From positions 23,250,001 to 23,314,000 of the forward strand of contig NC_087255.1 in assembly GCF_037042905.1 (NCBI RefSeq): a stretch of DNA of 64,000 bases. Direction: 5' to 3'. Origin of the DNA: Lytechinus pictus. Its lineage: Eukaryota. The notes beneath the pieces are model-generated. The model was not told the DNA's origin, ran no database searches, and worked only from the letters and a program-made list of their open reading frames with translations. Within the stretch, counting starts at the first letter, position 1, and each line of letters begins with the position of its first letter. This document shows, piece after piece, positions 1 to 64,000 of this stretch. The position numbers and the translations under genes were made by a program.

Positions 1-776
1 ACATAGGTGTCGCTCTGAACTTAGAGGAAAATGAAACCGTCAGCTCTCTGCTCTAAAATTTGAAGGGATTTGACTTATCCTTATATTTATAACTTGCTCC
101 CCCCCTTATCTCTTCAGCAAATTAGTTGACCTCAGGTTACTTGTTAATGTATGCTACAATACAGTCTACACAAAAGCAGTGAACCCGTAAAAATTTGACT
201 GCAATTTACAACTTGTAAACTCCGAGGGCTATGCCCTTTTTTTATAATTGATGCAAAAAAAAAACTTTCAGGCACCTTTTATACTCAAGTGATAGGCAAG
301 TTGTTCACTCCTTTTTCTAAGACAGGTTCTCTCATTGTCAAAATCGATGATACACCTGTATAAAACCTGCATCTGTTACTTCATGTGTTATACATTCACC
401 GCTGATTCAAACACATGTTGCCGCTGCCGCCGGCCATGCATACATGTTAGGCCTGGGATGAATGTCATTTTTACCATTTGATTATTTCCTGCAAGAACAA
501 TCAAATGATTCGATTGTTGATCCGAATGATCCGAAATCACGTCTAGAATCACAATAGTTGACCTAAATATAGTGACTTCCAAAATGCAGAAAATCTATGG
601 CAAACTGTACTGGCAAAGCCACATGTTATAAAATTGTACCTCGATCATTCATAAAACATCAAGGGTGTAGAGAATGTTATGCTTCTCACAGTTGAAAGTA
701 GGACCATTTGTTCCCCCTACTCTTTGATTTCTGTGTCAAAAGGAATTACTGGGTATATGAATTAAGCTTAACTGTC

Positions 777-1190
777 AGTTTATTGTTCCACTGAAAAATC
801 TGTCCTATTAAAATGCTTTTATTATGCATCCCTCCAATTGCACCCCCCCCCCCCTCTCCCCAATGTGAACGAATCAGCCCAGATCATTGTACATGTACAG
901 TCTGGAGTCCAAATTCCAATTATGTCTTTTTTGTCTGCAATTCTCAGATTGCTTCGTTTTGAAACATGAAAGGGATTCAGTATATTCAGTGATTTAGTTT
1001 ATTGTTCCACTGAAAAATCTGTCCTATTAAAATGCTTTTTTTATGCATCCCTCCAATTGCACCCCCCTCCCCAATTTGAATGAATCAGCCCAGATCATTG
1101 TACAGTCGAGTCCAAATTCCAATTATGTCTTTTTTGTCTGCAATTCTCAGATTGCTTTGTTTTGAAACATGAAAGGGATTCAGTATATAT
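777..1190. repeat. Tandem direct duplication, two copies of about 200-215 bp
   Basis: ttttattgttccactgaaaaatctg...gggattcagtatat occurs at about 779-990 and 997-1190. Confidence 0.9.
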
Positions 1191-2192
1191 TCAATGATAA
1201 TTCTCCTGGCTCCCATCCCTATCTTTATCTCTCTCTCTCTCTCTCTAATGTCTAATCGGGATCTGCCCAACATTCGAACAGTAAAATAATTGCTAATCGA
1301 TTAGCGATTGGCGGCAAGCCATGCAAAACCATTCGATCTATTTATTTTTACTTCCAGGCCTAATAAATGTTTGTGATTGCAATGTTTTTAATCAAGGAGA
1401 GGTATTATAATATTTTATTGCGGAAAAAATGTCACCTGTTCATCTTACCCCTATAAAATATAAATATGGTGCCTCCCTTGAGAAATAGAAGACACAAACT
1501 TAGTGGCAGATGAAAGAGTGAATAATCCTTGCACCCCCCCCCCAAAAAAAGAGTAAATATTAGATTAATAAATAAGTAAATAAACAATGAAATAAAAATG
1601 AATATGAAAAATGAATTGAAAATTAAAACGAAAATCTAGGAAGGAATGTGGCGCTTGTTTTAATGTCATCTAATTTTCAGATAAAATCGGCTAGAATTTA
1701 AGCAAGGAAGCAAGTTTTTTTTAGAAGTCAGAGAGGGAAACAAACCTGGTCCATCACCTTTCCAAGTTTTAGTCCTGCCTCAAAATAAGGGGTAGTCACT
1801 CGCTACAATACTGTTCACAGACTCAGCATTGTCCTCTGTCATTGTGCATTGATTATTATTGGCACAGGCCTAATTATTCAACACCAACAATGAATGAGAA
1901 CTTATTTGCCTTTCTTACAATAAAGCTTCCTTGTAGCTTACTGCTCCTTCTAAGTAAAGAAATTGAGAACATGGTATGATTACATGAAAATAGGTAAGGA
2001 GGTGCAGTTATGTAGAATAGCTGATCTGGATTGAAGAAGGGGTAATTATCTGACAATTAATCCCTTCATTTCAGGGAATGAATAGATCAGAGAATTATGA
2101 GGGTAGGATTAGAGTGGTGGTATGATACGCAGGCAACTTTGCCAAGTCAAGTCTACATGTACTGGGATAACAGAAATTGGACTAGAAGTTAA

Positions 2193-2508
2193 AGGTTAAG
2201 TCCACACCAGAAAAATGGTGATTTGAATCAATTGATAGCAAAAAATCAACAGGCATATTGCTGAAAATTTCATCAAAATTGGATGTAATATCGGAAAGTT
2301 ATGACATCATAAATTTGCACTTATTTTTTACAAGACACTTTAATATTATGCACAACTCAGTTACATTGCGAATAAGAGAGTTTTTTTAAATTAAGCAAAA
2401 ATGTAAAATGTCATAACTTATTTTTCAATTAAATTTTGAGTGTTATGCTGTTGTATTTTTCCCTTTTGAGTAAAATCAACTTTTAATTTGGGTGGACTTA
2501 TCATCCTT
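2193..2508. mobile_element. TTAA-type (Kolobok-like) MITE, internally deleted copy of the 16812 family
   Basis: ttaa|aggttaagtccac ... gggtggactt; internal similarity to 16812-17411. Confidence 0.65.
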
Positions 2509-2618
2509 CAAGGCACGTTTTCAAAATTCTGGTCTAAAAAATTGATTTGACTGCTTGAGGTGAATATTAAAGTTTACATACATGTACCTGTAATTGGCAT
2601 TTCCACAAGCATTTATTT

Positions 2619-2960
2619 AGGGTTCCCACAGTCATGGAAAATTTTGTGGTCAGGGAAAAGTCAGGGAATTTGGAAAATTTGTGAAGAGTCATGGAATTGT
2701 GTTCAAGATAATTTTAAATTTTGGGTTTTGGTGAAACGAAAATAGTACCCTGGTCTGAAACAGCCCATATATATACTAATGATAATAGATGTACATGTCA
2801 TGAGTAAGATAGTGGGTGGAACGGATGGCTGTGAGGGGAGGTGGAGGCCATCGTAACATGTCTGATATTGGAAACCGTGCCAGAAAGGAAGTCATGGAAA
2901 GCAGCAATTTAGTCATGAAAAAGTCATGGATTTCTGTTTTCAAATTTCTGTGGGAACCCT
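2619..2960. mobile_element. MITE with TIR AGGGTTCCCACA
   Basis: 12-bp perfect terminal inverted repeat, internal gtcatggaa repeats; no clear TSD. Confidence 0.7.
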
Positions 2961-3327
2961 GTTACTGATCAGTAATGACTACTGTTCACAATTACATGAA
3001 GGAGAATGCATAATTTTTTTTGTTTGGTTTATTGATATATTTTATCAGCAATATTCAGTATGTGAGAAAGGTTCAAGAAATTGAGAAAAGATAAATTAGA
3101 TTGTAAATTTGATGCATTTCACATGGTTTCAGTGCTGCACATTGTAAACAAAGGTCTTGCGGATGGAAGGAACACATAATATGTAGGACTTTAAACTAAT
3201 GACTGTGATTAGAAGATGAGATGAATCCAATAAACTTCTCATTGAATAAACTTTTTAAAATGTTTTTATTGTTTATTCTATCACAACTCAAATTCTTCCT
3301 TTTCTTTCCCATATTTTGTTTTTACAG

Positions 3328-3358
3328 GGTGGTACCAGCTTTGAAAAGAAAAGTTATG
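3328..3358 (+). CDS. vasa: vasa exon ([11 protein letters not shown])
   Basis: Polypyrimidine tract + tttacag acceptor, G|gtaag donor; phase fits the next exon. Confidence 0.8.
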
Positions 3359-6300
3359 GTAAGAATTCTTCAAGCTTATCACTCACAAATGATGTAGTTT
3401 TTTCAGTTCTTAGATTGCTGCTATCAGTCCTTCAATGCCCCCCACCCCTCTTACATGTACAAATGATATGATTGGAACGATTTCTCTCTCTTCTTCATCA
3501 GAATAAACCAAAAATGTTGTTTTCATTTAGGTAGGGAAGGGGAATTTAGATCAATTTTTTACAAAGCTATCCTTATTATATTTTGTTTTAATTAAAATAT
3601 ATAGAATGATGATAACATAGTGTCATATTACACAGGATACATGTACACTAATTTATCAAATAGTTCCTCAACCCCCATACATGTACTTCTATTTCATTAG
3701 TAAATTTGATATGTTGAGGGCAAGAAAGAGTAATGACAGAAATCATGCAATCTTATTTTGGGGGCTATTTTTAAAATAAGTTTTTAACGGTAATACCAAC
3801 TCTATTAGATTATGAACATGAATTTATTCTTCTTTTCTTGTTCCAATGTAGGTGGATCAAGTTCAGGTTTTGGAGCCAAAGCAGTGAGTATACTGTGGTC
3901 ACCATATTTAAGGACAGTGATTTTCTGTTTTTAAAAATGGCCTTTTCCATTTCAGAAAATCTTAAAGGGATGGTCCGGGCTGAAAATATTTATATCTAAA
4001 TACATAGAGTAGAATTCACTGAGCAAAATGCCGAAAATTTCATTGAAATCGGATAACAAATGATAAAGTTATTGAAGTTTAAAGTTTAGCAATATTTTGT
4101 GAAAACAGTCATCATGAATATTCACTAGGTGGGCTGATGATGTCATATCTCCACTTTCCGTTTTCTTATGTTATTACATAAAATCATATTTTTTTCATTA
4201 TTTCATACTTGTGTGAATAATATGTCTCCGTTATAATGAAATAGGTTGCAGCAATAAATATCTAGTGCACTAAATCAGTTGTCAATCCAATTTTTCTAGT
4301 TCTTGGAGGAAAAAATTTGAATAAATCTAATTTCATATAATAAAATACAAAAGAACAAGTGGGGATGTGACATCATCAGTCCACCTAATGAATATTCATG
4401 ACTGTTTTTACAAAATGTTGCTAAAATTTAAAATTCAATAACTTTGTTATTTGCTATCCGATTTCGGTGAAATTTTCGGCATTTTGCTCAGTGAATTCTA
4501 CTCTATTTATTAAGCTATAAATACTTTCAGCCTGGACCATCCCTTTAAATTCCATTTCAGCATGTCAGAATTTCCGTTTCCCCATTGACTTTGTGTACAT
4601 GAAAAAGTGACAATTCCGTTTACATAGAAAATCAATATGCAATGAGTAGCAATGTCAAAATGCTCCCGCTGGTCAAAATTTGTATCTGCCACTGTACTAA
4701 CAACTCTTCAAAATCAATTTTACTCTGAAGAGATTCAAGTACAAAAACTATATAAAGAAACATAATCAACATGAATACATTCTCACCTTTCACATTATTT
4801 TATGGTTAAATGAGATTTATCGCTGATTTGGGGACTTTTTGAGCAGTTGACGACTTTCGCCTATCTGCCATTTTGGATTTGTTGAATACCGCAATCATGA
4901 TATTATGACCGAACGCAGAGGGCAGCAACACACGGCCGTGTTTCTGCCTTTATGCGTACGTGAGTGTAAACTAATTTTGATACGATCGAGCGATGGAGGG
5001 GCTCGAGTGCAATCATGATGTGTGGATTGTCATGATTGTTGTAGCAAAGTGAGATCATGTTTATTTACCAGTTGATATTCATATTTCGTTGAGGATTTGG
5101 GAGTAATTTATGTTGCTATTCTGTGCATTTTGAGAAAAAATATGTTTTCTGTGATTTTCCGTTTCAAAAGGCCAATTCCGTGAATTCTGTCCGTTTTCCG
5201 CGATCGCATAAAAACACTGTCCCTACACATTGGTGATAGTATTGTATAGAAGAGAAAGGCATGTTAAAAAGTACATGATCATATAAAACTACTGTTCTCC
5301 ATAGCCCGTCCAGAGAACATGCAAGCTCTACCAGTGACCAGGACTTGTCTGTGGACACTGACCCTAAGAAACCCAGAGCTATTGTTCAGAAAATTCACAT
5401 GACGTGGTTCCCTATGAATGCCCTTACATTACATGTACATCAGCTGGTAGAGCTTTAATACTTGTTATTATGAATAGGGAAGATAATAGCAAAGCTAATA
5501 AACAAGTTCAAGGTTAAATAGCTTTATTCAGCTACTAGTATATAGCTTATCAGTGTTTGAACACAGGCAAAAGCACAGTATATGATGCACTTTCCATTAG
5601 CTGGGGTGCATTTTTTTAAATCACTATTAACGTATTTGAAAATGTAAAAAAGAAATAATCACTGGTACAAAATATCTCTATTTGATTGAAATACAGGAAA
5701 TGACATGAATTACCTGCTTTAATTTCCATTAAAGTCTGTCGTTATAATTTGAATAACATTCAATGGAATATGTATTTTCATGAACATCAAAAGGTAGCCT
5801 GCTTCAAATGCTCGCACAATGATTTCATATCCATCAATTTGGAATAGATTGCGTAACACAAACCCCAATACCCCATTAGGAAATTTCCAATGCACTCTTA
5901 CATTTTCTTTGAAAATTGAATGTGGATTTGTTATTTCAGAATGGATTTGGCATTGGTGTGGGTCGAGGCCGAGGAAGGGGTCGCGGATTCCAATCCTTCG
6001 GAGAGCAAGGTGGTGTTGGTGGTCTAACCAACGGTACGACTAACGGTACCAGTAATGGAGGAGATAGTGGTTGGAACGATGCCCCTTCTAATGATACCAG
6101 TAGCAGTCCTTGGGATGAAAGCAGTAGTAGTGGAGCCGGCAAGCGCAGCTTTGAGAGCAAGAGTAGCTTTGGTGGTGGTGGAGGAGGAGGACGAGGTGAG
6201 TATAATTTTCTAATCTGTGGGATCAATTTTTGATTGACAGAGGGATCATATTAAGGCCAACATGTTAGTCAATTCTCTTGGGACCACAGGAATCTGTTAG

Positions 6301-9300
6301 ACTAATAACAATTTTTGTCTCACCTGCATAGCAGAGCGAGACTATAGCCAGGCGTCACTTTTTCGACAGCAGCGGTGTCGTCAACATTGAAATCTTAACC
6401 TCGGGTGAAGATTTTAAAATGAAAGTTTTATAATTGTAACAAAATGACGTAAAGCCATACATTGATTAGTCATTCCTTTGTCACGCTTTAATTTTTTTTT
6501 AACAGGTGGTCGAGATAGAGGTGGACGTAGTTTTGGAGATTCTGAAAATGGAGGAGGACGTAGTTTCGGCAGACGTAAGAACTTTCCTTTTTTCTTGGTA
6601 TTTTATTCTGTTCATGTGGATTTTTAGAATGAGACAATGTAGTCATGATCTTGCTTCATTTCCAGTCTGCCAACGCAACCAATTGCTCATCTTCTATTAT
6701 TTTGTTTCTTTATTGATCAGGCATCTGTAGAATATTGATATCTTCCATTTGCTCTTACAAATAGTACTATAATAGCTTGTCATATTACAGTCATGTTTCA
6801 TTATTTGCTCTTTCAAAAAGACATTTGCATTCCTTATGATTTTGCTTGACATTTGCAATCTTTATTACCGTGCATCAGTGATATGGGCAAGAATTATTTT
6901 TAGTTTCCTCATGTAAATTCACCCGTGCTTCAGAGCTAGAGTTCAAGGAAATTAATAGGGATGAAGTCGAGGACGGCTTCGAGCTGAGTCGCTTGTACAA
7001 AGTCTTATTGGAAAAGGTTATATCCAACAGTCTGACTCGCAACTCCAAGCCTCAACTCCATGTCTGGAAAAAAATTATCAAAAAGAAAAGATTTGATTAA
7101 CCCTAAAACCGCCACGGCCATTCCGCTGCACGAGATTTTTCTTCCGTGCCGCTTACTGACTTTTCACTTTGAAGTCTTGCACATCTTTTGAGACCAAATT
7201 CACGATGCGCGGGTATGCGGTTCGAAAATTATGCAACATAAGTGCATGTCAGACCCGAAATTGCTCCAAAACGTGATTTTGTGTCAATTTAAATTGAAAT
7301 TTCTCACCTTATTCATAAAGATATGATTACTTTTACTTTCATTTGCTGAAATTAATTGATTTTATCATAATTGTGCTTTAATGCTTTAAAAAGTTTCTGC
7401 TATTAATTTGGCGAAAGAAAAACAAAAAGTCAGAAAACAAAGAAATTCATAAAACAATAAAATACAGAAGAAATTCATTTTCAACATTCATTTTTTCATT
7501 TGTAATTGTTAATAATGGTGATAAGAATATTTACACTAAAACAATTAGCACTCTGAGCTTTTTATAGTGAATTAAAGCAAAAAGTATGATTTTGTAAAAT
7601 AAACCATACAGCCTTGTAGATTGCATCCCTAAACAGTGCAATATCGTATAATGAAAAGAAAAATTGAAAAGCAGGGATTATGCTTTCTTACTTGCAAACC
7701 TGCTGGTGTTAGAATATTAATTTCAAATGGTCATTTGAAAACTTGCTCCTTTCTCTGCATTGTGTGTAAACTAAGTGTGCGCAGTGGTATTGCTCATTCT
7801 TCATGCATTTCGTAACAAACTTTTTGCAGTTTATCCTATATAGCGCTTCATCTTACCTATTGTTGCACTTAAACCGAATTCAATTTGAGATTGATCTTTT
7901 TTTCCTTTCTCTTAATTGCACAATTTGTTATTACTCTCAGTTTGAGTGTGATCTTAAATCTGTTGCAACTCTTTGTAGGACCAACCCCTGGGCCCTGTTG
8001 TACAAAGAGTTACGATTGATCCGATCAATCGTAAATATGGCAAGCCAGCAAAGTCAACATACGAAATGCATGTTTGTTAAAAAAAAATTCTAGATATGAA
8101 TGCATATCCATAAATTCATTGATTTCTTGACAATTTGGGGTGTTCTCCTTTGATTACAAAGGACATTTTACAAATTTCCTGTAGAAAAAATTATGACACT
8201 GATGGATTTCCATAGAGTTATGATTGATCGGATCAATCGTAACTCTTTGTACAACGGGGCCCAGTTGTATATCTTTTTCACTCTGATTTTCAAACCTTGC
8301 ATTTATCCTTCACCCTTTCATCCCCATTTATCCCCCCCCCCCCTTCTCTTCTGTATAACCTTGATCTTTATCTGGGTGTCTTTGTTGCACTGCATGTTGC
8401 ATAATATATATATTTAGGTGAGGGAGGTGGTGGTGGTGGTAGCAGTGGTGGTGACAGAGCTTGTTATAATTGCGGAGAAACAGGTCACATGTCAAGAGAA
8501 TGTCCTACAAAAGAATCAGGTTTGTTGAATTACTCGTTAAGATTGACTGTTTCTCAGAAAGGATGTTATGCGATGGGTCCATTTACAGGAGAATAACTTC
8601 CTGTGCATATGGTGCATTAACAGTATATGATTAATATCAGAGACACCACAAGGAGAAGACTGAAACGCTGGAAAGTGCGCCCTACGTCATCAAGTAAGCA
8701 GACAGTCGTGTATCACTATTTTGGGTCATTTACAAAACATGAGGGAAATGGTGGAGGGGTGTAGGAATAGATGATTTTTACGTTTTAAGATTTTTTTCTG
8801 CAATTTTTTTTCTAAAATTAGAAATGAATATATCGAAGAGCTTTTGGGGAAAGAAAAGGTGGAATTATCCCCATGTGCAGCAATTGTGCCCTCTCTCTGT
8901 CTTTGTTAATATCCAAATGTTCCTTGTGTAATTTCATCTGGAGTTAGAGTGATGGTGAAGGGTGGGGTTTGATTCAATTCCAGCTTAATTTCATTTCTAT
9001 CATTTTCTAGTTTTATGTTGAAAACAGCAGTTATCAGTTGCAATAATCCTTGTTAGTGAAAATCACTCTTACAATGATTTCATTTTTTTGCTTTATATCT
9101 GCAAGGAAGAAGCACTATAAAATTGTCCTTGATTGGGTTAAAAAAGCTTAACAAGTACAAATGGTTGTTGAATGCTTGTAAAGGTGGGATGAGGGAGGGG
9201 GCAGGGCAACTATTGGATCAAGGTCAATTAGCCACACATTCAAAGTGTATTCTGGGTTTGAAGGGGGGGCAAGGCAGTTTCTGAGTTTCCAGTGGCTTTA

Positions 9301-12300
9301 TCACTATCAGGAAATATCAGATCTCATATTTCACATTATATCTTTCATTCTATTATAGGTGGAGGCGGTGGTGACAGAGCTTGTTATAGTTGCGGTGAAA
9401 CGGGTCACATGTCGAGAGATTGTCCTACAAAATCATCAGGTTTGTTCAATTACTTGTTAAGATCGACTGTTCCTCAGAAAGGATGTTAAGTGATGGGTCC
9501 CTCTAGAAAAGTATTACTTCCTGTGCATGGGGTGAATTAACAGTATATGATTAATATCCAAGCTTAACAAGTACTAATGGTTGAATGCTTGTAAAGGTGG
9601 GATGAGGGAGGGGGCAGGTCAACTTTTCGATCAAGGTCAATTAGCCCTTATTTCCTGTATTATTGTCTCACCTGCATAGCAGAGTGAGACTATAGGCGCC
9701 GCTTTTCCGACGACGGCGACGTCAACACCAAATCTTAACCGAAGGATAAGTTTTTGAAATGACATCATAACTTAGAAAGTATATGGACCTAATATCTAGA
9801 GGGTATTCATTTGTCTCGCAATCTACTATGGTCAACAAGGAAATTCGTGATCACTCTCGCAAAAGTGTTCACTAGCTTACAAGTTACAAGTAAAAATCCT
9901 GTGCGAGTTTCAGGTCCCTTGATCAAGGTCAAAGGTCATTGAACTTTGGCCATGTTGGGGGTAATTGTGGAATTACCATCATAACTCTGTAAGTGTATTG
10001 GTCTAGTTCATAGAACTTGGACATAAGAATAATCAAGTATCACTGAACATCCTGTGCAAGTTTCAGGTCACATGACCAAGGTCAATGAACTTTGGCCATG
10101 TTGGGGGTATTTTGTCGCAATACTCGCTCAAGTAATAAATTTAATTATTCCAAGGTTAAAACACAAATTCATTAAGACAATATGGCCACGCAGTTGGAAC
10201 AATCTCCCTGATGGAATTAAGTACCCAACAATTACATCATTTAAATCTAAGTATCTGAATTTCCTGGGGCTTCATCACTATCAAGAAATCTCATATTGCA
10301 CATTATGTCTTACATTGTATTACAGGTGGAGGTGGTGGTGACAGAGCTTGTTATAATTGCGGTGAAACTGGTCACATGTCAAGAGAATGTCCTACAAAAG
10401 CATCAGGTTTGTTAAATAACTTGCTAAGATCGACTTCCTCAGAAAGGATGTTAAGTGATGGGTCCCTCTACAGGAGAATAACTTCCTGTGCATGTGGTGA
10501 ATTAAACAGTATACGATAAATATCCCAATGTTAATTGTGTAATTTAAACTAGAGTTCGTGTGATGGTAAAGGGTGGGGTTCGAGGGAGGGACCTATGATC
10601 AAACTATTCTCCTTTCAATTCCAACCTGTTTTCATTTCCATCATATTCTTTTTCTATGTCCTACACAGGAGGTATCAGGAGGTTTCGCTTGTTAGTGAAA
10701 ATCACCGTTTGAAAACCATATTACAATGATTTCAATTTCACTTTGCTTTTTATCTTTAAGGAAGAGGTACTTATTATTGTCCTTGATTGGGTTGAAAAGG
10801 CTTAACAAGTATAAATGGTTGTGGAATGCTTGTAAAGATGAGAACAGAGAGGGGGCAGGGCAACTTTTGGATCAAGGTCAAAAAGCCACACAGTCACAGG
10901 TTGAAGGGGGGGGCAGGGCAGTCTCTGAATTTCCCGGGGCTTTATCACTATCAGGAAATCTCATATTGCACTTACGTCTTTGATTCTATTACAGGTGGAG
11001 GTGGTGGTGACAGAGCTTGTTATAATTGCGGAGAAACAGGTCACATGTCAAGAGAATGTCCTACAAAAGAATCAGGTTTGTTAAATTACATGTTAAGATT
11101 GACTGTTCCTCAGAAAGGATGTTAAGTGATGGGTCCCTCTACAGGAGAATAACTTCCTGTGCATGTGGTGAATTAAACAGTATATGATTAATATCCCAAT
11201 GTTAATTGTGTAATTTAAACTAGAGTTTGTGTGATGGTAAAGGGTGGGGTTCGAGGGAGGGACCCATGATCAAACTATTCTGCTTTCAATTCCAACCTAT
11301 TTTCATTTCCATCACATTCCTTTTTGTCTCGCCTGAATGAAGTTTGTTAGAGACCTAGTAATCACTTTTCTTGTTAGTCTGATCGAAAATGTTTAATTTT
11401 TTGTTCAACTTGCTCTCATTTTTTTATTGTATCCCCCGAACAGAGTTCGGAGGATACTATAGATTTGGCCGCGCCGCGTCTGCCGCAGCCGCGGAGATTT
11501 CCTTGTGAACGCTCTATCAGCTGCATTTCTTCTCCGATCATCTTCAAATTTGGCATGAAGGTCGAGTATGGTATAGCGAAGCCGCCTATATATTTTGGTG
11601 TGGGCAGAGACATCGTTGCCATGGCAACAAGAGTTTTTGTGGAAATAGCAGAGATGTCCTTGTGAGCGCTCTACCAGCTGCATTTCTTCTCCGATAATCT
11701 TTTAATGTGGCATGAAGGTCCATTATGGTAAAGCAAAGCCGCCTATTGATTTTGATGTGGGCGGAGACATTGTTGCCATGGTAACAAGAGTTTTTGTCGT
11801 GACAGGGTTCCAAACGGGGGGTCCGTCCGTCACAAACCTTATGACACAACTCCACAACCGTAAGTCACTTTTCAACCAAACTTGGATGGTAGATGGACTT
11901 GGGGGACCTGCATGTTATGCTGCAGTTGGGGGTCAAATGGTATGGTCAAAGGTCATTTTCAGGTCAACGTTAAAGTTTACATGCAAGACTCTTATGACAC
12001 CTAACTCCGCAACCGTAAGTCACTTTTCAACCAAACTTGGATGGTAGATGGACTTTGTGGGGACCTGCATGTTATGCTGCAGTTGGAGGTCACATGGTAT
12101 GGTCAAAGGTCATTTTCAGGTCAACATTAAAGTTTACATGCAAGACTCTTATGACACCTAACTCCGCAACCGTAAGTCACTTTTCAACCAAACTTGGATG
12201 GTAGATGGATTTTGGGGGACCTGCATGTTATACTGCAGTCGGAGGTCAAAGGTCATTTTCAGGTCAATGTTAAAGTTTACTTGCAAGACTCTCTTATGAC

Positions 12301-15300
12301 ACCTAACTCTGCAACCGTAAGTCACTTTTCAACCAAACTTGAATGGCAGATGGATTTTGGGTACCTGCATGTTATGCTGCAGTCGATGGTCAGATGGTAA
12401 GGTCAAAGGTCATTTTCAGGTCAACGTTAAAGTTTACATGCAAGACTCTCTTATGACACCTAACTCCGCACCCGTAAGTCACTTTTCAACCAAACTTGGA
12501 TGTTAGATGGACTTGGGGGACCTGCATGTTATGCTGCAGTCAGAGGTTACATGGTAAGGTCAAAGGTCATTTTCAGGTCAACGTTGAAGTTTACATGCAA
12601 GACTCTTTCTCCGCAATCTTAAGTCACTTTTCAACCACACTTGGATGGTAGATGGGCTTGGGGGACCTGTATGCTAAGGTCATTGTCGCCATGATAATTG
12701 TATTTATTTGTCAAATTTCAGTGTGAGCTCTATATATCGCAATGACGGATGACCCGGTGGGTTCGGGGATACCTGTGCCTGGTTGCGCGACCCGCCGAGC
12801 ATCTCTAGTTTCTGCATCAATTAGGTTCATACTTTGTACGTATGATCCTTGGGTAATACCACGTGTGTCCATGGGGTCATATGTCATCTAGGGGTCAAAT
12901 GATATGAGGTCATGTATGTCCCCAAAATATTAAAGTTTTTGTTCAACTTCCTCTCATTTCTGCATCAATTATTTTGACACTTGGTACATTTGATCCATGG
13001 GTAATACCACATGTGTGTCCATGAGGGTGATGGGGTCAAAGGTCATCTGGGGGTCAAAAGGTCAAGTTTTTGTTCAAATTGCTCTTATTTCTTTATTTCT
13101 TCAATTATGTTGACACTTGGTACATATGATCTTTGGGTAATACCACATGTTTGTCCATGAGGGTGATGCCTTGGTGACAAAGGTTATCTGGGGGTCAAAA
13201 TGTCAAGTTTTTGTTCAAATTGCTCTCATTTCTTCAATTCTGTTGACACTTGGTACATATGATCCTTGGGTAATGCCACATGTGTGTCCATGAAGGTGAT
13301 GGGGTCAAAGGTCATCTGGGGGTCAAAAGGTCAAGTTTTTGTTCAAATTGCTCTCATTTCTTTATTTTTGCATAAATTGTGTTTACATTTGTTACAAATA
13401 TCCATTGGGTAATATACTCCACATGTGTCTATGAGGATGATAAGGTCAAAAGATCATATTGCATATTTTATCGATCACGTTATCAGGCGAGACTTGTAGT
13501 TCGTGAGCCACCTTGTTTATGTGATACATACACAAGAGGTATCAGTTGCAATATCACTTATTTGTGAAAAACACTATTTGTTTCATTTGTGAGAAACCAT
13601 ATTACAATGATTTCAATTTCACTTTGCTTTGTACCTTCAAGGAAGAGGTACTATTGCTATATGATTGTCCTTGATTGGGTTGATAAAGCTTAGCAAGGAC
13701 TTGTAGGTGGGATGGGGGTGGGGCAGGGCAATTATTGGATTAACCACACAGACAAAGTGTAGTCCAGGGTTGAAGGGGGGGGGGTGGGCAAGCAGTCTCT
13801 GAATTTCCTGTGGCTTTATCACTATCTGGAAATACAGGAAAATTTCATATTGCTCTGATGTCTTTCATTTAATAACAGGTGGTGGAGGTGGCGGTGGCGG
13901 TGGTGGGAATTGCTTTAGATGTGGAGAATCAGGCCACTTCGCCAAGGAGTGCCCCAATCCAGATACAAGAAGTAAATTTTTATGTGATGTAGTGGAGTAA
14001 TGAGAAAATGAAAAATTATAAGTTGAGGGGGCATGATATTGCATTGGGTAAAATGTCTAAAAAGTTGAGAGCAAAATCATGACTTCTTTCAAATGGATAT
14101 CTAGTTATGCAATTGATTTTGAGATGGTCAGAAAATGATATTTCACCAAATATGTTTTTTTTTTTCTTTTTTTTCTTCTTTAATCATTGGACTTGTGTGT
14201 GATGTGTGTAATAATGCTTTCTATTTTATCAACACTACCCTTCTCACTGACATCACCCTTCTCACTGACATAGTTTTTACTTTCACTTCTTTTATATTAA
14301 ATTCACCCCGTTCCGCATACCTTTGTAATCTAGTAACTACTGCTACTAACTACTAACCCTTCAAATTTTTCTGAGATCCCAAATGTATAAATACTAATTA
14401 CCGATCTTAGGCCGATGATGAGTTGTAAATCTTGAAACATGTTCTGTTTATTAACATATTATGGAAATGTACACATGTTAAACAGATTTTGCTATTTATC
14501 TTTTTTGTTTCTGTATTTTTTACTTCTGCAGCTGAAGGTGAAGGTGGAGAAGGTGAGTTAATCTGTTTGATATCTTTATTAATCTGTTTGATATGTTTGT
14601 TAATCTGTTTGGTATGTTTGTTAATCTGTTCAATATGTTTGTTAATTTGTGCGGGTGTAAAATGAAGCTAAAGGGGTATGTGACACAGACCTGTTGCATA
14701 AAATTTACTTTTATACTTATACCATGGAAAGTGTGAGCAACAGCCGATCTAAATCAAGGATTTCCAAATACGTTCAACCCTCTAAATTTTGTATGGCTTG
14801 ATGGAATCGTGGTTAGAAAAAAGTGTTATCTTACTAGGTATTGCTCTATTATTTCTCCTTCATTAAGAGTTCAAGTGATCAGAGTGATTTTTCAAAATCA
14901 GCCTTAATATAACCATCTGAAAATCTCCTTATGGGATATGCAGACATAAAATCAATTCAATCTTTATTTCGCAAATAAAATAAAAATGCAAAGAAACATC
15001 GAGTGTGAGTTGATACACAATCAATTGCAGGCTTTCCACGAAGGTCATAAAAAACCTATCAGGCTGGATCGCCAAAACAGAACACAACATAAATATATAA
15101 ATAAATGAATAAATAAATGGATCTATTTGTTTATTTACAGCCAAGCCACCTGCGTCCACCTATGTCCCTCCTCCCCCTTCCGAAGAAGAAGAACAGATAT
15201 ACATGAGCACACAGCAGGGTATCAACTTCAACAGGTATGATGATATCCCGGTAGAAGTCAGCGGTCGGGACGGGCCCAAAAATATACGATCATTCGAGGA

Positions 15301-18300
15301 GGCGGGGCTAGACGAGACGGTGTTGGAAAACGTACGCAAGGCCCGTTATGCCAAGCCAACACCTGTACAGAAGTACGCTATACCCATCATCGGCGCTGGT
15401 CTTGATCTCATGGCATGCGCCCAAACGGGTTCCGGGAAGACGGTGGGTTTACTTAATTTCATATGAACCTTTTTACTACTCACACTGTAGTCTATGATAA
15501 TAATGGGAGCGTTTCACGAAAGGACTTGACAGACGTTTTATCCGACAGTTGCCATAGTAACAGTGCTTCTCAGCCAGTCAAAACCAAGGAAAGTTGTCAA
15601 GACAAACATGTGTTGAAACACTCCCCAAGTTTTCAATTTCTGAGGTGTTCAAATTTTGAAACTGTTATACAATTTTCGGCCAAATTTCAGATCACAACAA
15701 GGCTATAAGATATAAATTGTCATGTGATTAATATCCGTTTCAACTTTAATCACTTAAGACTTTTCCCATGAAACTGGCAGCATCACACTTAGCTACCTAC
15801 TGTAAGGTTACAGTGCACCTTTGTATTCTTTTGTGCTGCATGAATTAATTTGTAGTCTTTCCATTCTTCAAAAGTTCTTTAAGATGGGTTTAGTCGTTGT
15901 CTATGAAAACCAGTTGGTCTGTTAAGTAAGCTGGTGGAAATACATTGATTAGTCAATGTAGCAATGTTTACCAATATATTTCAGATTCTATCAGGACCCT
16001 CAACTATGCAGCATTTACGTCACAATGGTGAAGTTAATGATAATCTCAATGACACTGTACGACCACTTTCATTTCCATCCAGGCGGCCTTCCTCCTCCCT
16101 ATCATCACCAACATGATCACTCAATTGGGCTGCGTCAGTTGCTTCAGCGTGGTTCAAGAACCCCTCGCACTCATCGTGTCGCCTACCCGCGAGCTTGCCA
16201 GCCAGATCCAGAGCGAGGCACGCAAGTTCTGCCGCAACACTAGCCTGCGACCCGTGGTGATTTACGGCGGCACCAGCGTTGCGCATCAGACCAGGGAAGT
16301 TCAGAATGGATGTTCAATCCTCGTCGCAACACCTGGACGTATGCATGATTTCATTGGCAGAGGACATGTAAGTTGAATCAGCAGCTTAAATTGCCCAGAA
16401 TTCAATGCTGTTTTCAGGCCAGCCTTTTCCGGTTAGGATTAAATCACATGAAGTTATGCAAAGCTCATTGTGGGTGCAAGAGCTCTATCAAAACGACACC
16501 CTTAAATGAGTATTATGCAATTAATAGGTATGAGAAGAACTTGGTGCAGACGTAAACCCCAGAAGTTAGAAGTCAACGGATCAAGACCAGGAACCCGTTG
16601 ATTAAAGAAAAGTAACCTAACAATTTTTGTAAAGTATGCCATCATGTATGGCTCATCAGCTGATCAAACTGAAGTATTCCATGGTAGTTCACAAGCTTGC
16701 CATGATTGTATGTCTTTTTTTCCCTTTAAAATGCTTGAATGCATAACAGTAACTCGGCTACTAATAGACTTCTGGTAAAGACATATTAGGCATTATTTGT
16801 TTTTTTCTTAAAGGTCAAGTCCACCCCAGAAAAATGTTGATGTGAATAAATAGAGAAAAATCAAACAAGCATAACACTGAAAATTTCATCAAAATCGGAT
16901 GTAAAATAAGAAAGTGATGACATTTTAAAATTTCGCCTATGTTTCACAAAACAGTTATATGCACAACTCAGCAACATGCAAATGAGAGATTCGATGATGT
17001 CCATCACTCACTATTTCTTTTTTTTTTCTTTTTTTTTGAATTATACAAAATTTCAATTTTTACAGATTTAACATTAAGGAACTAACTTTGCTGAACCATA
17101 AAACATTAAAAGAATGGAAATACCACATGTTCATGGAGGAATAAAACTTTGTTTCATAGAACAATGAGGAGAAAATTAGAATATTTCATATAATGAAATA
17201 CAAAAGAAAGAGTGAGTGGATGACGTCATCAGTCCCCTCATTTGCATACCGACCAGGATGTACGTATAACTGTTTTGTGAAATTAAGCGAAACTTTAAAA
17301 TGTCATAACTCTCTTATCTTACACCCAAGTTTGATTAAATTTTCAGTGTTACGCTTGTTGGATTTTTCTCCTTTTATTCAAATCAACTTTTATTAGGGGT
17401 GGACTTTTCCTTTCATGCCGTTTAACCCTAAATAGACTGGGCTATTTCGATGCCTAAGAAGACTGGGGGGGGGGGCTGATTCAGCCCCCCCTTATGATCT
17501 CGGCCGTCAATCGCGCGATCGCGACAAAACTTGGCACGCGCGTTACCCATGGCATGATCTACAAAACTACAAGATCAAATTCTTCGAAAAATCTCATTGC
17601 TAATTAATTATGCTAAATTATGCGTAAAATCAAAAGTTTGCTTTAATTAACTAAATAATGCCCCTAAAATGCTAAATTTTGGTACACAGACACTTTATAT
17701 GAATCTGATCAAATGTACTTAAAAAAATTCAAAATCACATTTATTTTCTTATGTATTTTATTGTTTTCTAAATTTCTTATGTATTTCTTTGTTTTCAACT
17801 GTCTGTTTTTTATTGGTTTTTCAATGTAAATTGTCAGGGACTTTATTTTGACCATAAATAAGATGGAATCAATTGATTTCAATCTGTAAAAGGAAAAATA
17901 ATGATACATTTTATGAGTTTTGGCTGAAAAGACTATTTGCATTGGATTTGTACACAAATTCACGTTTTTGTGCAATTTTCAATTTTGGGTCTGCATGCAC
18001 TTTCAAAATGTTACGTAATTTCGAAACCGCGTGCCTGGGGGTCGCAAATTTGGTCTCAAAAGTTGCGTGAGACTTGAATGTAAAAAGTCAGTGAGCGACG
18101 CGGTAAAAAAGCGGATTTATCACGAAAAATGTCGAGGGGGGGGGGGCTGAATCAGCCCCCCCCCCCCCCCCCCCCAGTGTTATTAGGGTTAATGCCCTAG
18201 CTGTCGGTTATCATGTACACAATGTAACAGTATTTCAAGCATTTGTTTTTTGCTGTTTTCCCTGTCACTGTAGATTGGCCTAGGTAAACTGAAGTATCTG

Positions 18301-21300
18301 ATCCTTGACGAGGCAGACCGCATGGTGGACATGGGCTTTGGTCCCGAGATCCAGAAGCTCATTGACCACCCGCACATGCCTCCCAAGGGTGAGCGTCAAA
18401 CCCTGATGTTCAGTGCCACCTTCCCCCCTGAGATCCAGGAGAAGGCTGGGATGTACCTCAACGACTATCTCTTCTTGACTGTCGGCAGGGTGGGAGGAGC
18501 TGCCTCTGACATCGAGCAGAGGGTACTCTCCGTCAAGCAGTTTGAGAAGCGGGAGAAGCTGATGGAGATCCTCAGGGATCAGAACGGTAGGTTTTGTTAC
18601 AAGTATATTTTCCTGTCCGGGGGAAAGAAGGAGCTAGTGTAGGAAATATATGAGGGCTGCGGGCGATGTCGCCCTCTCTGACAACCTGAAGTCCCCCTAG
18701 AATTTTCAAAGCAGAATTATTTTGGGGCGACCATCTTTTTTAAAGTTGGCCAAAGATCTGACTCAAACAATATTGTGGATAGTAATGCATTGGAGAGATG
18801 TTCTGAATGGGCGTGGGGATAGTACCGGTAGTAGGTACATGGAAGAGGTCGTTGGTAAACCAAACTCAACATAAGACAATTATTGTGGAAAGGTAGCCCC
18901 CGAAATTTTTTTTAAAAGCCTCTGAAAGTTATAAAAGTACTCCCAATTATTTTCAAAAAACTTGATTTTGGAGCCCCCCCAAAAAAAAAATTCCCTAAAG
19001 AGTCTGTGAATAATTTGATAGCATATTTTAGGGGCCTTATTTAGTTAATTGGAGCAAATTTTCTAATTTACATATAAATCAAGAATTAGCAATGAGATTG
19101 TTCGAAGAATTTGATCATACTGTTCTGTAGATTATGCTGTGGGTAACACGCGTGTCGATATTCGTCGCGTTCCCGCGATTGGCGGCCAAGATCATAAGGA
19201 AGGCTGAATCAGCCCCCCCCCCCCTATCTTTTTAGGGTTAACAAGCTGGAGAGGCTGATGGAGAACTTGAGGGATCAGACATGTAGATTTGGGTAGTATC
19301 TTTTCTTGACTTGGGGAGGGTAGGAGCTGCCTATGACATCGAGCAGAGGGTGCTCTCTGTCGGGTAGTTTGAGAAATGGGAGAGGTTGATGTGGGAGGAA
19401 CTGCCTCTGACATTGAGCAGAGGATGTTCTCAGTCAGGCAATCCTATAAAGGGATCAGAACATTAGATTTGGGTAGTATCTCTCCTTGACTTGGGGTATA
19501 TTATAAATCGATCATTATCTTCATGGTTGAATTCTCATCTTTTTCAGAGGATGATCGTACCTTGGTGTTTGTTGAGATGAAGAGGAATGCTGATTTCTTG
19601 GCTACTCTTCTAAGTCAGTCTGACTTCCATGCTACAAGTATACATGGGTAAGTCTTCCATTACTTTATTAGATTTTTTTAAAAGGTGATAAAATTTTCAA
19701 TAATTTATTAAGAAACTAAGTTCATAAAGAACTATGATTCACAGGCAGCTGATTGAAGGCATATCACTTTATAACCCGGAGTGAATGTGATTCAGTTCGT
19801 TTTTTGCCCCCCAGTCCCAGGTGATGCCAAACAAATAACAATTTTTGATCCGTTATCTATCCCCCCAGTGACCGTCAACAGCAGGAGCGTGAAGAAGCTT
19901 TGCGAGAATTCAAGATCGGCCGTGCACCAATCCTCGTTGCTACATCAGTTGCTGCCAGAGGTCTCGACATCCCAAAGGTCAAGCATGTTGTCAACTATGA
20001 CCTGCCTAAGGAGATTGACGAGTATGTGCATCGTATTGGGCGTACCGGTCGTGTTGGAAACACTGGAAGATCGACTAGCTTCTATGATGCTGAGAAGGAT
20101 TCTAACATTGCCAGGGCTCTTATCAAGATCTTGGCTGATGTAGGTCACTTCATAAGAAACGTGCAGAACTTATCCCATTTTCACCAAAATATTTGATAAT
20201 ACTTATCATAGGAAGCCTTAGATTAAGAAATTATGAAGTATATGGGTCAGAATACCAACATAAATGCACAAAAACTTGTATAACATTACTAGAAATACTT
20301 CATTCATTTATCAGAATTAATAATTCATAACCTACCTTGATTCTTAGTAAATACATTTCAATCGATTTTAACAAAATACATGTAACTGAGGGTCAAATTA
20401 CTTACATCAATGCCTAAAAAATCTAAGATTTCACAAGAAAACTTTATTTTATATGTTGTTTAATAAAAATAAAAAAAGAGAAAAATAATGCAGTAATAGT
20501 AGTGTAGATTTGTAGAGCACACCGTCCAAAGACGCTCATGGGGTCAGCTCAGCATCAGGTCTCTTTTACATAACAAGCTACAAATATAAGCTAATCTACA
20601 TATAACCTGAAATTCAAAAGATAATCACACCGAAATAGTTCAGTCATTTGTTCTTTTCAAACGTACTATAAATAATAATGCCATTGGGATGTACGATTAC
20701 AGCTTTGTAAGGCATATTATTGTGATGGATATGTAATTGTGTTGTTTACCATACAGGCTTCTCAAGATGTACCCGAGTTCCTAGAGGAGGCAGCTGAATC
20801 AGCTCTCGGAACATACTATGGTAATGCTGGTGGAAGCTTCGGAGGCCGTGACACCAGAAAGGTACGCAGAACCCCTACGTTATAGTTTTTGTCTCGCCTG
20901 CATAGCAGAGCGAGACTATAGGGGTCGCTTTTCCGACTGCGGCGGCGGCGTCAACATCAAATCTTAACCAAAGGTTAAGTTTTTGAAATGACATCATAAC
21001 ATAAATATATGGACCTAGTTCATGAAACTTGGGCATAAGGGTTATCAAGTAATACTGGACATCCTGCCTTGGTTTCAGGTCACATGACCAAGGTCAAAGG
21101 TAATTTAGGGTCAATGAACTTAGACTTTGTTGGGAAATCAATATCAAAATCTTAACCTAAGGTTAAGTTTTTGAAATGCCATCATTACTTCGAAAGTATA
21201 TGGATCTAATTCATGAAACTTACACATAAGGGTAATCAAGTATTACTGAACATCCTGCCTTGGTTTTAGGTCACATGACCAAGGTCAAAGGTCATTGAGG

Positions 21301-24300
21301 GTCAATGAACTTTGGGCATGTTGGGGGTATTTGTTGAATTTCCATCATAACCTTAAAGACCCTGACCGGTGTAAAAACAGTCATATATCAAAATAAAGGT
21401 AATGATTCATACAATACAAATATACCAAAAATATTACATATATCTCCTTCCATTTCTGACAAATATTAAATAAAAATCAAAGAAACTGCTCCTCCAAAGT
21501 ACGCTTCGATTGAGCACCCCCACGTCGCCTGAAAATGATGACGTCACGTTGTGTTAGGAGGGTTGTGATTCCATAGGTTTGTGTACAAAAGCATTGGGTA
21601 TTTTCTTCCATTTCCATGTTATGAATCCATTTTTTTTTTTCGTTTTCAGATGAAAATGGCACTCAAAATTATTCACTGTTCAAATTGTTGTAAACCTACA
21701 ACTATTCACTACCTTTTTTGTGATTTTTTTGTTTGGCTCTTATTGGGCCTAAATTGCTATGTCAGGAAAAGTTGTTATACATAATCTAAATGCAGATAGA
21801 ATTGAAATCTGCGCCAAATAAGCAGGAAATAAAATATGGCAATAACTAGTTCAAAACTGTAGATTTCATAAATTCAAGCTTGTGGGTAAAAATATATGTG
21901 ATATCCCTCTGTGATAGAAGTGAAGAGAATGAAATGCGTTATCTGGAAAGCAAAAAATCACCCAGTTTTTCAGTGTACAAACCTATGGAATCACGACGCT
22001 TCTTACACAACGTGACGTCACGGTCTCGAGGCAGGTGAAAAGCACAATAAAGCTTATTTTCTAAGCGGGGTTCGAAGCCCGATAATTGGAATATTCACAA
22101 GCAAAATACTCGGCTGGGAAGCGGTGAAAATGCATAAAGCATACCTTGCTGTATTTAGTAGCTTATAAGCTTTCGATTTGTATATAATTTATCAATTTCA
22201 TTTTCGGGTCCGGTCTGGATCTTTAATGTTTATGGAGCTAGCTTATAAAACTTGGACATAAGAGTAATCAATTCACTGAACATCATGTGCAAATTTCAGG
22301 TCACATGACCAAGGTCAAAGGTCATTTAGGGTCAATGATCTTTGGCCATGTTGGGGGTATTTGTTGAATTACCATCGTTACTTTGAAAGTTTATGGATCT
22401 AGTTCATAAAACTTGGACAAAAGAGTAATCAGGTATCACTGAACATCCTGTGCAAATTTCAGGTCACATGACCAAGGTCGAAGGTCGATGAACTTTGGCC
22501 ATGTTGTACCTAATTGTTGAATTGTCATCGTAACTGAAAGTTTATGGATATAGTTAAAGGACGAGTCCACCCCAACAAATAATTGATTTTAATAAAAAGA
22601 GAAAAATCCAACAAGCATAACACAATAAAATACATTACAAAATAAATGCGATGTTGAAATTTTTTAAAGTACATTTGATCAGATTCCTATATAGAGTCTT
22701 TGTACCAAAAATTAGCATTCTAGGGGCATTATTTAGTTAGAGCAAACTTTTGATTTTACGCATAAATTAGCATAACTAATTAGCAATGAGATTTTCGCAG
22801 AAATTGATTTTATAGTTTTGTAGAATATGCCATGGGTAATGCACGTGCCAATTTTTGTCACGACTGAGATCATAAGATGAATCAGCTGAGATAAAAATAG
22901 GAAAGAAAGAAATGTCCAAAAAAAAAGAAGGAAAATGATAATAGGAGGGCATTCATCTGTAATTGTAATGTTTTTGAGAGGACACTTTGTGTAATCAATA
23001 TCAGTCATTGATTTTTCCTCCTAATCCAATTACACACCCAACCGCATTTATCACAACAGATACTGGTCAATTACAATGCATATTTAGAATAACAATACAT
23101 GTCTAAAACAATAAGATTGTAAAGTACTTAATACGCATTGTTCTAATTGCTAGTTACAGTAAAAAGATATCAGTTGAAGAATTGAGTAATAAATGCTGTT
23201 GATTAAAAGATATGGGTAGTGAAATACAAAATAACATATACTCAAGCCCACTCAAAGTAAGTGAACAGAGACTATGATTTGCAAAATAGAAAACGTCAGA
23301 GAATTGAATCTACATGAAGGATAATTTTTCAAATTACAAGGAATAATCTAACAGATAACAAAAATGACTGATTTATCATTGATTAAAGAGATTACTTAGT
23401 GATTACATCCGGGGGGGGGGGGGGGGGGGCACTTCCATTGGCGAGTGGATACCATGCTCGAGCAAAAAAAATCATGTAAAAAGGATCTCTTTTTCAAGAT
23501 GGGGCACGTTAAGTACGTAACATAATAAGGGTGTCAAAAACACTAAAATAATGAAATAAGGGTATATATTTTGTTTGGAAAACTACGTGTTTACAGTCCA
23601 ATTTGTGAAGGTATAAAAGACTAAAATACTTTATAAAGGATGAACTTTTTGCCTGATCACTACATGTTTAGGGTCTGCTTTGAGCAAAGTGTGTGGGGTG
23701 GTACTAAACCCAAAGAAAGAAAAGGTAAAGCCGACATCTGTGATCATGTCCGTGACATAACAACTAAGATATCGTTGTACTTGTTTAGGGGGGTTAATTC
23801 AGGGAATACTTGTCAATGGTACCGTTTTGTTTCCAATACTCGTTAAGGGTAGGGTTTCACATGCCAATACTTGTTAGGGGTGCATTTTCAGAACATGGAA
23901 AATACTTGTTTAGGGTGCTTTTCGAAACCCCATGGTCATGTATGGTATCCACTCGTCAATGGAAGCGCCCCCCCCCCCCCCCCGGATTACATTTATTATT
24001 GATTAAAGAGTGTTAGTGAGTCATGAATATGAAGAGGGAGAGTGTTCCAAATCCTTAGAGCACATATGGCAAAGGCTGCATCACAATAGCACCTATGGAT
24101 TCGAGGACCGTTAGGAAGTGGAAGGTGGATAATGAGAGATAAAGTGGTAAAGGAAAGAAAATGTCCTTGCTTTTTCAGAAGTTTTTGTGTCACAGAACCA
24201 TTTTGCGAATTCTGATAACTATTTCATTGGAGGCATAAAAAAAGATTGACATGAATAAAAACTTCGGCTCCTCTCTATTATTCTTGTTTCTTTTTTCTTT

Positions 24301-24440
24301 TTTTACAGTTTGGTGGACGTGGTGGAGGAGGAGGAGGAGGAGGCAGGGGCGGCAGTAGTTTTGGTGGTAACTCCGGTGGAGATGAGTGGGGATCTGGAGG
24401 AGGAGGAGACGGAGGAACTGTGGATGAATCATGGGATTAG
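3328..24440 (+). CDS. vasa: Vasa/DDX4 DEAD-box RNA helicase, multi-exon, 5'-partial: join(3328-3358,3852-3883,5940-6195,6506-6574,8418-8519,9359-9439,10326-10406,10995-11075,13879-13971,14532-14552,15141-15442,16083-16367,18274-18586,19548-19647,19869-20139,20757-20861,24309-24440)
   Basis: All 17 exons have AG/GT boundaries with compatible phases; total 2355 nt = 784 aa + TAG. Motifs: Q (PTPVQ), I (AQTGSGKT), Ia (PTREL), GG, Ib (TPGR), II (DEAD), III (SAT), IV (LVFVE), V (ARGLD), VI (HRIGRTGR). RGG-rich N-terminus, CCHC knuckles and an acidic-Trp C-terminus (DESWD) favour vasa over PL10/DDX3. Start exon not found. Confidence 0.96.
3852..3883 (+). CDS. vasa: vasa exon ([11 protein letters not shown])
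   Basis: tgtag acceptor, gtgagt donor, phase 1 to 0. Confidence 0.8.
3966..4544. mobile_element. Fold-back MITE with TTAA target duplication (Kolobok-like AG...CT ends)
   Basis: ttaa|agggatggtcc ... ggaccatccct|ttaa; arms inverted over about 190 bp; probably nested in an older element 3909-5225 (taaggacagtg/cactgtcccta). Confidence 0.85.
5940..6195 (+). CDS. vasa: vasa exon with [12 protein letters not shown] and G/S-rich disordered segment
   Basis: ttcag acceptor, G|gtgagt donor; same frame as ORF 5916-6233. Confidence 0.92.
6314..6440 (+). mobile_element. 5' fragment of Helentron-like (HINE) repeat family
   Basis: ttttgtctcacctgcatagcagagcgagactatag hairpin start, also at 9664 and 20888. 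Confidence 0.6.
6506..6574 (+). CDS. vasa: vasa exon ([23 protein letters not shown])
   Basis: Poly-T + aacag acceptor, C|gtaaga donor, 69 nt, phase 1-1. Confidence 0.88.
7101..7600 (-). mobile_element. Degenerate piggyBac-like MITE, inverted relative of 17426-18188
   Basis: ttaa|ccct start; internal sequence is the reverse complement of about 17650-18110. Confidence 0.65.
7988..8264. mobile_element. MITE with about 43-bp TIR CTGGGCCC(T/C)GTTGTACAAAGAGTTACGATTGATC
   Basis: Near-perfect terminal inverted repeat; related ends at 39829, 47816, 54361, 57472. Confidence 0.85.
8418..8519 (+). CDS. vasa: vasa zinc-knuckle exon K1 ([14 protein letters not shown])
   Basis: CX2CX4HX4C; tttag acceptor, G|gtttgt donor; 102 nt. 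Confidence 0.9.
9359..9439 (+). CDS. vasa: vasa zinc-knuckle exon K2 ([14 protein letters not shown])
   Basis: CCHC motif, intact splice sites, 81 nt. Confidence 0.85.
9664..10115 (+). mobile_element. Truncated HINE-like repeat with AAGGTCAAAGGTCA units
   Basis: Same 5' hairpin and internal units as 20888-22553. Confidence 0.65.
10326..10406 (+). CDS. vasa: vasa zinc-knuckle exon K3 ([14 protein letters not shown])
   Basis: CCHC motif, intact splice sites, 81 nt. Confidence 0.85.
10995..11075 (+). CDS. vasa: vasa zinc-knuckle exon K4 ([14 protein letters not shown])
   Basis: CCHC motif, intact splice sites, 81 nt. Confidence 0.85.
11326..13517 (+). mobile_element. Helentron-associated (HINE/DINE-1-like) non-autonomous element with about 135-bp tandem repeats
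   Basis: Subterminal inverted repeat gtctcgcctga (11326) / tcaggcgagac (13483), short 3' hairpin, T-run insertion site; absent from the paralogous intron copy at about 10650. Confidence 0.75.
11429..12810 (+). mobile_element. Second HINE-like element nested in the first, with about 155-bp tandem array (about 5.5 copies, 11838-12680)
   Basis: gtatcccccgaa...ttcggaggatac 5' hairpin, 3' ttcggggatac (12762); flanks rejoin to ctctcattt|ctgcatcaatt, one repeat unit of the outer element. Confidence 0.75.
13879..13971 (+). CDS. vasa: vasa zinc-knuckle exon K5 ([14 protein letters not shown])
   Basis: Divergent CCHC motif; aacag acceptor, A|gtaaat donor; 93 nt. Confidence 0.88.
14532..14552 (+). CDS. 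vasa: vasa 21-nt micro-exon (T-EGEGGE)
   Basis: Long pyrimidine tract + ctgcag, strong AG|gtgagt donor, phase 1-1. Confidence 0.75.
14556..14648. repeat. Tandem repeat of about 21 bp (gttaatctgtttgatatgttt), about 4.5 copies
   Basis: Directly visible just after the micro-exon donor. Confidence 0.9.
15141..15442 (+). CDS. vasa: vasa exon: [15 protein letters not shown] motif, Walker A
   Basis: ORF 15203-15466 frame; tttacag acceptor, gtggg donor. Confidence 0.95.
16083..16367 (+). CDS. vasa: vasa exon: motifs Ia, GG, Ib
   Basis: AAFLLP...PTREL...YGG...TPGR; gtaagt donor. Confidence 0.95.
16812..17411. mobile_element. Kolobok-like MITE (TIR AGGTCAAGTCCACCCC)
   Basis: ttaa|aggtcaagtccacccc ... 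ggggtggacttttcct|ttca; long inverted arms; another end at 22557. Confidence 0.8.
17426..18188. mobile_element. piggyBac-like MITE
   Basis: ttaa|CCCT...AGGG|ttaa; subterminal gggggctgattcagccccc palindromes; partial copies at about 18990-19237 and 22620-22885. Confidence 0.85.
18274..18586 (+). CDS. vasa: vasa exon: DEAD box and SAT
   Basis: [17 protein letters not shown]...MFSATF. Confidence 0.95.
19242..19496 (+). pseudogene. Decayed tandem copies of the 3' part of the vasa DEAD exon inside the following intron
   Basis: ggagctgcctatgacatcgagcagagggtgctctc and tgcctctgacattgagcagagg match 18496-18530; stops and indels present. Confidence 0.8.
19548..19647 (+). CDS. vasa: vasa exon: motif IV to SIHG
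   Basis: [16 protein letters not shown]...TSIHG; ttttcag acceptor, gtaagt donor. Confidence 0.93.
19869..20139 (+). CDS. vasa: vasa exon: QxxR, motifs V and VI
   Basis: DRQQQERE...ARGLD...[12 protein letters not shown]. Confidence 0.95.
20757..20861 (+). CDS. vasa: vasa exon ([11 protein letters not shown]...FGGRDTRK)
   Basis: QxVPxFL and FGGRDxR are typical of the vasa/PL10 C-terminus; atacag acceptor, AG|gtac donor. Confidence 0.92.
20888..22553 (+). mobile_element. HINE-like element with tandem AAGGTCAAAGGTCA-containing units
   Basis: 5' hairpin gtctcgcctgcatagcagagcgagac, (gcg)n, repeated about 180-190 bp units; interrupted by 21357-22222. Confidence 0.7.
21357..22222. mobile_element. 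Kolobok-like non-autonomous DNA transposon nested in the HINE
   Basis: ttaa|agaccctgaccgg ... ccggtctggatct|ttaa. Confidence 0.75.
23409..23985. mobile_element. MITE with poly-G/poly-C TIRs and (G)ATTACAT target duplication
   Basis: ccggg..ggcacttccattggcgagtggataccat / atggtatccactcgtcaatggaagcgccc..cgg; 7-8 bp TSD. Confidence 0.85.
23995..24130 (-). mobile_element. L2/CR1-group LINE ORF2 C-terminal fragment
   Basis: [16 protein letters not shown] resembles the DRAFSxxAPxLWNxLP tail of these LINEs. Confidence 0.6.
24309..24440 (+). CDS. vasa: vasa terminal coding exon (RGG/Gly-rich, ends VDESWD*)
   Basis: Long pyrimidine tract + acag; in-frame TAG at 24438-24440. Confidence 0.92.
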   Translation, partial: FGGRGGGGGGGGRGGSSFGGNSGGDEWGSGGGGDGGTVDESWD

Positions 24441-25799
24441 GTTGCCATGGTGATCAGAGGATTATCTGCCAAGTTTGGTAAATGCGATGATCAGGAGGAG
24501 ACATTCAAATGAGATTCTTTCCCAAAGAGGACATTTATTCAGAAACATTTGTGTTAAGCAGTGATGTGAAAGAGAACAATTCATTTGGACATGTTCGATC
24601 CTGAAAGGGCAGCCACCAGCCAAAATCAGAAAATGTAAAGCAAGGAGGATTAGAGCTCTTTTGTTTGGAATATTGCTTAAGAATATTCCCCCAGACTTGT
24701 TCATGAAAAAGGATGTAAGCAAATCTTTCTACAAGTACAAAACTTGTATCATGTGTTTGTGCCTCTGCACTGTTTATTAGTGTTTCATCGTTGACAGTTT
24801 TGTCCATTTTTTTTTAAATTTGTATGACGGCCCATATGTTGGTGAGTGATGGAGGGAAAACACCATGGCATGGACGTATTGCATTTATTTGATTTTTTTT
24901 TAAGTTGATTTTTTACAGTAGTAGAGATGATTTATCTAATAAGGATAACAATTAGAATGTGTTGAAACCAGTTGTTGGAATAAGGAGGCATGTACAGAAT
25001 AAGGCTTTTGAAAGCAGTTACAGCTAGAATATGAAATTCATGAAGTTTTCGTAGTCTTTACTACTGATCTATGGAATACAGCTCATATAGTGTATTATTA
25101 CCATCGTTGACAGTCATTGAAATTGGCAATAGTATTTGCTACATGTAGTAAATTCAATAGCAAGAAGCTAGATATACAGATGATATTAAGAAATATACAC
25201 AAGGAGAAAGAGGTTGACCCTGTCGTAGACTATGCATGCTGACATCAATCATTGGATATCAACGCATATGCGATATATCTTGTAAGAAGTGCATTATGTT
25301 TCATCATAAGTATAACCTTGATATTTGTATTCTTTATAAGTACCAAATTGCCATTAGTTTCATCACTTTCATATAAGTATTAACACTACAGTTTATTAAC
25401 ATTTTCATTAGATTAGTATAGAACAGTCAGATGATCATTGATTATAACCTTTCATATTGTTTAATTCTTATGTTTATAAATCATGTTACATTATTTTTAT
25501 ATGACACTAGGGTAGATTCTTGTTATGTTTTTATGTTACCCATATTGTTTGTCCTCTAAATGTACCATTTAGAGTCACGACAAAAGTACAATGAGAAACG
25601 GGAAGTGACCGTTAAAATGCGTCAGAGGATTAGACTGGTCAGTGCACTTAGGTTGCTGACTGATCAACAAAAGACCAAAGAAAAAAAAGATAGATTGACT
25701 AGAAGCAAAGGGAATGAAGCCCAAACCACCACCACGGTTGTATTAAAATGAAATCCGTCCAAACCTAGGAAGTATGCGTGTTTTGGAAAATAACCAGGG

Positions 25800-28700
25800 G
25801 ATTCCCCAAATGAGTACATCATTTGTGATTGGGCAGTTCTTTTGTAACCCTTGTTGATTAGTAGAGTGGTTATGGAAGAACTGGAGGAAACTTGTTGGTA
25901 AGGCCATAGGCCATTCTGTTTTCTCTAAATGTTTATGACTAGAGATTGCAATACCAGTGAGTTTTCAAACTTGATGTAGGTACTTGGGCAGTAGAAATTG
26001 AGTGCATAGTGTGTTACAAGTCCATAGTGACGTCAATTTCTGACTCCTTGCTCCTACCGTTTTCATTTTGAAAACTTTTTCGTCAGTTCTCCAAGCCCAA
26101 TTTGAGAGGCAGAAAGGTATTGTTGAGATTACTGCCTTTCTGCTTCTCAAAAGATGCCTTCAAATGAGGAACACATCAAATACTTTCTTAGGTTACCTTG
26201 AATCCAGTCTTTCCACAGAGACTCAGTGGAGCAACTGGAAATGCCAATGCCTTGTCTTCCTTAGTGCGACTTCCTCTGGAATCGTCAATGTGTTTGTTCG
26301 TCAAAGTACCTCCTCTACATTGCCAATTGTTTTTCTCTTAAGTGCCATATGTGGATTGGCCATTAAGCAGCTGCAGCTATGTCCTCTTCACATTGGATAT
26401 TGTCTCCGTAATGTGTGAAGCAGTGTATCAGGTTCTCTGGGTATATACATGATCTTGGTTGATTTCCACCAAAAAAAAAATCATGCTTTGCTTGGACAGT
26501 ATTGTAGTTAGTCCTGGAAATGACATAATCCTTTGAAGTGAATCATATGACTTGTGTTGAGCGGTGATATCATGGGTAATTAGATTTGTAATGGTGACTG
26601 TCCCAAACAATATTTGCCTGTGACTTAAATTTTTCTGTACTCCTACAATGTTCTAGATTAGTAGATTCTCAAATGGAGGTGTTCTGACACTTTCTTAGGT
26701 TAGGGGCTCCATACCATTCCTTTCAGGATAAGAGTTTATGGGGATGTTCTTGTGGTTTATGCAACTCAGCCATTCCTTCTTCGATATCTCAGGGAAATAT
26801 GAAGTAGTGGTAACTTTAACTTTTCATAATCAACCAATGTATTCATTATGCATAGATGTTCGCATTGGCAGTCTCAACCATTCATTGAATAAAGGCTTTC
26901 AATTTCCTCATCTTTAGAACTGTCTGTGTCCATGATGCAGACTTCGTATTAACCTGTCCTTGCGCTTTATACATTATTTTTGTTTTGTTGTACTTCCATA
27001 ATACCCTTCACAGGTTTGTGGATCTTGTATGTTTGCTGGTGTTGGCCAGAAGAGAAACGTACACCTCATCCTTGTGGATTTCTCAGCAATGGATGTTAGA
27101 TTCGTACGTACCATCTTCCTGGCCATTTTCACTTGATCTTTTCATTGTGCATCATTAGAGTCTTGGAATTATAACATAGTTTGAATCTGGATTGTGTTAC
27201 TTCCTCTAGATTGCTGGAGTTTCAGTGTGGCATCATGGACTGTAATGTAACAGGATTTCAGGTGTTCTGCAAAGAGGAAAGTGATCAAGTCTCTTGCTTC
27301 TGGGAATAAGTTGCTATGTGGAAGCAGAATTTCTGAGATACTTACACAATGAAAAGAAGTCTTAAGTGTGCTATTGTATTGTAACAGTACTTGCCTTTAT
27401 GGTTATAAGGCTGAATATAGTCATAACATTTTTGTTCCTAAGTGCCAAATAATTAGTAGATAAATACTTTGAAAAAGAGGGGTTAATTAAGCTAAGGCTT
27501 TCCTGGTAAGAATCAGCTCCTTGCTTTCTTTTGGGGAAGAACGAGGGTGTATATTTTCATGGGTTAAATGGTTTTACCTTGACAGCATTTGCAGTTAAGG
27601 TTTCACCAATGAGGGACATGTAATCCCAGTTCATTGGAATTAGTGGAGGAATTAGTGGAGTTCTTCAATGTTATCCTTGAGTTCCAATTATTTTATTTCA
27701 ACAATATCCAACCAGTTAGTCCATTGATATGTGGCATTCGAAAGAACAAAAAATTTGTGTAGGTGTACACAAGAAGTGATGGAACATCATAAGATGTTTC
27801 CTTGAAATCGTTTGGTGGATGACATGAATCTTACGAAAGGCGCATGTTATCCTGCAGATCAAATTCCACTTTAATCTTTGGAACTCTTGGCCAGTCACAC
27901 TGTGACAGAGGTGTCAGTCTTCAGACTTTGATATCATTGAAACCTTGCTACTTTTCATGCCCATTTGAGTCAAACTGATGGGCACGCCTGCTGCAAGCAA
28001 TCGAAGAAAGAAAACTAAATCGTTATTTGGTTTCTGTGGTGTATCATGCACCTGCATTGAAAATACTTTGGTGTCTTGTAGCTTGTAGTAGAGGTTATCT
28101 TGTTGTTATGGCGAAATCTGTTCGAACACCTGAGGATGGAATTGTATTTTGAATCAACACCTTCTGCGAGAGCATAGGTCCTTTTATATCTCTGGGGTTT
28201 TAAGTTAATAGAGATAACATTGGTTGTTGGCTCTCTTTGTGAAGACGGTTAGTTCTTGTTGGTATCATCCAGAAGATACCTTTACATTTCGGGAGGATGA
28301 ACAAGAGGTCGAGTTGAAGGAACGCTGTTATTGATGAAAGAAACTGCATGGTACCACTTGTTTAAGTCTAGAGGATTCAGAGACTTGGTTTTAGAAGATC
28401 CTGGACCTGACATGTGAAGTCGGGTCTGGGAAGAGAAACTGTCAACTAGAAAAAGGCAGCAGCCCAAGTGTAGGGGTCTTGGTCATCAGAGATGAATTGG
28501 AAATTAACATTATTTGCTAGATTTTGGCCATGGAGGATCCTGGACCTGACATGTGAAGTCGGGTCTGTGAAAAGGCAGCAGTCCAAGTCTAGGATGAATT
28601 TGAAAGGAATATCCGTGGACAATCCTGGACCTGACATGGTGAAGTCGGGTCTGGAAGAAGGAAGCATCATCATAAAAAGGCAGCATGTATAGGACGGTCT

Positions 28701-29300
28701 GAAGAAACCCCCTCGTCTCATTCTTGCCCATGGGCCTACCACAGTATGGAGGGGCAGGGGGTCAGGAGTGGTGGAAATTCTTCCGGTAATTTCAATTTGG
28801 AAGAATTTACAGAAAATGGGCTAGAAGTAGTGGAAACCTGTGCTAATTAAAAGATTAGCTTACCCTCGTGTGGAGGAAACATCCATACTGGACGCAATTT
28901 CTCCTCGTGAATGAACAAATTGAAACGCGAGGGTCTGTATAATGAAAAAGTATCTGCCGAAGTTATTCATTTAGCAGTTTGTGTTATGCAAAGAACGTGA
29001 AAAGTACTGTGTGTTAGTCGGAAACATGGATTAGTAAAATGGTCTTATGGTAAAGGGAATTGACATTATTACCAGTTTATCGATCCTTGGCAGGTAGAAG
29101 ATGGTAGGGAATCTAAAGCAGCTGAACAATTGCCTACGGTACTTTACCGAAAGTGTGAGCAGGGTCTTCATGCTGGAATCCTGCCAGTGCCTTTTATAGC
29201 CGGATGGAAAGGCACCAAGCTTCTTTCACAGTGACTTTGGTCGATGATGAATGAGAGCATTGATGAGTAAGGATTCCCTGTAAAAGATTTTGGTAGAGTG
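25800..29300 (-). pseudogene. Decayed coding remnant of unknown identity
   Basis: Complex sequence nearly free of simple repeats; several 55-75 codon open stretches in one minus frame, broken by stops and frameshifts. Confidence 0.4.
28395..28660. repeat. Three spaced copies of atcctggacctgacatg(g)tgaagtcgggtctg
   Basis: Copies near 28398, 28537 and 28622, each followed by aaaaggcagca. Confidence 0.9.
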
Positions 29301-30146
29301 CCTAGGTACATGTAGGTCATAAGCAGATCAGAGTTGATTGTCAAATCAAATGATTTAATGAGATAGACGCATATTCTTTACTTTAGTGGATATTAGTTAC
29401 TCTTGTATCATTCCAGTTTATCCTAAAGAGTAATTTGCCTCTAAAAGTTTTGTCAGAAAAAAAGATGTAATTTGAACCTATAAGCCTGTATACTGTGATT
29501 TGGTTCGCATCGCGTTGATGAGTTGTCAAAAGTTTTGACATAAAATAAATAGAAATGCATTTGCATTGAATAAATTTTGCTTTGATTTTTGTTTAAGTGC
29601 AAGAGAATCAATATGATGTTTGGAAAGGGGAGGGGGTGGGGCGGTAGAAGAGAGAGAGATAGGGTGTGTTTATGCATGTGAGAGAGATAATCTGTGTGGG
29701 TTTGAATGAGGGGGGTGTGAGAGATGAGGCGAGGGGGAAGGGTTGGTCTTGTAATTCAAGATAGACGGGTGTGAATGTATGTGATGGAGAGAGTGTTGGA
29801 GCGAGGGAGGAGGGGCAAGAAGTCTTGGGAGAAGCCGGGTTTAGAAGAAAATAAGAGGCATATTCTTATTGCACTATTGTGTACCTTAGAGAGAGAGGGA
29901 GGGGGTGCGTGATCTGTGATGGGGTTAGGGGAATATATTATATTGGTGTAATCGTGTACCTCGAAAATCAGAAGAAAATGACCCCCTCCCCGGGCTATGT
30001 ACACTCCCTTGACTTAACCTTTATTCGAGCTAAAACTAGTTCGCTTTACTAGGTATGTCCTTGAATGAGAAAAGAAATTTATTCGGAAAAGTACAATAGA
30101 AATGTAGTTTTGTTTTGGTTTGACACTATCAATCTGACAGAAGGAT

Positions 30147-30578
30147 GTTGTAAGCTACGGAGTCTGACTACCCTACTTTATTTTCACAAATCTTACTACA
30201 ATATTTGTGACGCCCCCTCGTAAAAATTAAAATGATACGACGAAGTCAAATATAGTGACTTTTAGTCAAATTTGACACCTTGTTTAAAGCTACTATTGAA
30301 GCCTTCAAGGCCGGAGTTGGTTAAAAGTCACGATGTCATGAAATAAAGACTTATTGTCTGTTAAAAAAAGGAAAGAAACAATAAGGTTTGTCATTGTTGG
30401 CGATGTGTTGTTAAAAGCTATCGATATCGAAAACAAATGTCCAAAAATGCATCGCACCCCCTCATCTCCCTCTTCTTCTGTATCTTATATTCTTCCTTTA
30501 TTATTGTCTGTCAAAAATTAAAGAAAAAACTATGTTAACTTTGTCATTTTTTGTTTGCGATGTCTTGTTAAAAGCTAT
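30147..30578 (+). promoter_or_regulatory. Cluster of GTTAAAAGCTA-type motifs upstream of LC8 paralog 1
   Basis: Exact copies at 30410, 30567; variants at 30147, 30282, 30320. Function is inferred. Confidence 0.5.
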
Positions 30579-30619
30579 CGATATCGAAAAAAATAAAGAA
30601 TTAACAATTTAAAAAAAAC

Positions 30620-30820
30620 GGGGGCGTCGTGGTCTTGTGGTTATGACTCGCATCTTTCAATCTGAGGGTCGTGCGTCCGATTCCCAGTCTTAGCGGATTT
30701 TCCTTCAGCAAGAAATTAACGTAGAATAGGTTTAGCAGGGGCAATATCATAAATATAGGAGCGCCTTGAACACCTAACAAGGTGGATACGTGCGCTAAAT
30801 CCTATTTTTATTTATTATTT
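30620..30820 (+). mobile_element. tRNA-derived SINE
   Basis: A-box-like gtggtcttgtgg, degenerate B-box gtccgattccc, 3' gagcgccttgaa...gcgct with (tat)n tail. Confidence 0.7.
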
Positions 30821-31544
30821 CTTCTGCCTTTCCTCTTCTTTCTAAATTTTCCTTTTTCCCTCCCCTTTTCACTAGACCTACTTAAAATCATAGGGGGCGC
30901 GGTCGCCAGCTGTTGCCCCTCGCAGCGCTGCTCCTGTATGCGTAAGGAAGAATGGATCCTCTGTAAATCTGCAACATTTTTTGTCTTCTAAATTGATACG
31001 ATTTCACCACAATCCTGTTTTTTTAATCACCGATGAAGTAACAGCAAAGTCAAAACTACATAGTGGCGGATTCATACAGGGGGTGGGGCTTTAACAAAAA
31101 AAAGTAGGAGAAAGGAAGGGTAGTCACTACTCACGGGAATAATGTTCCAGTGCTTTCTTTGTTGCTTTTTTTACAAGAAATCACCCCCTCCAAACAAATC
31201 AAAATTAAATTTGGGAAGTTGCATGGGTCCCCATTCCATCTCCCCCCTTCTGAGATTTGCGCCTGATTCTACATGTGACATCGGCATTGCAAGACGTAAA
31301 ATTTGAATGACATTTATTTATTTGTCTTCTTTAGTTGTTACAGTCCAAATCTTCTTCTTCATTGTTCCTTTTATTTGACGTCTTGCTATATCGTCCCTTT
31401 TTTCGATTCCTCCACTTATGTGCTTGTTTTCATTTCTTTCTTTTTAACTGCATGCGTGTGGGTGTGTGAACGAGACTTCTGTGCCGTAGGCCTATAATAG
31501 TAGATGTATCGAATCATTTCTTTGCATTCTCCATCCTTGTCTAG

Positions 31545-31621
31545 AGCAGCATCAGATGCCAGTGCAGTGAATCTCTCAAGAAGGTCTCTTGCTTCAATCT
31601 TTCACAACTATTTCCACTATC
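31545..31621 (+). other. Predicted 5'-UTR exon of LC8 paralog 1 (contains 4-codon uORF MPVQ*)
   Basis: Pyrimidine tract + gtctag acceptor, ATC|GTAAGT donor; same layout in paralogs 2, 4, 5. Confidence 0.65.
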
Positions 31622-31980
31622 GTAAGTTATACCCTTATCTCTATAGACCAAGTATATAATGGAAGTTATTTTTCGAAAATATCGAAATCTATGTCCGTTA
31701 TTTTGTGCTCTGTTTACTTTTTTGGGAGGGGGTGCTTCTTTTTACAAATTCATCGTTTCTTTTCATCTTTTTCGTTTAATTTCAAATCCAAACGGAAAGT
31801 AAATTCTTTCCTTTTATATTGGGCTGATGTTTTTAGTAAACATGAGCTTAGATTTCATCCAGAGAACATAAAAAATGTAGTGAGATATGGATAAAATCTT
31901 AAAATTTGTATCTATAAAAGCTTTCTTAATAAATGATTAAAAAAGGTTTCAGTCCTATCGCATTTTCTTTCACGTTCTAG

Positions 31981-32289
31981 ATGGATCGTCGAGGTGGCGG
32001 CGGATCTCGGTCTGCAGGCAACAAGAATGACGAACTCATCGTTAAGAGTGCAGACATGTCAGACGAAGACCAGGATCTTGCCTGTGATATCGCTAAGGAC
32101 GCCATGGGGAAGTTCAACGTCGAGAAGGACATTGCCGCCCATATCAAGAAAGAGTTCGATAAAACCCACGAACCGACTTGGCACTGCATCGTCGGGCGCA
32201 ACTTCGGCAGCTACGTCACGCACGAAACAAAGAGTTTCATTTATTTTTACATCGGTCAGAAAGCATTCCTTCTCTTCAAGTCGGGATAG
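31981..32289 (+). CDS. DYNLL: Dynein light chain LC8-type, paralog 1 (102 aa)
   Basis: ADM...[13 protein letters not shown]...[19 protein letters not shown]...LLFKSG; splice acceptor ttctag directly before the ATG. Confidence 0.96.
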
Positions 32290-32959
32290 AAGTTTAAAAG
32301 ACAAATTCTGATAGTTTCTTTAGATTAGATCAGAATTCAACATTCACAGCGAAATTTGTTCCCAAAGTCGTTATCACCGAGCGGGAGTTCGCGTCGTCGT
32401 CAGATAAGAATAGATGATGATTAAAATTTATCAACTCAATTCTTGCATGAATATATTTTATTTAGGAATAACATTAAGTGATATCTTTTCGAAAAAAAAT
32501 CTGTGAAATTATCTTCGGATAATAACTATTTCATTTTTAAGCAACACCTATCTCCCATGTATGTCATGTGTATGTACATGTATATATTTCATCTGACATA
32601 GCATAGGATGTAAATTACTCATTCTAAAATTGAGAAATATATCTCGTGGTGCTACTATATACTGTAGTTTCAAACATATTCCAGCTATATAGGATGAAGA
32701 AGTGTTATGAAGACTGACCTCGGTAAAGCTATAAATCAATTTTGGGCCATTGTTGCGTGTCACATATGCTCTAGATAATTTACTTTTGACATCAAAATAA
32801 TGATTGCCGTGATAATATTGTTGCCTGTATAGAAAATGGTTTTAAAGGTGACAATGAGCAGATAATGATTTAATGATTTGCAAAGTTGAAAATTCACCGT
32901 TGTCTAAATGATGAAAGTATTAATCTTTCTTCTGCTTATTTTGGTAACATTGTCGAGGT

Positions 32960-33341
32960 GGGTTTGATAGTTACTATTTAATAGTTTGATCGATTATTGA
33001 TTATTTTATTGACTAATTGAGTACATGGTTGCTCAATGGAATGATTGTTTGATGATGAGGATAAATTCTAGACCCAAGATGTTGATCACAAAAACACATA
33101 GGCATGTATTCCAGACCTTATTTTGGTACAATATGATTGATTGATTGATTTGATAAATAAATTGATTGCTCTGTCAACTGATTAATTCCTTAATGCTTAT
33201 TAATCTATCCTACGCTTCGTTGGTTTGTCAGTATGTGATTGATTGAAGAAAAATCGAAATATTAATTTTATTTTTATTGGTTGGTTGATTGATTGATTGA
33301 TTGGTTGACAGGTTGATTGATCGATTGGTTGACTGACTGAC

Positions 33342-33377
<36 letters not shown>

Positions 33378-34800
33378 CGTTGATCGGTTGATTTAATGAT
33401 TGATTGATTGATTGATTACACTCTAAAAAGGTTTACCCAATATTGGGTAAATGGGAACCTGCATGTTGGTTGGGTAAAAAGATACCCAATATTTAGTAAA
33501 GTTTACGCAATGTTGCGTTGAAAGAGCCCAATATGGGGTAAAAAACAGCAAACATGCAAGTTTCCTTTTTACCCAATATTGGGTAAAATTTTACTGTGTT
33601 TTTAGAGTGTAGGTGATTGATTGATTGGTTGATTGATTGATTGGATTGTTAGGTGATTTGGTGATTAGTTTCTTTTTTGGTTGATCAATAGGCTAGGTGT
33701 TTTGTTAGAAGAATGGATCGTTTATTAATTTTTGTTGGTCGAATAAACAATCTTCCGACCATCCAACTACTCAACTAGATGGGATTGTTTGTTAGAGTGA
33801 TGTTTGGTTGGTTGATTTATTAGTTAAAATAAATAAATTGATTAATGTAGACATGACGAGATATATCTCGAGATATATTTCTCATCACGTCTACGAAATT
33901 TATTAGTTAGAAGAATGGATGGTTAGTTATATGTTTTATCGAGTTGTAGGTTAGTTTAATGGTTGGTTGAGTGGATGGGTGGTTAAAGTTGTTTGATTGG
34001 TTTGACGGTTGGGCGATTGGTTAATTAGATGATTAGGTGATTGATTGGTTGGTTAGTTAGGTGGTTGTCTCATTGGTTGGTTGGTCGGATAGATTGTTGG
34101 TTGGTTGCTTAGTTATTTTGTCAGATGGTTAGTTATTGGTTCGTCGGTTGATTGATAGGTTATTGGATGGTTGGTTGATAGTTTGGATTGTTGGTTGATT
34201 GATTTGGCAGTAAGATGATTGGTTAGTCAGATGGTTAGTTTATTGGTTGGTTTGTTAGAGGGATGCTTGGTTGATTAGTTAGTTAGGTTATTGATTGATT
34301 GTGATGTGGTTTCTTAGATGATTGGTTAATCAGTTGGTTATTTGGATGGTTAGTTGGTTAGTTAGATGTTTGGTTGGTTGATTAGTTGGTCAGTATTATG
34401 GTTGGTAGATATGTTGGTTACCTTGATAATTAGTTGGTTAGTTAGATGCTTGGTTGGTTGATTGGTTGGTCAGTATTATGGTTGGTTGTTTGGTGAATGG
34501 TTATTTGGATTGCTAGTTGGTTTTTTTTAGTTAGAGGCTTGGTTGGTTGAATGGGTTGTCAGTTTTATGGTTGGTTAATTGTTTGGTTGGTTATTTGGAT
34601 GGTTAGTTAGATGCTTGCTTTGTTGTTTGGTTGGTTACTTGAGTGATTGGCTGGTACTGTCGAGTGCTTTGCTGATTAGTTGGTTAAATATTTAGATTGG
34701 TTGGTTGGTAAGTTAGATGGTTGGTAATTCATATGACTGGGTGAGTGATTGGTTAAAATGGCTGGTTGGTTTGATGACTGATTGACTAGTTGGTTTAATA
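32960..34800 (+). repeat. Degenerate (TTGA/TTGG)n microsatellite tract
   Basis: Directly visible. Confidence 0.95.
33419..33609. mobile_element. TA-flanked MITE (CACTCTAAAAA TIR, Tc1/mariner-like)
   Basis: ta|cactctaaaaa ... tttttagagtg|ta. Confidence 0.8.
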
Positions 34801-34826
34801 ATTGCATACTTGAAATAAATATTTAA

Positions 34827-36502
34827 CCCTTTGCGTGCGGACCCGCGAATCCCGATACCTCTCCCTGCGGCGGAGCCGTTTTGGTACATTGCTGGTATTT
34901 GGATCTGTGGCGGTGTTTTCCCAATCAATTGCTAATTGCGCCAAACTGATGTATTTTCAGGATTTTTAGTAAATGTAAAGATGAAAGATCAGACATTTTT
35001 CTTTCTAGAAATACAGGTTTCGCTTCTCAAATCAACAGAATAATTAAGAAATTTATGAGGAAAAAGTCGTGTTATTTTGTAAAAGCTTCGCTTTTCCCCC
35101 AAGTCAATAGGCACTGTGTACAAAAATGCGTAAGGGCAATCAGCACGCGCGGACAGGTCGGGTTCGATCGATACCGCTTTGTTGTCTGCTCTAGTGCTTT
35201 TTTTCATTGCCTATTGTCCCGCTACTCATGAATTGTCTCTTTACCTCCTTGTAGAGAGATCATTTGCAAAGTGTATAATTACAACGATAATCCGTTTTGG
35301 GTGAAATCACAGCATACCATATACCTTTATTTTCCAGAATGAACAAAAAAGCGCGAATTTTCCCTTGCAAGTGCGATGATGATGCCGCGCAACGAAAGTC
35401 CGAAACTATTTTGTGATTTTTGGGGGGCTTCAAGACGGTGGCCTCAACGTTTCACTAAATATCGTCTTTGGTATCTTTTCATAAATTAGGGTTTGTATTA
35501 AAAAAAAACAATTTTGTTCCTGAAGATTACATACCAGTATTCGATATGTTTTCCGTTGCAATTTCAAAGAGTGAAGGGTGTAAATAAGTTTCAAATTATA
35601 TAGAGGATCTGAAATCATACCTCCCAACGCTCTCCTCGTCTCGTTCTACGTTTCATTTTTCTTATCTTCTTTTTCCCTCCAAAATAACCATGCTACCGAC
35701 TACTGTTCGTCACAATGAGAGAAAGTAAATTATTTTCATCTAATTAAATTGTAACATCTAAATTAAAAGTGTTTTATTATGTTCCTCCATTTTATTAATT
35801 TTTTAACCGCTCTGGTTTTTTTCACAATCGAAAACAAAATTAATAAATAAATCATGAAAAATTTGTATCATTTTTTGTCTCTTTCTTTTTAATCGTTCAA
35901 TTAAAACAGTACAGGGGTGTTGGAGTTGGTAGGAGGCGGGAGTCCACCCCCTCCCCTTCAGGAAACGTATACAAAAAGGGGAAGTATTTCTTTTTTTATA
36001 AAGTGCTGTCATGCTCAAGAAGAAAACGTTCTTGCCATTTCTTAAGCGCCTGCATGGTTTGTCAATAAACAAGTAGACATTTACGTTGTTTAAATGTTAC
36101 TGTCGTAATATGAAAAGCAGTATTCCTAAGAGCTTTTTGTACTGCTAAATACGAAAAGCAGTAGGTCATCCTGACGAAATCACTAATCTTCATTTTATTC
36201 AGGGCGTTGGCTATTTGTTCCCTGCTCTTTTTATAAGGGATTTGTTTTAGCGTCCGCCATGCCTTTCTTTTGTTTGGGGAGTGCCGAGATCAAGAACTAC
36301 AAGGACGTTTTCATTTTCGAAAGAGTAGAGGATAAACGGTGTTCTAAATTGCTTTATTCTCTATTTATTTCCTTTGAAATATAAAGAAGACAAAAATAAT
36401 AGCAATAAGATGAGAGAATGAAAGAACGCAGGGGGGGGGGTGGGATTCAAAGTGCACCAGGGGCTATGGAAAGCTACTGAAATCATTATATGTGACTGGC
36501 AG

Positions 36503-36538
<36 letters not shown>

Positions 36539-39490
36539 GGGGGGGGTTATTGCGCATTTGTCAATATAAAGTGTAGTAGTCTACATGTATTTAAATATAT
36601 GTATTTTAAAACGGTACCAAGGGATTGTTTTTTCGTTTTCCCTTTCCCTGGTTATTATCTACCGCTTTCATTCCCTTTCCTATATCTAATGTATTTCTAT
36701 ATCCCCTCCCCTCTTAGTTCTTCTCATTTCAATGATATATGTATCGTCTTCCTTTTCCCCGATTTGGATTACGAGGTATATACCCGCCCCATCCCCCTCT
36801 ATCCATTCTCTCTGATTTATTTCTTCTCAGTTCCTGTCATTTTACATTACTTCTAACTCCCCCCCCCCCTCTCTCTCTCTTTCTCTCTCTTCATCGGAAA
36901 TCGTTCCGAGAGTATGCCTCGATTTTGCCAACTTGTATTGATCAGAGATTGTTGCATTTGTGAGCCTCTCATCCTATTGCATCGTGGCCATCATGTCGAA
37001 AATTTAGGGGGGTTTTCTCCCAGGTTCTCAAAAAAAGTCCCGAAAAATCTTTTAAAACTACTACAGTATTGTAACTCTCATTTCACAATAAATTTTATAT
37101 CATCTACCATTTCCAATAACGTGGGTAGATATCTATCGCAAAAGAAAATGCACGACTAATTTATTTTTTGTGAACTTGGGGCTTAAGGATATGGCAAGAC
37201 AGAGGCCTCCATCTTTCACTAAAAGTCATTTTTTTAAAGATTTTTTTTCGTAAATTATATGTCTCAATTAATTCAATTTGCCACGCAGCTATTGTAATAG
37301 TAAAATAATTTTCTTCCTGAAGTTTGCGCACCAGTATTCGATTTGTAATATCCTGAAATTATTTCAAAGTTACACGAGTACGAGTGACTAAAATTGTAAG
37401 TCTGAAATCATACCTCCCGACTCTCTCCTTGTCACTTTCTACGTTTCTTTCTTTATTTTACTTTTCCCTAAAAAAGAGCCATGCTAGCAACTACTAAAAG
37501 TAAGAGAAATGATTTTTTCTTGAATAAATTATAACATCTGCAATTAAAAGTGTTTTTTATTTGTTCTTTCGTTTTGTTCTATTTTTTATGTGTCTCCTTG
37601 ATTTCACAACCAAAAACACATGAAATAATCATGGTAATAAATAAATCATTAAAACAAATCATAATAGTAATAGTATGCAGCGCTTAGAAACATTTGTATT
37701 ATAATTGCTATATAAATGTTGCATGTTATTATTATTATTATTATAATATAATTCACTTTTGCCTCTATCGTTTTAATCGTTCAATCTAATAGTACAGAAG
37801 CGGCGGAGTTGGTAGGAAGTTTCAGTCCTCTCCCCTTCAGCAAACATGTACAAAAAATCCGAAGTCTATATAAATTTGTAATTTTTCTTTTAGCCGGTGC
37901 ACTCCCTCCAACTATCGGCTCAACCCCTCCATTATCAAAAACGCTCAGCGGCCCCTGTTTTTTTATGTAAGAAATAAGATATTTCGGTTTTGATGCTAAC
38001 CAGGGTAAGCGACCCAAATGTTTGTTTGCAGTAACGGGAACAAAAACGGGTGGGTCGGATTTTTTCTAAATGAATCTTTTCTACCACGCTTTTCGCCGGT
38101 TAAAAAAAAATTAAGAAATTGGCGAAAAAAAAACCAGAAAATCGGAGAGAGGAGACAAACAAGCAATATTAGAGTGCAGGTCAGAACATTTCTATCTGGA
38201 GGGGGAAGGGGTATGTCAAACAAGAATAAAAAAAAAAAAAGTCATCAGTTTGACAAGGGTCTGAAGACCGAGTTGCGACAAACAAACGTTGTGGGATTTT
38301 TTTTAGTAATCTATAACCAAAAATAAAGTCATGTTGTTATTCGTTTAAGTGGATATTCATGGATTTTAGCAAAGCGCACTTGTCTATTAACCCTTTTATT
38401 CTCTGTCTCTCATTCTCTCTCGTTCTCCGTGACATCTGAACATTTTTTTCTACAATTTCCCTAAATGGTTCTTCTTTCATCCTTATATGCATCATCACCA
38501 AGGGGAAGCGCTTTGAATCACTGACGGATGTCATAAGCACCTACGAGTTGTTGGTAAATGAGACAAAGTTTGTTGTTTTTAGTTCCGGTATGTTGGTCGA
38601 AATAAAAAAAAGTATTCATAAAAGCTTTTTGTATTGCTAAGTACGAAAAGCATTCAATAAGTCATCCTCTCGATAAACACTAATCTTCCTTTTGTTCGGG
38701 GCGTTGACCATCTGTATCCTGCTCTTTTCGGAAGGATTTTGTTTGAGTGGCCGCCCTGACCTTCTTTTGTTCGGGTAGTGCGGATATCATGAAAAACATG
38801 GACGTTTTCCTTTTGAAAACAGCATAAGATGAATGGTGCGCTAAACTGCTTTATTTTCTCTTTTTTTTTTACAGAATAGTAGACAAAAATAATGAGAAGA
38901 AGAGAGATGATTATAGTGAAAAAGTTCAAAAGTGTACCGAGATCAGCTCAAAGTACTAAGACATTACTCTCGTACAAGCTTTTCTGTTTTTCTGAAAATA
39001 CAATCGATCGATGAAACCGAGGAGATATCATTCTAGAGTGAAATCTCCTTGATGAAACAAATAATAAGACGGAAATGGTGAATAAACGCGTAGCTTATTA
39101 CGTGACGATCTTGCAGAAAAGATGTTGGTGTACGATATGGATCAAATCACGTGATCCGAACATGTCACGTGATCAGGCCTTTTGCGCGCGCGTACGTGCA
39201 CGTCACCAAATTTATTCGTCCCCGTCTGAATCCAACGCAAAAATCGGGTAAAGTTGAAATGATTTCCTATTTTCGGGATTTTTCCCCACGTAGCTGTATA
39301 TTTTTTTCATTCTGTTATCGAAATAGGTTTATAAAGGAAATAATGGCAGAGGTTTTAGTACATAACAATTACGAAAAAGCTGAAAAACTTCATCGAATTA
39401 GACCAAAAAAATTTCGGCTTCTGTAGAAGCCCGTCGTAGCTAAGTGAACAACTCGCTGGGCTTCTGTGGAAGCCCGTCGCACGCAAAGGG
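34827..39490. mobile_element. 4.66-kb non-autonomous piggyBac-like element
   Basis: TTAA TSD on both sides, perfect 13-bp TIR CCCTTTGCGTGCG, subterminal repeats ggcttctgt(a/g)gaagcccgtcg (39416, 39459); internal duplication (about 35490-36420 vs 37330-38910); no transposase ORF. Confidence 0.85.
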
Positions 39491-39979
39491 TTAATCAAGT
39501 AAATTAGTCATTCCATTCAGTTCTATGCATTTAATTCGCAATTAGGACAAATATGATTGGTATTTAGGTATGATTACATATGCATAGGGACTTGATCATA
39601 AAATGAATATACAGAGTTGAAATAGAGAAAGCAATACGAAACAACGAACAACACTGGTTTTCATTTTCCTGTCGATTGATAGATATTCATGCGTAAAATA
39701 TGCTGGAAATATCATGCTGATATATTATCTCTCAATCGTCATGAAAATTTGAATACAATGACCCTAGATCCCCTACCCTCCCCCTCCCCCTATTTTTCAA
39801 TTTCTAATGTTGTATGTGTGTGCTACTCCTGGGCCCCTTCTTACAAAGAGTTGCGATTGATCCCATTTCCCTGATCGATCCAATCAACATCAACTAAATG
39901 GATATCTATGGAAATTTGCACATCGGGACCCGGGCCACCATAAATAAATTCCGTTATGATGACAAACGTAGAGAGGCAC

Positions 39980-40313
39980 TAGAAATATCTTTCTCACGAT
40001 ACAACCGTTTTGGGAAATGCCTCACACCTAGCACACAACAATGGTTAAAAGCTACTGAGTCAACTAAATAAAAAGGGAATCGTCAAAGGAAAAAATGCAG
40101 TGTAAAGAAACCAAATATGGCGTTAGAATAAACAGCCCCTTGAACGTTATTGCATTGACAAGACGCCAAGGTAGTATATTCATAACATCACGTTACAAGA
40201 TTGGGTAAAGAGTACATGCTTTAAACAATATATTGCTGGCTTGTTACAACCTCCATGTATGCCGGGGTGGGGTGTAAATGCAATAAGATTTACATTGTTT
40301 TGTTAAAAGCTAC
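39980..40313 (+). promoter_or_regulatory. Conserved non-coding block with two GTTAAAAGCTAC motifs upstream of paralog 2
   Basis: Motifs at 40044 and 40302; patchy homology to 44910-45240. Confidence 0.5.
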
Positions 40314-40581
40314 GAGAGAAATGGCCTCCGTTCATTTTTGTGTCTTATTTTTTTTTGGTGAGAACGTTCAAATAAAGCACACTATATATCCACAAGACGT
40401 AGTGCTGACAGTTTTTGATGACCTGTCATTCTTACGAAGATATTGAAGAACATGAAAATGATAAAGATTATTGGTTGATGGTATAGATGGTGCTGCTACA
40501 AATGATAATGAAGGGGTGAGGGGTGAGGGGAGAAGGAGAATAAGGATGATAGGGGAGGGAGATGATTAATACTAAAATGTG

Positions 40582-40736
40582 NNNNNNNNNNNNNNNNNNN
40601 NNNNNNNNNNNNNNNNNNNNNNNNNNNNNNNNNNNNNNNNNNNNNNNNNNNNNNNNNNNNNNNNNNNNNNNNNNNNNNNNNNNNNNNNNNNNNNNNNNNN
40701 NNNNNNNNNNNNNNNNNNNNNNNNNNNNNNNNNNNN
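40582..40736. other. Assembly gap (others at 43187-43364, 53378-53630, 58685-58860)
   Basis: Runs of N. Confidence 1.
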
Positions 40737-41167
40737 AGGCCTAATGGTAATGGAGATACGAAAGTGATGGTGTGCTGGTGGTGACGATTATCATAATTCA
40801 ATATGATTATGTTGATGACCACAGTGACAATTATGATGAAAATGGTGATGAAATTCGGTGCAAATTTGAGATAGGGGTACATACTACCCCCATCGTTTTA
40901 GAAGGATAAGGGGGTGGTTGCAAAATAAAAAATGAAAATTGAAATATATCTATTCTTCATAAAAAAGTGCTCGGATGATTGACTATTATAATTCTCATGT
41001 TTTCATTTCTCAGCCTCCTATTGTGTTTGAGGTTGGATGCGTGTGTTTTTTTCGAGCGGGGAGTACGAGTACAAGTTCAAAGAACAAAAGTTGTTCCGAC
41101 GAAGATATATAACATAAATATTTGGTACAAATTAGGCTTATTCGTCATCACCCTATACCCTCACTAG

Positions 41168-41243
41168 GATATCATCTGATTTGAGTCTTCAGCAACTGTA
41201 ACTAGATTCGATCACCCCGTGGTTCACGGCATCTACATCAATC
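41168..41243 (+). other. Predicted 5'-UTR exon of LC8 paralog 2
   Basis: cactag acceptor, ATC|GTAAGT donor; in-frame stop, so non-coding. Confidence 0.65.
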
Positions 41244-41771
41244 GTAAGTGACTGAGATTTCAATGTTTTATAGTAGTCAGTTAAATCTCTCAATCGTATT
41301 TTCTATGCCAAAAAGAAGCAATTGTATCTTTATCAATCGCAAATGACATTTTAATGTTTTATATAGTAGTCAGATGAATCTCCCAATCGGACATTTCTAG
41401 ACATAAATGAATAATTTCGATTACAATAAGATTGCTAATAAAATTTTATAATAATAATTCAAACTGACAATAGTAATTTAAAATTAACAATTATATTTTT
41501 GCAGTACTAATCTCAATTAGAAATGATAATTACAATTCACAATGATAATTCTAATTACAGTATCAATTTGATCATTTTTAAAAGAAGCATATCGATAATG
41601 TCTTGATTCGAATTTTTCCTGAGAACCGTTGATCTAAAACTTACAATGAATTATATATGCACATACACTGCTTAGACTTCATTATTCCTTTTTTGGGTGG
41701 AAATTTAGTAGATCTTGAATCTTTTGTACAATGGCATCTTTATTATTGTAATATATTTTTTTAATTTCTAG

Positions 41772-42086
41772 ATGAGTCGCAGTGGTCGTAGTACCTTCAT
41801 GTCCGATGACAAGCGATCAGAAAAAGACAAACTTGTCGTTAAGAATGCTGACATGTCTGACGAAGACCAAGAGGATGCCATATCAGTTGCGCAGGAAGCG
41901 TTCGAGAAGTTTACCGTCGAGAAGGACATCGCCGCCCACATCAAGAAAGAGTTCGATAAGACCCACGAACCGACATGGCACTGCATCGTCGGGCGCAACT
42001 ACGGCAGCTACGTCACTCACGAGAAAGGCGGTTTCATCTACTTTTACATCGGTCAGAAAGCGATCCTGCTCTTCAAATCAGGATAG
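41772..42086 (+). CDS. DYNLL: Dynein light chain LC8-type, paralog 2 (104 aa)
   Basis: KNADM...[13 protein letters not shown]...[16 protein letters not shown]...ILLFKSG; acceptor ttctag|ATG. Confidence 0.96.
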
Positions 42087-43369
42087 GGGAAAAAATCAGC
42101 GAAATAGAATCAAGTAGCTGGAATCATTTTAGGTGCATATATGACTTTGGATGAAACTCTAGGTTGACGAAGATATTATAATAGAAAACAGAGGTAGATG
42201 GATGCTTTCTCTTCATGTGTTGCCGATGTAATATCACCGATTTATATTTATTTTAATAAGTTTTCAATTCAGATGATAAAGCATAGTTTATAATAATATA
42301 ATAATGATTTATATGTAACATAATATTTACAATTATCATCTATCATCCATCATCGTTAGGGCCAATATTCAACTCATCTGCGATTCGTGGAATATTTTCC
42401 CTAACTCATGGAATATTTATGGTATTCCATTCTGTGCCATCCAATATAATTTAATTATTGTATCATTTATTGTCTTAATTCAACAATAAGGAAATTAGAA
42501 GTATATTATATCACTTAAATTCTTGATATGAATCGCAGTGCAAAAATCAGATTACCCCTACTGTACAGAACCTAAAGAAAATGATAACAATCTGTGAATG
42601 GAAACAAAAAGAATAAATAAACAAATAAATAAATATATTGATTATGTAGTCTTATATCGATATTATAAGGAATTCGAATTTGAATGAATATTCTCCTGTA
42701 TTCAATTGTATAGTGCACTGCATCGTGCAGTTGAATAGGTTGAAAATTTTGCCCAATTATCTCGATATAGCTTTTAATATTATCTATTCCAATAAAGGAT
42801 ATAAACTGTTATTTTTTTTTTTGGTTGACAATTGGAGATTGGAAAAAAAATCGAAAGTTAATGGATCATCATTTTTTTAAAACATTATTATCATTGCGTT
42901 GCTATTATTGTTATTCTTCTTATAGTTATCATTCTTATTTTTATTACTGGTGTTGTTATTATTATTAATCAACTATTGTTACTCATTATATATTATCTAT
43001 TAACAGTCACTGTAATGTAACGAAATACAAAGAATTCGAGATCAAGCCCGAATGAAAAGAGAAACAGTTTGTTAATTTGATATGTTCAGTAAGGTATACT
43101 TTGGATATTTCATATGTTTTTTGTGTATCTTTGTATTGATATAATTAAGAGAAATCGCCCGAAAGGGTTTAATCAAGACAGATCTGNNNNNNNNNNNNNN
43201 NNNNNNNNNNNNNNNNNNNNNNNNNNNNNNNNNNNNNNNNNNNNNNNNNNNNNNNNNNNNNNNNNNNNNNNNNNNNNNNNNNNNNNNNNNNNNNNNNNNN
43301 NNNNNNNNNNNNNNNNNNNNNNNNNNNNNNNNNNNNNNNNNNNNNNNNNNNNNNNNNNNNNNNNAGTAG

Positions 43370-43600
43370 ATTCGTTAGATTTGCTTTATGATTTTTTCTT
43401 AGGTTTGATGCGCTGATTAGTCAGTTTTTAGACGATTGACTGACAAATTGATTGAGTGTTTGATTGATTAATTGATTGATTGATTGATTGACTGACTGAT
43501 TGATTGATTGATTGATATAGATTGAGTGAGTGATTGATTGATTAATTGGTTGGTTGATTGATTGAGTGAGTGAGTGAGTGAGAGAGAAAGAGAGAGAGAG
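43370..43600 (+). repeat. (TTGA)n/(GAGT)n microsatellite next to gap 43187-43364
   Basis: Directly visible. Confidence 0.9.
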
Positions 43601-44909
43601 TGTGTGTTTTTGTTATTGTTATTTGTTATTGGTTTTTGTTATTGGTATTATGGGTTATGATAATATTTGTTCGAAAAATTTATATCAAGATGTATATTAT
43701 TTCATTTGTTATATTGATGTATAAGTGTACTTCACTTTAATTTGCATACATGTATTTGATTTATTACCCTTGTACATGAAAAATGTAATAGTATCTGAAT
43801 AAAGGCTAAAAAAAGCAAGAAAAAAAAAATCGCGACCCGTTTGAGATAAGAATTTAAAAAAAAAAAAGTGTGTGTGTGTGTGAGTGAGGGAGAGCCAATA
43901 TAGAGAGGGGTGGGGTAAACGCCCATGTGATCTTCCAAGTACTGAACAAAGGAACAAAAATATATTACCAATAGGGGAAAAGAAGGATAAAAGAAGAAAA
44001 GGAATAAGAGGATATTAAAAAAGATATTCGAGTCGTGTAATTGTACAATATGGTTTGTCTCATTCCACCGGGCGTTTGCGTCGGGTAGGTTTGTCGCGTA
44101 ACCACACCTTTTTAGAAAAAGTCCCTCATAATTCCATATTGATTAAAGTATTTTGCTCAGTTGCTTCTATCGTTCGCATCTTTTTAGAAATTTTGTCTCA
44201 TATGCCATGTCTGCCCCCCCCCCCCCCCCCCTCCCCTCAGTTATTATTACGCCACTGGGCGTCCGTTATAGATTGTAAATCTGTATTCAATCCATGACAA
44301 TTTACGAAACAAACTGCAAGGATTAAGAAATTATGTAGATATTTTGAATGCGACAAGTCACAATACTCAGCTACAAAATACATTATCAAGAAGAGACACG
44401 ATGATTAACAGGCAAGCAAAATCACATTACTGCATGAATTGCATTATTTTCTCTTTTTAGAATTTTAAGAACTTCAAGTGAAATTTAATTGCTTGGATGG
44501 AGTGAAAGATTGATAATTCTATTCTGATAATTTCAATTCTATCTGATCACGGTTAAACAGGCTTAGGGTAAATTACCATGGCCGTACGCAAATTTTATTT
44601 TCCGGGGGGGGGGGGGGCAGGACGCATAAACATTTTTGAAGAAACTCAAAAGCGAGGGACTGAGCTTGTCATTGGGGGCAATTTTGCATTTTGTAAAGTG
44701 AATTCGAAGGATTTCATGCACACTTTTAATTTTTTTTTAATGTTCAGTAAAAAAATGTTAGTTTTCAAAATTTCTAGGGGCTAACTGCCCCCTGCCCCCC
44801 CCCCTCCGCTTAAGGCAATGGAAATTACCTTTTTTTCCTTTATAAACTCTTGTCATTTTCAAGTTTGCATTTCATCTCTTTCATAAGTATATCATAGTTA
44901 TTTTGAAGG

Positions 44910-45240
44910 AGAAATATCTTTCTCGCGGTATAATTATTTTATTCAATGTACATGGCGAACGTTACAGCCTCCAGTGCCAATTCAAAGAAAAGAATAGACT
45001 TTATACTAAAATTTTATAGATGACAATAATAAAAAATGGTGTTATAGAATAAAGCAACTCTTCACCTCAACCTTGTCAAGACGTCAAGGTTTTCCATTCA
45101 AAACACTTCTCCAAACAATCTGAAAAGGGTTCCCAAGACAGAATGTCCATACAGTGTTGTTTGTTAAAAGCTACGGCTAATATGAAGGATAATTTTTTTT
45201 TATAATATAGGTGATTATTGTTTTGTTAGAAGCTACGAAA
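44910..45240 (+). promoter_or_regulatory. Conserved non-coding block with GTTAAAAGCTAC / GTTAGAAGCTAC upstream of paralog 3
   Basis: Motifs at 45163 and 45225; homology to 39980-40313. Confidence 0.5.
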
Positions 45241-45603
45241 AAAAGTGACACCTTTTCATTTTTTATTTTCTCCTTTACTACGTGCAGATGATCAAACATT
45301 GGATAATGTTGTTGTTGCTGCTGTTTTTTCCAATAACTTTTTCAATTTTCCAAAGTACATCTTGCCTTTAAAATTGAATACGAGCTTCTCCCCCAATCTG
45401 CATTCCATCAAATTAAATGGGACTCTAAAGGTTTTTATGAGTATATTTTTTTTAAGAGAAGATGATAATTGAAAGTATTATCAAAATCGGACAAAGGATG
45501 AGAAATTCAAAACTTTGTTAAGTTGCAGGAAGTTGTACTTACAATACCCAAATGGGGATTTCAAATAAGCCACATGGTCCCTAGTAGCATATTATGGATA
45601 GTG

Positions 45604-45760
45604 TGGTCATGTGGTCTAGTGGTTAGAGCGTTGGACTCCTATAATCGTAAGGTTGAAAGTTCGAATCCCCGCTCTGTCATTGTCTCTACTTTGATTTAAA
45701 ATAAGACCCAAGAGCAATTTATGTCGTCTATAAGGTCAGCCGCTATATGCATGATGAACT
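45604..45760 (+). mobile_element. tRNA-derived SINE fragment
   Basis: gtggtctagtggttagagcg A box and gttcgaatccc B box without a closed cloverleaf. Confidence 0.7.
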
Positions 45761-47069
45761 ACGTAAAATGTTTCCTGACTACTCTTCTATTTTTGATACT
45801 CAAAATGGCCAAAGCATCCCCCCTTTTCCCCTCAAACACTTTTTACTCAGATTTTATTTCTTTTACGAGGACAGATTCGATTATGCAAGTTATGCGCAAA
45901 TTGATCTCTGAAACTATTACTCATGATCATGACAAAATCAGATTTTATAAGAAATTGTACTCATTGGTGATTTAACAAATCCGAGCTTTGAAGGGCAGGC
46001 CTACGTAACAACACTTAACTACACAAACCCAACGGTACCAAAGTTATTAAAAATATTATATTCAAGTTAGAAACAAAAGTAAAAAATAACAATTCAACGC
46101 CTTATCTCAGCACATTATATGAATTTTTCTTTTAAGTTATTAGCCTTTGTCAACAACAACAAGAAATCAATAAAAGTATAGATGATGTTAAGTCGAAAAA
46201 TCAATGTATTTCTTTAAAATTACAATATTCATTGTCTCAAGTAAAGTGGGGGCGTGCGAAATTATTTTCGGTCCTTTCTTTCATTTTTTTTTCCTGACAA
46301 TAATACGAATACTTTCTCAGTGAGTGAATATGGGGGCGTTGTCAGTCAACTTTCAAAGCCAAACCATGTTGTTGTGGGTTATCGAGCTGGGTGTAAAGTT
46401 GACCTTGAAATAAGAAAAGGTTTCATATCCGAACGCCGTGGGAACACTTCGAAAGGGTATTTGTCAATTCTTTTGTTTCCACCAATTGTTGCGTGAAAAT
46501 TCAAAAACGTTTGATATGGTTCAAGAAGGGCGTGTAAAAGGGCGAAAGATGAAATGAAATAGGTCCTATTGACCGTAGAGACTGACTTTCTTTTTATCTT
46601 TCATTTCAGTTAGAAAGTTTACCCCGATCCAGCGTAGTTTGATTTTCCCTAGCAAAGCCCTGTCATATCACTTCAGGTAAGAAACTAACTATTAGTATAG
46701 CGTTTTTACCACTTTTAAAGCTCATTTTACTTCATAATGTATATGATATTTACACAATGCTTAGTTTATCATCTATGAACCAAAGAAAGCAGAAGAAAAA
46801 CAAAAACATATTGCCTCTATATAAAAAAAATCAATCTTATGTTTCTGCTGACGTCGCATCAATCACAGCGATACAATGACCGACATTATGCTTTACACTG
46901 GGGAGCTGATAAGTTGGAGAGAATTTCCTAGAATTCTTTTTCATTGTGCTATACCCAAACTGATGTAATTCCGTTGACAATCTTGTGATTGGTTAAATGT
47001 TAGCTTTTATGAATAAACAAAAAATAGGATTTTGACATGATTTAGGCAATATCGTTTCTCTTTAACAGG

Positions 47070-50000
47070 ATGTCGAAAACCAGTCATTCTACATATAGCT
47101 TCAGTACCAGTGCAAAGACTAGTGGTGGTTTCACAAGCAACTCACCGGTAAGTAGGCCTACTCTGTTATTTTTTTTTTTTTTCAAATATATACATTTTTT
47201 GGAGGGGTATATGAAGTTCTTCGTGCAGTCTTTTGTGTTGTATTGTCTTGTCTTGGGTTAAGTTTAATTCATTCTAGTATTTAGTGGTTCGAGGGAAGAA
47301 GCTGTATTTATGAGTATCCCTTGACGTCGAAATTTGATAAGTATTTTCTCTAGTCTGCCGGCTAGTTCTGTGGATGAAGTTTTTGGGGTTGATGGCAACA
47401 AGACGTTTTATTATTTGAAAGATTAGGCTAAGTCTACAGACTTTCCTTTCTCAAGAGTGTTTGTTATATCATGGACAGTAAGTATATAGAACGTATAGAA
47501 CGTTTTGCACTAAAACCATGTTGGTTGTCAACCGAGATTTCATGCATTTCCAAAATGTACAATGTTTTCGAGTATCTTATAAGCAATACCAGTTAATGAT
47601 ATTCCTCTGTAGTTAGAGGGATCAGACGTGTCCCCCTTTTAAAGATAGGACAAACATTAGCCCTTTTCAACTGTAAAGTGACATAACCCTCATTTATTGA
47701 GGACTGATAGATATTACTGGGGTTATTTCATTTGCTTCCATTTGAGCTATGGAGGAAGGTCATCTGGTCTAGATATCTTGTTACGATTAATGCTGTGGAG
47801 TTGTTTCAATATTCCAGGGGCCCGTTTCATAAAGAGTTACAACTGATCAGAATCAACTTTCCCAAATAAATGCAAATGCTGACTTGTATAAATGATTCCG
47901 TGTATTGATTTAAATTGGAACTCTCTAAGTCGGCTACTTAATGTGCATCACGTTGGTCTTTTAAAATATTTTCGATGTCTTTATCTGAAAAACGATATAT
48001 TGCATTTTAGTCTTGTGAATATTCCAGGTGTTATTTCTTTCTGGTAAAAAAATGTTGTATAAAGTGTTTTTTATGCATTTTCATTGATTAATACAATATT
48101 TTTACCTGGCTAATAAAAAAAGCAATGTCAGGTTGAATTGTGTCTCTATCTTTTCTCATATAACTGTGTCTCTATCTTTTCTCGATATCAGGCATAATCG
48201 ATTAACAATATTTACATCAACAAACCATAATACAACAAATTTTTTAGCGCCCCCCAAAAAAAATAAACAATAAATAAATGAAATCAGATAAATCAATTAA
48301 AAATAAATTAGTAAATGAATAAAATGAAATAAAAATAATAAATAATTATGAAAAAATACATCATGACTCCGCCCCTGTCTGTGATGATAAGATAATGGCA
48401 ACAGAATGGTTATCAATTGTAGAAAATCGGGGTTTGTGTGCATATACCTGATACAGATATAAACAATTTGATTTCTCCAATAAAAGGCTTTTCATCAAGT
48501 AGATGCTTTAGTACTTGTTTTACACATAATCAGGCAAGGTACCTTATGACCCGATGGGAGAATGACAGCAAGTTATATATAATTCCAGCTTAAAATGGGT
48601 TAACAGATACATAGCCGTAACTTATTTTTTTCACATAAAAATCCTCTTCACCTTGCTAATATAATCAACTCTGAACTAGAAAATGTTACCGAATGGATAA
48701 GAGCAAATAAATTGTCACTAAATCTTCAAAAAACAAAATACATGTTGTTTAGCAACTCCATAAATACACTTCCTGTTGATATTATTTTGGATGGAACTCC
48801 CTTGGAAAATGTATCCCATATTAAGTTTCTTGGAATAACAGTCGATAATAAGCTCTCATGGAAATTTCACATAGATAACATATGTAAAACTATTTCACGC
48901 AACATTGGTATAATTAACAAGCTTAAATTTTGTTTACCATTATCGTCCCTGCTTACATTATATTCATCCCTTATATTGCCTTATTTAAATTATGGAATTT
49001 TAGCGTGGGGTAACACACAACAAACACTCTTAGACAAATTACTCCTATTACAAAAGAAGTCTCTACGTATTATATGTCACACGGCATATTTGTCTCATAC
49101 TGACCCATTATTTTTTTAACATAGAATATTGAAAATTAAGGACTTATATTTGTTTAATCTCGGTCAGTTTATGTATAACTATAACAACAACAACCTCCCA
49201 AATGTATTCAATTCAATGTTTCCAAAAAATCAATCCATTCACAACTATCCAACAAGGCGATTGGGTGAATTTCATTTACCACTTTTAAGAACTTTGCGGG
49301 CTCAGCACACATTTATATACGATGGACCGAAGTTATGGAACTCACTTCATAATGATATAACAAATGCAAAATCTTTGAACTCTTTTAAGACTAAATTCAA
49401 ATTATCTCTATTAAAACCTTATAATATACTCCCAAATTAATTTTAATTCATCATTTCTGTCAAGTCATCATCATTATTATGTCAAGTCATCATCATTATT
49501 ACTTTAAACTAAAATTAAAACATAAAATTATTATCCTTTTTTTATTAAAAAAATCTGACACAAGTCCTTCTCAGATGTGCTCATTATTGTGTCTATCCTC
49601 TCCTCTATTTTCTCCTCTCCAGTCCGCTTATCCGCCTTCCTACCGGTTATTTGTTTAACGGCATCAATCACATTTTTCGTGCATTATATTCTTTCCAGGT
49701 TATTTTATATATTTTTTCTCCTCTTATACACATCATTGAATCCAGTTTGCTTGAGTCCACGACGGCATTTGTTCTATCTACGTACAGCAGCACCCATCCA
49801 TCTTCTCAGGGCATTCTCCCCCTTTTTCCCTTTTTTTTTCTTCTCAAGTTTTTCTGGGGGGGGTGGGAAGGGTAAATATTTTTAGGACGGGTTGTTTTGT
49901 CCTTCACCAAACTGTATATTTTTTATTACTTTGTATTTATTTTGTGAGTATTTCCCTCTCATTTATTCACTCTTTTCTCATTTGATTATCTGTATTTATA

Positions 50001-50945
50001 CTTTGTTATTTTGTTATTTGTTGTGTTATCTATTTCTTGAGGGGCCCACATTGTACAAGCATTGCTTTTTAGTGGGTCCCTCCATTTCCATCTTAATTTA
50101 ATTTCTATTGAAAAATAGTATATATATTTAAAACCTACAATGTGTTGCCCAAATCGTCTAAGTGTTTTTTTTTTTCACTACATATGTATAATTAATTTTG
50201 TTTGCAACGGATACAAATATTTATGTTTTATATATGGTATACAATTTGTTTTTGTTTGATGGAAGTGAAATAAATGAATTTGAATTTGAATTGAATTTGA
50301 ACTTTCCTTTGTATTCATTTTAATTACAACATGTAATTTTGTATGAATTTATCTTCTTGAAATAAAAAAAACCAAAACAATGACTTCCGATGAATTTATC
50401 ACTTTCCGTTCTTAAGTTACAATTAATTGGTCGTCTCGAAGCTCCTTTTTATTCAATTTTTGTTTTTAAAAAATGTGCTATATTCATATTTATCTTTTAT
50501 CAGTTTAAAAAAATGACAAATTTATGATTGATATTCCCAAACTAGTTAGAAGCATATGCTAATGTGTAGATCTAGATGGCAACCTAATTAAGCGTCTATT
50601 CAAAATTCTCCCTCTTTCATCTAGTTCATTAGTTCACCGTCACCATCATCGTCGTCATCGCTGTCATCGTCAAAGAAAAAAGATCAAAAGCCAGTCATCA
50701 AGAGTGTAGATATGACAGAGGACATGCAAGATCGAGCCCTCGACCTCGGCGTGGATGCCATGGAAAGATTCCAAACCGAGAAAGATCGCGCCGCCCACAT
50801 CAAAAAGACCTTCGACCTCGAGTTCGACACCACATGGCACGTCATCGTTGGCAAGCATTTCGCAAGTTTCGTCACGCACGAAGCAAAGTGTTTCATCTAT
50901 TTCTACATCGGTCCAATGGCTTTTTTGCTTTGGAAGTCGGGCTAA
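47070..50945 (+). CDS. DYNLL: Dynein light chain LC8-type, paralog 3, two coding exons join(47070-47147,50625-50945), 132 aa with Ser/Thr-rich N-terminal extension
   Basis: LC8 core in ORF 50712-50945 stays open upstream to acceptor catctag at 50624 (FISSPSPSSSSSLSSKKKDQKPVIKSVDM). Upstream exon MSKTSH...NSP ends G|gtaagt in matching phase 0. The core is certain; the join is inferred. Confidence 0.85.
48619..50301 (+). mobile_element. 5'-truncated CR1/L2-group LINE (RT C-terminus, 3' UTR, (TTTGAA)n tail) in the intron of LC8 paralog 3
   Basis: W..ANKLSLN..KT, KFLG...D.KLSW..HI, LY.SLI.PYL.YG...WG, GPKLWNSL; one in-frame stop at 49117; aaataaa + gaattt repeats at about 50270-50300. Confidence 0.9.
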
Positions 50946-52959
50946 GCAGTTTAGTACTATTACCCTCATCTATTCAAACATTGAACTCTTATGTACATGT
51001 CGGCCCAATATAGGCCTAGTCACAGCCTCCAAATATTCGTCATATTAGTATACCTTATGCTTTTTGCTGAAAATTTTTATCATGCGCAGTATATTGATCT
51101 TAGCAAAGTATCAAATTCAGACTATATCTGCCCAAGTAACGGGTGTGATGCATGCATATTCGGTATAATATTAGGTATCGTCGATCAAATAATATGGCGC
51201 AACTTTGAACCTTAGATGCATGGTTCATTATTTTTTTTTTGCGTTCAAAAAGCTGCATATTTGCAACCCCTTCCTCGGCACACCTCTGAACGCTTTAGGC
51301 CCGGGCTTTAGGGAGCAAAATGTAGCTAATTGCACCGTTAAAGATGAAAATGGTTTCTCAGGGTGCAAAGTTACACCAAATGGCAACGTTGTTTTTAAAG
51401 GGTGCAAAATTGAATCTTTTCCCGCACTGGACCATTGCACCCGCACCATTGTTTTCTATGATTTCTTCATCTCAACTATACGTAAAATATTACAATCTTC
51501 TTCTCTTACAGGCTGTAGTTGTTTATTCATGTATTTATTTATTTATTTATTTATCTATTTATTTATTTGTCTATTTATTGATATTTGTTTATTCATTTAT
51601 TTCCATATTTATTCACTCATTTATTTTTTTATTGTTTGCTTGGTTCATAGTTTAATTAGTTTTTATTTACTTGTTTATGTTTATGTTTATTTTTATGGTT
51701 TAGTTTCTTTCATTTATCATTATGATTATGTTATACTTTCAGTTATCTCCTTATTTTAGATGATCGACAAAATGAGAAAATTTATCAATTCATACATTTA
51801 TTGATTAATAACCAATCAATCTGGCTTCATTTATTGCTTTAATTTACCCTTTTTTCTTTAATTTTTCATCAGTTTGATTTTATTAGTCTTTTTTAAATCA
51901 ACAATAAAAACATATTCATGTTTACTTCTTTTTATTGAGTCCTTCATTTTCATGTCAGTTTTCAATTTATGTTTCATGTGTAATGTGATCAGTGATTGAG
52001 TCAAGCTATTTAGTTGATTGATTATTGAAGTGATTATCAACAAATTGTACTTGTTCCTCATGCTGACCATTGTTTTGTTAAATTATATGTTTACAATCGA
52101 ATTTCTCCCCTTCCTTTTGTAAAATCCCAATTCCACATCTTTTCCATTTATTATATTTTTTCTTGGTGTGTGTCCCGTATGTAATTATCAATTCCCTCGA
52201 TTCTTTAGAACACTCTCACCTTATTTGATTTTATTGTTTTTTATTAGAAGAATCATATCCAAATAGCGTCCATTATTGATTAATTGATATTTTTTTGTAT
52301 TTCAATCCCCCCCCCCAAGAAAAAAAAAGTACATGGTTGTTATTATGTAGCTTTCTGTTTGTATTATTTCATTTATAATCATGATTTGATGAATGAATAA
52401 TCAATGATGTTTTATGTACATGTATATGCCGCCCTTTTTTCCTTCAAAGCTCGGTCCCTTGTGTGTGTATATATGTTGTTAGGGCGTGTCTAAACCATAT
52501 CATAAATTATAACCAAAATACTGTATATTTATGGGAAAACAAGTGATATATAATGATATGCACCGAGATACAGTTTGCAAAGCACACTCTCATTGGTCAA
52601 TAAACTGTTGATCAATATAAATGTTTAGATTTTTTTCTTCATAGTTCATACTATAAGTTTTTGATATTACATCTACATAAGGGTACATAATTTGTGAAAT
52701 AAATGTCCATGAAAGTACTATGTATATTTCTCAATGAATTTAGATTGATGTTACAGTTACTTCTCATTTACCCAGGTCCTGTTAACACTATTTCGAGAGC
52801 ACTGCATGGATCCCATTTGTAATTGTCTGTATAATATTAAACACGTGTTGTCTGTCCACTAATAACATTTGAAAAAGCTACAAGTTAAGAAAGAATTTTC
52901 GTTTTCTTGTCTTGTATTGTTAATATATAAGAATTTTTCGGGATGTTTAAAGGGTTGGT

Positions 52960-53690
52960 ATGACTGTGCATATTAATTGAATGATGTAATGACGATTGTT
53001 CATGTTGATGTTTGTGATGGTGTTTGTGGTGGTGTAGGTAGTGGTGATGATGATGATGGTAGCGGTGGTGGTGGTGATGATGATGATGATGATGATAATG
53101 ATGGCCGTGAAGATGGATGAGGCCAGTGATAATGACCAATCAGTCCACTAATCAAACAATCAATAAAACTATCAATCACTAATTCAATCAATCAATCATT
53201 AATGAATCGAGAAATCAATAACAAAATTAATAATTCAACCTGTCAATCAACCAATCGATCAATTACCGAATCAACCAACCGATCAATCAATCAACCAATC
53301 AAGAAATCGATCATTCAATCAAACAACCAATCAATAAATCGACCAAACAACCAACCATCCTACTAAAACAATCAATCNNNNNNNNNNNNNNNNNNNNNNN
53401 NNNNNNNNNNNNNNNNNNNNNNNNNNNNNNNNNNNNNNNNNNNNNNNNNNNNNNNNNNNNNNNNNNNNNNNNNNNNNNNNNNNNNNNNNNNNNNNNNNNN
53501 NNNNNNNNNNNNNNNNNNNNNNNNNNNNNNNNNNNNNNNNNNNNNNNNNNNNNNNNNNNNNNNNNNNNNNNNNNNNNNNNNNNNNNNNNNNNNNNNNNNN
53601 NNNNNNNNNNNNNNNNNNNNNNNNNNNNNNTCAATAACAAAATTAATAATTCAACCTGTCAATCAACCAATCAATCAACCAATGAAATTA
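52960..53690. repeat. (GAT/GGT)n then (TCAA)n microsatellites flanking gap 53378-53630
   Basis: Directly visible. Confidence 0.9.
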
Positions 53691-54360
53691 ATAGTTTGAT
53701 AAATTTTTTGTCAAAGTATGATTAGTCTGATATTCTTAAAGAATATTCAGTTAATTTCAAATCACAATTTACAGGTTTTTATGCTATATATTCCATTGAT
53801 TTGTCCAATTAAATCTAAAAGAATAGAATTAAAAAAACCAGTATTGATACTTATTTCGGTTTTTATCAGCCAATATGCTGTGTACGTAATACAACAATCT
53901 AAAACAAACGAAGTAAAGATATATGAACAACAATTGTTTTTGCAAATAATAAGTGGAGTAATACATTTTGGCAATTGATTGATATAAACATTATTTGTAT
54001 GTCTATAGATATGTTTCATAAATTATGTGCATGGTGACCACCGTTTACCTCGTCTACTTTCATAACAAATTACCAGGCCGCTTATGGTATGTTTATCGCT
54101 GTCAACGATTGAGAACCCCCCACCCTCCTCTCTCTCCCGGAAAAGTTCGGTTATGAGGGCTGGTGTGGGCGTCGAAGCTTCAAAGATCATGACTTTAATT
54201 TAACATATAGTGAATACCCAGAAGAATCAAAGTTTGAGAAAGATAGCAATACGAAAAAAAGACACTGATTGGATCCTGGTTGATCAAAATGCACATACAA
54301 TGATCAGGATCGGCTGTTTAGCGGATGATTATACAGACCTTTGTGTTGAATATTACAGCC

Positions 54361-54517
54361 CTGGGGCCCGTTTCACAAAAAGAGTTACAACCGTTGTACT
54401 TTGCCACGATGGCAACAACCATGGTTACCTTGATTTTGATTGGCTGCTGAGCCTTGTTACCATGGTAATTGCCATAATAGCAAAGTTACAATAGTTGTAA
54501 ATCTTTATGAAACGGAC
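54361..54517. mobile_element. MITE of the GGGGCCCGTTTCA family
   Basis: ctggggcccgtttcacaaaaagagttacaac / gttgtaaatctttatgaaacgg. Confidence 0.7.
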
Positions 54518-54948
54518 GTCAGAACTTGAGCGTGCAGTGAATGATTATGACGATAACGACCACGGCCAACATTCATTTATTTATTTCTACCGTTCTAGGT
54601 TTGATCTGGGAGTTTTCGATTTTACGACGCTCGACGGATTCGGGAACATAGATAATGTATTGTCAAGTACCTCTCATGACAAAGCAGTCTTTGTCGAGGT
54701 TGGTGAATCGGAGCAGCAGCTTCGTCCTAGGCTCTAGTATCTGGAAAAAAGGACATGCCATTTTTCGTCAGCTCCGAAACTTGGGACAAAAGTGGTGTCC
54801 CGGGTCACCAATTTTCGACAAAGACCTCCCAGCTGTTTTGTGTCATTTGACGGGTTTTTCAATGCATTTTCTGCGCTCTTGAATCCATCCCGTTGCAGTT
54901 GCGAAAGCATTCTAGTGTCTAAGGATCTAAATCTTTTATGTCAAACAT

Positions 54949-55254
54949 CTAGCCAGATTTGAAGAGAAGAATCGCCGTCTGTCCGATGTAGAAGTAGGTG
55001 AAATTATCTTTCTCGTGAGTCACAAAGCTGCCGAAGTTTCGCCCGACGACGCAATGCCATGTTGAGTCGTACTTGTTGTCGAACTCCTTCTTGATGTAAG
55101 CAGCGACGTCCTTCTCGACGGGTTTGTTCTGTTTGTCACCGAGCTTATCCATGGCTAACTTGATGGCTTCTTCCTGCATTTCCTCGCCCATGTCAGCGTT
55201 TTTGACAACGGCTTTGTCCTTCTCATTCGACATTCCCGAGTAACCGCGATTCAT
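54949..55254 (-). CDS. DYNLL: Dynein light chain LC8-type, paralog 4 (101 aa)
   Basis: KAVVKNADM...[13 protein letters not shown]...[16 protein letters not shown]...ILLFKSG; acceptor gctag|ATG on minus strand. Confidence 0.96.
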
Positions 55255-55698
55255 CTAGCGTTGAAATGATAATTAGAAAGACAGATTTCTAAATGATATC
55301 GTTAACAGCACACTTGTTTTGATAAGTACTAGAAGGGGGTTAGCAAGGCTGAAATTGATATTACGTTTATGACAATTTCCTCCAAATTTGACGAAAAATG
55401 ACAGAGATAAGACAATTCAAAGTTGTGTTGCTAATCATGGGTGTAACCTAAATTCATTACCAGAATTTACCAAAGAATATCACTTCAAAAAACAAAATGC
55501 AAAGACGTCGCATCAAAGATAAAAACTTGACGATTAAAGTTTGCGGAGTTCTACTGGGAATCGTGTATTTTACGGGAATGTTGAATTGGTCGCAATATCA
55601 AACTTTAGAACAAGATTCACGTTATAGTAACCGAAAAGGGTGTTTTTAAATACTTGAATATTTTGAAATCGGGATTAGATATTAGCAATCGTTATCTA

Positions 55699-55891
55699 CA
55701 CTCTAAAAACAAATCAGTCAAAAATGACTTCTTTGATAGGGTCAGCTGGGTGCAACTGTTATTCTAGTCATATTTGACTATTTTCTAGTTGTATTTTACT
55801 TATAGAACAGAGTTATTTCTGACTAGAATATATGTCAGAAATGTGACTAGACAATTAGTTGTACCAGTTTGACTGATTTGTTTTAAGAGTG
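55699..55891. mobile_element. TA-flanked MITE (CACTCT TIR)
   Basis: ta|cactctaaaaacaaatcagtcaaa ... tttgactgatttgttttaagagtg|ta. Confidence 0.8.
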
Positions 55892-55993
55892 TACTGATGG
55901 ATAACTATGCATTTGGAGCTAATAACACTGAAAAGATACTGTCAAATTTATATCATTAATGTATTATAAATTTACGAAATAAGTTTGACTTAC

Positions 55994-56054
55994 GATTGAA
56001 TTTGTAGGAATTTGTTGACGAGTCCAAAAATGAAGACAATAAAATCGAAATATT
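55994..56054 (-). other. Predicted upstream exon of LC8 paralog 4
   Basis: Minus strand: gtctcttcag acceptor, ATC|GTAAGT donor; a further CAG|GTATGT donor at 56201. Confidence 0.65.
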
Positions 56055-56488
56055 CTGAAGAGACGTTTCTTTGACGAGATTGAAATGCAGAATAAGCTTT
56101 TGATACACATACGTCTCTTGCAGTTTATACGTGAAGCTCGTTATTATCACACGAGCCGCACGCCCTCCCCCCCCCCCCTCGAGAGACGAATACCGACATA
56201 CCTGACAGTGTAGTTGAGAAATGAAAACAATTAGTGCAAAAGAGTACAAAAGAGAATACCAACAAACCCAATTCAGCCATTAAAGTCAAAACACACAAGA
56301 AAACTGTCTGACTTTAATGAATGGGATAGATAAAGGAAGCTGTCTCGAATTGGTACGCACTAAGAAATAGGGGTTCAAATTTGAACCATATGAGTTGATA
56401 TAATAGCAGCACCAAAAAGGATGCTAATTGATGCAATTTTGCTCATTTGTGCATTTTTAAGGGTGCAATTAGCTATAAGCACACTGTA

Positions 56489-57330
56489 CAGGCGCGTATC
56501 CAGAATTTTGCACTCCGGTGGCCCCATAGGCGGCGGAAGCGGGGGGGGGGGGGGGGGGCGGGGGGACAGGTCCCCTTAAATTTGAGGTGGGGACGGTCCC
56601 CCCTAAAATTTATGCGAGCGCATAAAACTGGACATTCTTAGCACATTTTGTAGCCATGAAAAGGATGGGAATCCATCTTGTGCGAGCGCGAAGCGCAAGC
56701 TGAAAAGAAAATGATATTCTGACCTAAACTTTTGACATTCTAAGCACTTTTGGTAATCATGAACAGGATGGTCATCTAACTAAGCAATTGATGCGAGCGC
56801 GAAGGCCAAGCTGAAAGATTTTTTATATGCTGCCTTAATATATTGACATCCTAAGCACTTTCTGTAATCATGAACAGGATGGAATCTAATCAATTGATGC
56901 GAGCGCGAAGCGCGGACTGAAAATTTCTGATATTCCAACCCAAAGTTGAAAATTCTAAGCACTTTTTATGACCATGAACAGGATGAGTATCTATCTAAAC
57001 TGATATTCTGACCTAAAATTTGCACTTGCTAAGCACTTTTGGTAATCATGAACAGGATGGGCTTCTCAACTAGCATGAATTTGGTGCCCCGTCAAACATC
57101 AAATTGGCGCCCCAAAGGTTGAATATGAATTTAGCGCCCCCCCCCCCCAGGTTGAACATGAATTTGGCGCCCCAGGACAAACATCAAATTGCGAATATGA
57201 ATTTCCCCCTCTTCCTAGGTTGAACATGAATTTGGCGCCCCATAACAAACATCAAATTGGCGCCCCTGTGTCGAACATCAATTCGGCACCCCTAGGTAAA
57301 ACATCGATTCGGCTCCTCTATGTCGAACAA
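56489..57330. repeat. Composite repeat: about 120-bp tandem units (gcgagcgcgaagc...ctaagcactttt...atgaacaggatg) followed by short aaattggcgccc units
   Basis: About 4 long units at 56630-57060; repeated catgaatttggcgccc at 57070-57300; probably transposon-derived. Confidence 0.75.
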
Positions 57331-57471
57331 AGTTAACTCTTGTACACCTTCACGGATGCAACAAGAATTATCCCGGATTGTCAATCCGGGGTCATCGATA
57401 TCCGTGTTGTCAGGGGGTACAGCGTTCTTACCGACCACTCACCCGGCGCCTTCCTTAATGTACCGGCATGT

Positions 57472-57660
57472 CAGGGGGCGTTTCATAAAGCTGTTCGTAA
57501 GTTAAGAGTGACTTTAAGAACGACTGCATGGTATAACTTTTTTATGCGCTATAATCACCAATGAACATTTAATGTGAATATCATTAACTACAAGAAAGGA
57601 TCACCAGTCGTTCTTAAAGTCACTCCTAACTTACGAACAGCTTTATGAAAACGGCCCCTG
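57472..57660. mobile_element. MITE with about 55-bp TIR
   Basis: cagggggcgtttcataaagctgttcgtaagtt / aacttacgaacagctttatgaaaacggcccctg. Confidence 0.85.
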
Positions 57661-57977
57661 GGTTGAGTACAACAAAATGTGGATCAATTTTTTGCTGAAG
57701 GAAATTACGCCATGGCTGGGATAATAATTAAGTTTACCCTAAATGCCTCTTAGTTTTGTAAATTCATTTCGTCTAGGAATATTTCTAAAGCAAGGAAATT
57801 GGGTTTTGCTTTGTTTAAATTCACAGTCATAACGGGTCAAGTCACACGAAAGTATTTTACAGTATTTGTAAAGGTCGTACAATCAGTTGGTTTGGAGTCG
57901 GCCTTGATGGTGTGGCTGTAGTATAAGTTGTGTTTTTTTTTACATCGTTCTCATTATTTGAATCGTTTCTTTGCTAA

Positions 57978-58040
57978 GGTGCCGTGGCCGAGTGGTCCAC
58001 ACTATGAAAGTCCGGGGTTCGATCCCGGCACGGCCCTTGA
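57978..58040 (+). mobile_element. Truncated tRNA-derived SINE head
   Basis: gtggccgagtgg A box, ggttcgatcc B box. Confidence 0.6.
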
Positions 58041-58274
58041 CCGAGACATTTGTCTTTGAGCTTGCATCAAATATATGAAAATTCTATATCGATTTTATCT
58101 TGCATCAAATAAATGAAAATGCTATATTTATACCAATGTGTGCACGTGTTGTTTTTACAAGTTCTTTACTTTGATTATCAGTAAGTATTTTTGATAAAGC
58201 TTTTTAAGTATTATAAAGTGTTTCGATTCATTTTTTGTGATGCTTGGATATTGTTCAGGAATTTATCTTTGCCA

Positions 58275-58524
58275 GTGGCTTTTAACAGAATAGGGAACCT
58301 GTAACCATTTTAGGGGTGTTTCTCGTAGCCCCTGTGTTTTTAACCTCTTCTTCGTTTCGGCGTTAAAAGGAATCCGTGGGAATATTTTAGACTCTGTCTG
58401 CTTTCATTCTTTTGTACCTCTAAAGTCTTACATTGTCTTTGGTGAAAAGTAGACCTTGCGCCGTAAAGTGTGGTATCTTATGTAAGTAAATATGAAATTT
58501 ACCACTCACTCAATAGCTTTTAAC
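58275..58524 (-). promoter_or_regulatory. GTTAAAAGCTA / GTTAAAAGCCAC motifs upstream of paralog 4
   Basis: Reverse-complement copies at 58514-58524 and 58275-58286. Confidence 0.45.
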
Positions 58525-59950
58525 AAAATTTCACCTAAAATAGTAGTACCCACGAATAACCAACATTCTCACAGGACTGAATTATGACAAAGATTTTCTT
58601 TCTCTCCTCTAAAACTGAGTATTTTGGCTTTGCGGTAGGTCGAGGGTTCGATTCTCTAGTCAATTTTAATGATTGGTTGTTTGANNNNNNNNNNNNNNNN
58701 NNNNNNNNNNNNNNNNNNNNNNNNNNNNNNNNNNNNNNNNNNNNNNNNNNNNNNNNNNNNNNNNNNNNNNNNNNNNNNNNNNNNNNNNNNNNNNNNNNNN
58801 NNNNNNNNNNNNNNNNNNNNNNNNNNNNNNNNNNNNNNNNNNNNNNNNNNNNNNNNNNNNTTCTTTGTGAATAATTGATTTGCATGTTTGTTAGTTATGC
58901 CTCAATGACATCAACGAATCCGACTCCTGACAGATCAAAGCTAGTAAATCACTGGTCGGTTGGAATCAGTTTTATTGGTTTGACATTAACATTGGAGTCT
59001 TTGCTGATGGCTCACAATCATGATCTACTTGAAAGATTAATGAAATATATAAATTGTCAGCGTCCTCTTTCAATCACGAAACGTATGGAAATCATACATA
59101 AGTTCCTGAATGTTCATCTTGAATTAAACTATCATTTAGTCCTGTATTTTTTTTCAGTTTGGCAGTCCGTGGAGGATCCAGAGTTTAAAAGAGTGGTGAT
59201 CGAGGAGTGAGCAAATGGAGGGCTGAGTCCAACGAATGTAGAGGGTGTCAACACCGCCAATGTTGCTGACCTCTACGTTCGTTGGCTGAGCCCTTCTGGG
59301 CTCACAGGCCTAATTCATTTCCCATAGACTCGTGTGTTAAAGTGGCACTTAAAAATAATTCATAAAAATAAGGAGGAAATTCGAGGGTTGAATGTTTACC
59401 ACCAGTGGATAAGATAAATGTCTGACATTCCATATCTGACCAGAAAAGGGTACCTCGACCGGCTCATTGTAAAAATAAATCAGCATTTATGAAGACTACA
59501 CCTGACGGGATCAAATTCCTCACTTGAGAGAGTAAAATGGCCCTAATTCTTCCGCCAGATAAAATATAGTTCCATAGTGGTGATATATCTTTCCAATTTG
59601 GACAAAGGAAGTTCAGTAGGTACCCTCCCTAGAATCAGTGTTAGATTGTCAGTCATATTCATTCATTTTTGTCAATCAGCAATATCAAATTAAAAAAATT
59701 GAGCAATGGGTTGGGTAGAATGAATATCTTTTGCCTGCCAGTTGTGATTAGGCTCGTGCAACCTTCTTGAAATTAATTGCAATGTGAACACAATGTCATA
59801 TTCAAGATTTATAATTGTTAATTTCCACAGAAAACAATACAAAATGTTTTCATAGCATACATTAACTGCTATAGCTGCATTCAACCATCAATCAAATCGA
59901 TCAGTCAGACATTCAATCAATCATTCAATGAGTCAATCAATAGTGATCAA

Positions 59951-60200
59951 CCGGGCATGGTGGCTCAGTGGTATATAGAGCGCCCGCCTCATGAACGGCA
60001 GGTCATGGGTTCGATCCCCGGCCGAGTCATACCAAAGACTTATAAAAATGGGAGCTTCTGCCTTCTTGCTTGGCGCTCAGCATTTAGATTGGAGAAGGGT
60101 AACAATAACATATTATGTTATGCAGGGCCCGCTGGAAGAGCAGTCTTATGATGGAAGTGGCTACCCTGGGTAAATAAACCGTTATAATAATTATTATTAT
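59951..60200 (+). mobile_element. Near-complete tRNA-derived SINE (core resembles the Meta-domain type)
   Basis: tggctcagtgg A box, ggttcgatcc B box, gtcataccaaagact...gcttggcgctcagca core, aataaa + (tat)n tail. Confidence 0.8.
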
Positions 60201-60620
60201 TAATCTATCAGCTAATCATTATTTCAACCAATCAATCAACCAATCAATCAATCAACAAATCAATCAATCATTCAATCAATCAGTCGACCTATCAAACAAT
60301 CAATCATCCAATCTATCAGCCAATATATGAATAAATAAATAAATCAGTCAATCAACCAACCAATCAATCGATCAATCAACAAATCAATCAATCAACCAAC
60401 CAATCATTCAATCAATCAGTCGACCTATCAAACAATCAATCATCCAATCGATCAGCAAAAATATAAATAAATAAATCAATCGATCAATCACACAATCATC
60501 CAGTAAATTTAATGACTCAATCAAACAGTCAGTCAAACAATCTTTCAGCTAATTAATCTATCAATCAATCAAGTCAATCAAACAATAATATAAATCAATT
60601 AATCATTCGAATATTAATAA
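60200..60620 (-). repeat. (TCAA)n microsatellite tract (also at 59885-59950)
   Basis: Directly visible; interrupted by the SINE. Confidence 0.9.
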
Positions 60621-61569
60621 ATAGTTGAAGACAGTCATATCAATTTTCATACTTGCGCAATAACGGAACACAATAACAACGGGGAATTATTTCTTTGAAT
60701 TCATGTTTAATATACAATAGATGTCAATAGAAGATAATTAGTTATGAGAAATCAATTAATCTGATGCTGCAAGTTAAGGAACGGGTGATTTTTCTGATAT
60801 CTATGTTATTGATCGCTGCAACCATAACGGTTTCATAAACTGGTTTCGAAAAATCCCTTCAATCGGTATCAATATGTCATCATTAACATGAAAGTTATGA
60901 TTATTCTATAACATACAATCAAAATTGAAATAGATAGGCCTACTTTTATAAGATTCTCTTTTTTCTTTTTACAAACAAGATCATAGTACGTTGATGTACT
61001 TTTAATCTTGAAAAAGTACCATTCATAAATATGTCGGCTGACTTCCATTCACCTTAAATTCAATCTCTAATATTTACTATAAACATCTCTATCTATCATG
61101 TTCATTAAATAAAAAGCGAAATTTGCAAAAACATGATTTTCTTTATCTACTATGATAGTAATGATTGTAGACTGATACGCCGTCACCATCGTTATCGTCA
61201 TCATGGTCATCGATGTCCGGCGTAAGAATTATGAGAATATAATTATACTCAGCCGGGAGCAATCGTGCACTCCATAGAATTATTACAGATTTACAAAATT
61301 TAATGATTATATATTATAGACCAACAGCCATATTTGACTAGTGTTTAGTAACTTTGTGAGAGAATACAATCTTCGGATATCTTCATAACCGGAATCTTCG
61401 ACATCTGATCGACTACGGCATGATGACATACTGAGGTTGAGTTCATTCTTTCTTTAGGGGTATTCTGATTTCATTCCATTCATTTGCCTGAAATTGGTCT
61501 GTTTTTATGTCTATGTCGGGATTAGGTTTTTAATCTAAGGTTAGTGATTTAAGGTAAAGAACTTCGATT

Positions 61570-61810
61570 TGACGTTTTTCTTGATGCCGGATAATTGATG
61601 CTTCTATGTACGGTTACTTCGGTATAATCATTGTCACACATGTCGGTTTTTATGATGTCTTAGTGATGCCGGATATCCGCTGTTCCTATAAGTTTATCAA
61701 AAGTATCTGGTTATGATGTCTTCCTTAATGCCGGTTTCCGATGTTCCTATAAGTTTATCAAAAGTATATGGTTATGATGTCTTCCTTGATGCCGGATATC
61801 CGATTTTTCT
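61570..61810. repeat. About 60-bp tandem repeat (tgatgtcttcc..atgccgg...tgttcctataagtttatcaaaagtat)
   Basis: Two full and two partial copies. Confidence 0.85.
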
Positions 61811-61969
61811 AAATTCTGTCTGAATTGAAATGAATCCAATGACCGGGGTAATAATATGCTGTAACGCGCTTTGAGCCATTCTGTGAAAAGCGCTTTATAA
61901 AAAAAAATGGCTATTATTATTATTATTATAATTGTTATTTAGGGATTCTATATGGTCGATACCCAGTAG

Positions 61970-62278
61970 CTAGCCAGATTTGAAGAGAAGAATGGCCGTC
62001 CGTCCGACGTAGAAGTAGATAAAATGATTCTTCTCATGTGTCACGTGACTGCCATAGTTACGACCCACAATGCAATGCCAGGTTGGCTCGTGCTTTGTGT
62101 CGAATTCCTTCTTGAGTTCGGCAGCGATGTCCTTCTCGAGTGGTTTGTTCTGTTTATCGCGAAGCATTGCCAACGCGAGTTCGACGGCGTCATCTTCCAT
62201 CTCTTTGCTCATGTCGGAATTCTTGATTTCAAACTCCTTGTCGGGCTTTCCGGAATAGCTTGATCCTCCTCGGTTCAT
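61970..62278 (-). CDS. DYNLL: Dynein light chain LC8-type, paralog 5 (102 aa)
   Basis: IKNSDM...[13 protein letters not shown]...[18 protein letters not shown]...ILLFKSG; acceptor ctatag|ATG on minus strand. Confidence 0.96.
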
Positions 62279-63076
62279 CTATAGAGTTAGGGATGATAGA
62301 TAAAAGAAAACACATCGTTATTAATGTGAAATCATCTTCAAATTGTAGTAGTAAGGTTGGACAAAAAAAGGCCCAATTGTTAACCATCACTGGGCAACAT
62401 ACTGTCCACACAACTATGGTTAAAGTCTGTCCAAATTGGGTAATAAAAACTTAAAATTGGGTAATAAATTTGCTCAATTGGATAATAATTGCCCAAAATA
62501 TAAATATTTTTTACCAACATACATTACCCAAAACAGTGGACAGCGTGTTGCCCAACATTTTAAGTGTATAGGATTCCATATAATCAGGGGAAGATGGTAG
62601 AATAATGATCCATAATTCAGTTTGCAAGAAATTACGTAATTGTCCACTTTTTTATAAGTCAAATAATTTTTCTTTTTAAAATACGGTGCGTGGGTCTGAA
62701 AATCGTTCATAGCGCCATAATTTTACTATCGTCGGTGGCCAATTTGAAGAAAACTTCCCTAATTTTTTGACGAGTCTGAGAGCGAACTTTGTCACATCTT
62801 TGGATACTTAGAAAATAACAGAAATACTGTCCATCAATAGCCAAACCTAAATGGCATGTATTGGCCATTGAAATCATTTGACATCCACTGGCTCCCAATA
62901 AATCAAGCAGACTATATAAGATTATAATAAATATGTCATGATTATACGAAACCGAATTGAAGCACTGAAGAAAAAAGTAATATAACATAAGATCTATAAA
63001 GCAAATACTATCATCACCAAACACTTAAAATGTTGGGGAGCATTCTGTCCACTTTGTTGGGTAATGTACGTTGGTA

Positions 63077-63108
<32 letters not shown>

Positions 63109-63495
63109 GTATACGTTTATATTAAAAAGGTAAACATTAAAAAGGGCGTCATCAACTTGAAAAGGGCCACAATCTAGATTTCCACCAAATAAAAAAGAAA
63201 AATTATTTCTTGTTCTCAAACTACTTTGGCTATACCAGCATGCTTTTAAACAGGCACATCTTTGAAAGATGCCGGTAGCACTGAGATGGAATTTATTAGA
63301 AAAAGAACAGTAATTCGTCCTAAGACAAAATGACAAAAACGGAAAAAGGGAGAAAGAGAGAAACGAGGGAGAAAGAAAGGGAATGATTACAAATATTGAA
63401 AATACATGGTTGTAGGATCTTTAGAACTCTAAAAATATCAAGATGCTTTCCACACACACATGCACAAAAATGAAATAATTAACTTCTTCACTTAC

Positions 63496-63568
63496 GATTA
63501 AGTCTTGGGTGATTAAAATCGGTGAACTAAAATAAACAAGTTGCGGAATATTCTTCAGAGATGCTGTC
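63496..63568 (-). other. Predicted upstream exon of LC8 paralog 5
   Basis: Minus strand: cgtcag acceptor (weak), ATC|GTAAGT donor; start resembles the paralog 2 exon. Confidence 0.55.
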
Positions 63569-64000
63569 CTGACGATTGTGAATCTCAAAATGGACCTCTG
63601 GTGCAACTCTCCGTCTCAATAATTACAAACTGTCATTTTCCGAAGACTAATCTTTCAACGAGCTGTCCCCGCCTAGAAAACTGACGTTTAGAATAGAAAA
63701 CAATTCATTGACACCCTTCGTGATAGTGTTTGACTCGCTCCGTACTCACAACCAATCGCATTTCAAAACACACGAGGGGGAGGGGGAGACAGTATATGAG
63801 TCAAAAGGTTTGAGGGGCACAACATGGTATATAGGGTGATATTTCTTTTTTTTTAAACGAGAGCGAGTGAGCAAGTGAGCGAATTTCTGACGTTTTGGAA
63901 ATGAAAATCTATGTTTACTATAGATATCGACATTCTGCTTTTTCTTTTTCACCTTGATCGTGGAACTTTTGGGGGCGGGGAGTATAGGAAAAGATGACTT

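Follow-up and report, generated by a model that had tools for sequence, protein, structure and literature searches.

Glycine codons as the probable founding joint of a zinc-knuckle exon array in the vasa gene of the sea urchin Lytechinus pictus

Unequal crossover can duplicate exons in tandem, and intragenic arrays of this kind include the nebulin repeats and the kringle IV-2 repeats of apolipoprotein(a). Vasa (DDX4) serves as the standard marker of germline and stem cells, and among sea urchins L. pictus has become a genetic model. The Vasa proteins of other animals likewise carry CCHC zinc knuckles between the RGG repeats and the DEAD-box core, in numbers that depend on the species (e.g., four in the clam Ruditapes philippinarum; PMC3226660). 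Knuckle number varies widely among animals and its changes have rarely been traced at the DNA level; in the literature searched, we found no description of the mechanism by which vasa knuckle exons are amplified. Compared with the Vasa genes of other animals, L. pictus makes the exon-level route of such a change visible.

Like the kringle IV-2 and nebulin arrays, the L. pictus array consists of head-to-tail units of exon plus intron with symmetric phase, whose copy number can change without a frameshift, and it shows the mosaic inter-copy identity that is expected from repeated unequal exchange and conversion. Unlike those arrays, its edges appear to lie inside the coding glycine tract of two old paralogous exons rather than in introns, its new exons are hybrids that take the acceptor side from one exon and the body from the other, and it has four small units only. 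The vasa locus of Diadema antillarum (GCA_040938485.1) is similar in that each exon encodes one knuckle and starts with Gly codons, and in that a recent duplication included intron sequence. There, however, intron sequence on either side is common to all three knuckle exons (e.g., 7817-8312 vs. 8380-8853, 86% identity), the breakpoints are intronic and no exon is chimeric; a boundary in the Gly tract is thus not a general artefact of such arrays.

The window, i.e., the whole stretch of 64,000 nucleotides analyzed here (contig NC_087255.1, positions 23,250,001 to 23,314,000), carries on its plus strand the vasa/DDX4 gene of L. pictus (RefSeq LOC129271580). Our spliced model is identical to RefSeq isoform X1 (795 aa) outside the incompletely mapped first coding exons. 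Judged by protein similarity, its nearest relatives appear to be proteins named vasa or DDX4 rather than PL10/DDX3, the best matches being DDX4-like proteins of L. pictus and L. variegatus, the "vasa protein" of S. purpuratus (77% identity) and Patiria miniata vasa. Pfam found the DEAD (PF00270; 1.2e-45) and Helicase_C (PF00271; 3.2e-35) core domains and five stretches of zf-CCHC (PF00098; 3.8e-41), and helicase motifs Q, GSGKT, DEAD, SAT and HRIGRTGR are present in the exon translations. The core has Vasa-type flanks, with an N-terminal RGG/Gly-rich region and knuckles on one side and an acidic C-terminus ending in DESWD on the other.

Upstream of the array, an RGG/Gly-rich exon that ends in phase 1 (5940-6195; AG/GT gene model, 100% tblastn match to isoform X1 residues 33-118) is followed by a 69-nt RGG exon of phase 1-1 (6506-6574). 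The intron before the first knuckle exon (6575-8417) contains an inverted-repeat element at approx. 8000-8250, with arms at 8003-8034 and 8211-8242; a 16-nt MAFFT patch in which this intron matched other introns at 13 of 16 positions fell within shuffle expectation and was rejected. The five knuckle exons that follow, K1 (8418-8519, 102 nt), K2 (9359-9439, 81 nt), K3 (10326-10406, 81 nt), K4 (10995-11075, 81 nt) and K5 (13879-13971, 93 nt), all have AG/GT splice sites and phase 1-1, lie where a preliminary description of this DNA had placed them, and all match the spacing C-X2-C-X4-H-X4-C (5/5, pattern search). A unique intron (13972-14531) separates K5 from a 21-nt microexon of phase 1-1 (EGEGGE; 14532-14552), which links the array to the helicase core and is present in all RefSeq isoforms examined. 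The remaining exons of the gene model (15141-15442, 16083-16367, 18274-18586, 19548-19647, 19869-20139, 20757-20861 and 24309-24440, the last with the stop codon) code for the core (DEAD and Helicase_C) and for the acidic Trp tail. An Rfam scan of 6200-14200 gave no match.

In the vasa gene of L. pictus, a small zinc-knuckle exon and the intron that follows it are present as four head-to-tail copies. The bodies of exons K1 to K4 are 90-100% identical, with K2 the most diverged (N>S, E>D, E>S) and K4 matching the 3' 81 nt of K1 without a single difference. The basic unit, approx. 669 bp, is represented most cleanly by K3 and the 588-nt intron 3 (10407-10994). Self-BLAST and MAFFT showed that approx. 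120-250 nt are common to the introns downstream of K1 to K4, with 86-95% identity over the first 120 nt, and BLAST E-values between units ranged from 1e-57 to 1e-158; the repeat unit was not found elsewhere in the 812-Mb genome. Each intron copy nevertheless has private indels, and the copies differ by 4-14%. Intron 1 (8520-9358) is made up of a 5' part (8520-8638), a private 269-nt insertion (8639-8907) and the remainder (8908-9358). Intron 2 (9440-10325) has lost its middle part and contains a 603-nt repeat insertion (9647-10249). In intron 4 (11076-13878), a 5' part (11076-11324) with 94% identity to intron 3 is followed by 2204 nt of inserted repeats and satellites (11325-13528), including a 157-bp and an approx. 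135-bp satellite. The 3' part of this intron (13529-13878) has homologues in the 3' parts of introns 1 and 3; only the last 76 nt of it remain in intron 2.

The introns upstream of K2 to K5 are likewise homologous (about 85-88%). Over the upstream approx. 300 nt, K5 is 86.5-87% identical to K2 and K4, and K2 is 87.8% identical to K4; the homology upstream of K3 is limited to the last 76 nt and a separate piece (9560-9646), because the 603-nt insertion interrupts this intron. The two introns that flank the array (6575-8417 and 13972-14531), on the other hand, had no BLAST match to introns 1 to 4, and their local alignment scores against these introns were within those of shuffled sequences (z -1.0 to 2.7 overall, and -0.6 to 2.7 for the intron before K1), as compared to z = 39.9 for the positive control (K5-upstream vs. 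K2-upstream intron). The pattern of sharing given in the preliminary description, including the uniqueness of both outer introns, was thereby reproduced.

K5 had also been described as a different type of knuckle, and we found that its core differs from those of K1 to K4 at 16-18 of 45 nt (36-40%), and that 6-7 of 8-9 conserved codons have changed silently. The amino-acid identity of K5 to the last knuckle of S. purpuratus Vasa is 90%. The intron directly upstream of K5 has diverged by only approx. 13%, in contrast to the near-saturated silent sites of the core. K5 thus appears to be an old knuckle that has only the acceptor, the upstream intron and the Gly tract in common with K2 to K4, and the jump in divergence at K5 implies that K2, K3 and K4 combine a K5-type intron and acceptor with a K1-type body, i.e., that they are chimeric, as had been suggested. 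In K1 itself, an acceptor of its own and a long Gly/Ser tract (8418-8453) precede the K1-type body. At the left edge of the array, homology between K1 and K2 to K4 begins in this tract; alignment scores for the 100-400 nt ahead of K1 are at the level of shuffled sequences. The unique flanks together with the divergence jump place both ends of the array after the acceptor AG and before the first codon that does not encode Gly. Neither of the two findings that the preliminary description had named as contrary to it, homology of the intron before K1 to those before K2 to K4 and boundaries away from the Gly codons, was made.

These comparisons suggest that the founding breakpoint lay in the poly-Gly codons and not in an intron, although it can be placed no more finely than the low-complexity tract and could sit exactly on the intron-exon border. 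The junction window in K2 to K4 is a 14-nt tract, of which 10 nt are now shared exactly with K5 and 12 nt with K1; K1 and K5 share 8 nt. K1 has 21 nt more of Gly/Ser codons than K2 to K4, which calls for one or more additional indels in the tract.

We consider it likely that the array arose by one founding duplication joined in the Gly tract, followed by expansion of whole units. The starting point would be an ancestral pair of a K1-type and a K5-type knuckle exon with a single intron between them. A tandem duplication would then have taken in the K1 body from its start, together with the whole of that intron, its junction falling within the glycine codons, (GGN)n, with which both exons begin. 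The product would be a new in-frame, spliceable exon with a K5-type intron and acceptor in front and a K1-type body and donor behind. Approx. 8-12 nt of homology would be enough for this junction, which probably formed by unequal exchange or replication slippage in the Gly-codon repeat. With two units of approx. 670 bp in place, exchange between whole units, by ordinary unequal crossover or by gene conversion, could have raised the number to four and also held the copies at 86-100% similarity.

The preliminary description had attributed all three extra copies to crossover in the Gly codons. A founding junction in the tract is retained here, but the junction is required for the founding duplication only; later copies inherit it, and unequal crossover anywhere in the approx. 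670-bp units is probably the simpler account of them. Classical meiotic crossover also requires much more than the 8 nt of K1/K5 identity, and "crossover" may therefore misname the founding event. The 8-12 nt shared today suggest microhomology at that event, and joining through microhomology or replication slippage is an equally likely route to it. Divergence among the introns dates the last homogenization only and not the founding event.

One alternative is an ordinary exon duplication with breakpoints in introns, after which K1 lost an upstream intron that was once homologous to the others, either through a deletion that removed an extra first knuckle like that of S. purpuratus or through turnover of the intron before K1. 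The extra knuckle (ACYKCQEEGH type) is indeed absent from Lytechinus, the duplications in Diadema do have intronic breakpoints, and the first knuckle exon starts R|E-Gly in both S. purpuratus and Lytechinus, so that the 5' end of K1 may have been remodelled. This explanation leaves the right-hand boundary unaccounted for, however: introns 1 to 4 are homologous from donor to acceptor, up to the AG before K5, which means that the duplicated segment ends at the start of K5. Moreover, 6575-8417 holds no trace of an extra knuckle or of a common upstream intron, and no remnant of the S. purpuratus first knuckle was found in the window. We therefore regard intronic breakpoints as improbable.

Equally doubtful, in our estimate, is the alternative that K2, K3 and K4 are old, independent exons in which gene conversion from K1 replaced the body and the downstream intron, so that the chimeric structure would mark the ends of conversion tracts. 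Conversion would fit the identity of K4 to K1 over 81 nt next to an intron with approx. 8% difference, the mosaic similarity of introns 3 and 4 (94-96% in their 5' parts, 87% in their 3' parts), and the greater similarity of knuckles within than between species. Yet homology also extends over approx. 300 nt of the introns upstream of K2 to K5, and whole introns can be aligned over their full length, so that conversion would have to span entire units and would be indistinguishable from unequal crossover; three conversion tracts that all end in one 14-nt window are unlikely, and the K1/K4 silent-site identity is not significant by itself (approx. 15 silent sites). Expansion of a single K1-type unit, or of a smaller number of units than four, by mis-assembly, a risk with 670-bp tandem units at approx. 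90% identity, is very unlikely indeed, as the preliminary description had also argued, because the copies differ by 4-14% and carry the distinct insertions of 269, 603 and 2204 nt, and in addition isoform X1 holds four distinguishable K1-type knuckles in genomic order and the small number of RNA reads map to the bins of K2, K3, K4 and K5, with none on insertion-free intron bins.

Copy number also differs between sea urchin species, in line with a Gly-tract duplication followed by whole-unit expansion. At the protein level, K1-type knuckles number two in S. purpuratus, four in L. pictus and four to five in L. variegatus models; the highest L. variegatus count (five) includes three knuckles that are identical at the protein level, and the two L. 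variegatus model sets with differing counts, the sole hint of polymorphism, may represent alleles, paralogues or isoform choices. S. purpuratus Vasa has the extra first knuckle, two K1-type knuckles and one K5-type knuckle; knuckles total 3-4 in S. purpuratus models and 3 in D. antillarum. With two K1-type knuckles already in S. purpuratus, the origin of the array may predate the Lytechinus lineage. The two-knuckle ancestor envisaged earlier keeps its K1-type and K5-type pair but is too simple in view of S. purpuratus. Protein searches with the knuckle region alone returned no further echinoid Vasa, the matches being CNBP-like proteins and Vasa of other phyla.

As all knuckle exons are multiples of 3 in length and of phase 1-1, gain, loss or skipping of a unit preserves the reading frame, and the gene as predicted from its sequence can encode proteins with 0 to 5 RNA-binding CCHC knuckles before the DEAD-box core. 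RefSeq annotation of LOC129271580 and its L. variegatus counterparts already makes public the five exons and skipping isoforms with 0-5 knuckles, under the product names "uncharacterized protein" or "DDX4-like", and is silent on the repeat structure and its origin. Inclusion of all five exons in mRNA is taken from the RefSeq model isoform X1; other isoforms skip K2, K5, K1, K1 together with K5, or all five, and their junction residues (T, A, P) are those predicted from the split codons.

Overall, the array is a clean yet fairly ordinary exon amplification. It presents one route to a change in knuckle number, in which Gly-codon repeats that open symmetric exons would yield an in-frame hybrid exon that whole-unit exchange then multiplies. 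More speculatively, and with rather little confidence, we suggest that the GGN tract of echinoid vasa knuckle exons is a built-in recombination joint, that knuckle number is polymorphic in natural Lytechinus, and that this number, together with exon skipping, tunes RNA binding by Vasa or its entry into germ granules and the spindle. Such a joint would let knuckle modules be gained, lost or exchanged between exon types in frame, and L. pictus, if copy number is polymorphic, offers natural variants for the study of knuckle function. In practical terms, primers, morpholinos, CRISPR guides and short-read splice calls in the knuckle region match several near-identical exons, and the reported "isoforms" with 0-5 knuckles require confirmation by long reads.

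A search of sequencing runs returned none with more than 22% of the words of the stretch, and those shared are probably repeat words. Four raw RNA runs of unknown tissue were mapped on 8250-14150, with the K1 Gly tract masked as a simple repeat; among the RNA alignments listed none crossed an exon-exon joint, at an exon depth of approx. 0.1-2x in the knuckle-exon bins and about 1x in those of K2 to K5. Nearly all RNA reads in this region fell on the repeat insertions, and the family of the 603-nt insertion in intron 2 was heavily represented.

Joining AG/GT-bounded exons on the forward strand gave one open frame (positions 5940-24440), the product of which combines a full DEAD-box helicase core with N-terminal RGG repeats and five CCHC knuckles and with an acidic C-terminal tail that finishes in ...DESWD. 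A HMMER search with the 100-residue exon at 15143-15442 recovered a 738-aa protein with 98% identity, which a follow-up search named as Lytechinus variegatus DDX4/DED1-like, with L. pictus LOC129271580 alongside it. As the spliced model is identical to L. pictus isoform X1 (P0273, XP_063963209.1; 795 aa) except that isoform X1 adds a microexon (14532-14552), and as Pfam analysis of the encoded protein identified DEAD, Helicase_C and five zf-CCHC domains, the gene in the window (contig 11, 23,250,001-23,314,000) is vasa of the sea urchin L. pictus. A search of the 64-kb window for the first coding exon (MSEDWNAPSSS) found no match. The microexon (21 nt, phase 1-1, EGEGGE) is placed between K5 and the helicase core, is conserved in the proteins of both L. 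variegatus and S. purpuratus, and is retained even where isoforms skip all knuckles; a 21-nt tandem repeat with four to five copies (14557-14661) lies directly past its donor site.

The five knuckle exons, which are already annotated in RefSeq, are all on the + strand and in phase 1-1, i.e., K1 (8418-8519, 102 nt), K2 (9359-9439, 81 nt), K3 (10326-10406, 81 nt), K4 (10995-11075, 81 nt) and K5 (13879-13971, 93 nt). Self-BLAST and MAFFT alignments revealed that the exon body is common to K1-K4, as is the 5' portion of the intron that follows each, that the 3' portion of the intron ahead of each exon is common to K2-K5, and that introns 1-4 are four repeats of one sequence, with intron 3 (588 nt) as the cleanest copy. 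Intron 1 carries a private 269-nt insertion, intron 2 is without the middle part and carries a 603-nt repeat insertion, and intron 4 carries a 2204-nt insertion containing two satellites. Pairwise identity was 90-100% among exons K1-K4; within the introns it was 86-95% across the initial 120 bases and, upstream of K2, K4 and K5, 86.5-88% across the final 300 bases. The preliminary description of this array was accurate to the base, and its view that the copies are no assembly echo is borne out by the private insertions in introns 1, 2 and 4 and by the pairwise differences. It had also called the introns before K1 and after K5 unique, and this held: neither had a BLAST match to introns 1-4, and local alignments of these two flanking introns gave scores in the range of dinucleotide shuffles, with z between -1.0 and 2.7 (z = 39.9 for the positive control). 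No further occurrence of the repeated unit was found elsewhere in the 812-Mb genome. The intron before K1 holds a pair of 32-nt arms (8003-8034 and 8211-8242; 91% alike) around approx. 180 nt; by eye this stretch resembles a small inverted-repeat (MITE-like) element, but the match came from a plus-strand (direct) search.

At the left end of the array, homology of K1 to K2-K4 starts within the K1 Gly/Ser tract (8418-8453). At the right end, the intron adjoining K5 upstream differs from the other copies by approx. 13%, the same as these copies differ among themselves, while 16-18 of the 45 nt in the K5 knuckle core are different from K1-K4. Of the 8-9 codons in which the residue is conserved, 6-7 had a silent change, which puts the silent sites between K5 and K1-K4 close to saturation. 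K5 is the orthologue of the last S. purpuratus Vasa knuckle (90% amino-acid identity) and K1-K4 match another S. purpuratus type; as each type has such a match, both predate the split of the two genera. The change from recent to ancient divergence falls within the Gly codons. K2-K4 are thus hybrid exons, with a K5-type intron and acceptor in front and a K1-type body, donor and intron behind, as had been proposed. The Gly window in K2-K4 is 14 nt long, with exact sharing of 10 nt with the K5 tract, 12 nt with the K1 tract and 8 nt across all three. The K1 Gly/Ser tract is 21 nt longer than that of K2-K4, and the tract has therefore changed again since founding.

A single founding junction suffices for the tandem array. 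The simplest history would have two steps, i.e., a duplication reaching from where the K1 body starts to where the intron ends, with its junction inside the (GGN)n tract, after which whole units of approx. 670 bp would have been exchanged by unequal crossover or gene conversion. Whole-unit exchange is supported by the mosaic identity of introns 3 and 4 (94-96% alike in their 5' halves, 87% in their 3' halves), by the identity of K4 and K1 over all 81 nt, and by the different knuckle counts among relatives. For the founding step, we infer that a true crossover is no more likely than microhomology-mediated joining or slippage, as the exact homology is short. The earlier interpretation, in which crossover between Gly starts copied the K1 body and intron three times, is correct as to structure; its mechanism needs refinement to one founding junction with short exact homology and later whole-unit exchange. 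Jukes-Cantor distances among the intron copies (0.05-0.16) date the last homogenisation only. Overall, the array adds a new case to a known process, exon amplification by unequal exchange, and is less usual in having its founding junction within a coding low-complexity tract, which yielded hybrid exons.

Comparisons with S. purpuratus and L. variegatus were made at the protein level. The S. purpuratus models begin with an extra knuckle of a different type and also contain one K5-type knuckle and two K1-type knuckles that are identical to each other; no remnant of the extra knuckle was found in the L. pictus window. In L. variegatus, vasa is represented on one 36.2-Mb scaffold by two nearly identical model sets (P0275/P0002/P0153 and P0270/P0271/P0152), which differ by one substitution (G68S) and one Gly codon in K1, and which show up to four K1-type knuckles in one set and up to five in the other; three K1-type knuckles in the five-knuckle set are identical. 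These sets could represent a recent gene duplication (paralogues), alleles of an uncollapsed haplotype, or merely different isoform selections. By marker residues, L. variegatus counterparts are present for L. pictus K1, K2 and K4 and absent for K3; this absence and the different K1-type counts suggest that units were gained after the two Lytechinus species split. Unlike in Lytechinus, all three knuckle exons of Diadema antillarum share both flanking introns, which places the breakpoints there within introns; the Gly-tract boundary is thus a genuine trait of the Lytechinus array and no by-product of the analysis. The Diadema vasa locus (L007, approx. 7600-12000) has its own independent knuckle-exon duplications, including one copy for which the duplication also took in the RGG exon region ahead of it (7606-8313 vs. 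11273-11952; 76.5%).

RefSeq L. pictus isoforms skip K2, K5, K1, K1 and K5, or all five knuckles, and the residues at their junctions (T, A and P) agree exactly with the prediction from the split phase-1 codons of the mapped exons. RNA reads on the array reached only approx. 1x depth on K2-K5 bins and were nil on insertion-free intron bins, with no exon joints among the rows listed; their orientation was consistent with a + strand transcript.

Several vasa introns hold insertions of a repeat that starts with the motif tgtctc(a/g)cctg; one copy lies at 9647-10249, and similar starts occur near 6318, 11325 and 20890. In each of the four RNA runs, this family, which had no Rfam match, showed depths of hundreds to over a thousand-fold, mainly on one strand, with many rearranged joints among the reads. 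It resembles a SINE-like family that is transcribed abundantly. The intron 4 satellites, i.e., five copies of a 157-bp unit (11838-12676) and approx. five copies of a 133-148-bp unit (12802-13457), are also represented in RNA reads. Downstream of vasa, three uninterrupted ORFs of approx. 101 aa (31981-32286 on the + strand; 54952-55254 and 61973-62278 on the - strand) each match Pfam Dynein_light of the LC8 type (E 1e-35 to 1e-37); together they make up a local group of paralogous dynein light chain genes.

What the first reader, a model, noticed from the sequence alone, without database searches (positions are those of the whole stretch)
30000..63600. Tandem array of five divergent, intact LC8 dynein light chain genes
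Seen: five full-length LC8 ORFs (+,+,+,-,-). All keep W54-H55, E35-K36, VTHE and the terminal KSG, but differ widely in helix 1, and all have R/G/S-rich or S/T-rich N-terminal extensions. Known: canonical LC8 (DYNLL1/2, Cut up) is an 89-aa, extremely conserved dimerisation hub, usually present in few copies; divergent LC8-like chains occur in axonemal dyneins and radial spokes. Inference: a lineage-specific expanded family under purifying selection but diversifying, plausibly specialised for sperm/cilia or the germline, and able to form heterodimers with different client grooves. The array may extend past the window.
Basis: partly seen in the sequence, partly recalled or inferred. Interest (0 to 1): 0.8.

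Follow-up and report, generated by a model that had tools for sequence, protein, structure and literature searches.

The report
Sea-urchin array of divergent LC8 genes
A sea urchin chromosome carries six neighbouring, fast-evolving but selectively maintained copies of the normally near-invariant LC8 "dimerisation hub" gene; the array is real and conserved among urchins, is already present as automatic gene models, and is a lineage-specific expansion of a well-known family.

Summary
The window (Lytechinus pictus, CM073236.1) has five LC8-type genes (PF01221, E 1e-33 to 1e-38) in the order + + + - -. None touches an assembly gap. Copy 3 has no ATG of its own: it starts in a 26-codon upstream exon (47070-47147), as in RefSeq XP_063962645.1.

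- **Extent:** a sixth copy lies about 6 kb past the window. An NDUFA7-like gene follows, so the array has six genes between a vasa-like helicase gene and NDUFA7.
- **Conservation:** all six have counterparts in L. variegatus. The same order and orientation occur in Strongylocentrotus purpuratus.
- **Selection:** ortholog dN/dS is 0.05-0.22, and no bootstrap interval reaches 1. Yet the copies match canonical LC8 at only 47-60 of 84 core positions, against 75/84 for a protist LC8.
- **Where they differ:** changes cluster in strand β1, helix α1, the α1-α2 loop (3-residue insert in copies 4 and 5) and some β3-β5 positions (F62Y, Y65F/H, Y77N, F86W).
- **Origin:** they are not retrogenes. Each ATG follows a splice acceptor, and each gene has GTTANAAGCTA 1.4-3.3 kb upstream, as at a canonical LC8 promoter in Diadema.

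Sperm, cilia or germline specialisation and heterodimers remain untested. Novelty: new members of a known kind.

The parts
31981..32289 (+). c1: LC8 paralog, single coding exon, 102 aa, R/G-rich N-terminal tail
   Evidence: ORF. PF01221 at 127 bits. 97% identical to L. variegatus XP_041475799.1. An AG acceptor lies directly before the ATG. dN/dS against L. variegatus is 0.087.
41772..42086 (+). c2: LC8 paralog, single coding exon, 104 aa
   Evidence: ORF. PF01221 at 131 bits. AG|ATG. dN/dS is 0.05 against L. variegatus and 0.21 against S. purpuratus Sp_2.
47070..47147 (+). c3 first coding exon: 26 codons (MSKTSHSTYSFSTSAKTSGGFTSNSP), CAG acceptor just upstream, GTAAGT donor
   Evidence: An exact match to the N-terminus of RefSeq XP_063962645.1 was found in the window. 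The same exon, acceptor and donor occur in S. purpuratus.
50625..50945 (+). c3 main exon: S-rich linker plus the LC8 domain, the most divergent copy (C56V, G63A, Y65F, Q80P, F86W)
   Evidence: PF01221 at 115 bits. AF2 model with the LC8 fold; Foldseek TM about 0.9 to LC8 crystal structures. dN/dS against Sp_C is 0.14.
54949..55254 (-). c4: LC8 paralog, 101 aa, 3-residue insert in the helix1-helix2 loop
   Evidence: ORF. PF01221 at 124 bits. In the AF2 model the insert falls in the loop at residues 39-46. dN/dS against Sp_D is 0.185.
55994..56110 (-). Likely 5' untranslated exon of c4: TATAAA about 20 bp upstream, GTAAGT donor at 55993
   Evidence: RefSeq model XP_063962646.1 (140 aa) reads 39 junk-like residues from this exon into the c4 ATG.
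61970..62278 (-). c5: LC8 paralog, 102 aa, same loop insert as c4, Y65H and F62Y
   Evidence: ORF. PF01221 at 120 bits. Found in record CM073236.1. L. variegatus counterpart XP_041475438.1.
30410..30577 (+). Two sense copies of GTTAAAAGCTA, 1.4-1.6 kb upstream of the c1 ATG
   Evidence: Conserved at the same place in L. variegatus.
40044..40312 (+). Two sense copies of GTTAAAAGCTA plus conserved blocks, 1.5-1.7 kb upstream of the c2 ATG
   Evidence: The blocks TTCTCACGATAC, GTCAAGAnGnCAAGGT and TTTTGTTAAAAGCTACGAG are shared with S. purpuratus Sp_1, Sp_2 and Sp_B.
45163..45235 (+). GTTAAAAGCTA and GTTAGAAGCTA, 1.85 kb upstream of the c3 start exon
   Evidence: The same pair with the same 62-63 bp spacing occurs in L. 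variegatus L002.
58514..58524 (-). GTTAAAAGCTA in the sense orientation of c4, 3.3 kb upstream of its ATG
   Evidence: It lies 160 bp from the gap at 58685-58860, so further copies could be hidden.

Best explanation
The region is a six-gene tandem array, five genes in the window, of LC8-type (DYNLL-like) paralogs in Lytechinus pictus. It arose by DNA-level tandem duplication of a whole LC8 gene unit: upstream GTTANAAGCTA element, 5' untranslated exon, intron, and one coding exon whose ATG directly follows the acceptor. The duplications predate the Lytechinus/Strongylocentrotus split and perhaps the echinoid/asteroid split. All copies have been kept by purifying selection. Each product keeps the LC8 fold, the swapped-strand dimer core (TWHC[IV]VG, GS[YFH]VTHE) and the C-terminal KSG. 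I therefore infer that each still forms LC8-type dimers that clamp short disordered client strands in two grooves. The copies differ from canonical LC8 and from each other in four places: the exposed helix 1 surface, strand 1, the loop before helix 2 (3-residue insert in c4 and c5), and several positions that I take from memory of LC8-peptide structures to line the groove (F62Y, Y65F/H, Y77N, A82S, F86W). They also carry 10-45-residue disordered N-terminal tails with a shared M-[SN]-R-x-G-x-S-S-[YF]-S-like start. The likeliest function is a set of specialised hub variants with shifted client preference or complex membership, transcribed under the control element used by canonical LC8 genes. 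Shown here: gene structure, copy number, conservation, selection, fold and the shared upstream motif. Inferred: dimerisation, altered client specificity and co-regulation. Unknown: where and when the genes are expressed.
For: PF01221 covers the full profile in all five copies. AF2 models of c4 and c3 have the LC8 topology with disordered tails, and Foldseek gives target-normalised TM about 0.9 to LC8 crystal structures. The sixth copy and the NDUFA7-like boundary come, and no other remnants were found. The same order and orientation occur in S. purpuratus. L. variegatus has counterparts of all six in the same 90% clusters. dN/dS is 0.05-0.22, with all bootstrap upper limits at or below 0.48. 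Array copies plus Asterias P0011 form one clade at 84/94, and a single clade for the array copies alone is not rejected (p-AU 0.37). An AG acceptor immediately precedes the ATG in c1, c2, c4 and c5, in the strongylocentrotid contigs and, two bases upstream, in Asterias. GTTAYAAGCTA with up to one mismatch occurs 11 times in the window against 1.7 expected, and 0 of 100 shuffles reach 11. All 7 exact GTTANAAGCTA sites lie in sense orientation 1.4-3.3 kb upstream of an LC8 ATG. The same holds in L. variegatus and for all S. purpuratus genes except Sp_C. In Diadema setosum the motif sits about 30 bp before a CCAAT and about 90 bp before a TATA box of a canonical LC8 gene with the same exon plan.
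Against: There is no expression evidence of any kind, so transcription rests on RefSeq models and on selection. Dimerisation and peptide binding are inferred from sequence only. The groove-residue list comes from my memory of LC8-peptide structures and was not computed here. The upstream motif lies 1.4-3.3 kb from the ATGs, and for c4 it is 2.4 kb beyond the likely TATA box and 5' exon, so it may be distal or not a promoter element at these genes. An earlier follow-up in this scan (s1-322056) says the same repeat is the core of an abundant mobile element. Sp_C has no copy within 2.5 kb upstream. The tree rests on about 92 columns, most deep nodes are weak, and with fungal LC8 included c3 is pulled to them. 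A gene-conversion tract between c1 and c2 blurs the branching order.
Confidence: 0.75

Rival explanations
1. The six paralogs are dedicated axonemal subunits for sperm flagella or embryonic cilia. They would replace canonical LC8 in the three LC8 positions of the intermediate-chain/light-chain tower of outer-arm dynein, inner-arm dynein f or dynein-2, possibly as three fixed heterodimers. This would parallel the six LC8-like chains of the Tetrahymena outer arm. It refines the function proposed in the best explanation and does not contradict its evolutionary part.
For: The tower holds three LC8 dimers, and Chlamydomonas and Tetrahymena put LC8-like proteins in some of these places (PMC10886578, read). 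PDB entries 6zyw and 7k58 list six distinct Tetrahymena LC8-type chains (LC8_1a/1b, 2a/2b, 3a/3b), all of which c6 matches. The urchin array has six members. The dimer-core residues are shared by all copies, so mixed dimers are sterically plausible.
Against: No expression or proteomic evidence was found. The copies score far higher to canonical LC8 than to any axonemal LC8-like chain, 127 against 30-82 bits, so any parallel with ciliates would be convergent. The match in number (six) may be coincidence, and S. purpuratus has a different count in the homologous interval.
Confidence: 0.25
2. The copies are functionally redundant LC8 genes kept mainly for dosage. Their sequence differences would be relaxed-constraint drift on surfaces that do not matter, with no change in client range.
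For: Most substitutions lie in solvent-exposed helix 1 and the tails. β2 and β3 are nearly intact in c1 and c6. The shared upstream motif would suit joint regulation.
Against: Canonical LC8 is almost frozen from protists to animals (Naegleria 75/84 identical to amphioxus), while the array copies reach only 47-60/84. Pure dosage copies would be expected to stay canonical. Each paralog's specific changes are conserved between Lytechinus and Strongylocentrotus: the c3 set C56V, G63A, Y65F, Q80P, F86W, and the c4/c5/Sp_D loop insert. That pattern indicates paralog-specific constraint. Several changes hit β3-β5 positions.
Confidence: 0.15
3. The copies are dead or artefactual: processed pseudogenes or retrocopies, or assembly duplicates of one gene.
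For: The coding sequence of four copies is a single exon, which at first sight resembles retrocopies. The region holds four assembly gaps. The L. variegatus assembly does carry the array twice.
Against: All reading frames are intact in three species, with dN/dS 0.05-0.22. A splice acceptor abuts each ATG, upstream exons exist, and c3 has a conserved two-coding-exon structure. The canonical Diadema gene has the same single-coding-exon plan, so that plan is ancestral and not a sign of retroposition. The copies are only 46-71% identical to one another, with saturated dS, which excludes assembly duplication. Order and orientation are conserved in S. purpuratus.
Confidence: 0.03

Closest known systems
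Canonical LC8 / DYNLL1-DYNLL2 / Cut up (Pfam PF01221), the 89-residue dimeric hub
   Same: Same domain over its full length and the same predicted fold. The same invariant residues are present: EKD at the helix-2 cap, TWH, VTHE and terminal KSG. The exon plan matches the canonical urchin gene, as does the upstream GTTANAAGCTA element.
   Different: Only 56-71% identical over the 84 core positions, where canonical LC8 from protists to animals keeps about 85-94%. They carry 10-45-residue disordered N-terminal tails. c4 and c5 have a loop insert. There are substitutions at F62, Y65, Y77, A82 and F86. They form a separate long-branched clade.
Axonemal LC8-like light chains: Chlamydomonas LC6 and LC10, human DNAL4, Tetrahymena LC8_1a to 3b
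   Same: Both are extra LC8-family members beside the canonical one, some with N-terminal extensions. They are known to sit as LC8-like dimers in the dynein light-chain tower (PMC10886578).
   Different: They are not orthologous. c6 scores 45-50 bits to LC10 and LC6 and 30-82 bits to the Tetrahymena chains, against 122-127 bits to canonical LC8. The urchin copies are recent derivatives of LC8 proper.
Lineage-specific LC8 expansions in flatworms (many dynein light chain genes in trematodes and cestodes) and ciliates
   Same: Multi-copy, partly tandem LC8 families with divergent members. Flatworm proteins dominate the non-echinoderm hits. A trematode genome paper listed (PMC7936022, not read beyond its listing) concerns gene duplication and holds the term 'dynein light chain'.
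   Different: These are independent expansions in other phyla. The urchin array is small (six genes), syntenic between urchin genera, sits next to a vasa-like gene, and keeps the canonical family's upstream motif.
Fungal LC8 (Dyn2 / NudG type)
   Same: c3 shares with fungal LC8 the states Val/Ala56, Phe65, Pro80 and Trp86 ('GPxAFLLWKS'). Fungal proteins are its best non-urchin hits, at 53-57% identity.
   Different: The resemblance is convergent. With fungal rows removed, c3 joins the echinoderm clade. It lies inside the urchin array and has a 1:1 S. purpuratus orthologue.

Membership tests
LC8-type dynein light chain family (Pfam PF01221, Dynein_light) | Full-length match to the family profile above the curated cut-off | tested here: met
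   All five window copies score 115-131 bits against a cut-off of 29.1, covering profile positions 1-3 to 86 of 86.
LC8-type dynein light chain family (Pfam PF01221, Dynein_light) | LC8 fold: strand, two helices, then a four-strand sheet, one strand of which is only ordered in the dimer | tested here: met
   The AF2 monomer models of c4 and c3 give the element order E-H-H-E-(disordered β3)-E-E. Foldseek matches c3 to LC8 crystal structures with target-normalised TM 0.85-0.91 and rmsd about 1.9 A.
LC8-type dynein light chain family (Pfam PF01221, Dynein_light) | Strand-swapped homodimer (His55/Trp54 interface, Ser88 switch) | not testable with these tools
   The interface residues TWH and KSG are invariant in all copies. 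No multimer prediction or experiment was available.
LC8-type dynein light chain family (Pfam PF01221, Dynein_light) | Binding of TQT-type linear motifs in the two grooves | not testable with these tools
   The β3 strand is intact in c1 and c6 but altered in c2 (F62Y), c3 (G63A, Y65F), c4 (Y65F) and c5 (F62Y, Y65H). Further changes are Y77N and A82S in c6 and F86W in c3. The effect on binding is unknown.
Canonical DYNLL1/2 orthologue group | Near-invariant sequence (about 85-95% identity across animals and protists) and placement within the short-branched canonical cluster | tested here: not met
   47-60 of 84 core positions are identical to amphioxus LC8, against 71-79/84 for canonical proteins of urchin, brittle star, insect and Naegleria. 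The copies form a separate long-branched clade.
Axonemal LC8-like chains (DNAL4 / LC10, LC6) | Best reciprocal similarity to LC10/DNAL4 or LC6 and not to LC8 proper | tested here: not met
   c6 scores 127 bits to DYNLL1, 122 to Chlamydomonas LC8, 50 to LC6 (7kzm_H) and 45 to LC10 (7kzm_P). c4 shows the same pattern for the top hits. Only c4 and c6 were run.
Processed retrogene | No introns, no parental promoter, poly(A) remnant and target-site duplications | tested here: not met
   An acceptor AG abuts the ATG in c1, c2, c4 and c5. There is an upstream exon for c4 and a conserved upstream coding exon for c3. The family motif lies upstream of every copy. The canonical Diadema gene has the same exon plan. 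Poly(A) tracts and target-site duplications were not searched for systematically.

The most novel reading that the evidence does not exclude
The six divergent LC8 proteins might be a built-in 'combinatorial hub'. They would pair with each other or with canonical LC8 into heterodimers whose two grooves differ, so that one dimer could join two different client chains. That activity has scarcely been documented for LC8. All members would be driven by one LC8-family control element (GTTANAAGCTA), conserved between Diadema and the camarodont urchins examined here. This element could be the DNA site of the ASCIZ-type feedback factor that senses free LC8. Divergent paralogs with altered grooves would then escape or retune that feedback.
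Probability: 0.12. Interest if true: 0.7.

Novelty: new member of a known kind. Interest (0 to 1): 0.4.

Why it matters
LC8 is one of the most conserved eukaryotic proteins and a model for how a single hub binds over 100 clients. Animals usually have one or two nearly identical copies. A conserved set of six selected paralogs that have changed β3-β5 and surface residues is a natural mutagenesis series. Comparing their client ranges with canonical LC8 would show which positions set specificity, and whether LC8 heterodimers with two different grooves exist. Sea urchins suit this work: sperm flagella and embryonic cilia can be isolated in bulk, and morpholino and CRISPR tools exist in L. pictus and L. 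variegatus. The shared upstream motif also gives a handle on LC8 transcriptional control outside mammals and flies. Even so, this is an expansion of a known family, already present as automatic gene models, with no functional data, so its value is moderate.

Tried and rejected
- **Expression evidence from public assemblies.** The Logan contigs carrying counterparts of c4/c5 and c6 (L007-L010) are co-linear with S. purpuratus genomic DNA through the intron. They are genomic reads of another strongylocentrotid, not cDNA. They were useful only for dN/dS.
- **Literature.** Eight full-text searches turned up no paper describing an echinoderm LC8 expansion, its expression or sperm or cilia proteomics of these proteins. 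No published DNA motif for ASCIZ was found, so the ASCIZ idea stays speculative.
- **Walking the S. purpuratus array beyond Sp_D.** This failed because the 108-aa product is not on record; it is merged into a 247-aa call.
- **Vasa linkage in other species.** The two vasa-like exon translations I used find nothing in the 10 kb upstream of the L. variegatus or S. purpuratus loci, so conserved linkage to vasa is unverified.
- **Shared 5' untranslated exon among paralogs.** The c4 upstream exon has no detectable similarity near the other copies. Simple TATA-plus-donor scans were not decisive, so transcription start sites remain unknown.
- **The c3-fungal LC8 grouping.** I rejected it as long-branch or convergent attraction.
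- **YN00 dN/dS.** It failed for most divergent pairs; Nei-Gojobori values with codon bootstraps were used instead.
- **Pfam on the ORF pair in the c3 intron.** It gave no hit.

Full report
**What is there.** The window is Lytechinus pictus chromosome record CM073236.1 of assembly GCA_037042905.1. From the range reported for locus L004, it corresponds to about 23,250,001-23,314,000 on the plus strand. ORF listing and translation show five LC8-type reading frames:
- c1: 31981-32289 (+)
- c2: 41772-42086 (+)
- c3: 50625-50945 (+)
- c4: 54949-55254 (-)
- c5: 61970-62278 (-)

Each matches Pfam PF01221 end to end at 115-131 bits, against a cut-off of 29.1. tblastn finds no additional LC8 fragment in the window.

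**Gaps.** The four N runs are at 40582-40736, 43187-43364, 53378-53630 and 58685-58860. All lie outside coding exons:
- the first is between the c2 upstream motif cluster and the c2 ATG
- the second is between c2 and c3
- the third is between the 3' ends of c3 and c4
- the fourth is just upstream of the c4 motif

No reading frame crosses a gap, so continuity or frame across them does not affect the genes. Spacings across them are uncertain and I did not try to fill them. Could a gap hide another copy? In L. variegatus, the only LC8 matches in either locus are c1 and c2, and the c3-type motif pair follows c2 with no LC8 match between them. In S. purpuratus the c3-c4 interval holds no LC8.

**Correction for c3.** The c3 frame has no ATG before the residue equivalent to canonical Met13. 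The 'stop' that opens the frame is the AG of a splice acceptor. The annotated protein XP_063962645.1 (132 aa) begins with 26 residues that I located at 47070-47147. That exon ends in CCG|GTAAGT, and a pyrimidine tract plus CAG directly precedes its GATG. S. purpuratus XP_795424.1 has the same exon, acceptor and donor, with a 0.64-kb intron instead of 3.5 kb. In the DNA alignment of the five copies, the start of the c3 main exon still aligns with the ATGAAYCG start of the others. So the ancestral ATG was lost and a short upstream coding exon took over. Because that exon has its own acceptor, it is probably an internal exon and not the first, untranslated one.

**Extent and neighbours.** Fetching DNA around c5 and beyond shows a sixth gene (99 aa, XP_054764363.1) at window-equivalent 68245-68544 on the minus strand. 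A gene with a PF07347 (NDUFA7-type) product follows, and there is no further LC8. Upstream, at 5.9-20.2 kb, is a DEAD-box helicase gene with RGG repeats and CCHC knuckles, so it is vasa-like. The array is therefore c1> c2> c3> <c4 <c5 <c6, bounded by the vasa-like gene and NDUFA7.

**Conservation.**
- L. variegatus has c1 and c2 at 97-98% identity, 5-6 kb apart. It has RefSeq proteins in the same 90% clusters as c3, c4, c5 and c6.
- S. purpuratus has the same order and orientation: Sp_1> Sp_2> Sp_B> Sp_C> <Sp_D.
- Sp_1 and Sp_2 are 99% identical, which indicates a recent duplication or conversion.
- Sp_B is an extra, more canonical-looking copy with no match in the Lytechinus DNA examined.
- Sp_C is the c3 orthologue.
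- Sp_D carries the c4/c5-type loop insert.
- Genomic contigs of another strongylocentrotid supply further counterparts of c4/c5 and c6.
- Asterias rubens has two divergent LC8 genes head to head. One is 120 aa with an S/T-rich tail.

**Selection and rate.** Nei-Gojobori dN/dS for ortholog pairs:

| Pair | dN/dS |
|---|---|
| c1, L. pictus vs L. variegatus | 0.087 |
| c2, L. pictus vs L. variegatus | 0.049 |
| c2 vs Sp_2 | 0.21 |
| c3 vs Sp_C | 0.14 |
| c4 vs Sp_D | 0.185 |
| c5 vs Sp_D | 0.146 |
| c6 vs strongylocentrotid counterpart | 0.22 |
| Sp_D vs strongylocentrotid counterpart | 0.12 |

Codon-bootstrap 95% limits never exceed 0.48, and at most 0.3% of replicates reach 1. Synonymous divergence between paralogs is saturated, so the duplications are old. 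Over the 84 core positions the copies match amphioxus canonical LC8 at only 47 (c3), 55 (c4, c5, c6), 59 (c2) and 60 (c1) sites. Canonical proteins from brittle star, urchins, an insect and the protist Naegleria match at 71-79. These genes are therefore constrained, but they evolve much faster than the canonical hub.

**Where they differ.**
- Helix 1 matches canonical LC8 at 5-8 of 17 positions, the α1-α2 loop at 0-1 of 3, and strand 1 at 2-5 of 6.
- β2 is 5-6 of 6 and β3 is 5-7 of 7.
- Substitutions in β3-β5: F62Y (c2, c5); Y65F (c3, c4); Y65H (c5); G63A, Q80P and F86W (c3); Y77N and A82S (c6).
- That these positions line the peptide groove is from my memory of LC8-peptide crystal structures. 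It was not computed here.
- c4 and c5 have a 3-residue insert, and Sp_D a 5-residue insert, just before the helix-2 cap.
- The AF2 model of c4 places the insert in the loop at residues 39-46.
- AF2 models of c4 and c3 have the LC8 topology with disordered tails. Foldseek matches c3 to LC8 crystal structures at target-normalised TM about 0.9.
- The paralog-specific states are shared by Lytechinus and Strongylocentrotus orthologues. This argues for paralog-specific function over drift.
- The tails of c2, c4, c5, Sp_1, Sp_D and P0172 share an M-[SN]-R-x-G-...-S-S-[YF]-S pattern.

**Relationships.**
- With fungal sequences in the tree, c3 is drawn to them (flagged as long branches meeting). The other array copies form one clade at 89/94.
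- Without the fungal and Acanthamoeba rows, c3/Sp_C joins the other array copies and Asterias P0011 in one clade at 84/94. Canonical LC8 of animals and protists forms a short-branched comb outside it.
- A tree holding all array copies together is not rejected (p-AU 0.37).
- c6 scores 127 bits to DYNLL1/2 and 122 to Chlamydomonas LC8. It scores only 50 to LC6, 45 to LC10 and 30-82 to the six Tetrahymena LC8-type chains; c4 gives the same top hits.
- So these are derivatives of LC8 proper, not orthologues of DNAL4/LC10 or LC6. The RefSeq label 'LC6, flagellar outer arm-like' on c6 probably reflects the sea-urchin LC6 entry, which is the canonical LC8 (my recollection, untested).

**Origin: not retrocopies.** In c1, c2, c4 and c5 the ATG directly follows an AG acceptor preceded by a pyrimidine-rich stretch. 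The same holds in the strongylocentrotid contigs, and two bases upstream of the ATG in Asterias. For c4, RefSeq model XP_063962646.1 reads through from an upstream exon at 55994-56110 (-). That exon has a TATAAA about 20 bp before it and a GTAAGT donor. The 39 added residues look like translated leader, so this marks the 5' untranslated exon.

**Shared upstream motif.** I tested that motif here.
- The window has 11 matches with up to one mismatch, against 1.7 expected; 0 of 100 shuffles reach 11.
- All seven exact GTTANAAGCTA sites lie in the sense orientation 1.4-3.3 kb upstream of the ATG of c1, c2, c3 (measured to its start exon) or c4. There are none in the first 30 kb.
- c5 and c6 each have one, 2.3-2.4 kb upstream and outside the window.
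- L. variegatus has them at the same places. Sp_1, Sp_2, Sp_B and Sp_D have 4-6 each. Only Sp_C lacks one.
- Around the motif, c2 and the S. purpuratus genes share further blocks: TTCTCACGATAC, GTCAAGAnGnCAAGGT and TTTTGTTAAAAGCTACGAG.
- In Diadema setosum, a canonical LC8 gene with the same single-coding-exon plan has two copies of the motif, then CCAAT, TATAAAAAG, a short exon and a donor.
- The duplication unit therefore included the family's control region. The single coding exon is the ancestral urchin LC8 structure.

**Mechanism, with its status.**
- *Shown:* six conserved, selected genes; the LC8 fold; conserved dimer-core residues; paralog-specific changes; a shared upstream element.
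- *Inferred:* each forms LC8-type dimers that bind disordered client strands. The changed β3-β5 residues, loop and tails shift client preference or complex membership. The genes are controlled together with canonical LC8.
- *One attractive refinement:* they may occupy the three LC8 positions of the dynein intermediate-chain/light-chain tower. Chlamydomonas and Tetrahymena use LC8-like chains there (PMC10886578), and the Tetrahymena outer-arm entries list six distinct LC8-type chains. I give this about 0.25. Nothing here shows sperm, cilia or germline expression.

**Known or new.** All six L. pictus genes and their L. variegatus and S. purpuratus counterparts exist as automatic RefSeq models. 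They are named 'dynein light chain 1/2, cytoplasmic(-like)', 'LC6, flagellar outer arm-like' or 'uncharacterized'. Eight full-text searches found no paper describing this family, its array or its expression. LC8 expansions are known in other lineages such as flatworms and ciliates. I therefore class it as new members of a known kind, of moderate interest.

Noticed in passing
L001 and L002 (L. variegatus CM031025.1, 11.50 Mb and 7.58 Mb): The L. variegatus assembly carries the c1-c2 part of the array twice on one chromosome, about 4 Mb apart. The proteins are identical, with synonymous divergence 0.12 (c1) and 0.03 (c2). RefSeq lists paired accessions for several copies. This is either an uncollapsed haplotype or a recent segmental duplication.
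   Followed up: partly
window 32116-32220 and 41913-42017 (codons about 46-80 of c1 and the aligned part of c2): Divergence between c1 and c2 is mosaic. There are only 2-3 third-position differences per 15 codons in the middle of the gene, against 8-12 per 15 in the first third. The pattern is the same in L. pictus and L. variegatus, which suggests an old gene-conversion tract.
   Followed up: partly
L006 2500-3300, 8450-8830, 13750-14100 (S. purpuratus): Sp_1, Sp_2 and Sp_B share an almost identical upstream block of about 300 bp with four motif copies, although the Sp_B coding sequence is only about 62% identical to Sp_2. Sp_D has five to six motif copies in 66/133-bp tandem units. The motif-bearing units seem to amplify or homogenise locally.
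   Followed up: no
window 5900-20200, + strand: A multi-exon DEAD-box helicase gene with RGG repeats and CCHC zinc knuckles (vasa-like) lies directly upstream of the array: PF00098, PF00270 and PF00271 hits on single exons. Whether this linkage is conserved in other urchins could not be shown.
   Followed up: partly
window 48712-49440, + strand, inside the c3 intron: Two adjacent ORFs (135 and 103 aa) resemble, by eye only, the C-terminal part of a non-LTR retrotransposon protein. They have no Pfam hit. They may account for part of the intron being 3.5 kb here against 0.64 kb in S. purpuratus.
   Followed up: partly
window 22159-22249, - strand: Two one-mismatch variants of the LC8 upstream motif (CTTATAAGCTA, TTTATAAGCTA) lie on the minus strand just downstream of the vasa-like gene, not next to any LC8 gene. 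Their meaning is unknown.
   Followed up: no
c4 residue 84 and c5 residue 7 (window 54949-55254 and 61970-62278): Earlier L. pictus RefSeq proteins differ from the window by one conservative residue each: c4 D to E in 'THEKDNF', and c5 S to N in 'GGSSYS'. These are presumably allelic variants.
   Followed up: no
L011 4292-4567 (-) and 10001-10363 (+), Asterias rubens LR699092.1: The sea star has two divergent LC8 genes head to head (91 aa and 120 aa) next to an MFS transporter gene. Neither has the GTTANAAGCTA motif within the 20-kb locus.
   Followed up: partly

Follow-up and report, generated by a model that had tools for sequence, protein, structure and literature searches.

The LC8 array and the word that precedes its genes

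The LC8 array of the sea urchin Lytechinus pictus raises a simple question: why does one short word recur upstream of paralogous genes whose surrounding DNA can mostly no longer be aligned? The window, i.e. the whole stretch of 64,000 nucleotides analysed here, holds five LC8 paralogs recognised by PF01221 matches in open reading frames: paralog 1 (coding exon 31981..32289, + strand, 102 aa, N-terminally extended, with a splice acceptor immediately preceding the ATG), paralog 2 (coding exon 41772..42086, + strand, 104 aa, also supported by RNA), paralog 3 (50688..50939, + strand, coordinates of the Pfam match), paralog 4 (coding exon 54949..55254, - strand, 101 aa) and paralog 5 (coding exon 61970..62278, - strand, 102 aa). 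A sixth LC8 coding sequence of the array lies just past the window end.

Transcript evidence for these genes consists of one spliced contig, from run X1, which reaches 8 nt (CATCAATC) beyond the acceptor at 41772. Within the region CATCAATC followed by GT occurs at 41236 only, so that paralog 2 is given a non-coding 5' exon whose 3' end is placed at 41236..41243 (+ strand, CATCAATC then GTAAGT) and an intron at 41244-41771. Paralog 2 is transcribed (X1 depth 170-370, with coverage continuing over the 3' UTR as far as about 43.2-43.9 kb), and three raw RNA runs gave essentially zero reads over the LC8 genes of the window. A putative donor for a non-coding 5' exon of paralog 4 (TTCAATC then GTAAGT, 55992..55999, - strand) is proposed by analogy with paralog 2.

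The word has 12-13 bases (TGTTAnAAGCTAC), its core is the exact 11-mer GTTAAAAGCTA, and the consensus of the unit, 12-13 bp long, is T-GTTA-n-AAGCTA-C-(G/T)-G. The 11-mer occurs six times in the window against an expectation of 0.05-0.14: the lower figure comes from shuffling the window (0 of 100 shuffles get to six) and the upper one, per 64 kb, from 1754 occurrences in the 812 Mb genome (vs 792 for the reversed control), close to the value of about 0.1 that had been guessed beforehand. Paralog 1 is preceded on the + strand by the variants GTTGTAAGCTA (30147..30157, identical in Lytechinus variegatus) and GTTTAAAGCTA (30282..30292, 14/14 positions kept in L. variegatus), by a weak unit with two mismatches (GTTAAAAGTCA, 30320..30330, read directly and under the scan threshold used elsewhere) and by exact units at 30410..30420 (TTGTTAAAAGCTATCGATATCG) and 30567..30577, the latter 1.47 kb before the start of the Pfam match. 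Paralog 2 has a distal exact unit at 40044..40054 (+, TGGTTAAAAGCTACTGAG) and a proximal one at 40302..40312 (+), which sits within the perfect 14-mer TTGTTAAAAGCTAC and is followed about 70 nt downstream by the TATA-like CTATATAT. The distal unit of paralog 3 (45163..45173, +) is exact and again part of a perfect 14-mer; together with the variant GTTAGAAGCTA (45225..45235, +) it stands 5.5 kb upstream of the gene, with retrotransposon-like open reading frames in between. Paralog 4 has, on the - strand, a proximal variant (GTTAAAAGCCA, 58276..58286) and a distal exact unit (TTGTTAAAAGCTAT, 58514..58524), the latter 3.3 kb upstream of the coding sequence.

Each of the six exact copies lies 5' of the LC8 gene closest to it and shares that gene's orientation, and none falls within positions 1-30000. 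The initial annotation, which had listed these copies and their near-variants, had found the vasa half empty of exact ones and had read the word as a mark of LC8 upstream regions, is confirmed in its observations, and its suggestion to look beyond position 64000 proved rewarding: the units of paralog 5 are found there, at window-equivalent 64464 and 64596 (-). Motif counts refer to copies outside assembly gaps and no copy touches a gap; the closest to one are the 40302 copy, which the gap at 40582-40736 follows after 270 bp, and the 58514-58524 copy, about 170 bp from the gap at 58695-58860. Any distance measured across a gap, e.g. between the motif and the first exon of paralog 2, is approximate.

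The unit accompanies the LC8 family and outlasts its surroundings

The association extends to the family as a whole. With at most one mismatch allowed, GTTAnAAGCTA precedes, in the sense orientation, all but one of the 18 LC8 coding sequences, i.e. 17, which are spread over three chromosomes; the distance to the coding sequence is 0.7-5.5 kb. The 102.7 kb upstream of the 18 coding sequences hold 41 sense and 2 antisense units, vs 7 and 8, respectively, for a reversed-control unit. When sense 8-mers are ranked in the same DNA without a preset motif, the strongest enrichment is that of AAGCTACG, found in 11 of 18 genes where 0.67 are expected.

LC8 genes are not independent samples in this respect, because both the orientation and the presence of the unit in all paralogs were partly inherited by duplication. 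The observation that copies always follow the orientation of the gene is correct; as an independent sign of orientation-dependent function it does not stand, since the sense orientation came along with the duplicated promoter. Could the motif then be a neutral remnant of recent tandem duplication, held by no selection at all? The copies at 30410 and 30567 clearly belong to one local duplication of about 157 bp, and a 47-bp block is common to the sites at 40302 and 45225. This block is, however, the one motif-bearing alignment that blastn finds among the upstream regions (the rest are repeats), which bears out the impression that the surrounding DNA is mostly unalignable; the other paralogous upstream regions have drifted beyond alignment and the unit has been kept all the same.

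Comparison between species argues in the same direction. Between L. pictus and L. variegatus, whose flanking DNA differs by about 15-18%, the core positions are identical at 88 of 88, and changes affect 2 of 112 positions in the 14-mers, whereas the flanks have 117 in 640 (Fisher p = 4e-7). The earlier proposal of selective retention is thereby borne out, and the equal conservation of the flanks that had been named as evidence against it is not what we find. Conservation reaches the distant urchin Diadema setosum, where the two LC8 genes sampled are both preceded by sense units with position-weight scores of 19-25 bits, accompanied by CCAAT and TATA. Taken together, these data leave the neutral-duplication reading strongly disfavoured, and we give it hardly any credit. 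Outside the urchins, a starfish promoter has variant units only, and the 20-kb LC8 loci of alligator, planthopper and mussel contain no promoter-side position-weight match, although insect promoters may exceed the 10-kb flank.

Canonical genes have a probable proximal-promoter layout

At canonical LC8 genes two units follow one another head to tail, repeating every 13 bp, and in 8 of these genes a forward CCAAT comes 19-21 nt later (background 7%); a CCAAT at short fixed spacing is seen in 9 of the 12 canonical C2/C6 genes. In Diadema, TATAAAA comes after the CCAAT. Judged from sequence, dimer and CCAAT, joined by TATAAAA in Diadema, form the predicted layout of a proximal promoter. Composite NF-Y promoters may offer a parallel, in that a gene-specific site lies beside a forward CCAAT at fixed spacing. 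The six genes of the window array, which encode N-terminally extended LC8 paralogs, differ from this model: none has a CCAAT within 70 nt of any unit, and NF-Y binding itself is read from sequence only. Instead of dimers, each of these genes has 2-4 single units, 60-260 bp apart, with the donor of the 5' non-coding exon about 0.9-2.5 kb further downstream. The window array has lost the CCAAT partner of the canonical LC8 genes.

Another possibility is that the unit acts in RNA or marks the start of transcription: it would sit inside or bordering a first exon that lacks annotation and serve as an initiator-like or 5' UTR element, not as a classical site for an upstream factor. Its strictly kept orientation relative to the gene would fit, as would the donor GTGAGT 4-14 nt after the unit in paralogs 4 and 6 and the GTGAG at +47 in paralog 2. 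But in Diadema and in the canonical genes the unit is upstream of CCAAT and TATA, hence before the start site; 2-4 units spread over 60-800 bp, the situation of most LC8 genes, suit a single start site poorly; and the one spliced contig links exon 2 of paralog 2 to the donor at 41243, not to a motif-adjacent donor. We consider an RNA or start-site role improbable.

We rather propose that the unit is a cis-regulatory element of essentially every DYNLL-type LC8 gene, held in place by purifying selection, a reading that the sequence comparisons make likely. Since the word keeps its sequence and the DNA near it does not, the most probable role is that of a binding site for a factor switching the whole LC8 family on together. 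A single sequence-specific DNA-binding protein would dock at the unit and, at the canonical genes, would work beside the CCAAT-binding factor NF-Y; since each paralog carries the site, the family would be driven as a single regulatory unit. In the window array, the unit may be an upstream activating element, or may act at a more distal start site.

A MITE family shares the word

How specific is the word to LC8 genes? The 19-mer GTTAWAAGCTACTGAAATC occurs 1609 times genome-wide vs 0 for its control and belongs to a MITE family of at least 1,600 copies, about 140 bp long, with terminal inverted repeats GGGGAGCATTTCATGAAAC and a central loop that contains the exact 14-mer together with an inverted CCAAT. 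Fifteen to seventeen of 20 sampled 14-mer sites sit in this element, i.e. about 80% of the other genomic copies, and outside the repeat family 14-mers occur genome-wide at about the control rate (3-5 of the 20 sampled sites are non-repeat; control 17 vs 112). An older repeat carries the same dimer as the LC8 promoters, with an inverted CCAAT at similar spacing. The word, being also the core of a MITE, is therefore not unique to LC8 genes.

These repeats raise the prospect that the LC8 copies are what remains of decayed elements, either the MITE or the older dimer repeat, present by history and devoid of regulatory role. The 40044 copy might even be taken as a case in point, being flanked, like the older repeat, by CAATGG to the left and CTGA to the right. 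A MITE profile run with nhmmer over 234 kb of LC8 loci nevertheless recovers one true copy only, downstream of a C6 gene, and the profile of the older repeat, at the LC8-upstream sites of the same 234 kb, finds a similarity confined to the dimer itself, so that at no LC8-upstream site does either repeat extend past the unit or dimer. The repeats have a density of about 1 per 500 kb, vs 41 sense units in 103 kb of LC8 upstream DNA, and the CCAAT of the repeat has another orientation than that of the LC8 promoters. Decayed repeats would also hardly be better conserved than their flanks across species, nor keep the same promoter position in Diadema. That repeat debris explains the LC8 copies thus appears quite improbable, and by all indications from sequence the LC8-upstream copies are not MITE copies.

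The spread of the MITE explains the genome-wide excess of the word and leaves the LC8 copies unexplained. The initial annotation had regarded membership of a dispersed repeat as grounds for giving up its proposal; the word does form the core of such a repeat, and the LC8 copies do not belong to it. Its idea of a shared cis-regulatory word stands for the LC8 genes themselves (17 of 18, with drifting flanks and counterparts in Diadema), although the word is not exclusive to them. On this sequence evidence the core cis-regulatory proposal holds, and proves stronger than first put. The MITE resembles known transposon-borne transcription factor sites in that the element carries word and CCAAT to many loci, and differs from them in that the sites of the host genes, here LC8, are not element copies. 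As for the direction of transfer, the element may have captured the LC8 promoter module, or the two may have converged, and some LC8 units may derive from ancient insertions.

The unit does not fit the RFX X-box pattern

Since LC8 is a dynein subunit of the axoneme and of intraflagellar transport, one could picture the motif as a degenerate RFX X-box serving ciliary co-expression; read on the reverse strand (GTAGCTTTTAAC), it opens with GTAGC and closes with AAC. The loose resemblance to an RFX box noted earlier dissolves on closer comparison: the reverse strand GTAGCT/TTTAAC misses the X-box at 3 of 12 defined positions and forms no palindrome. An X-box, scanned as the regular expression GTNRCC-N(0-3)-RGYAAC, is an imperfect palindrome, whereas the units are direct repeats, for which reason we hold the resemblance to be spurious. 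The scan matched at C2:16634575 only, and at none of the motif units. Canonical X-boxes of this genome look quite different, and the one LC8 gene without the motif has five of them, of the GTTGCCATGGTAAC type, in its upstream DNA; one canonical promoter and Diadema also have an X-box-like GGTTGCYARG, separate from the unit and downstream of the CCAAT. Unit and X-box are alike as shared upstream words of ciliary or dynein genes, but they differ in pattern and in dyad symmetry, and the true X-boxes of the LC8 family lie elsewhere. An RFX identity is extremely improbable.

A candidate factor and its possible reach

Which factor could recognise the unit? In flies and mammals LC8 has a dedicated zinc-finger factor, ASCIZ/ATMIN, which its own product inhibits, through the autoregulatory circuits ASCIZ/ATMIN-DYNLL1 in mammals and dASCIZ-Ctp in Drosophila. 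ASCIZ has been described as a dedicated LC8 transcription factor (PMC5963919, PMC3428950, PMC8608018), and LC8-mediated dimerisation has been suggested to aid its binding to the promoter (PMC5963919). The urchin element has traits that such a circuit would call for: an LC8-dedicated promoter element is what an LC8-dedicated factor needs, a footprint of about 12 bp would suit four C2H2 fingers, and head-to-tail dimer sites would suit a factor whose two chains are held by LC8. An ASCIZ site is expected upstream of LC8/DYNLL genes and largely restricted to them, as is seen at 17 of the 18 genes, and also to be conserved in other phyla under ASCIZ control, unlike the urchin motif, which the LC8 loci sampled from alligator, planthopper and mussel do not contain. 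The text of the accessible literature gives no sequence for the ASCIZ DNA motif and merely mentions a HOCOMOCO entry. By analogy, an ASCIZ/ATMIN orthologue is the leading candidate for the factor at the unit, and we put it forward tentatively.

It is tempting to go one step further, in what we regard as a rather unlikely speculation: the unit may be the element to which the feedback factor of LC8, whether ASCIZ or a functional analogue, responds in echinoderms. Through one head-to-tail dimer site, kept in sea urchins that are only distantly related, free LC8 would tune all 18 genes, and the MITE would have copied the module of unit and CCAAT to more than 1,600 loci. If so, the MITE copies would have brought unrelated genes under the control of the LC8 homeostat, or would have formed a genome-wide sink that buffers the factor.

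LC8 genes and the word upstream of them

The whole Lytechinus pictus genome carries an expanded LC8/DYNLL family of 18 full-length genes whose coding sequences lack introns. LC8 genes are placed as six on contig 11, of which the window covers positions 23,250,001-23,314,000, eight, three and one on contig 2, and one on contig 6; contig 10 carries in addition an LC8-like gene that contains an intron. Intron-free coding sequences with Pfam Dynein_light matches define paralogs 1 (32038-32283), 2 (41832-42080) and 3 (50688-50939) on the forward strand of the window and paralogs 4 (54955-55215) and 5 (61976-62230) on the reverse strand, and a sixth, also with a Dynein_light match, lies beyond the window on the reverse strand (window-equivalent 68251-68496). 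The ORFs of the window array encode LC8 proteins of 101-104 amino acids with a short N-terminal extension, and their nearest named relatives are sea-urchin LC8s.

The 11-mer GTTAAAAGCTA is present in six exact copies in the window, at 30410, 30567, 40044, 40302 and 45163 on the forward strand and at 58514-58524 on the reverse strand, versus 0.05 expected, and none of 100 dinucleotide-preserving shuffles reached this number; the copies at 30410 and 30567 stem from a single local duplication and were counted once. With at most one mismatch, ten window sites were found against 1.7 expected. As the initial annotation had described from the sequence alone, all copies share the orientation of the nearest LC8 gene and lie on its 5' side. 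They are 1.5-5.5 kb away from its coding sequence; distances that span the unfilled gaps at 40582-40736 and 58695-58860 are estimates only. Both gaps are close by and no motif copy touches an assembly gap; the one at 58695-58860, a fourth gap of the window, lies on the upstream side of the copy at 58514-58524, about 170 bp from it. The annotation had also seen no exact copy in the vasa half, and the first 30 kb of the window indeed hold zero copies of GTTAAAAGCTA; the copy that it predicted upstream of paralog 5 was found at window-equivalent 64596, together with another at 64464. Genome-wide (812 Mb) the 11-mer occurs 1754 times versus 792 for its reversed control, or 0.14 per 64 kb.

The comparison was extended to all other LC8 loci, namely the eight-gene and three-gene arrays of contig 2 and the single genes of contigs 2 and 6. 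The unit GTTAnAAGCTA (at most one mismatch) stands in sense orientation upstream of 17 of the 18 full-length LC8 genes, two units preceding paralog 6, and the 102.7 kb of LC8 upstream DNA hold 41 units in sense and 2 in antisense, compared with 7 and 8 for the reversed control. No unit was found at the intron-containing LC8-like gene of contig 10. An unbiased count over the 18 upstream regions returned AAGCTACG as the top sense 8-mer (11 genes versus 0.67 expected), and the position-weight consensus reads T-GTTA-n-AAGCTA-C-(G/T)-G. All paralogs inherited the sense orientation along with the duplicated promoter, and it alone does not prove an orientation-dependent function.

The only paralog devoid of the motif, the LC8 gene at contig 2:16634575, bears on the loose resemblance to an RFX box that had been proposed for the reverse strand of the word. 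At 4.4-5.1 kb 5' of this gene (contig 2:16629507-16630129) stand five canonical RFX X-boxes (GTTGCCATGGTAAC, GTTGCCATGGCAAC and similar) with a spacing of about 155 bp, and they illustrate the form that an RFX site takes in this genome. The unit fails both the X-box pattern and its symmetry; the resemblance was thus not borne out, and we find it scarcely conceivable that the unit is an RFX box. The gene itself may be ciliary and under RFX control; alternatively, the X-boxes may belong to a tandem repeat that carries them by chance.

Gene structure and promoter anatomy

A splice acceptor directly precedes the ATG in all LC8 genes, and each therefore has at least one 5' non-coding exon. For paralog 2, assembled contigs from RNA run X1 contain exon 2, the 3' UTR and one splice junction; the covering contig runs from 41772 onward at a depth of 170-370 and carries eight unmatched letters, CATCAATC, ahead of the acceptor. 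Since the sole nearby site at which these letters are followed by GT is 41236-41243 (CATCAATC|GTAAGT), the 5' exon of paralog 2 ends at 41243; similar donors are present for paralogs 4 and 5. The X1 contigs also differ from the assembly in the 3' UTR of paralog 2 (A>C at 42371 and deletions of 4 and 12 nt at 42465 and 42713), differences that are probably allelic.

The units lie about 0.9-2.5 kb upstream of the donor at 41243, and a TATA-like CTATATAT is found 70 nt past the unit at 40302. We regard it as unlikely that the unit is itself a transcribed or start-site element. In the raw rRNA-depleted RNA runs X6-X8, depth over window positions 39900-45899 is near zero and no start site is readable; these samples thus express paralogs 2 and 3 very weakly or not at all.

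The 5.5 kb motif distance of paralog 3 is unusually long, likely because two adjoining ORFs (48712-49440) that resemble the C-terminal part of a non-LTR retrotransposon reverse transcriptase sit between its motifs and its coding sequence. Other repeats were seen along the array. tRNA-like, SINE-type segments (e.g. GTGGTCTAGTGGTTAGAGC...GTTCGAATCC) occur in three LC8 upstream regions (30620-30700, 45590-45680 and 58000-58065); ARAGORN calls a tRNA in none of them, and they are probably common repeats. ARAGORN does call a tRNA-Met (CAT) on the forward strand at 59954-60029, between paralogs 4 and 5, adjoining a long (CAAT/CAATCAAT)n microsatellite at 59.9-60.6 kb.

The arrangement of the units differs between the two sets of LC8 genes. 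Canonical genes, those of contigs 2 and 6, usually carry a head-to-tail dimer with a 13-bp period (e.g. GTTATAAGCTACGGTTACAAGCTA), and in eight of them a forward CCAAT starts 19-21 nt past the proximal unit, against a 7% background probability of having a CCAAT within 70 nt. The six genes of the window array have 2-4 single units each, 60-260 bp apart, and a CCAAT was found near a unit in none of the six. At the single canonical gene at contig 2:31505557, several CRE-like TGACGTCA boxes flank the units in place of CCAAT (contig 2:31500880-31501080).

A dispersed repeat carries the same word

The perfect 14-mer form of the unit, TTGTTAAAAGCTAC, occurs 112 times genome-wide versus 17 for its control, and 15-17 of 20 sampled sites fall within one element of about 140 bp, a MITE with terminal inverted repeats GGGGAGCATTTCATGAAAC, inner inverted arms CAGTGATTTTCACTGAC and a central loop TTGTTAAAAGCTACTGAAATCCTTGCATCTGATTGGCTGAGAGC that carries TTGTTAAAAGCTAC plus an inverted CCAAT (GATTGGCT). 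The family has at least 1,600 copies genome-wide (e.g. contig 6:22076795-22076925), and the 19-mer GTTAWAAGCTACTGAAATC is found 1609 times with zero in the control. Tandem dimers number 29 genome-wide (control 0), seven to nine of them at LC8 genes; most of the others belong to an older repeat, a relative of the MITE that carries the full tandem dimer (CAATGGCAA, dimer, CTGAAAT, GATTGGCT).

The word thus does belong to a dispersed repeat, an outcome that the annotation had listed as one that would refute its reading, but the LC8-upstream sites show no similarity to the element beyond the unit or dimer. When profiles of the MITE and of the older repeat were run over all 234 kb of LC8 loci, their LC8-upstream matches extended no further than this, and a MITE origin of the LC8 copies was rejected; true element copies were found only elsewhere, such as 3' of the contig 6 gene and past the 3' end of the contig 2 three-gene array. 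That the LC8 copies are inert repeat fragments is accordingly quite improbable. Without the repeat copies, the word is about as frequent in the genome as its control, which makes the LC8 clusters more rather than less unusual. As to how gene and repeat came to share a module, the element may have captured it from an LC8 promoter, or some LC8 units may have begun as ancient insertions.

Retention between paralogs and species

Apart from repeats and coding sequence, blastn among the LC8 upstream regions returned a single 47-bp block (40302/45225). The surrounding DNA is mostly unalignable, as the annotation had stated, and the word therefore persists between paralogs where the DNA otherwise does not align. 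In Lytechinus variegatus the orthologous array aligns at about 85% in non-coding DNA, and all eight alignable units are identical (88 of 88 core positions). Flanks are not equally conserved: within 40 nt, 117 of 640 positions are changed versus 2 of 112 in the 14-mers (Fisher p = 4e-7), and a neutral leftover of duplication is a most improbable account of the word.

In the distant urchin Diadema setosum, sense units (19-25 bits) stand upstream of both LC8 genes in the fetched locus; at the first, a dimer, a single unit, CCAAT, an X-box-like GGTTGCCAAGG and TATAAAA follow one another just before the annotated gene start. The LC8 promoter of the starfish Asterias rubens contains variant units only: a ACAAGTTAC palindrome and CCTAAAAGCCA, 26 nt apart, with two CCAAT boxes and the donor of a 5' exon directly 3' of them. 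The palindrome, perfect over AACAAGTTACCGTAACTTGTT, and CCTAAAAGCCA may be a variant of the urchin units, and are suggestive of an echinoderm-wide conservation. No match to the unit was found in the LC8 loci of mussel, planthopper and alligator.

A predicted regulatory site of the LC8 family

LC8 serves a great number of partner proteins as a dimerisation hub, and a dedicated feedback transcription factor is believed to keep LC8 dosage constant. The association of the unit with LC8 genes, its retention, the dimer geometry and the fixed CCAAT spacing are direct observations. The unit is probably the site of a sequence-specific factor serving the whole LC8 family; such a factor would bind the unit, may cooperate with NF-Y and would co-regulate the family. 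The shared cis-regulatory code proposed initially is partly supported: it is strengthened for LC8 by the 17 of 18 genes and by retention, and corrected as to uniqueness and RFX.

ASCIZ/ATMIN is the known dedicated LC8 transcription factor of flies and mammals; it is inhibited by LC8, and its promoter binding is thought to be better when it is LC8-dimerised (PMC5963919, PMC3428950). A four-finger, LC8-dimerised protein would suit the 12-13 bp urchin unit in head-to-tail pairs; however, the loci checked in a vertebrate, an insect and a mollusc do not contain the urchin word. ASCIZ/ATMIN is thus a tentative candidate. The accessible literature text yielded no sequence for its DNA motif, a search with the motif string returned unrelated primer sequences only, and no sea-urchin LC8 cis-regulatory element or paper on this motif was found. 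A loose resemblance may exist between the proximal sequence element of snRNA promoters and both the TTAAAAG core and part of the dimer junction, but the transcripts of LC8 genes are ordinary spliced mRNAs, and we therefore give it little weight.

A family-specific conserved promoter word is a known kind of thing; what is unusual here is that it covers an 18-gene family and that a mobile-element family carries the same module, the spread of which is a natural experiment in regulatory rewiring. If the word were an ordinary lineage-specific promoter motif, it would still enlarge the known set of sea-urchin regulatory elements in a clean and testable way. It bears on whether the ASCIZ-LC8 loop is ancestral to deuterostomes and on what the factor recognises, and one conserved word at 17 of 18 LC8 genes offers a concrete, mutable handle on the dose control of a multigene family.
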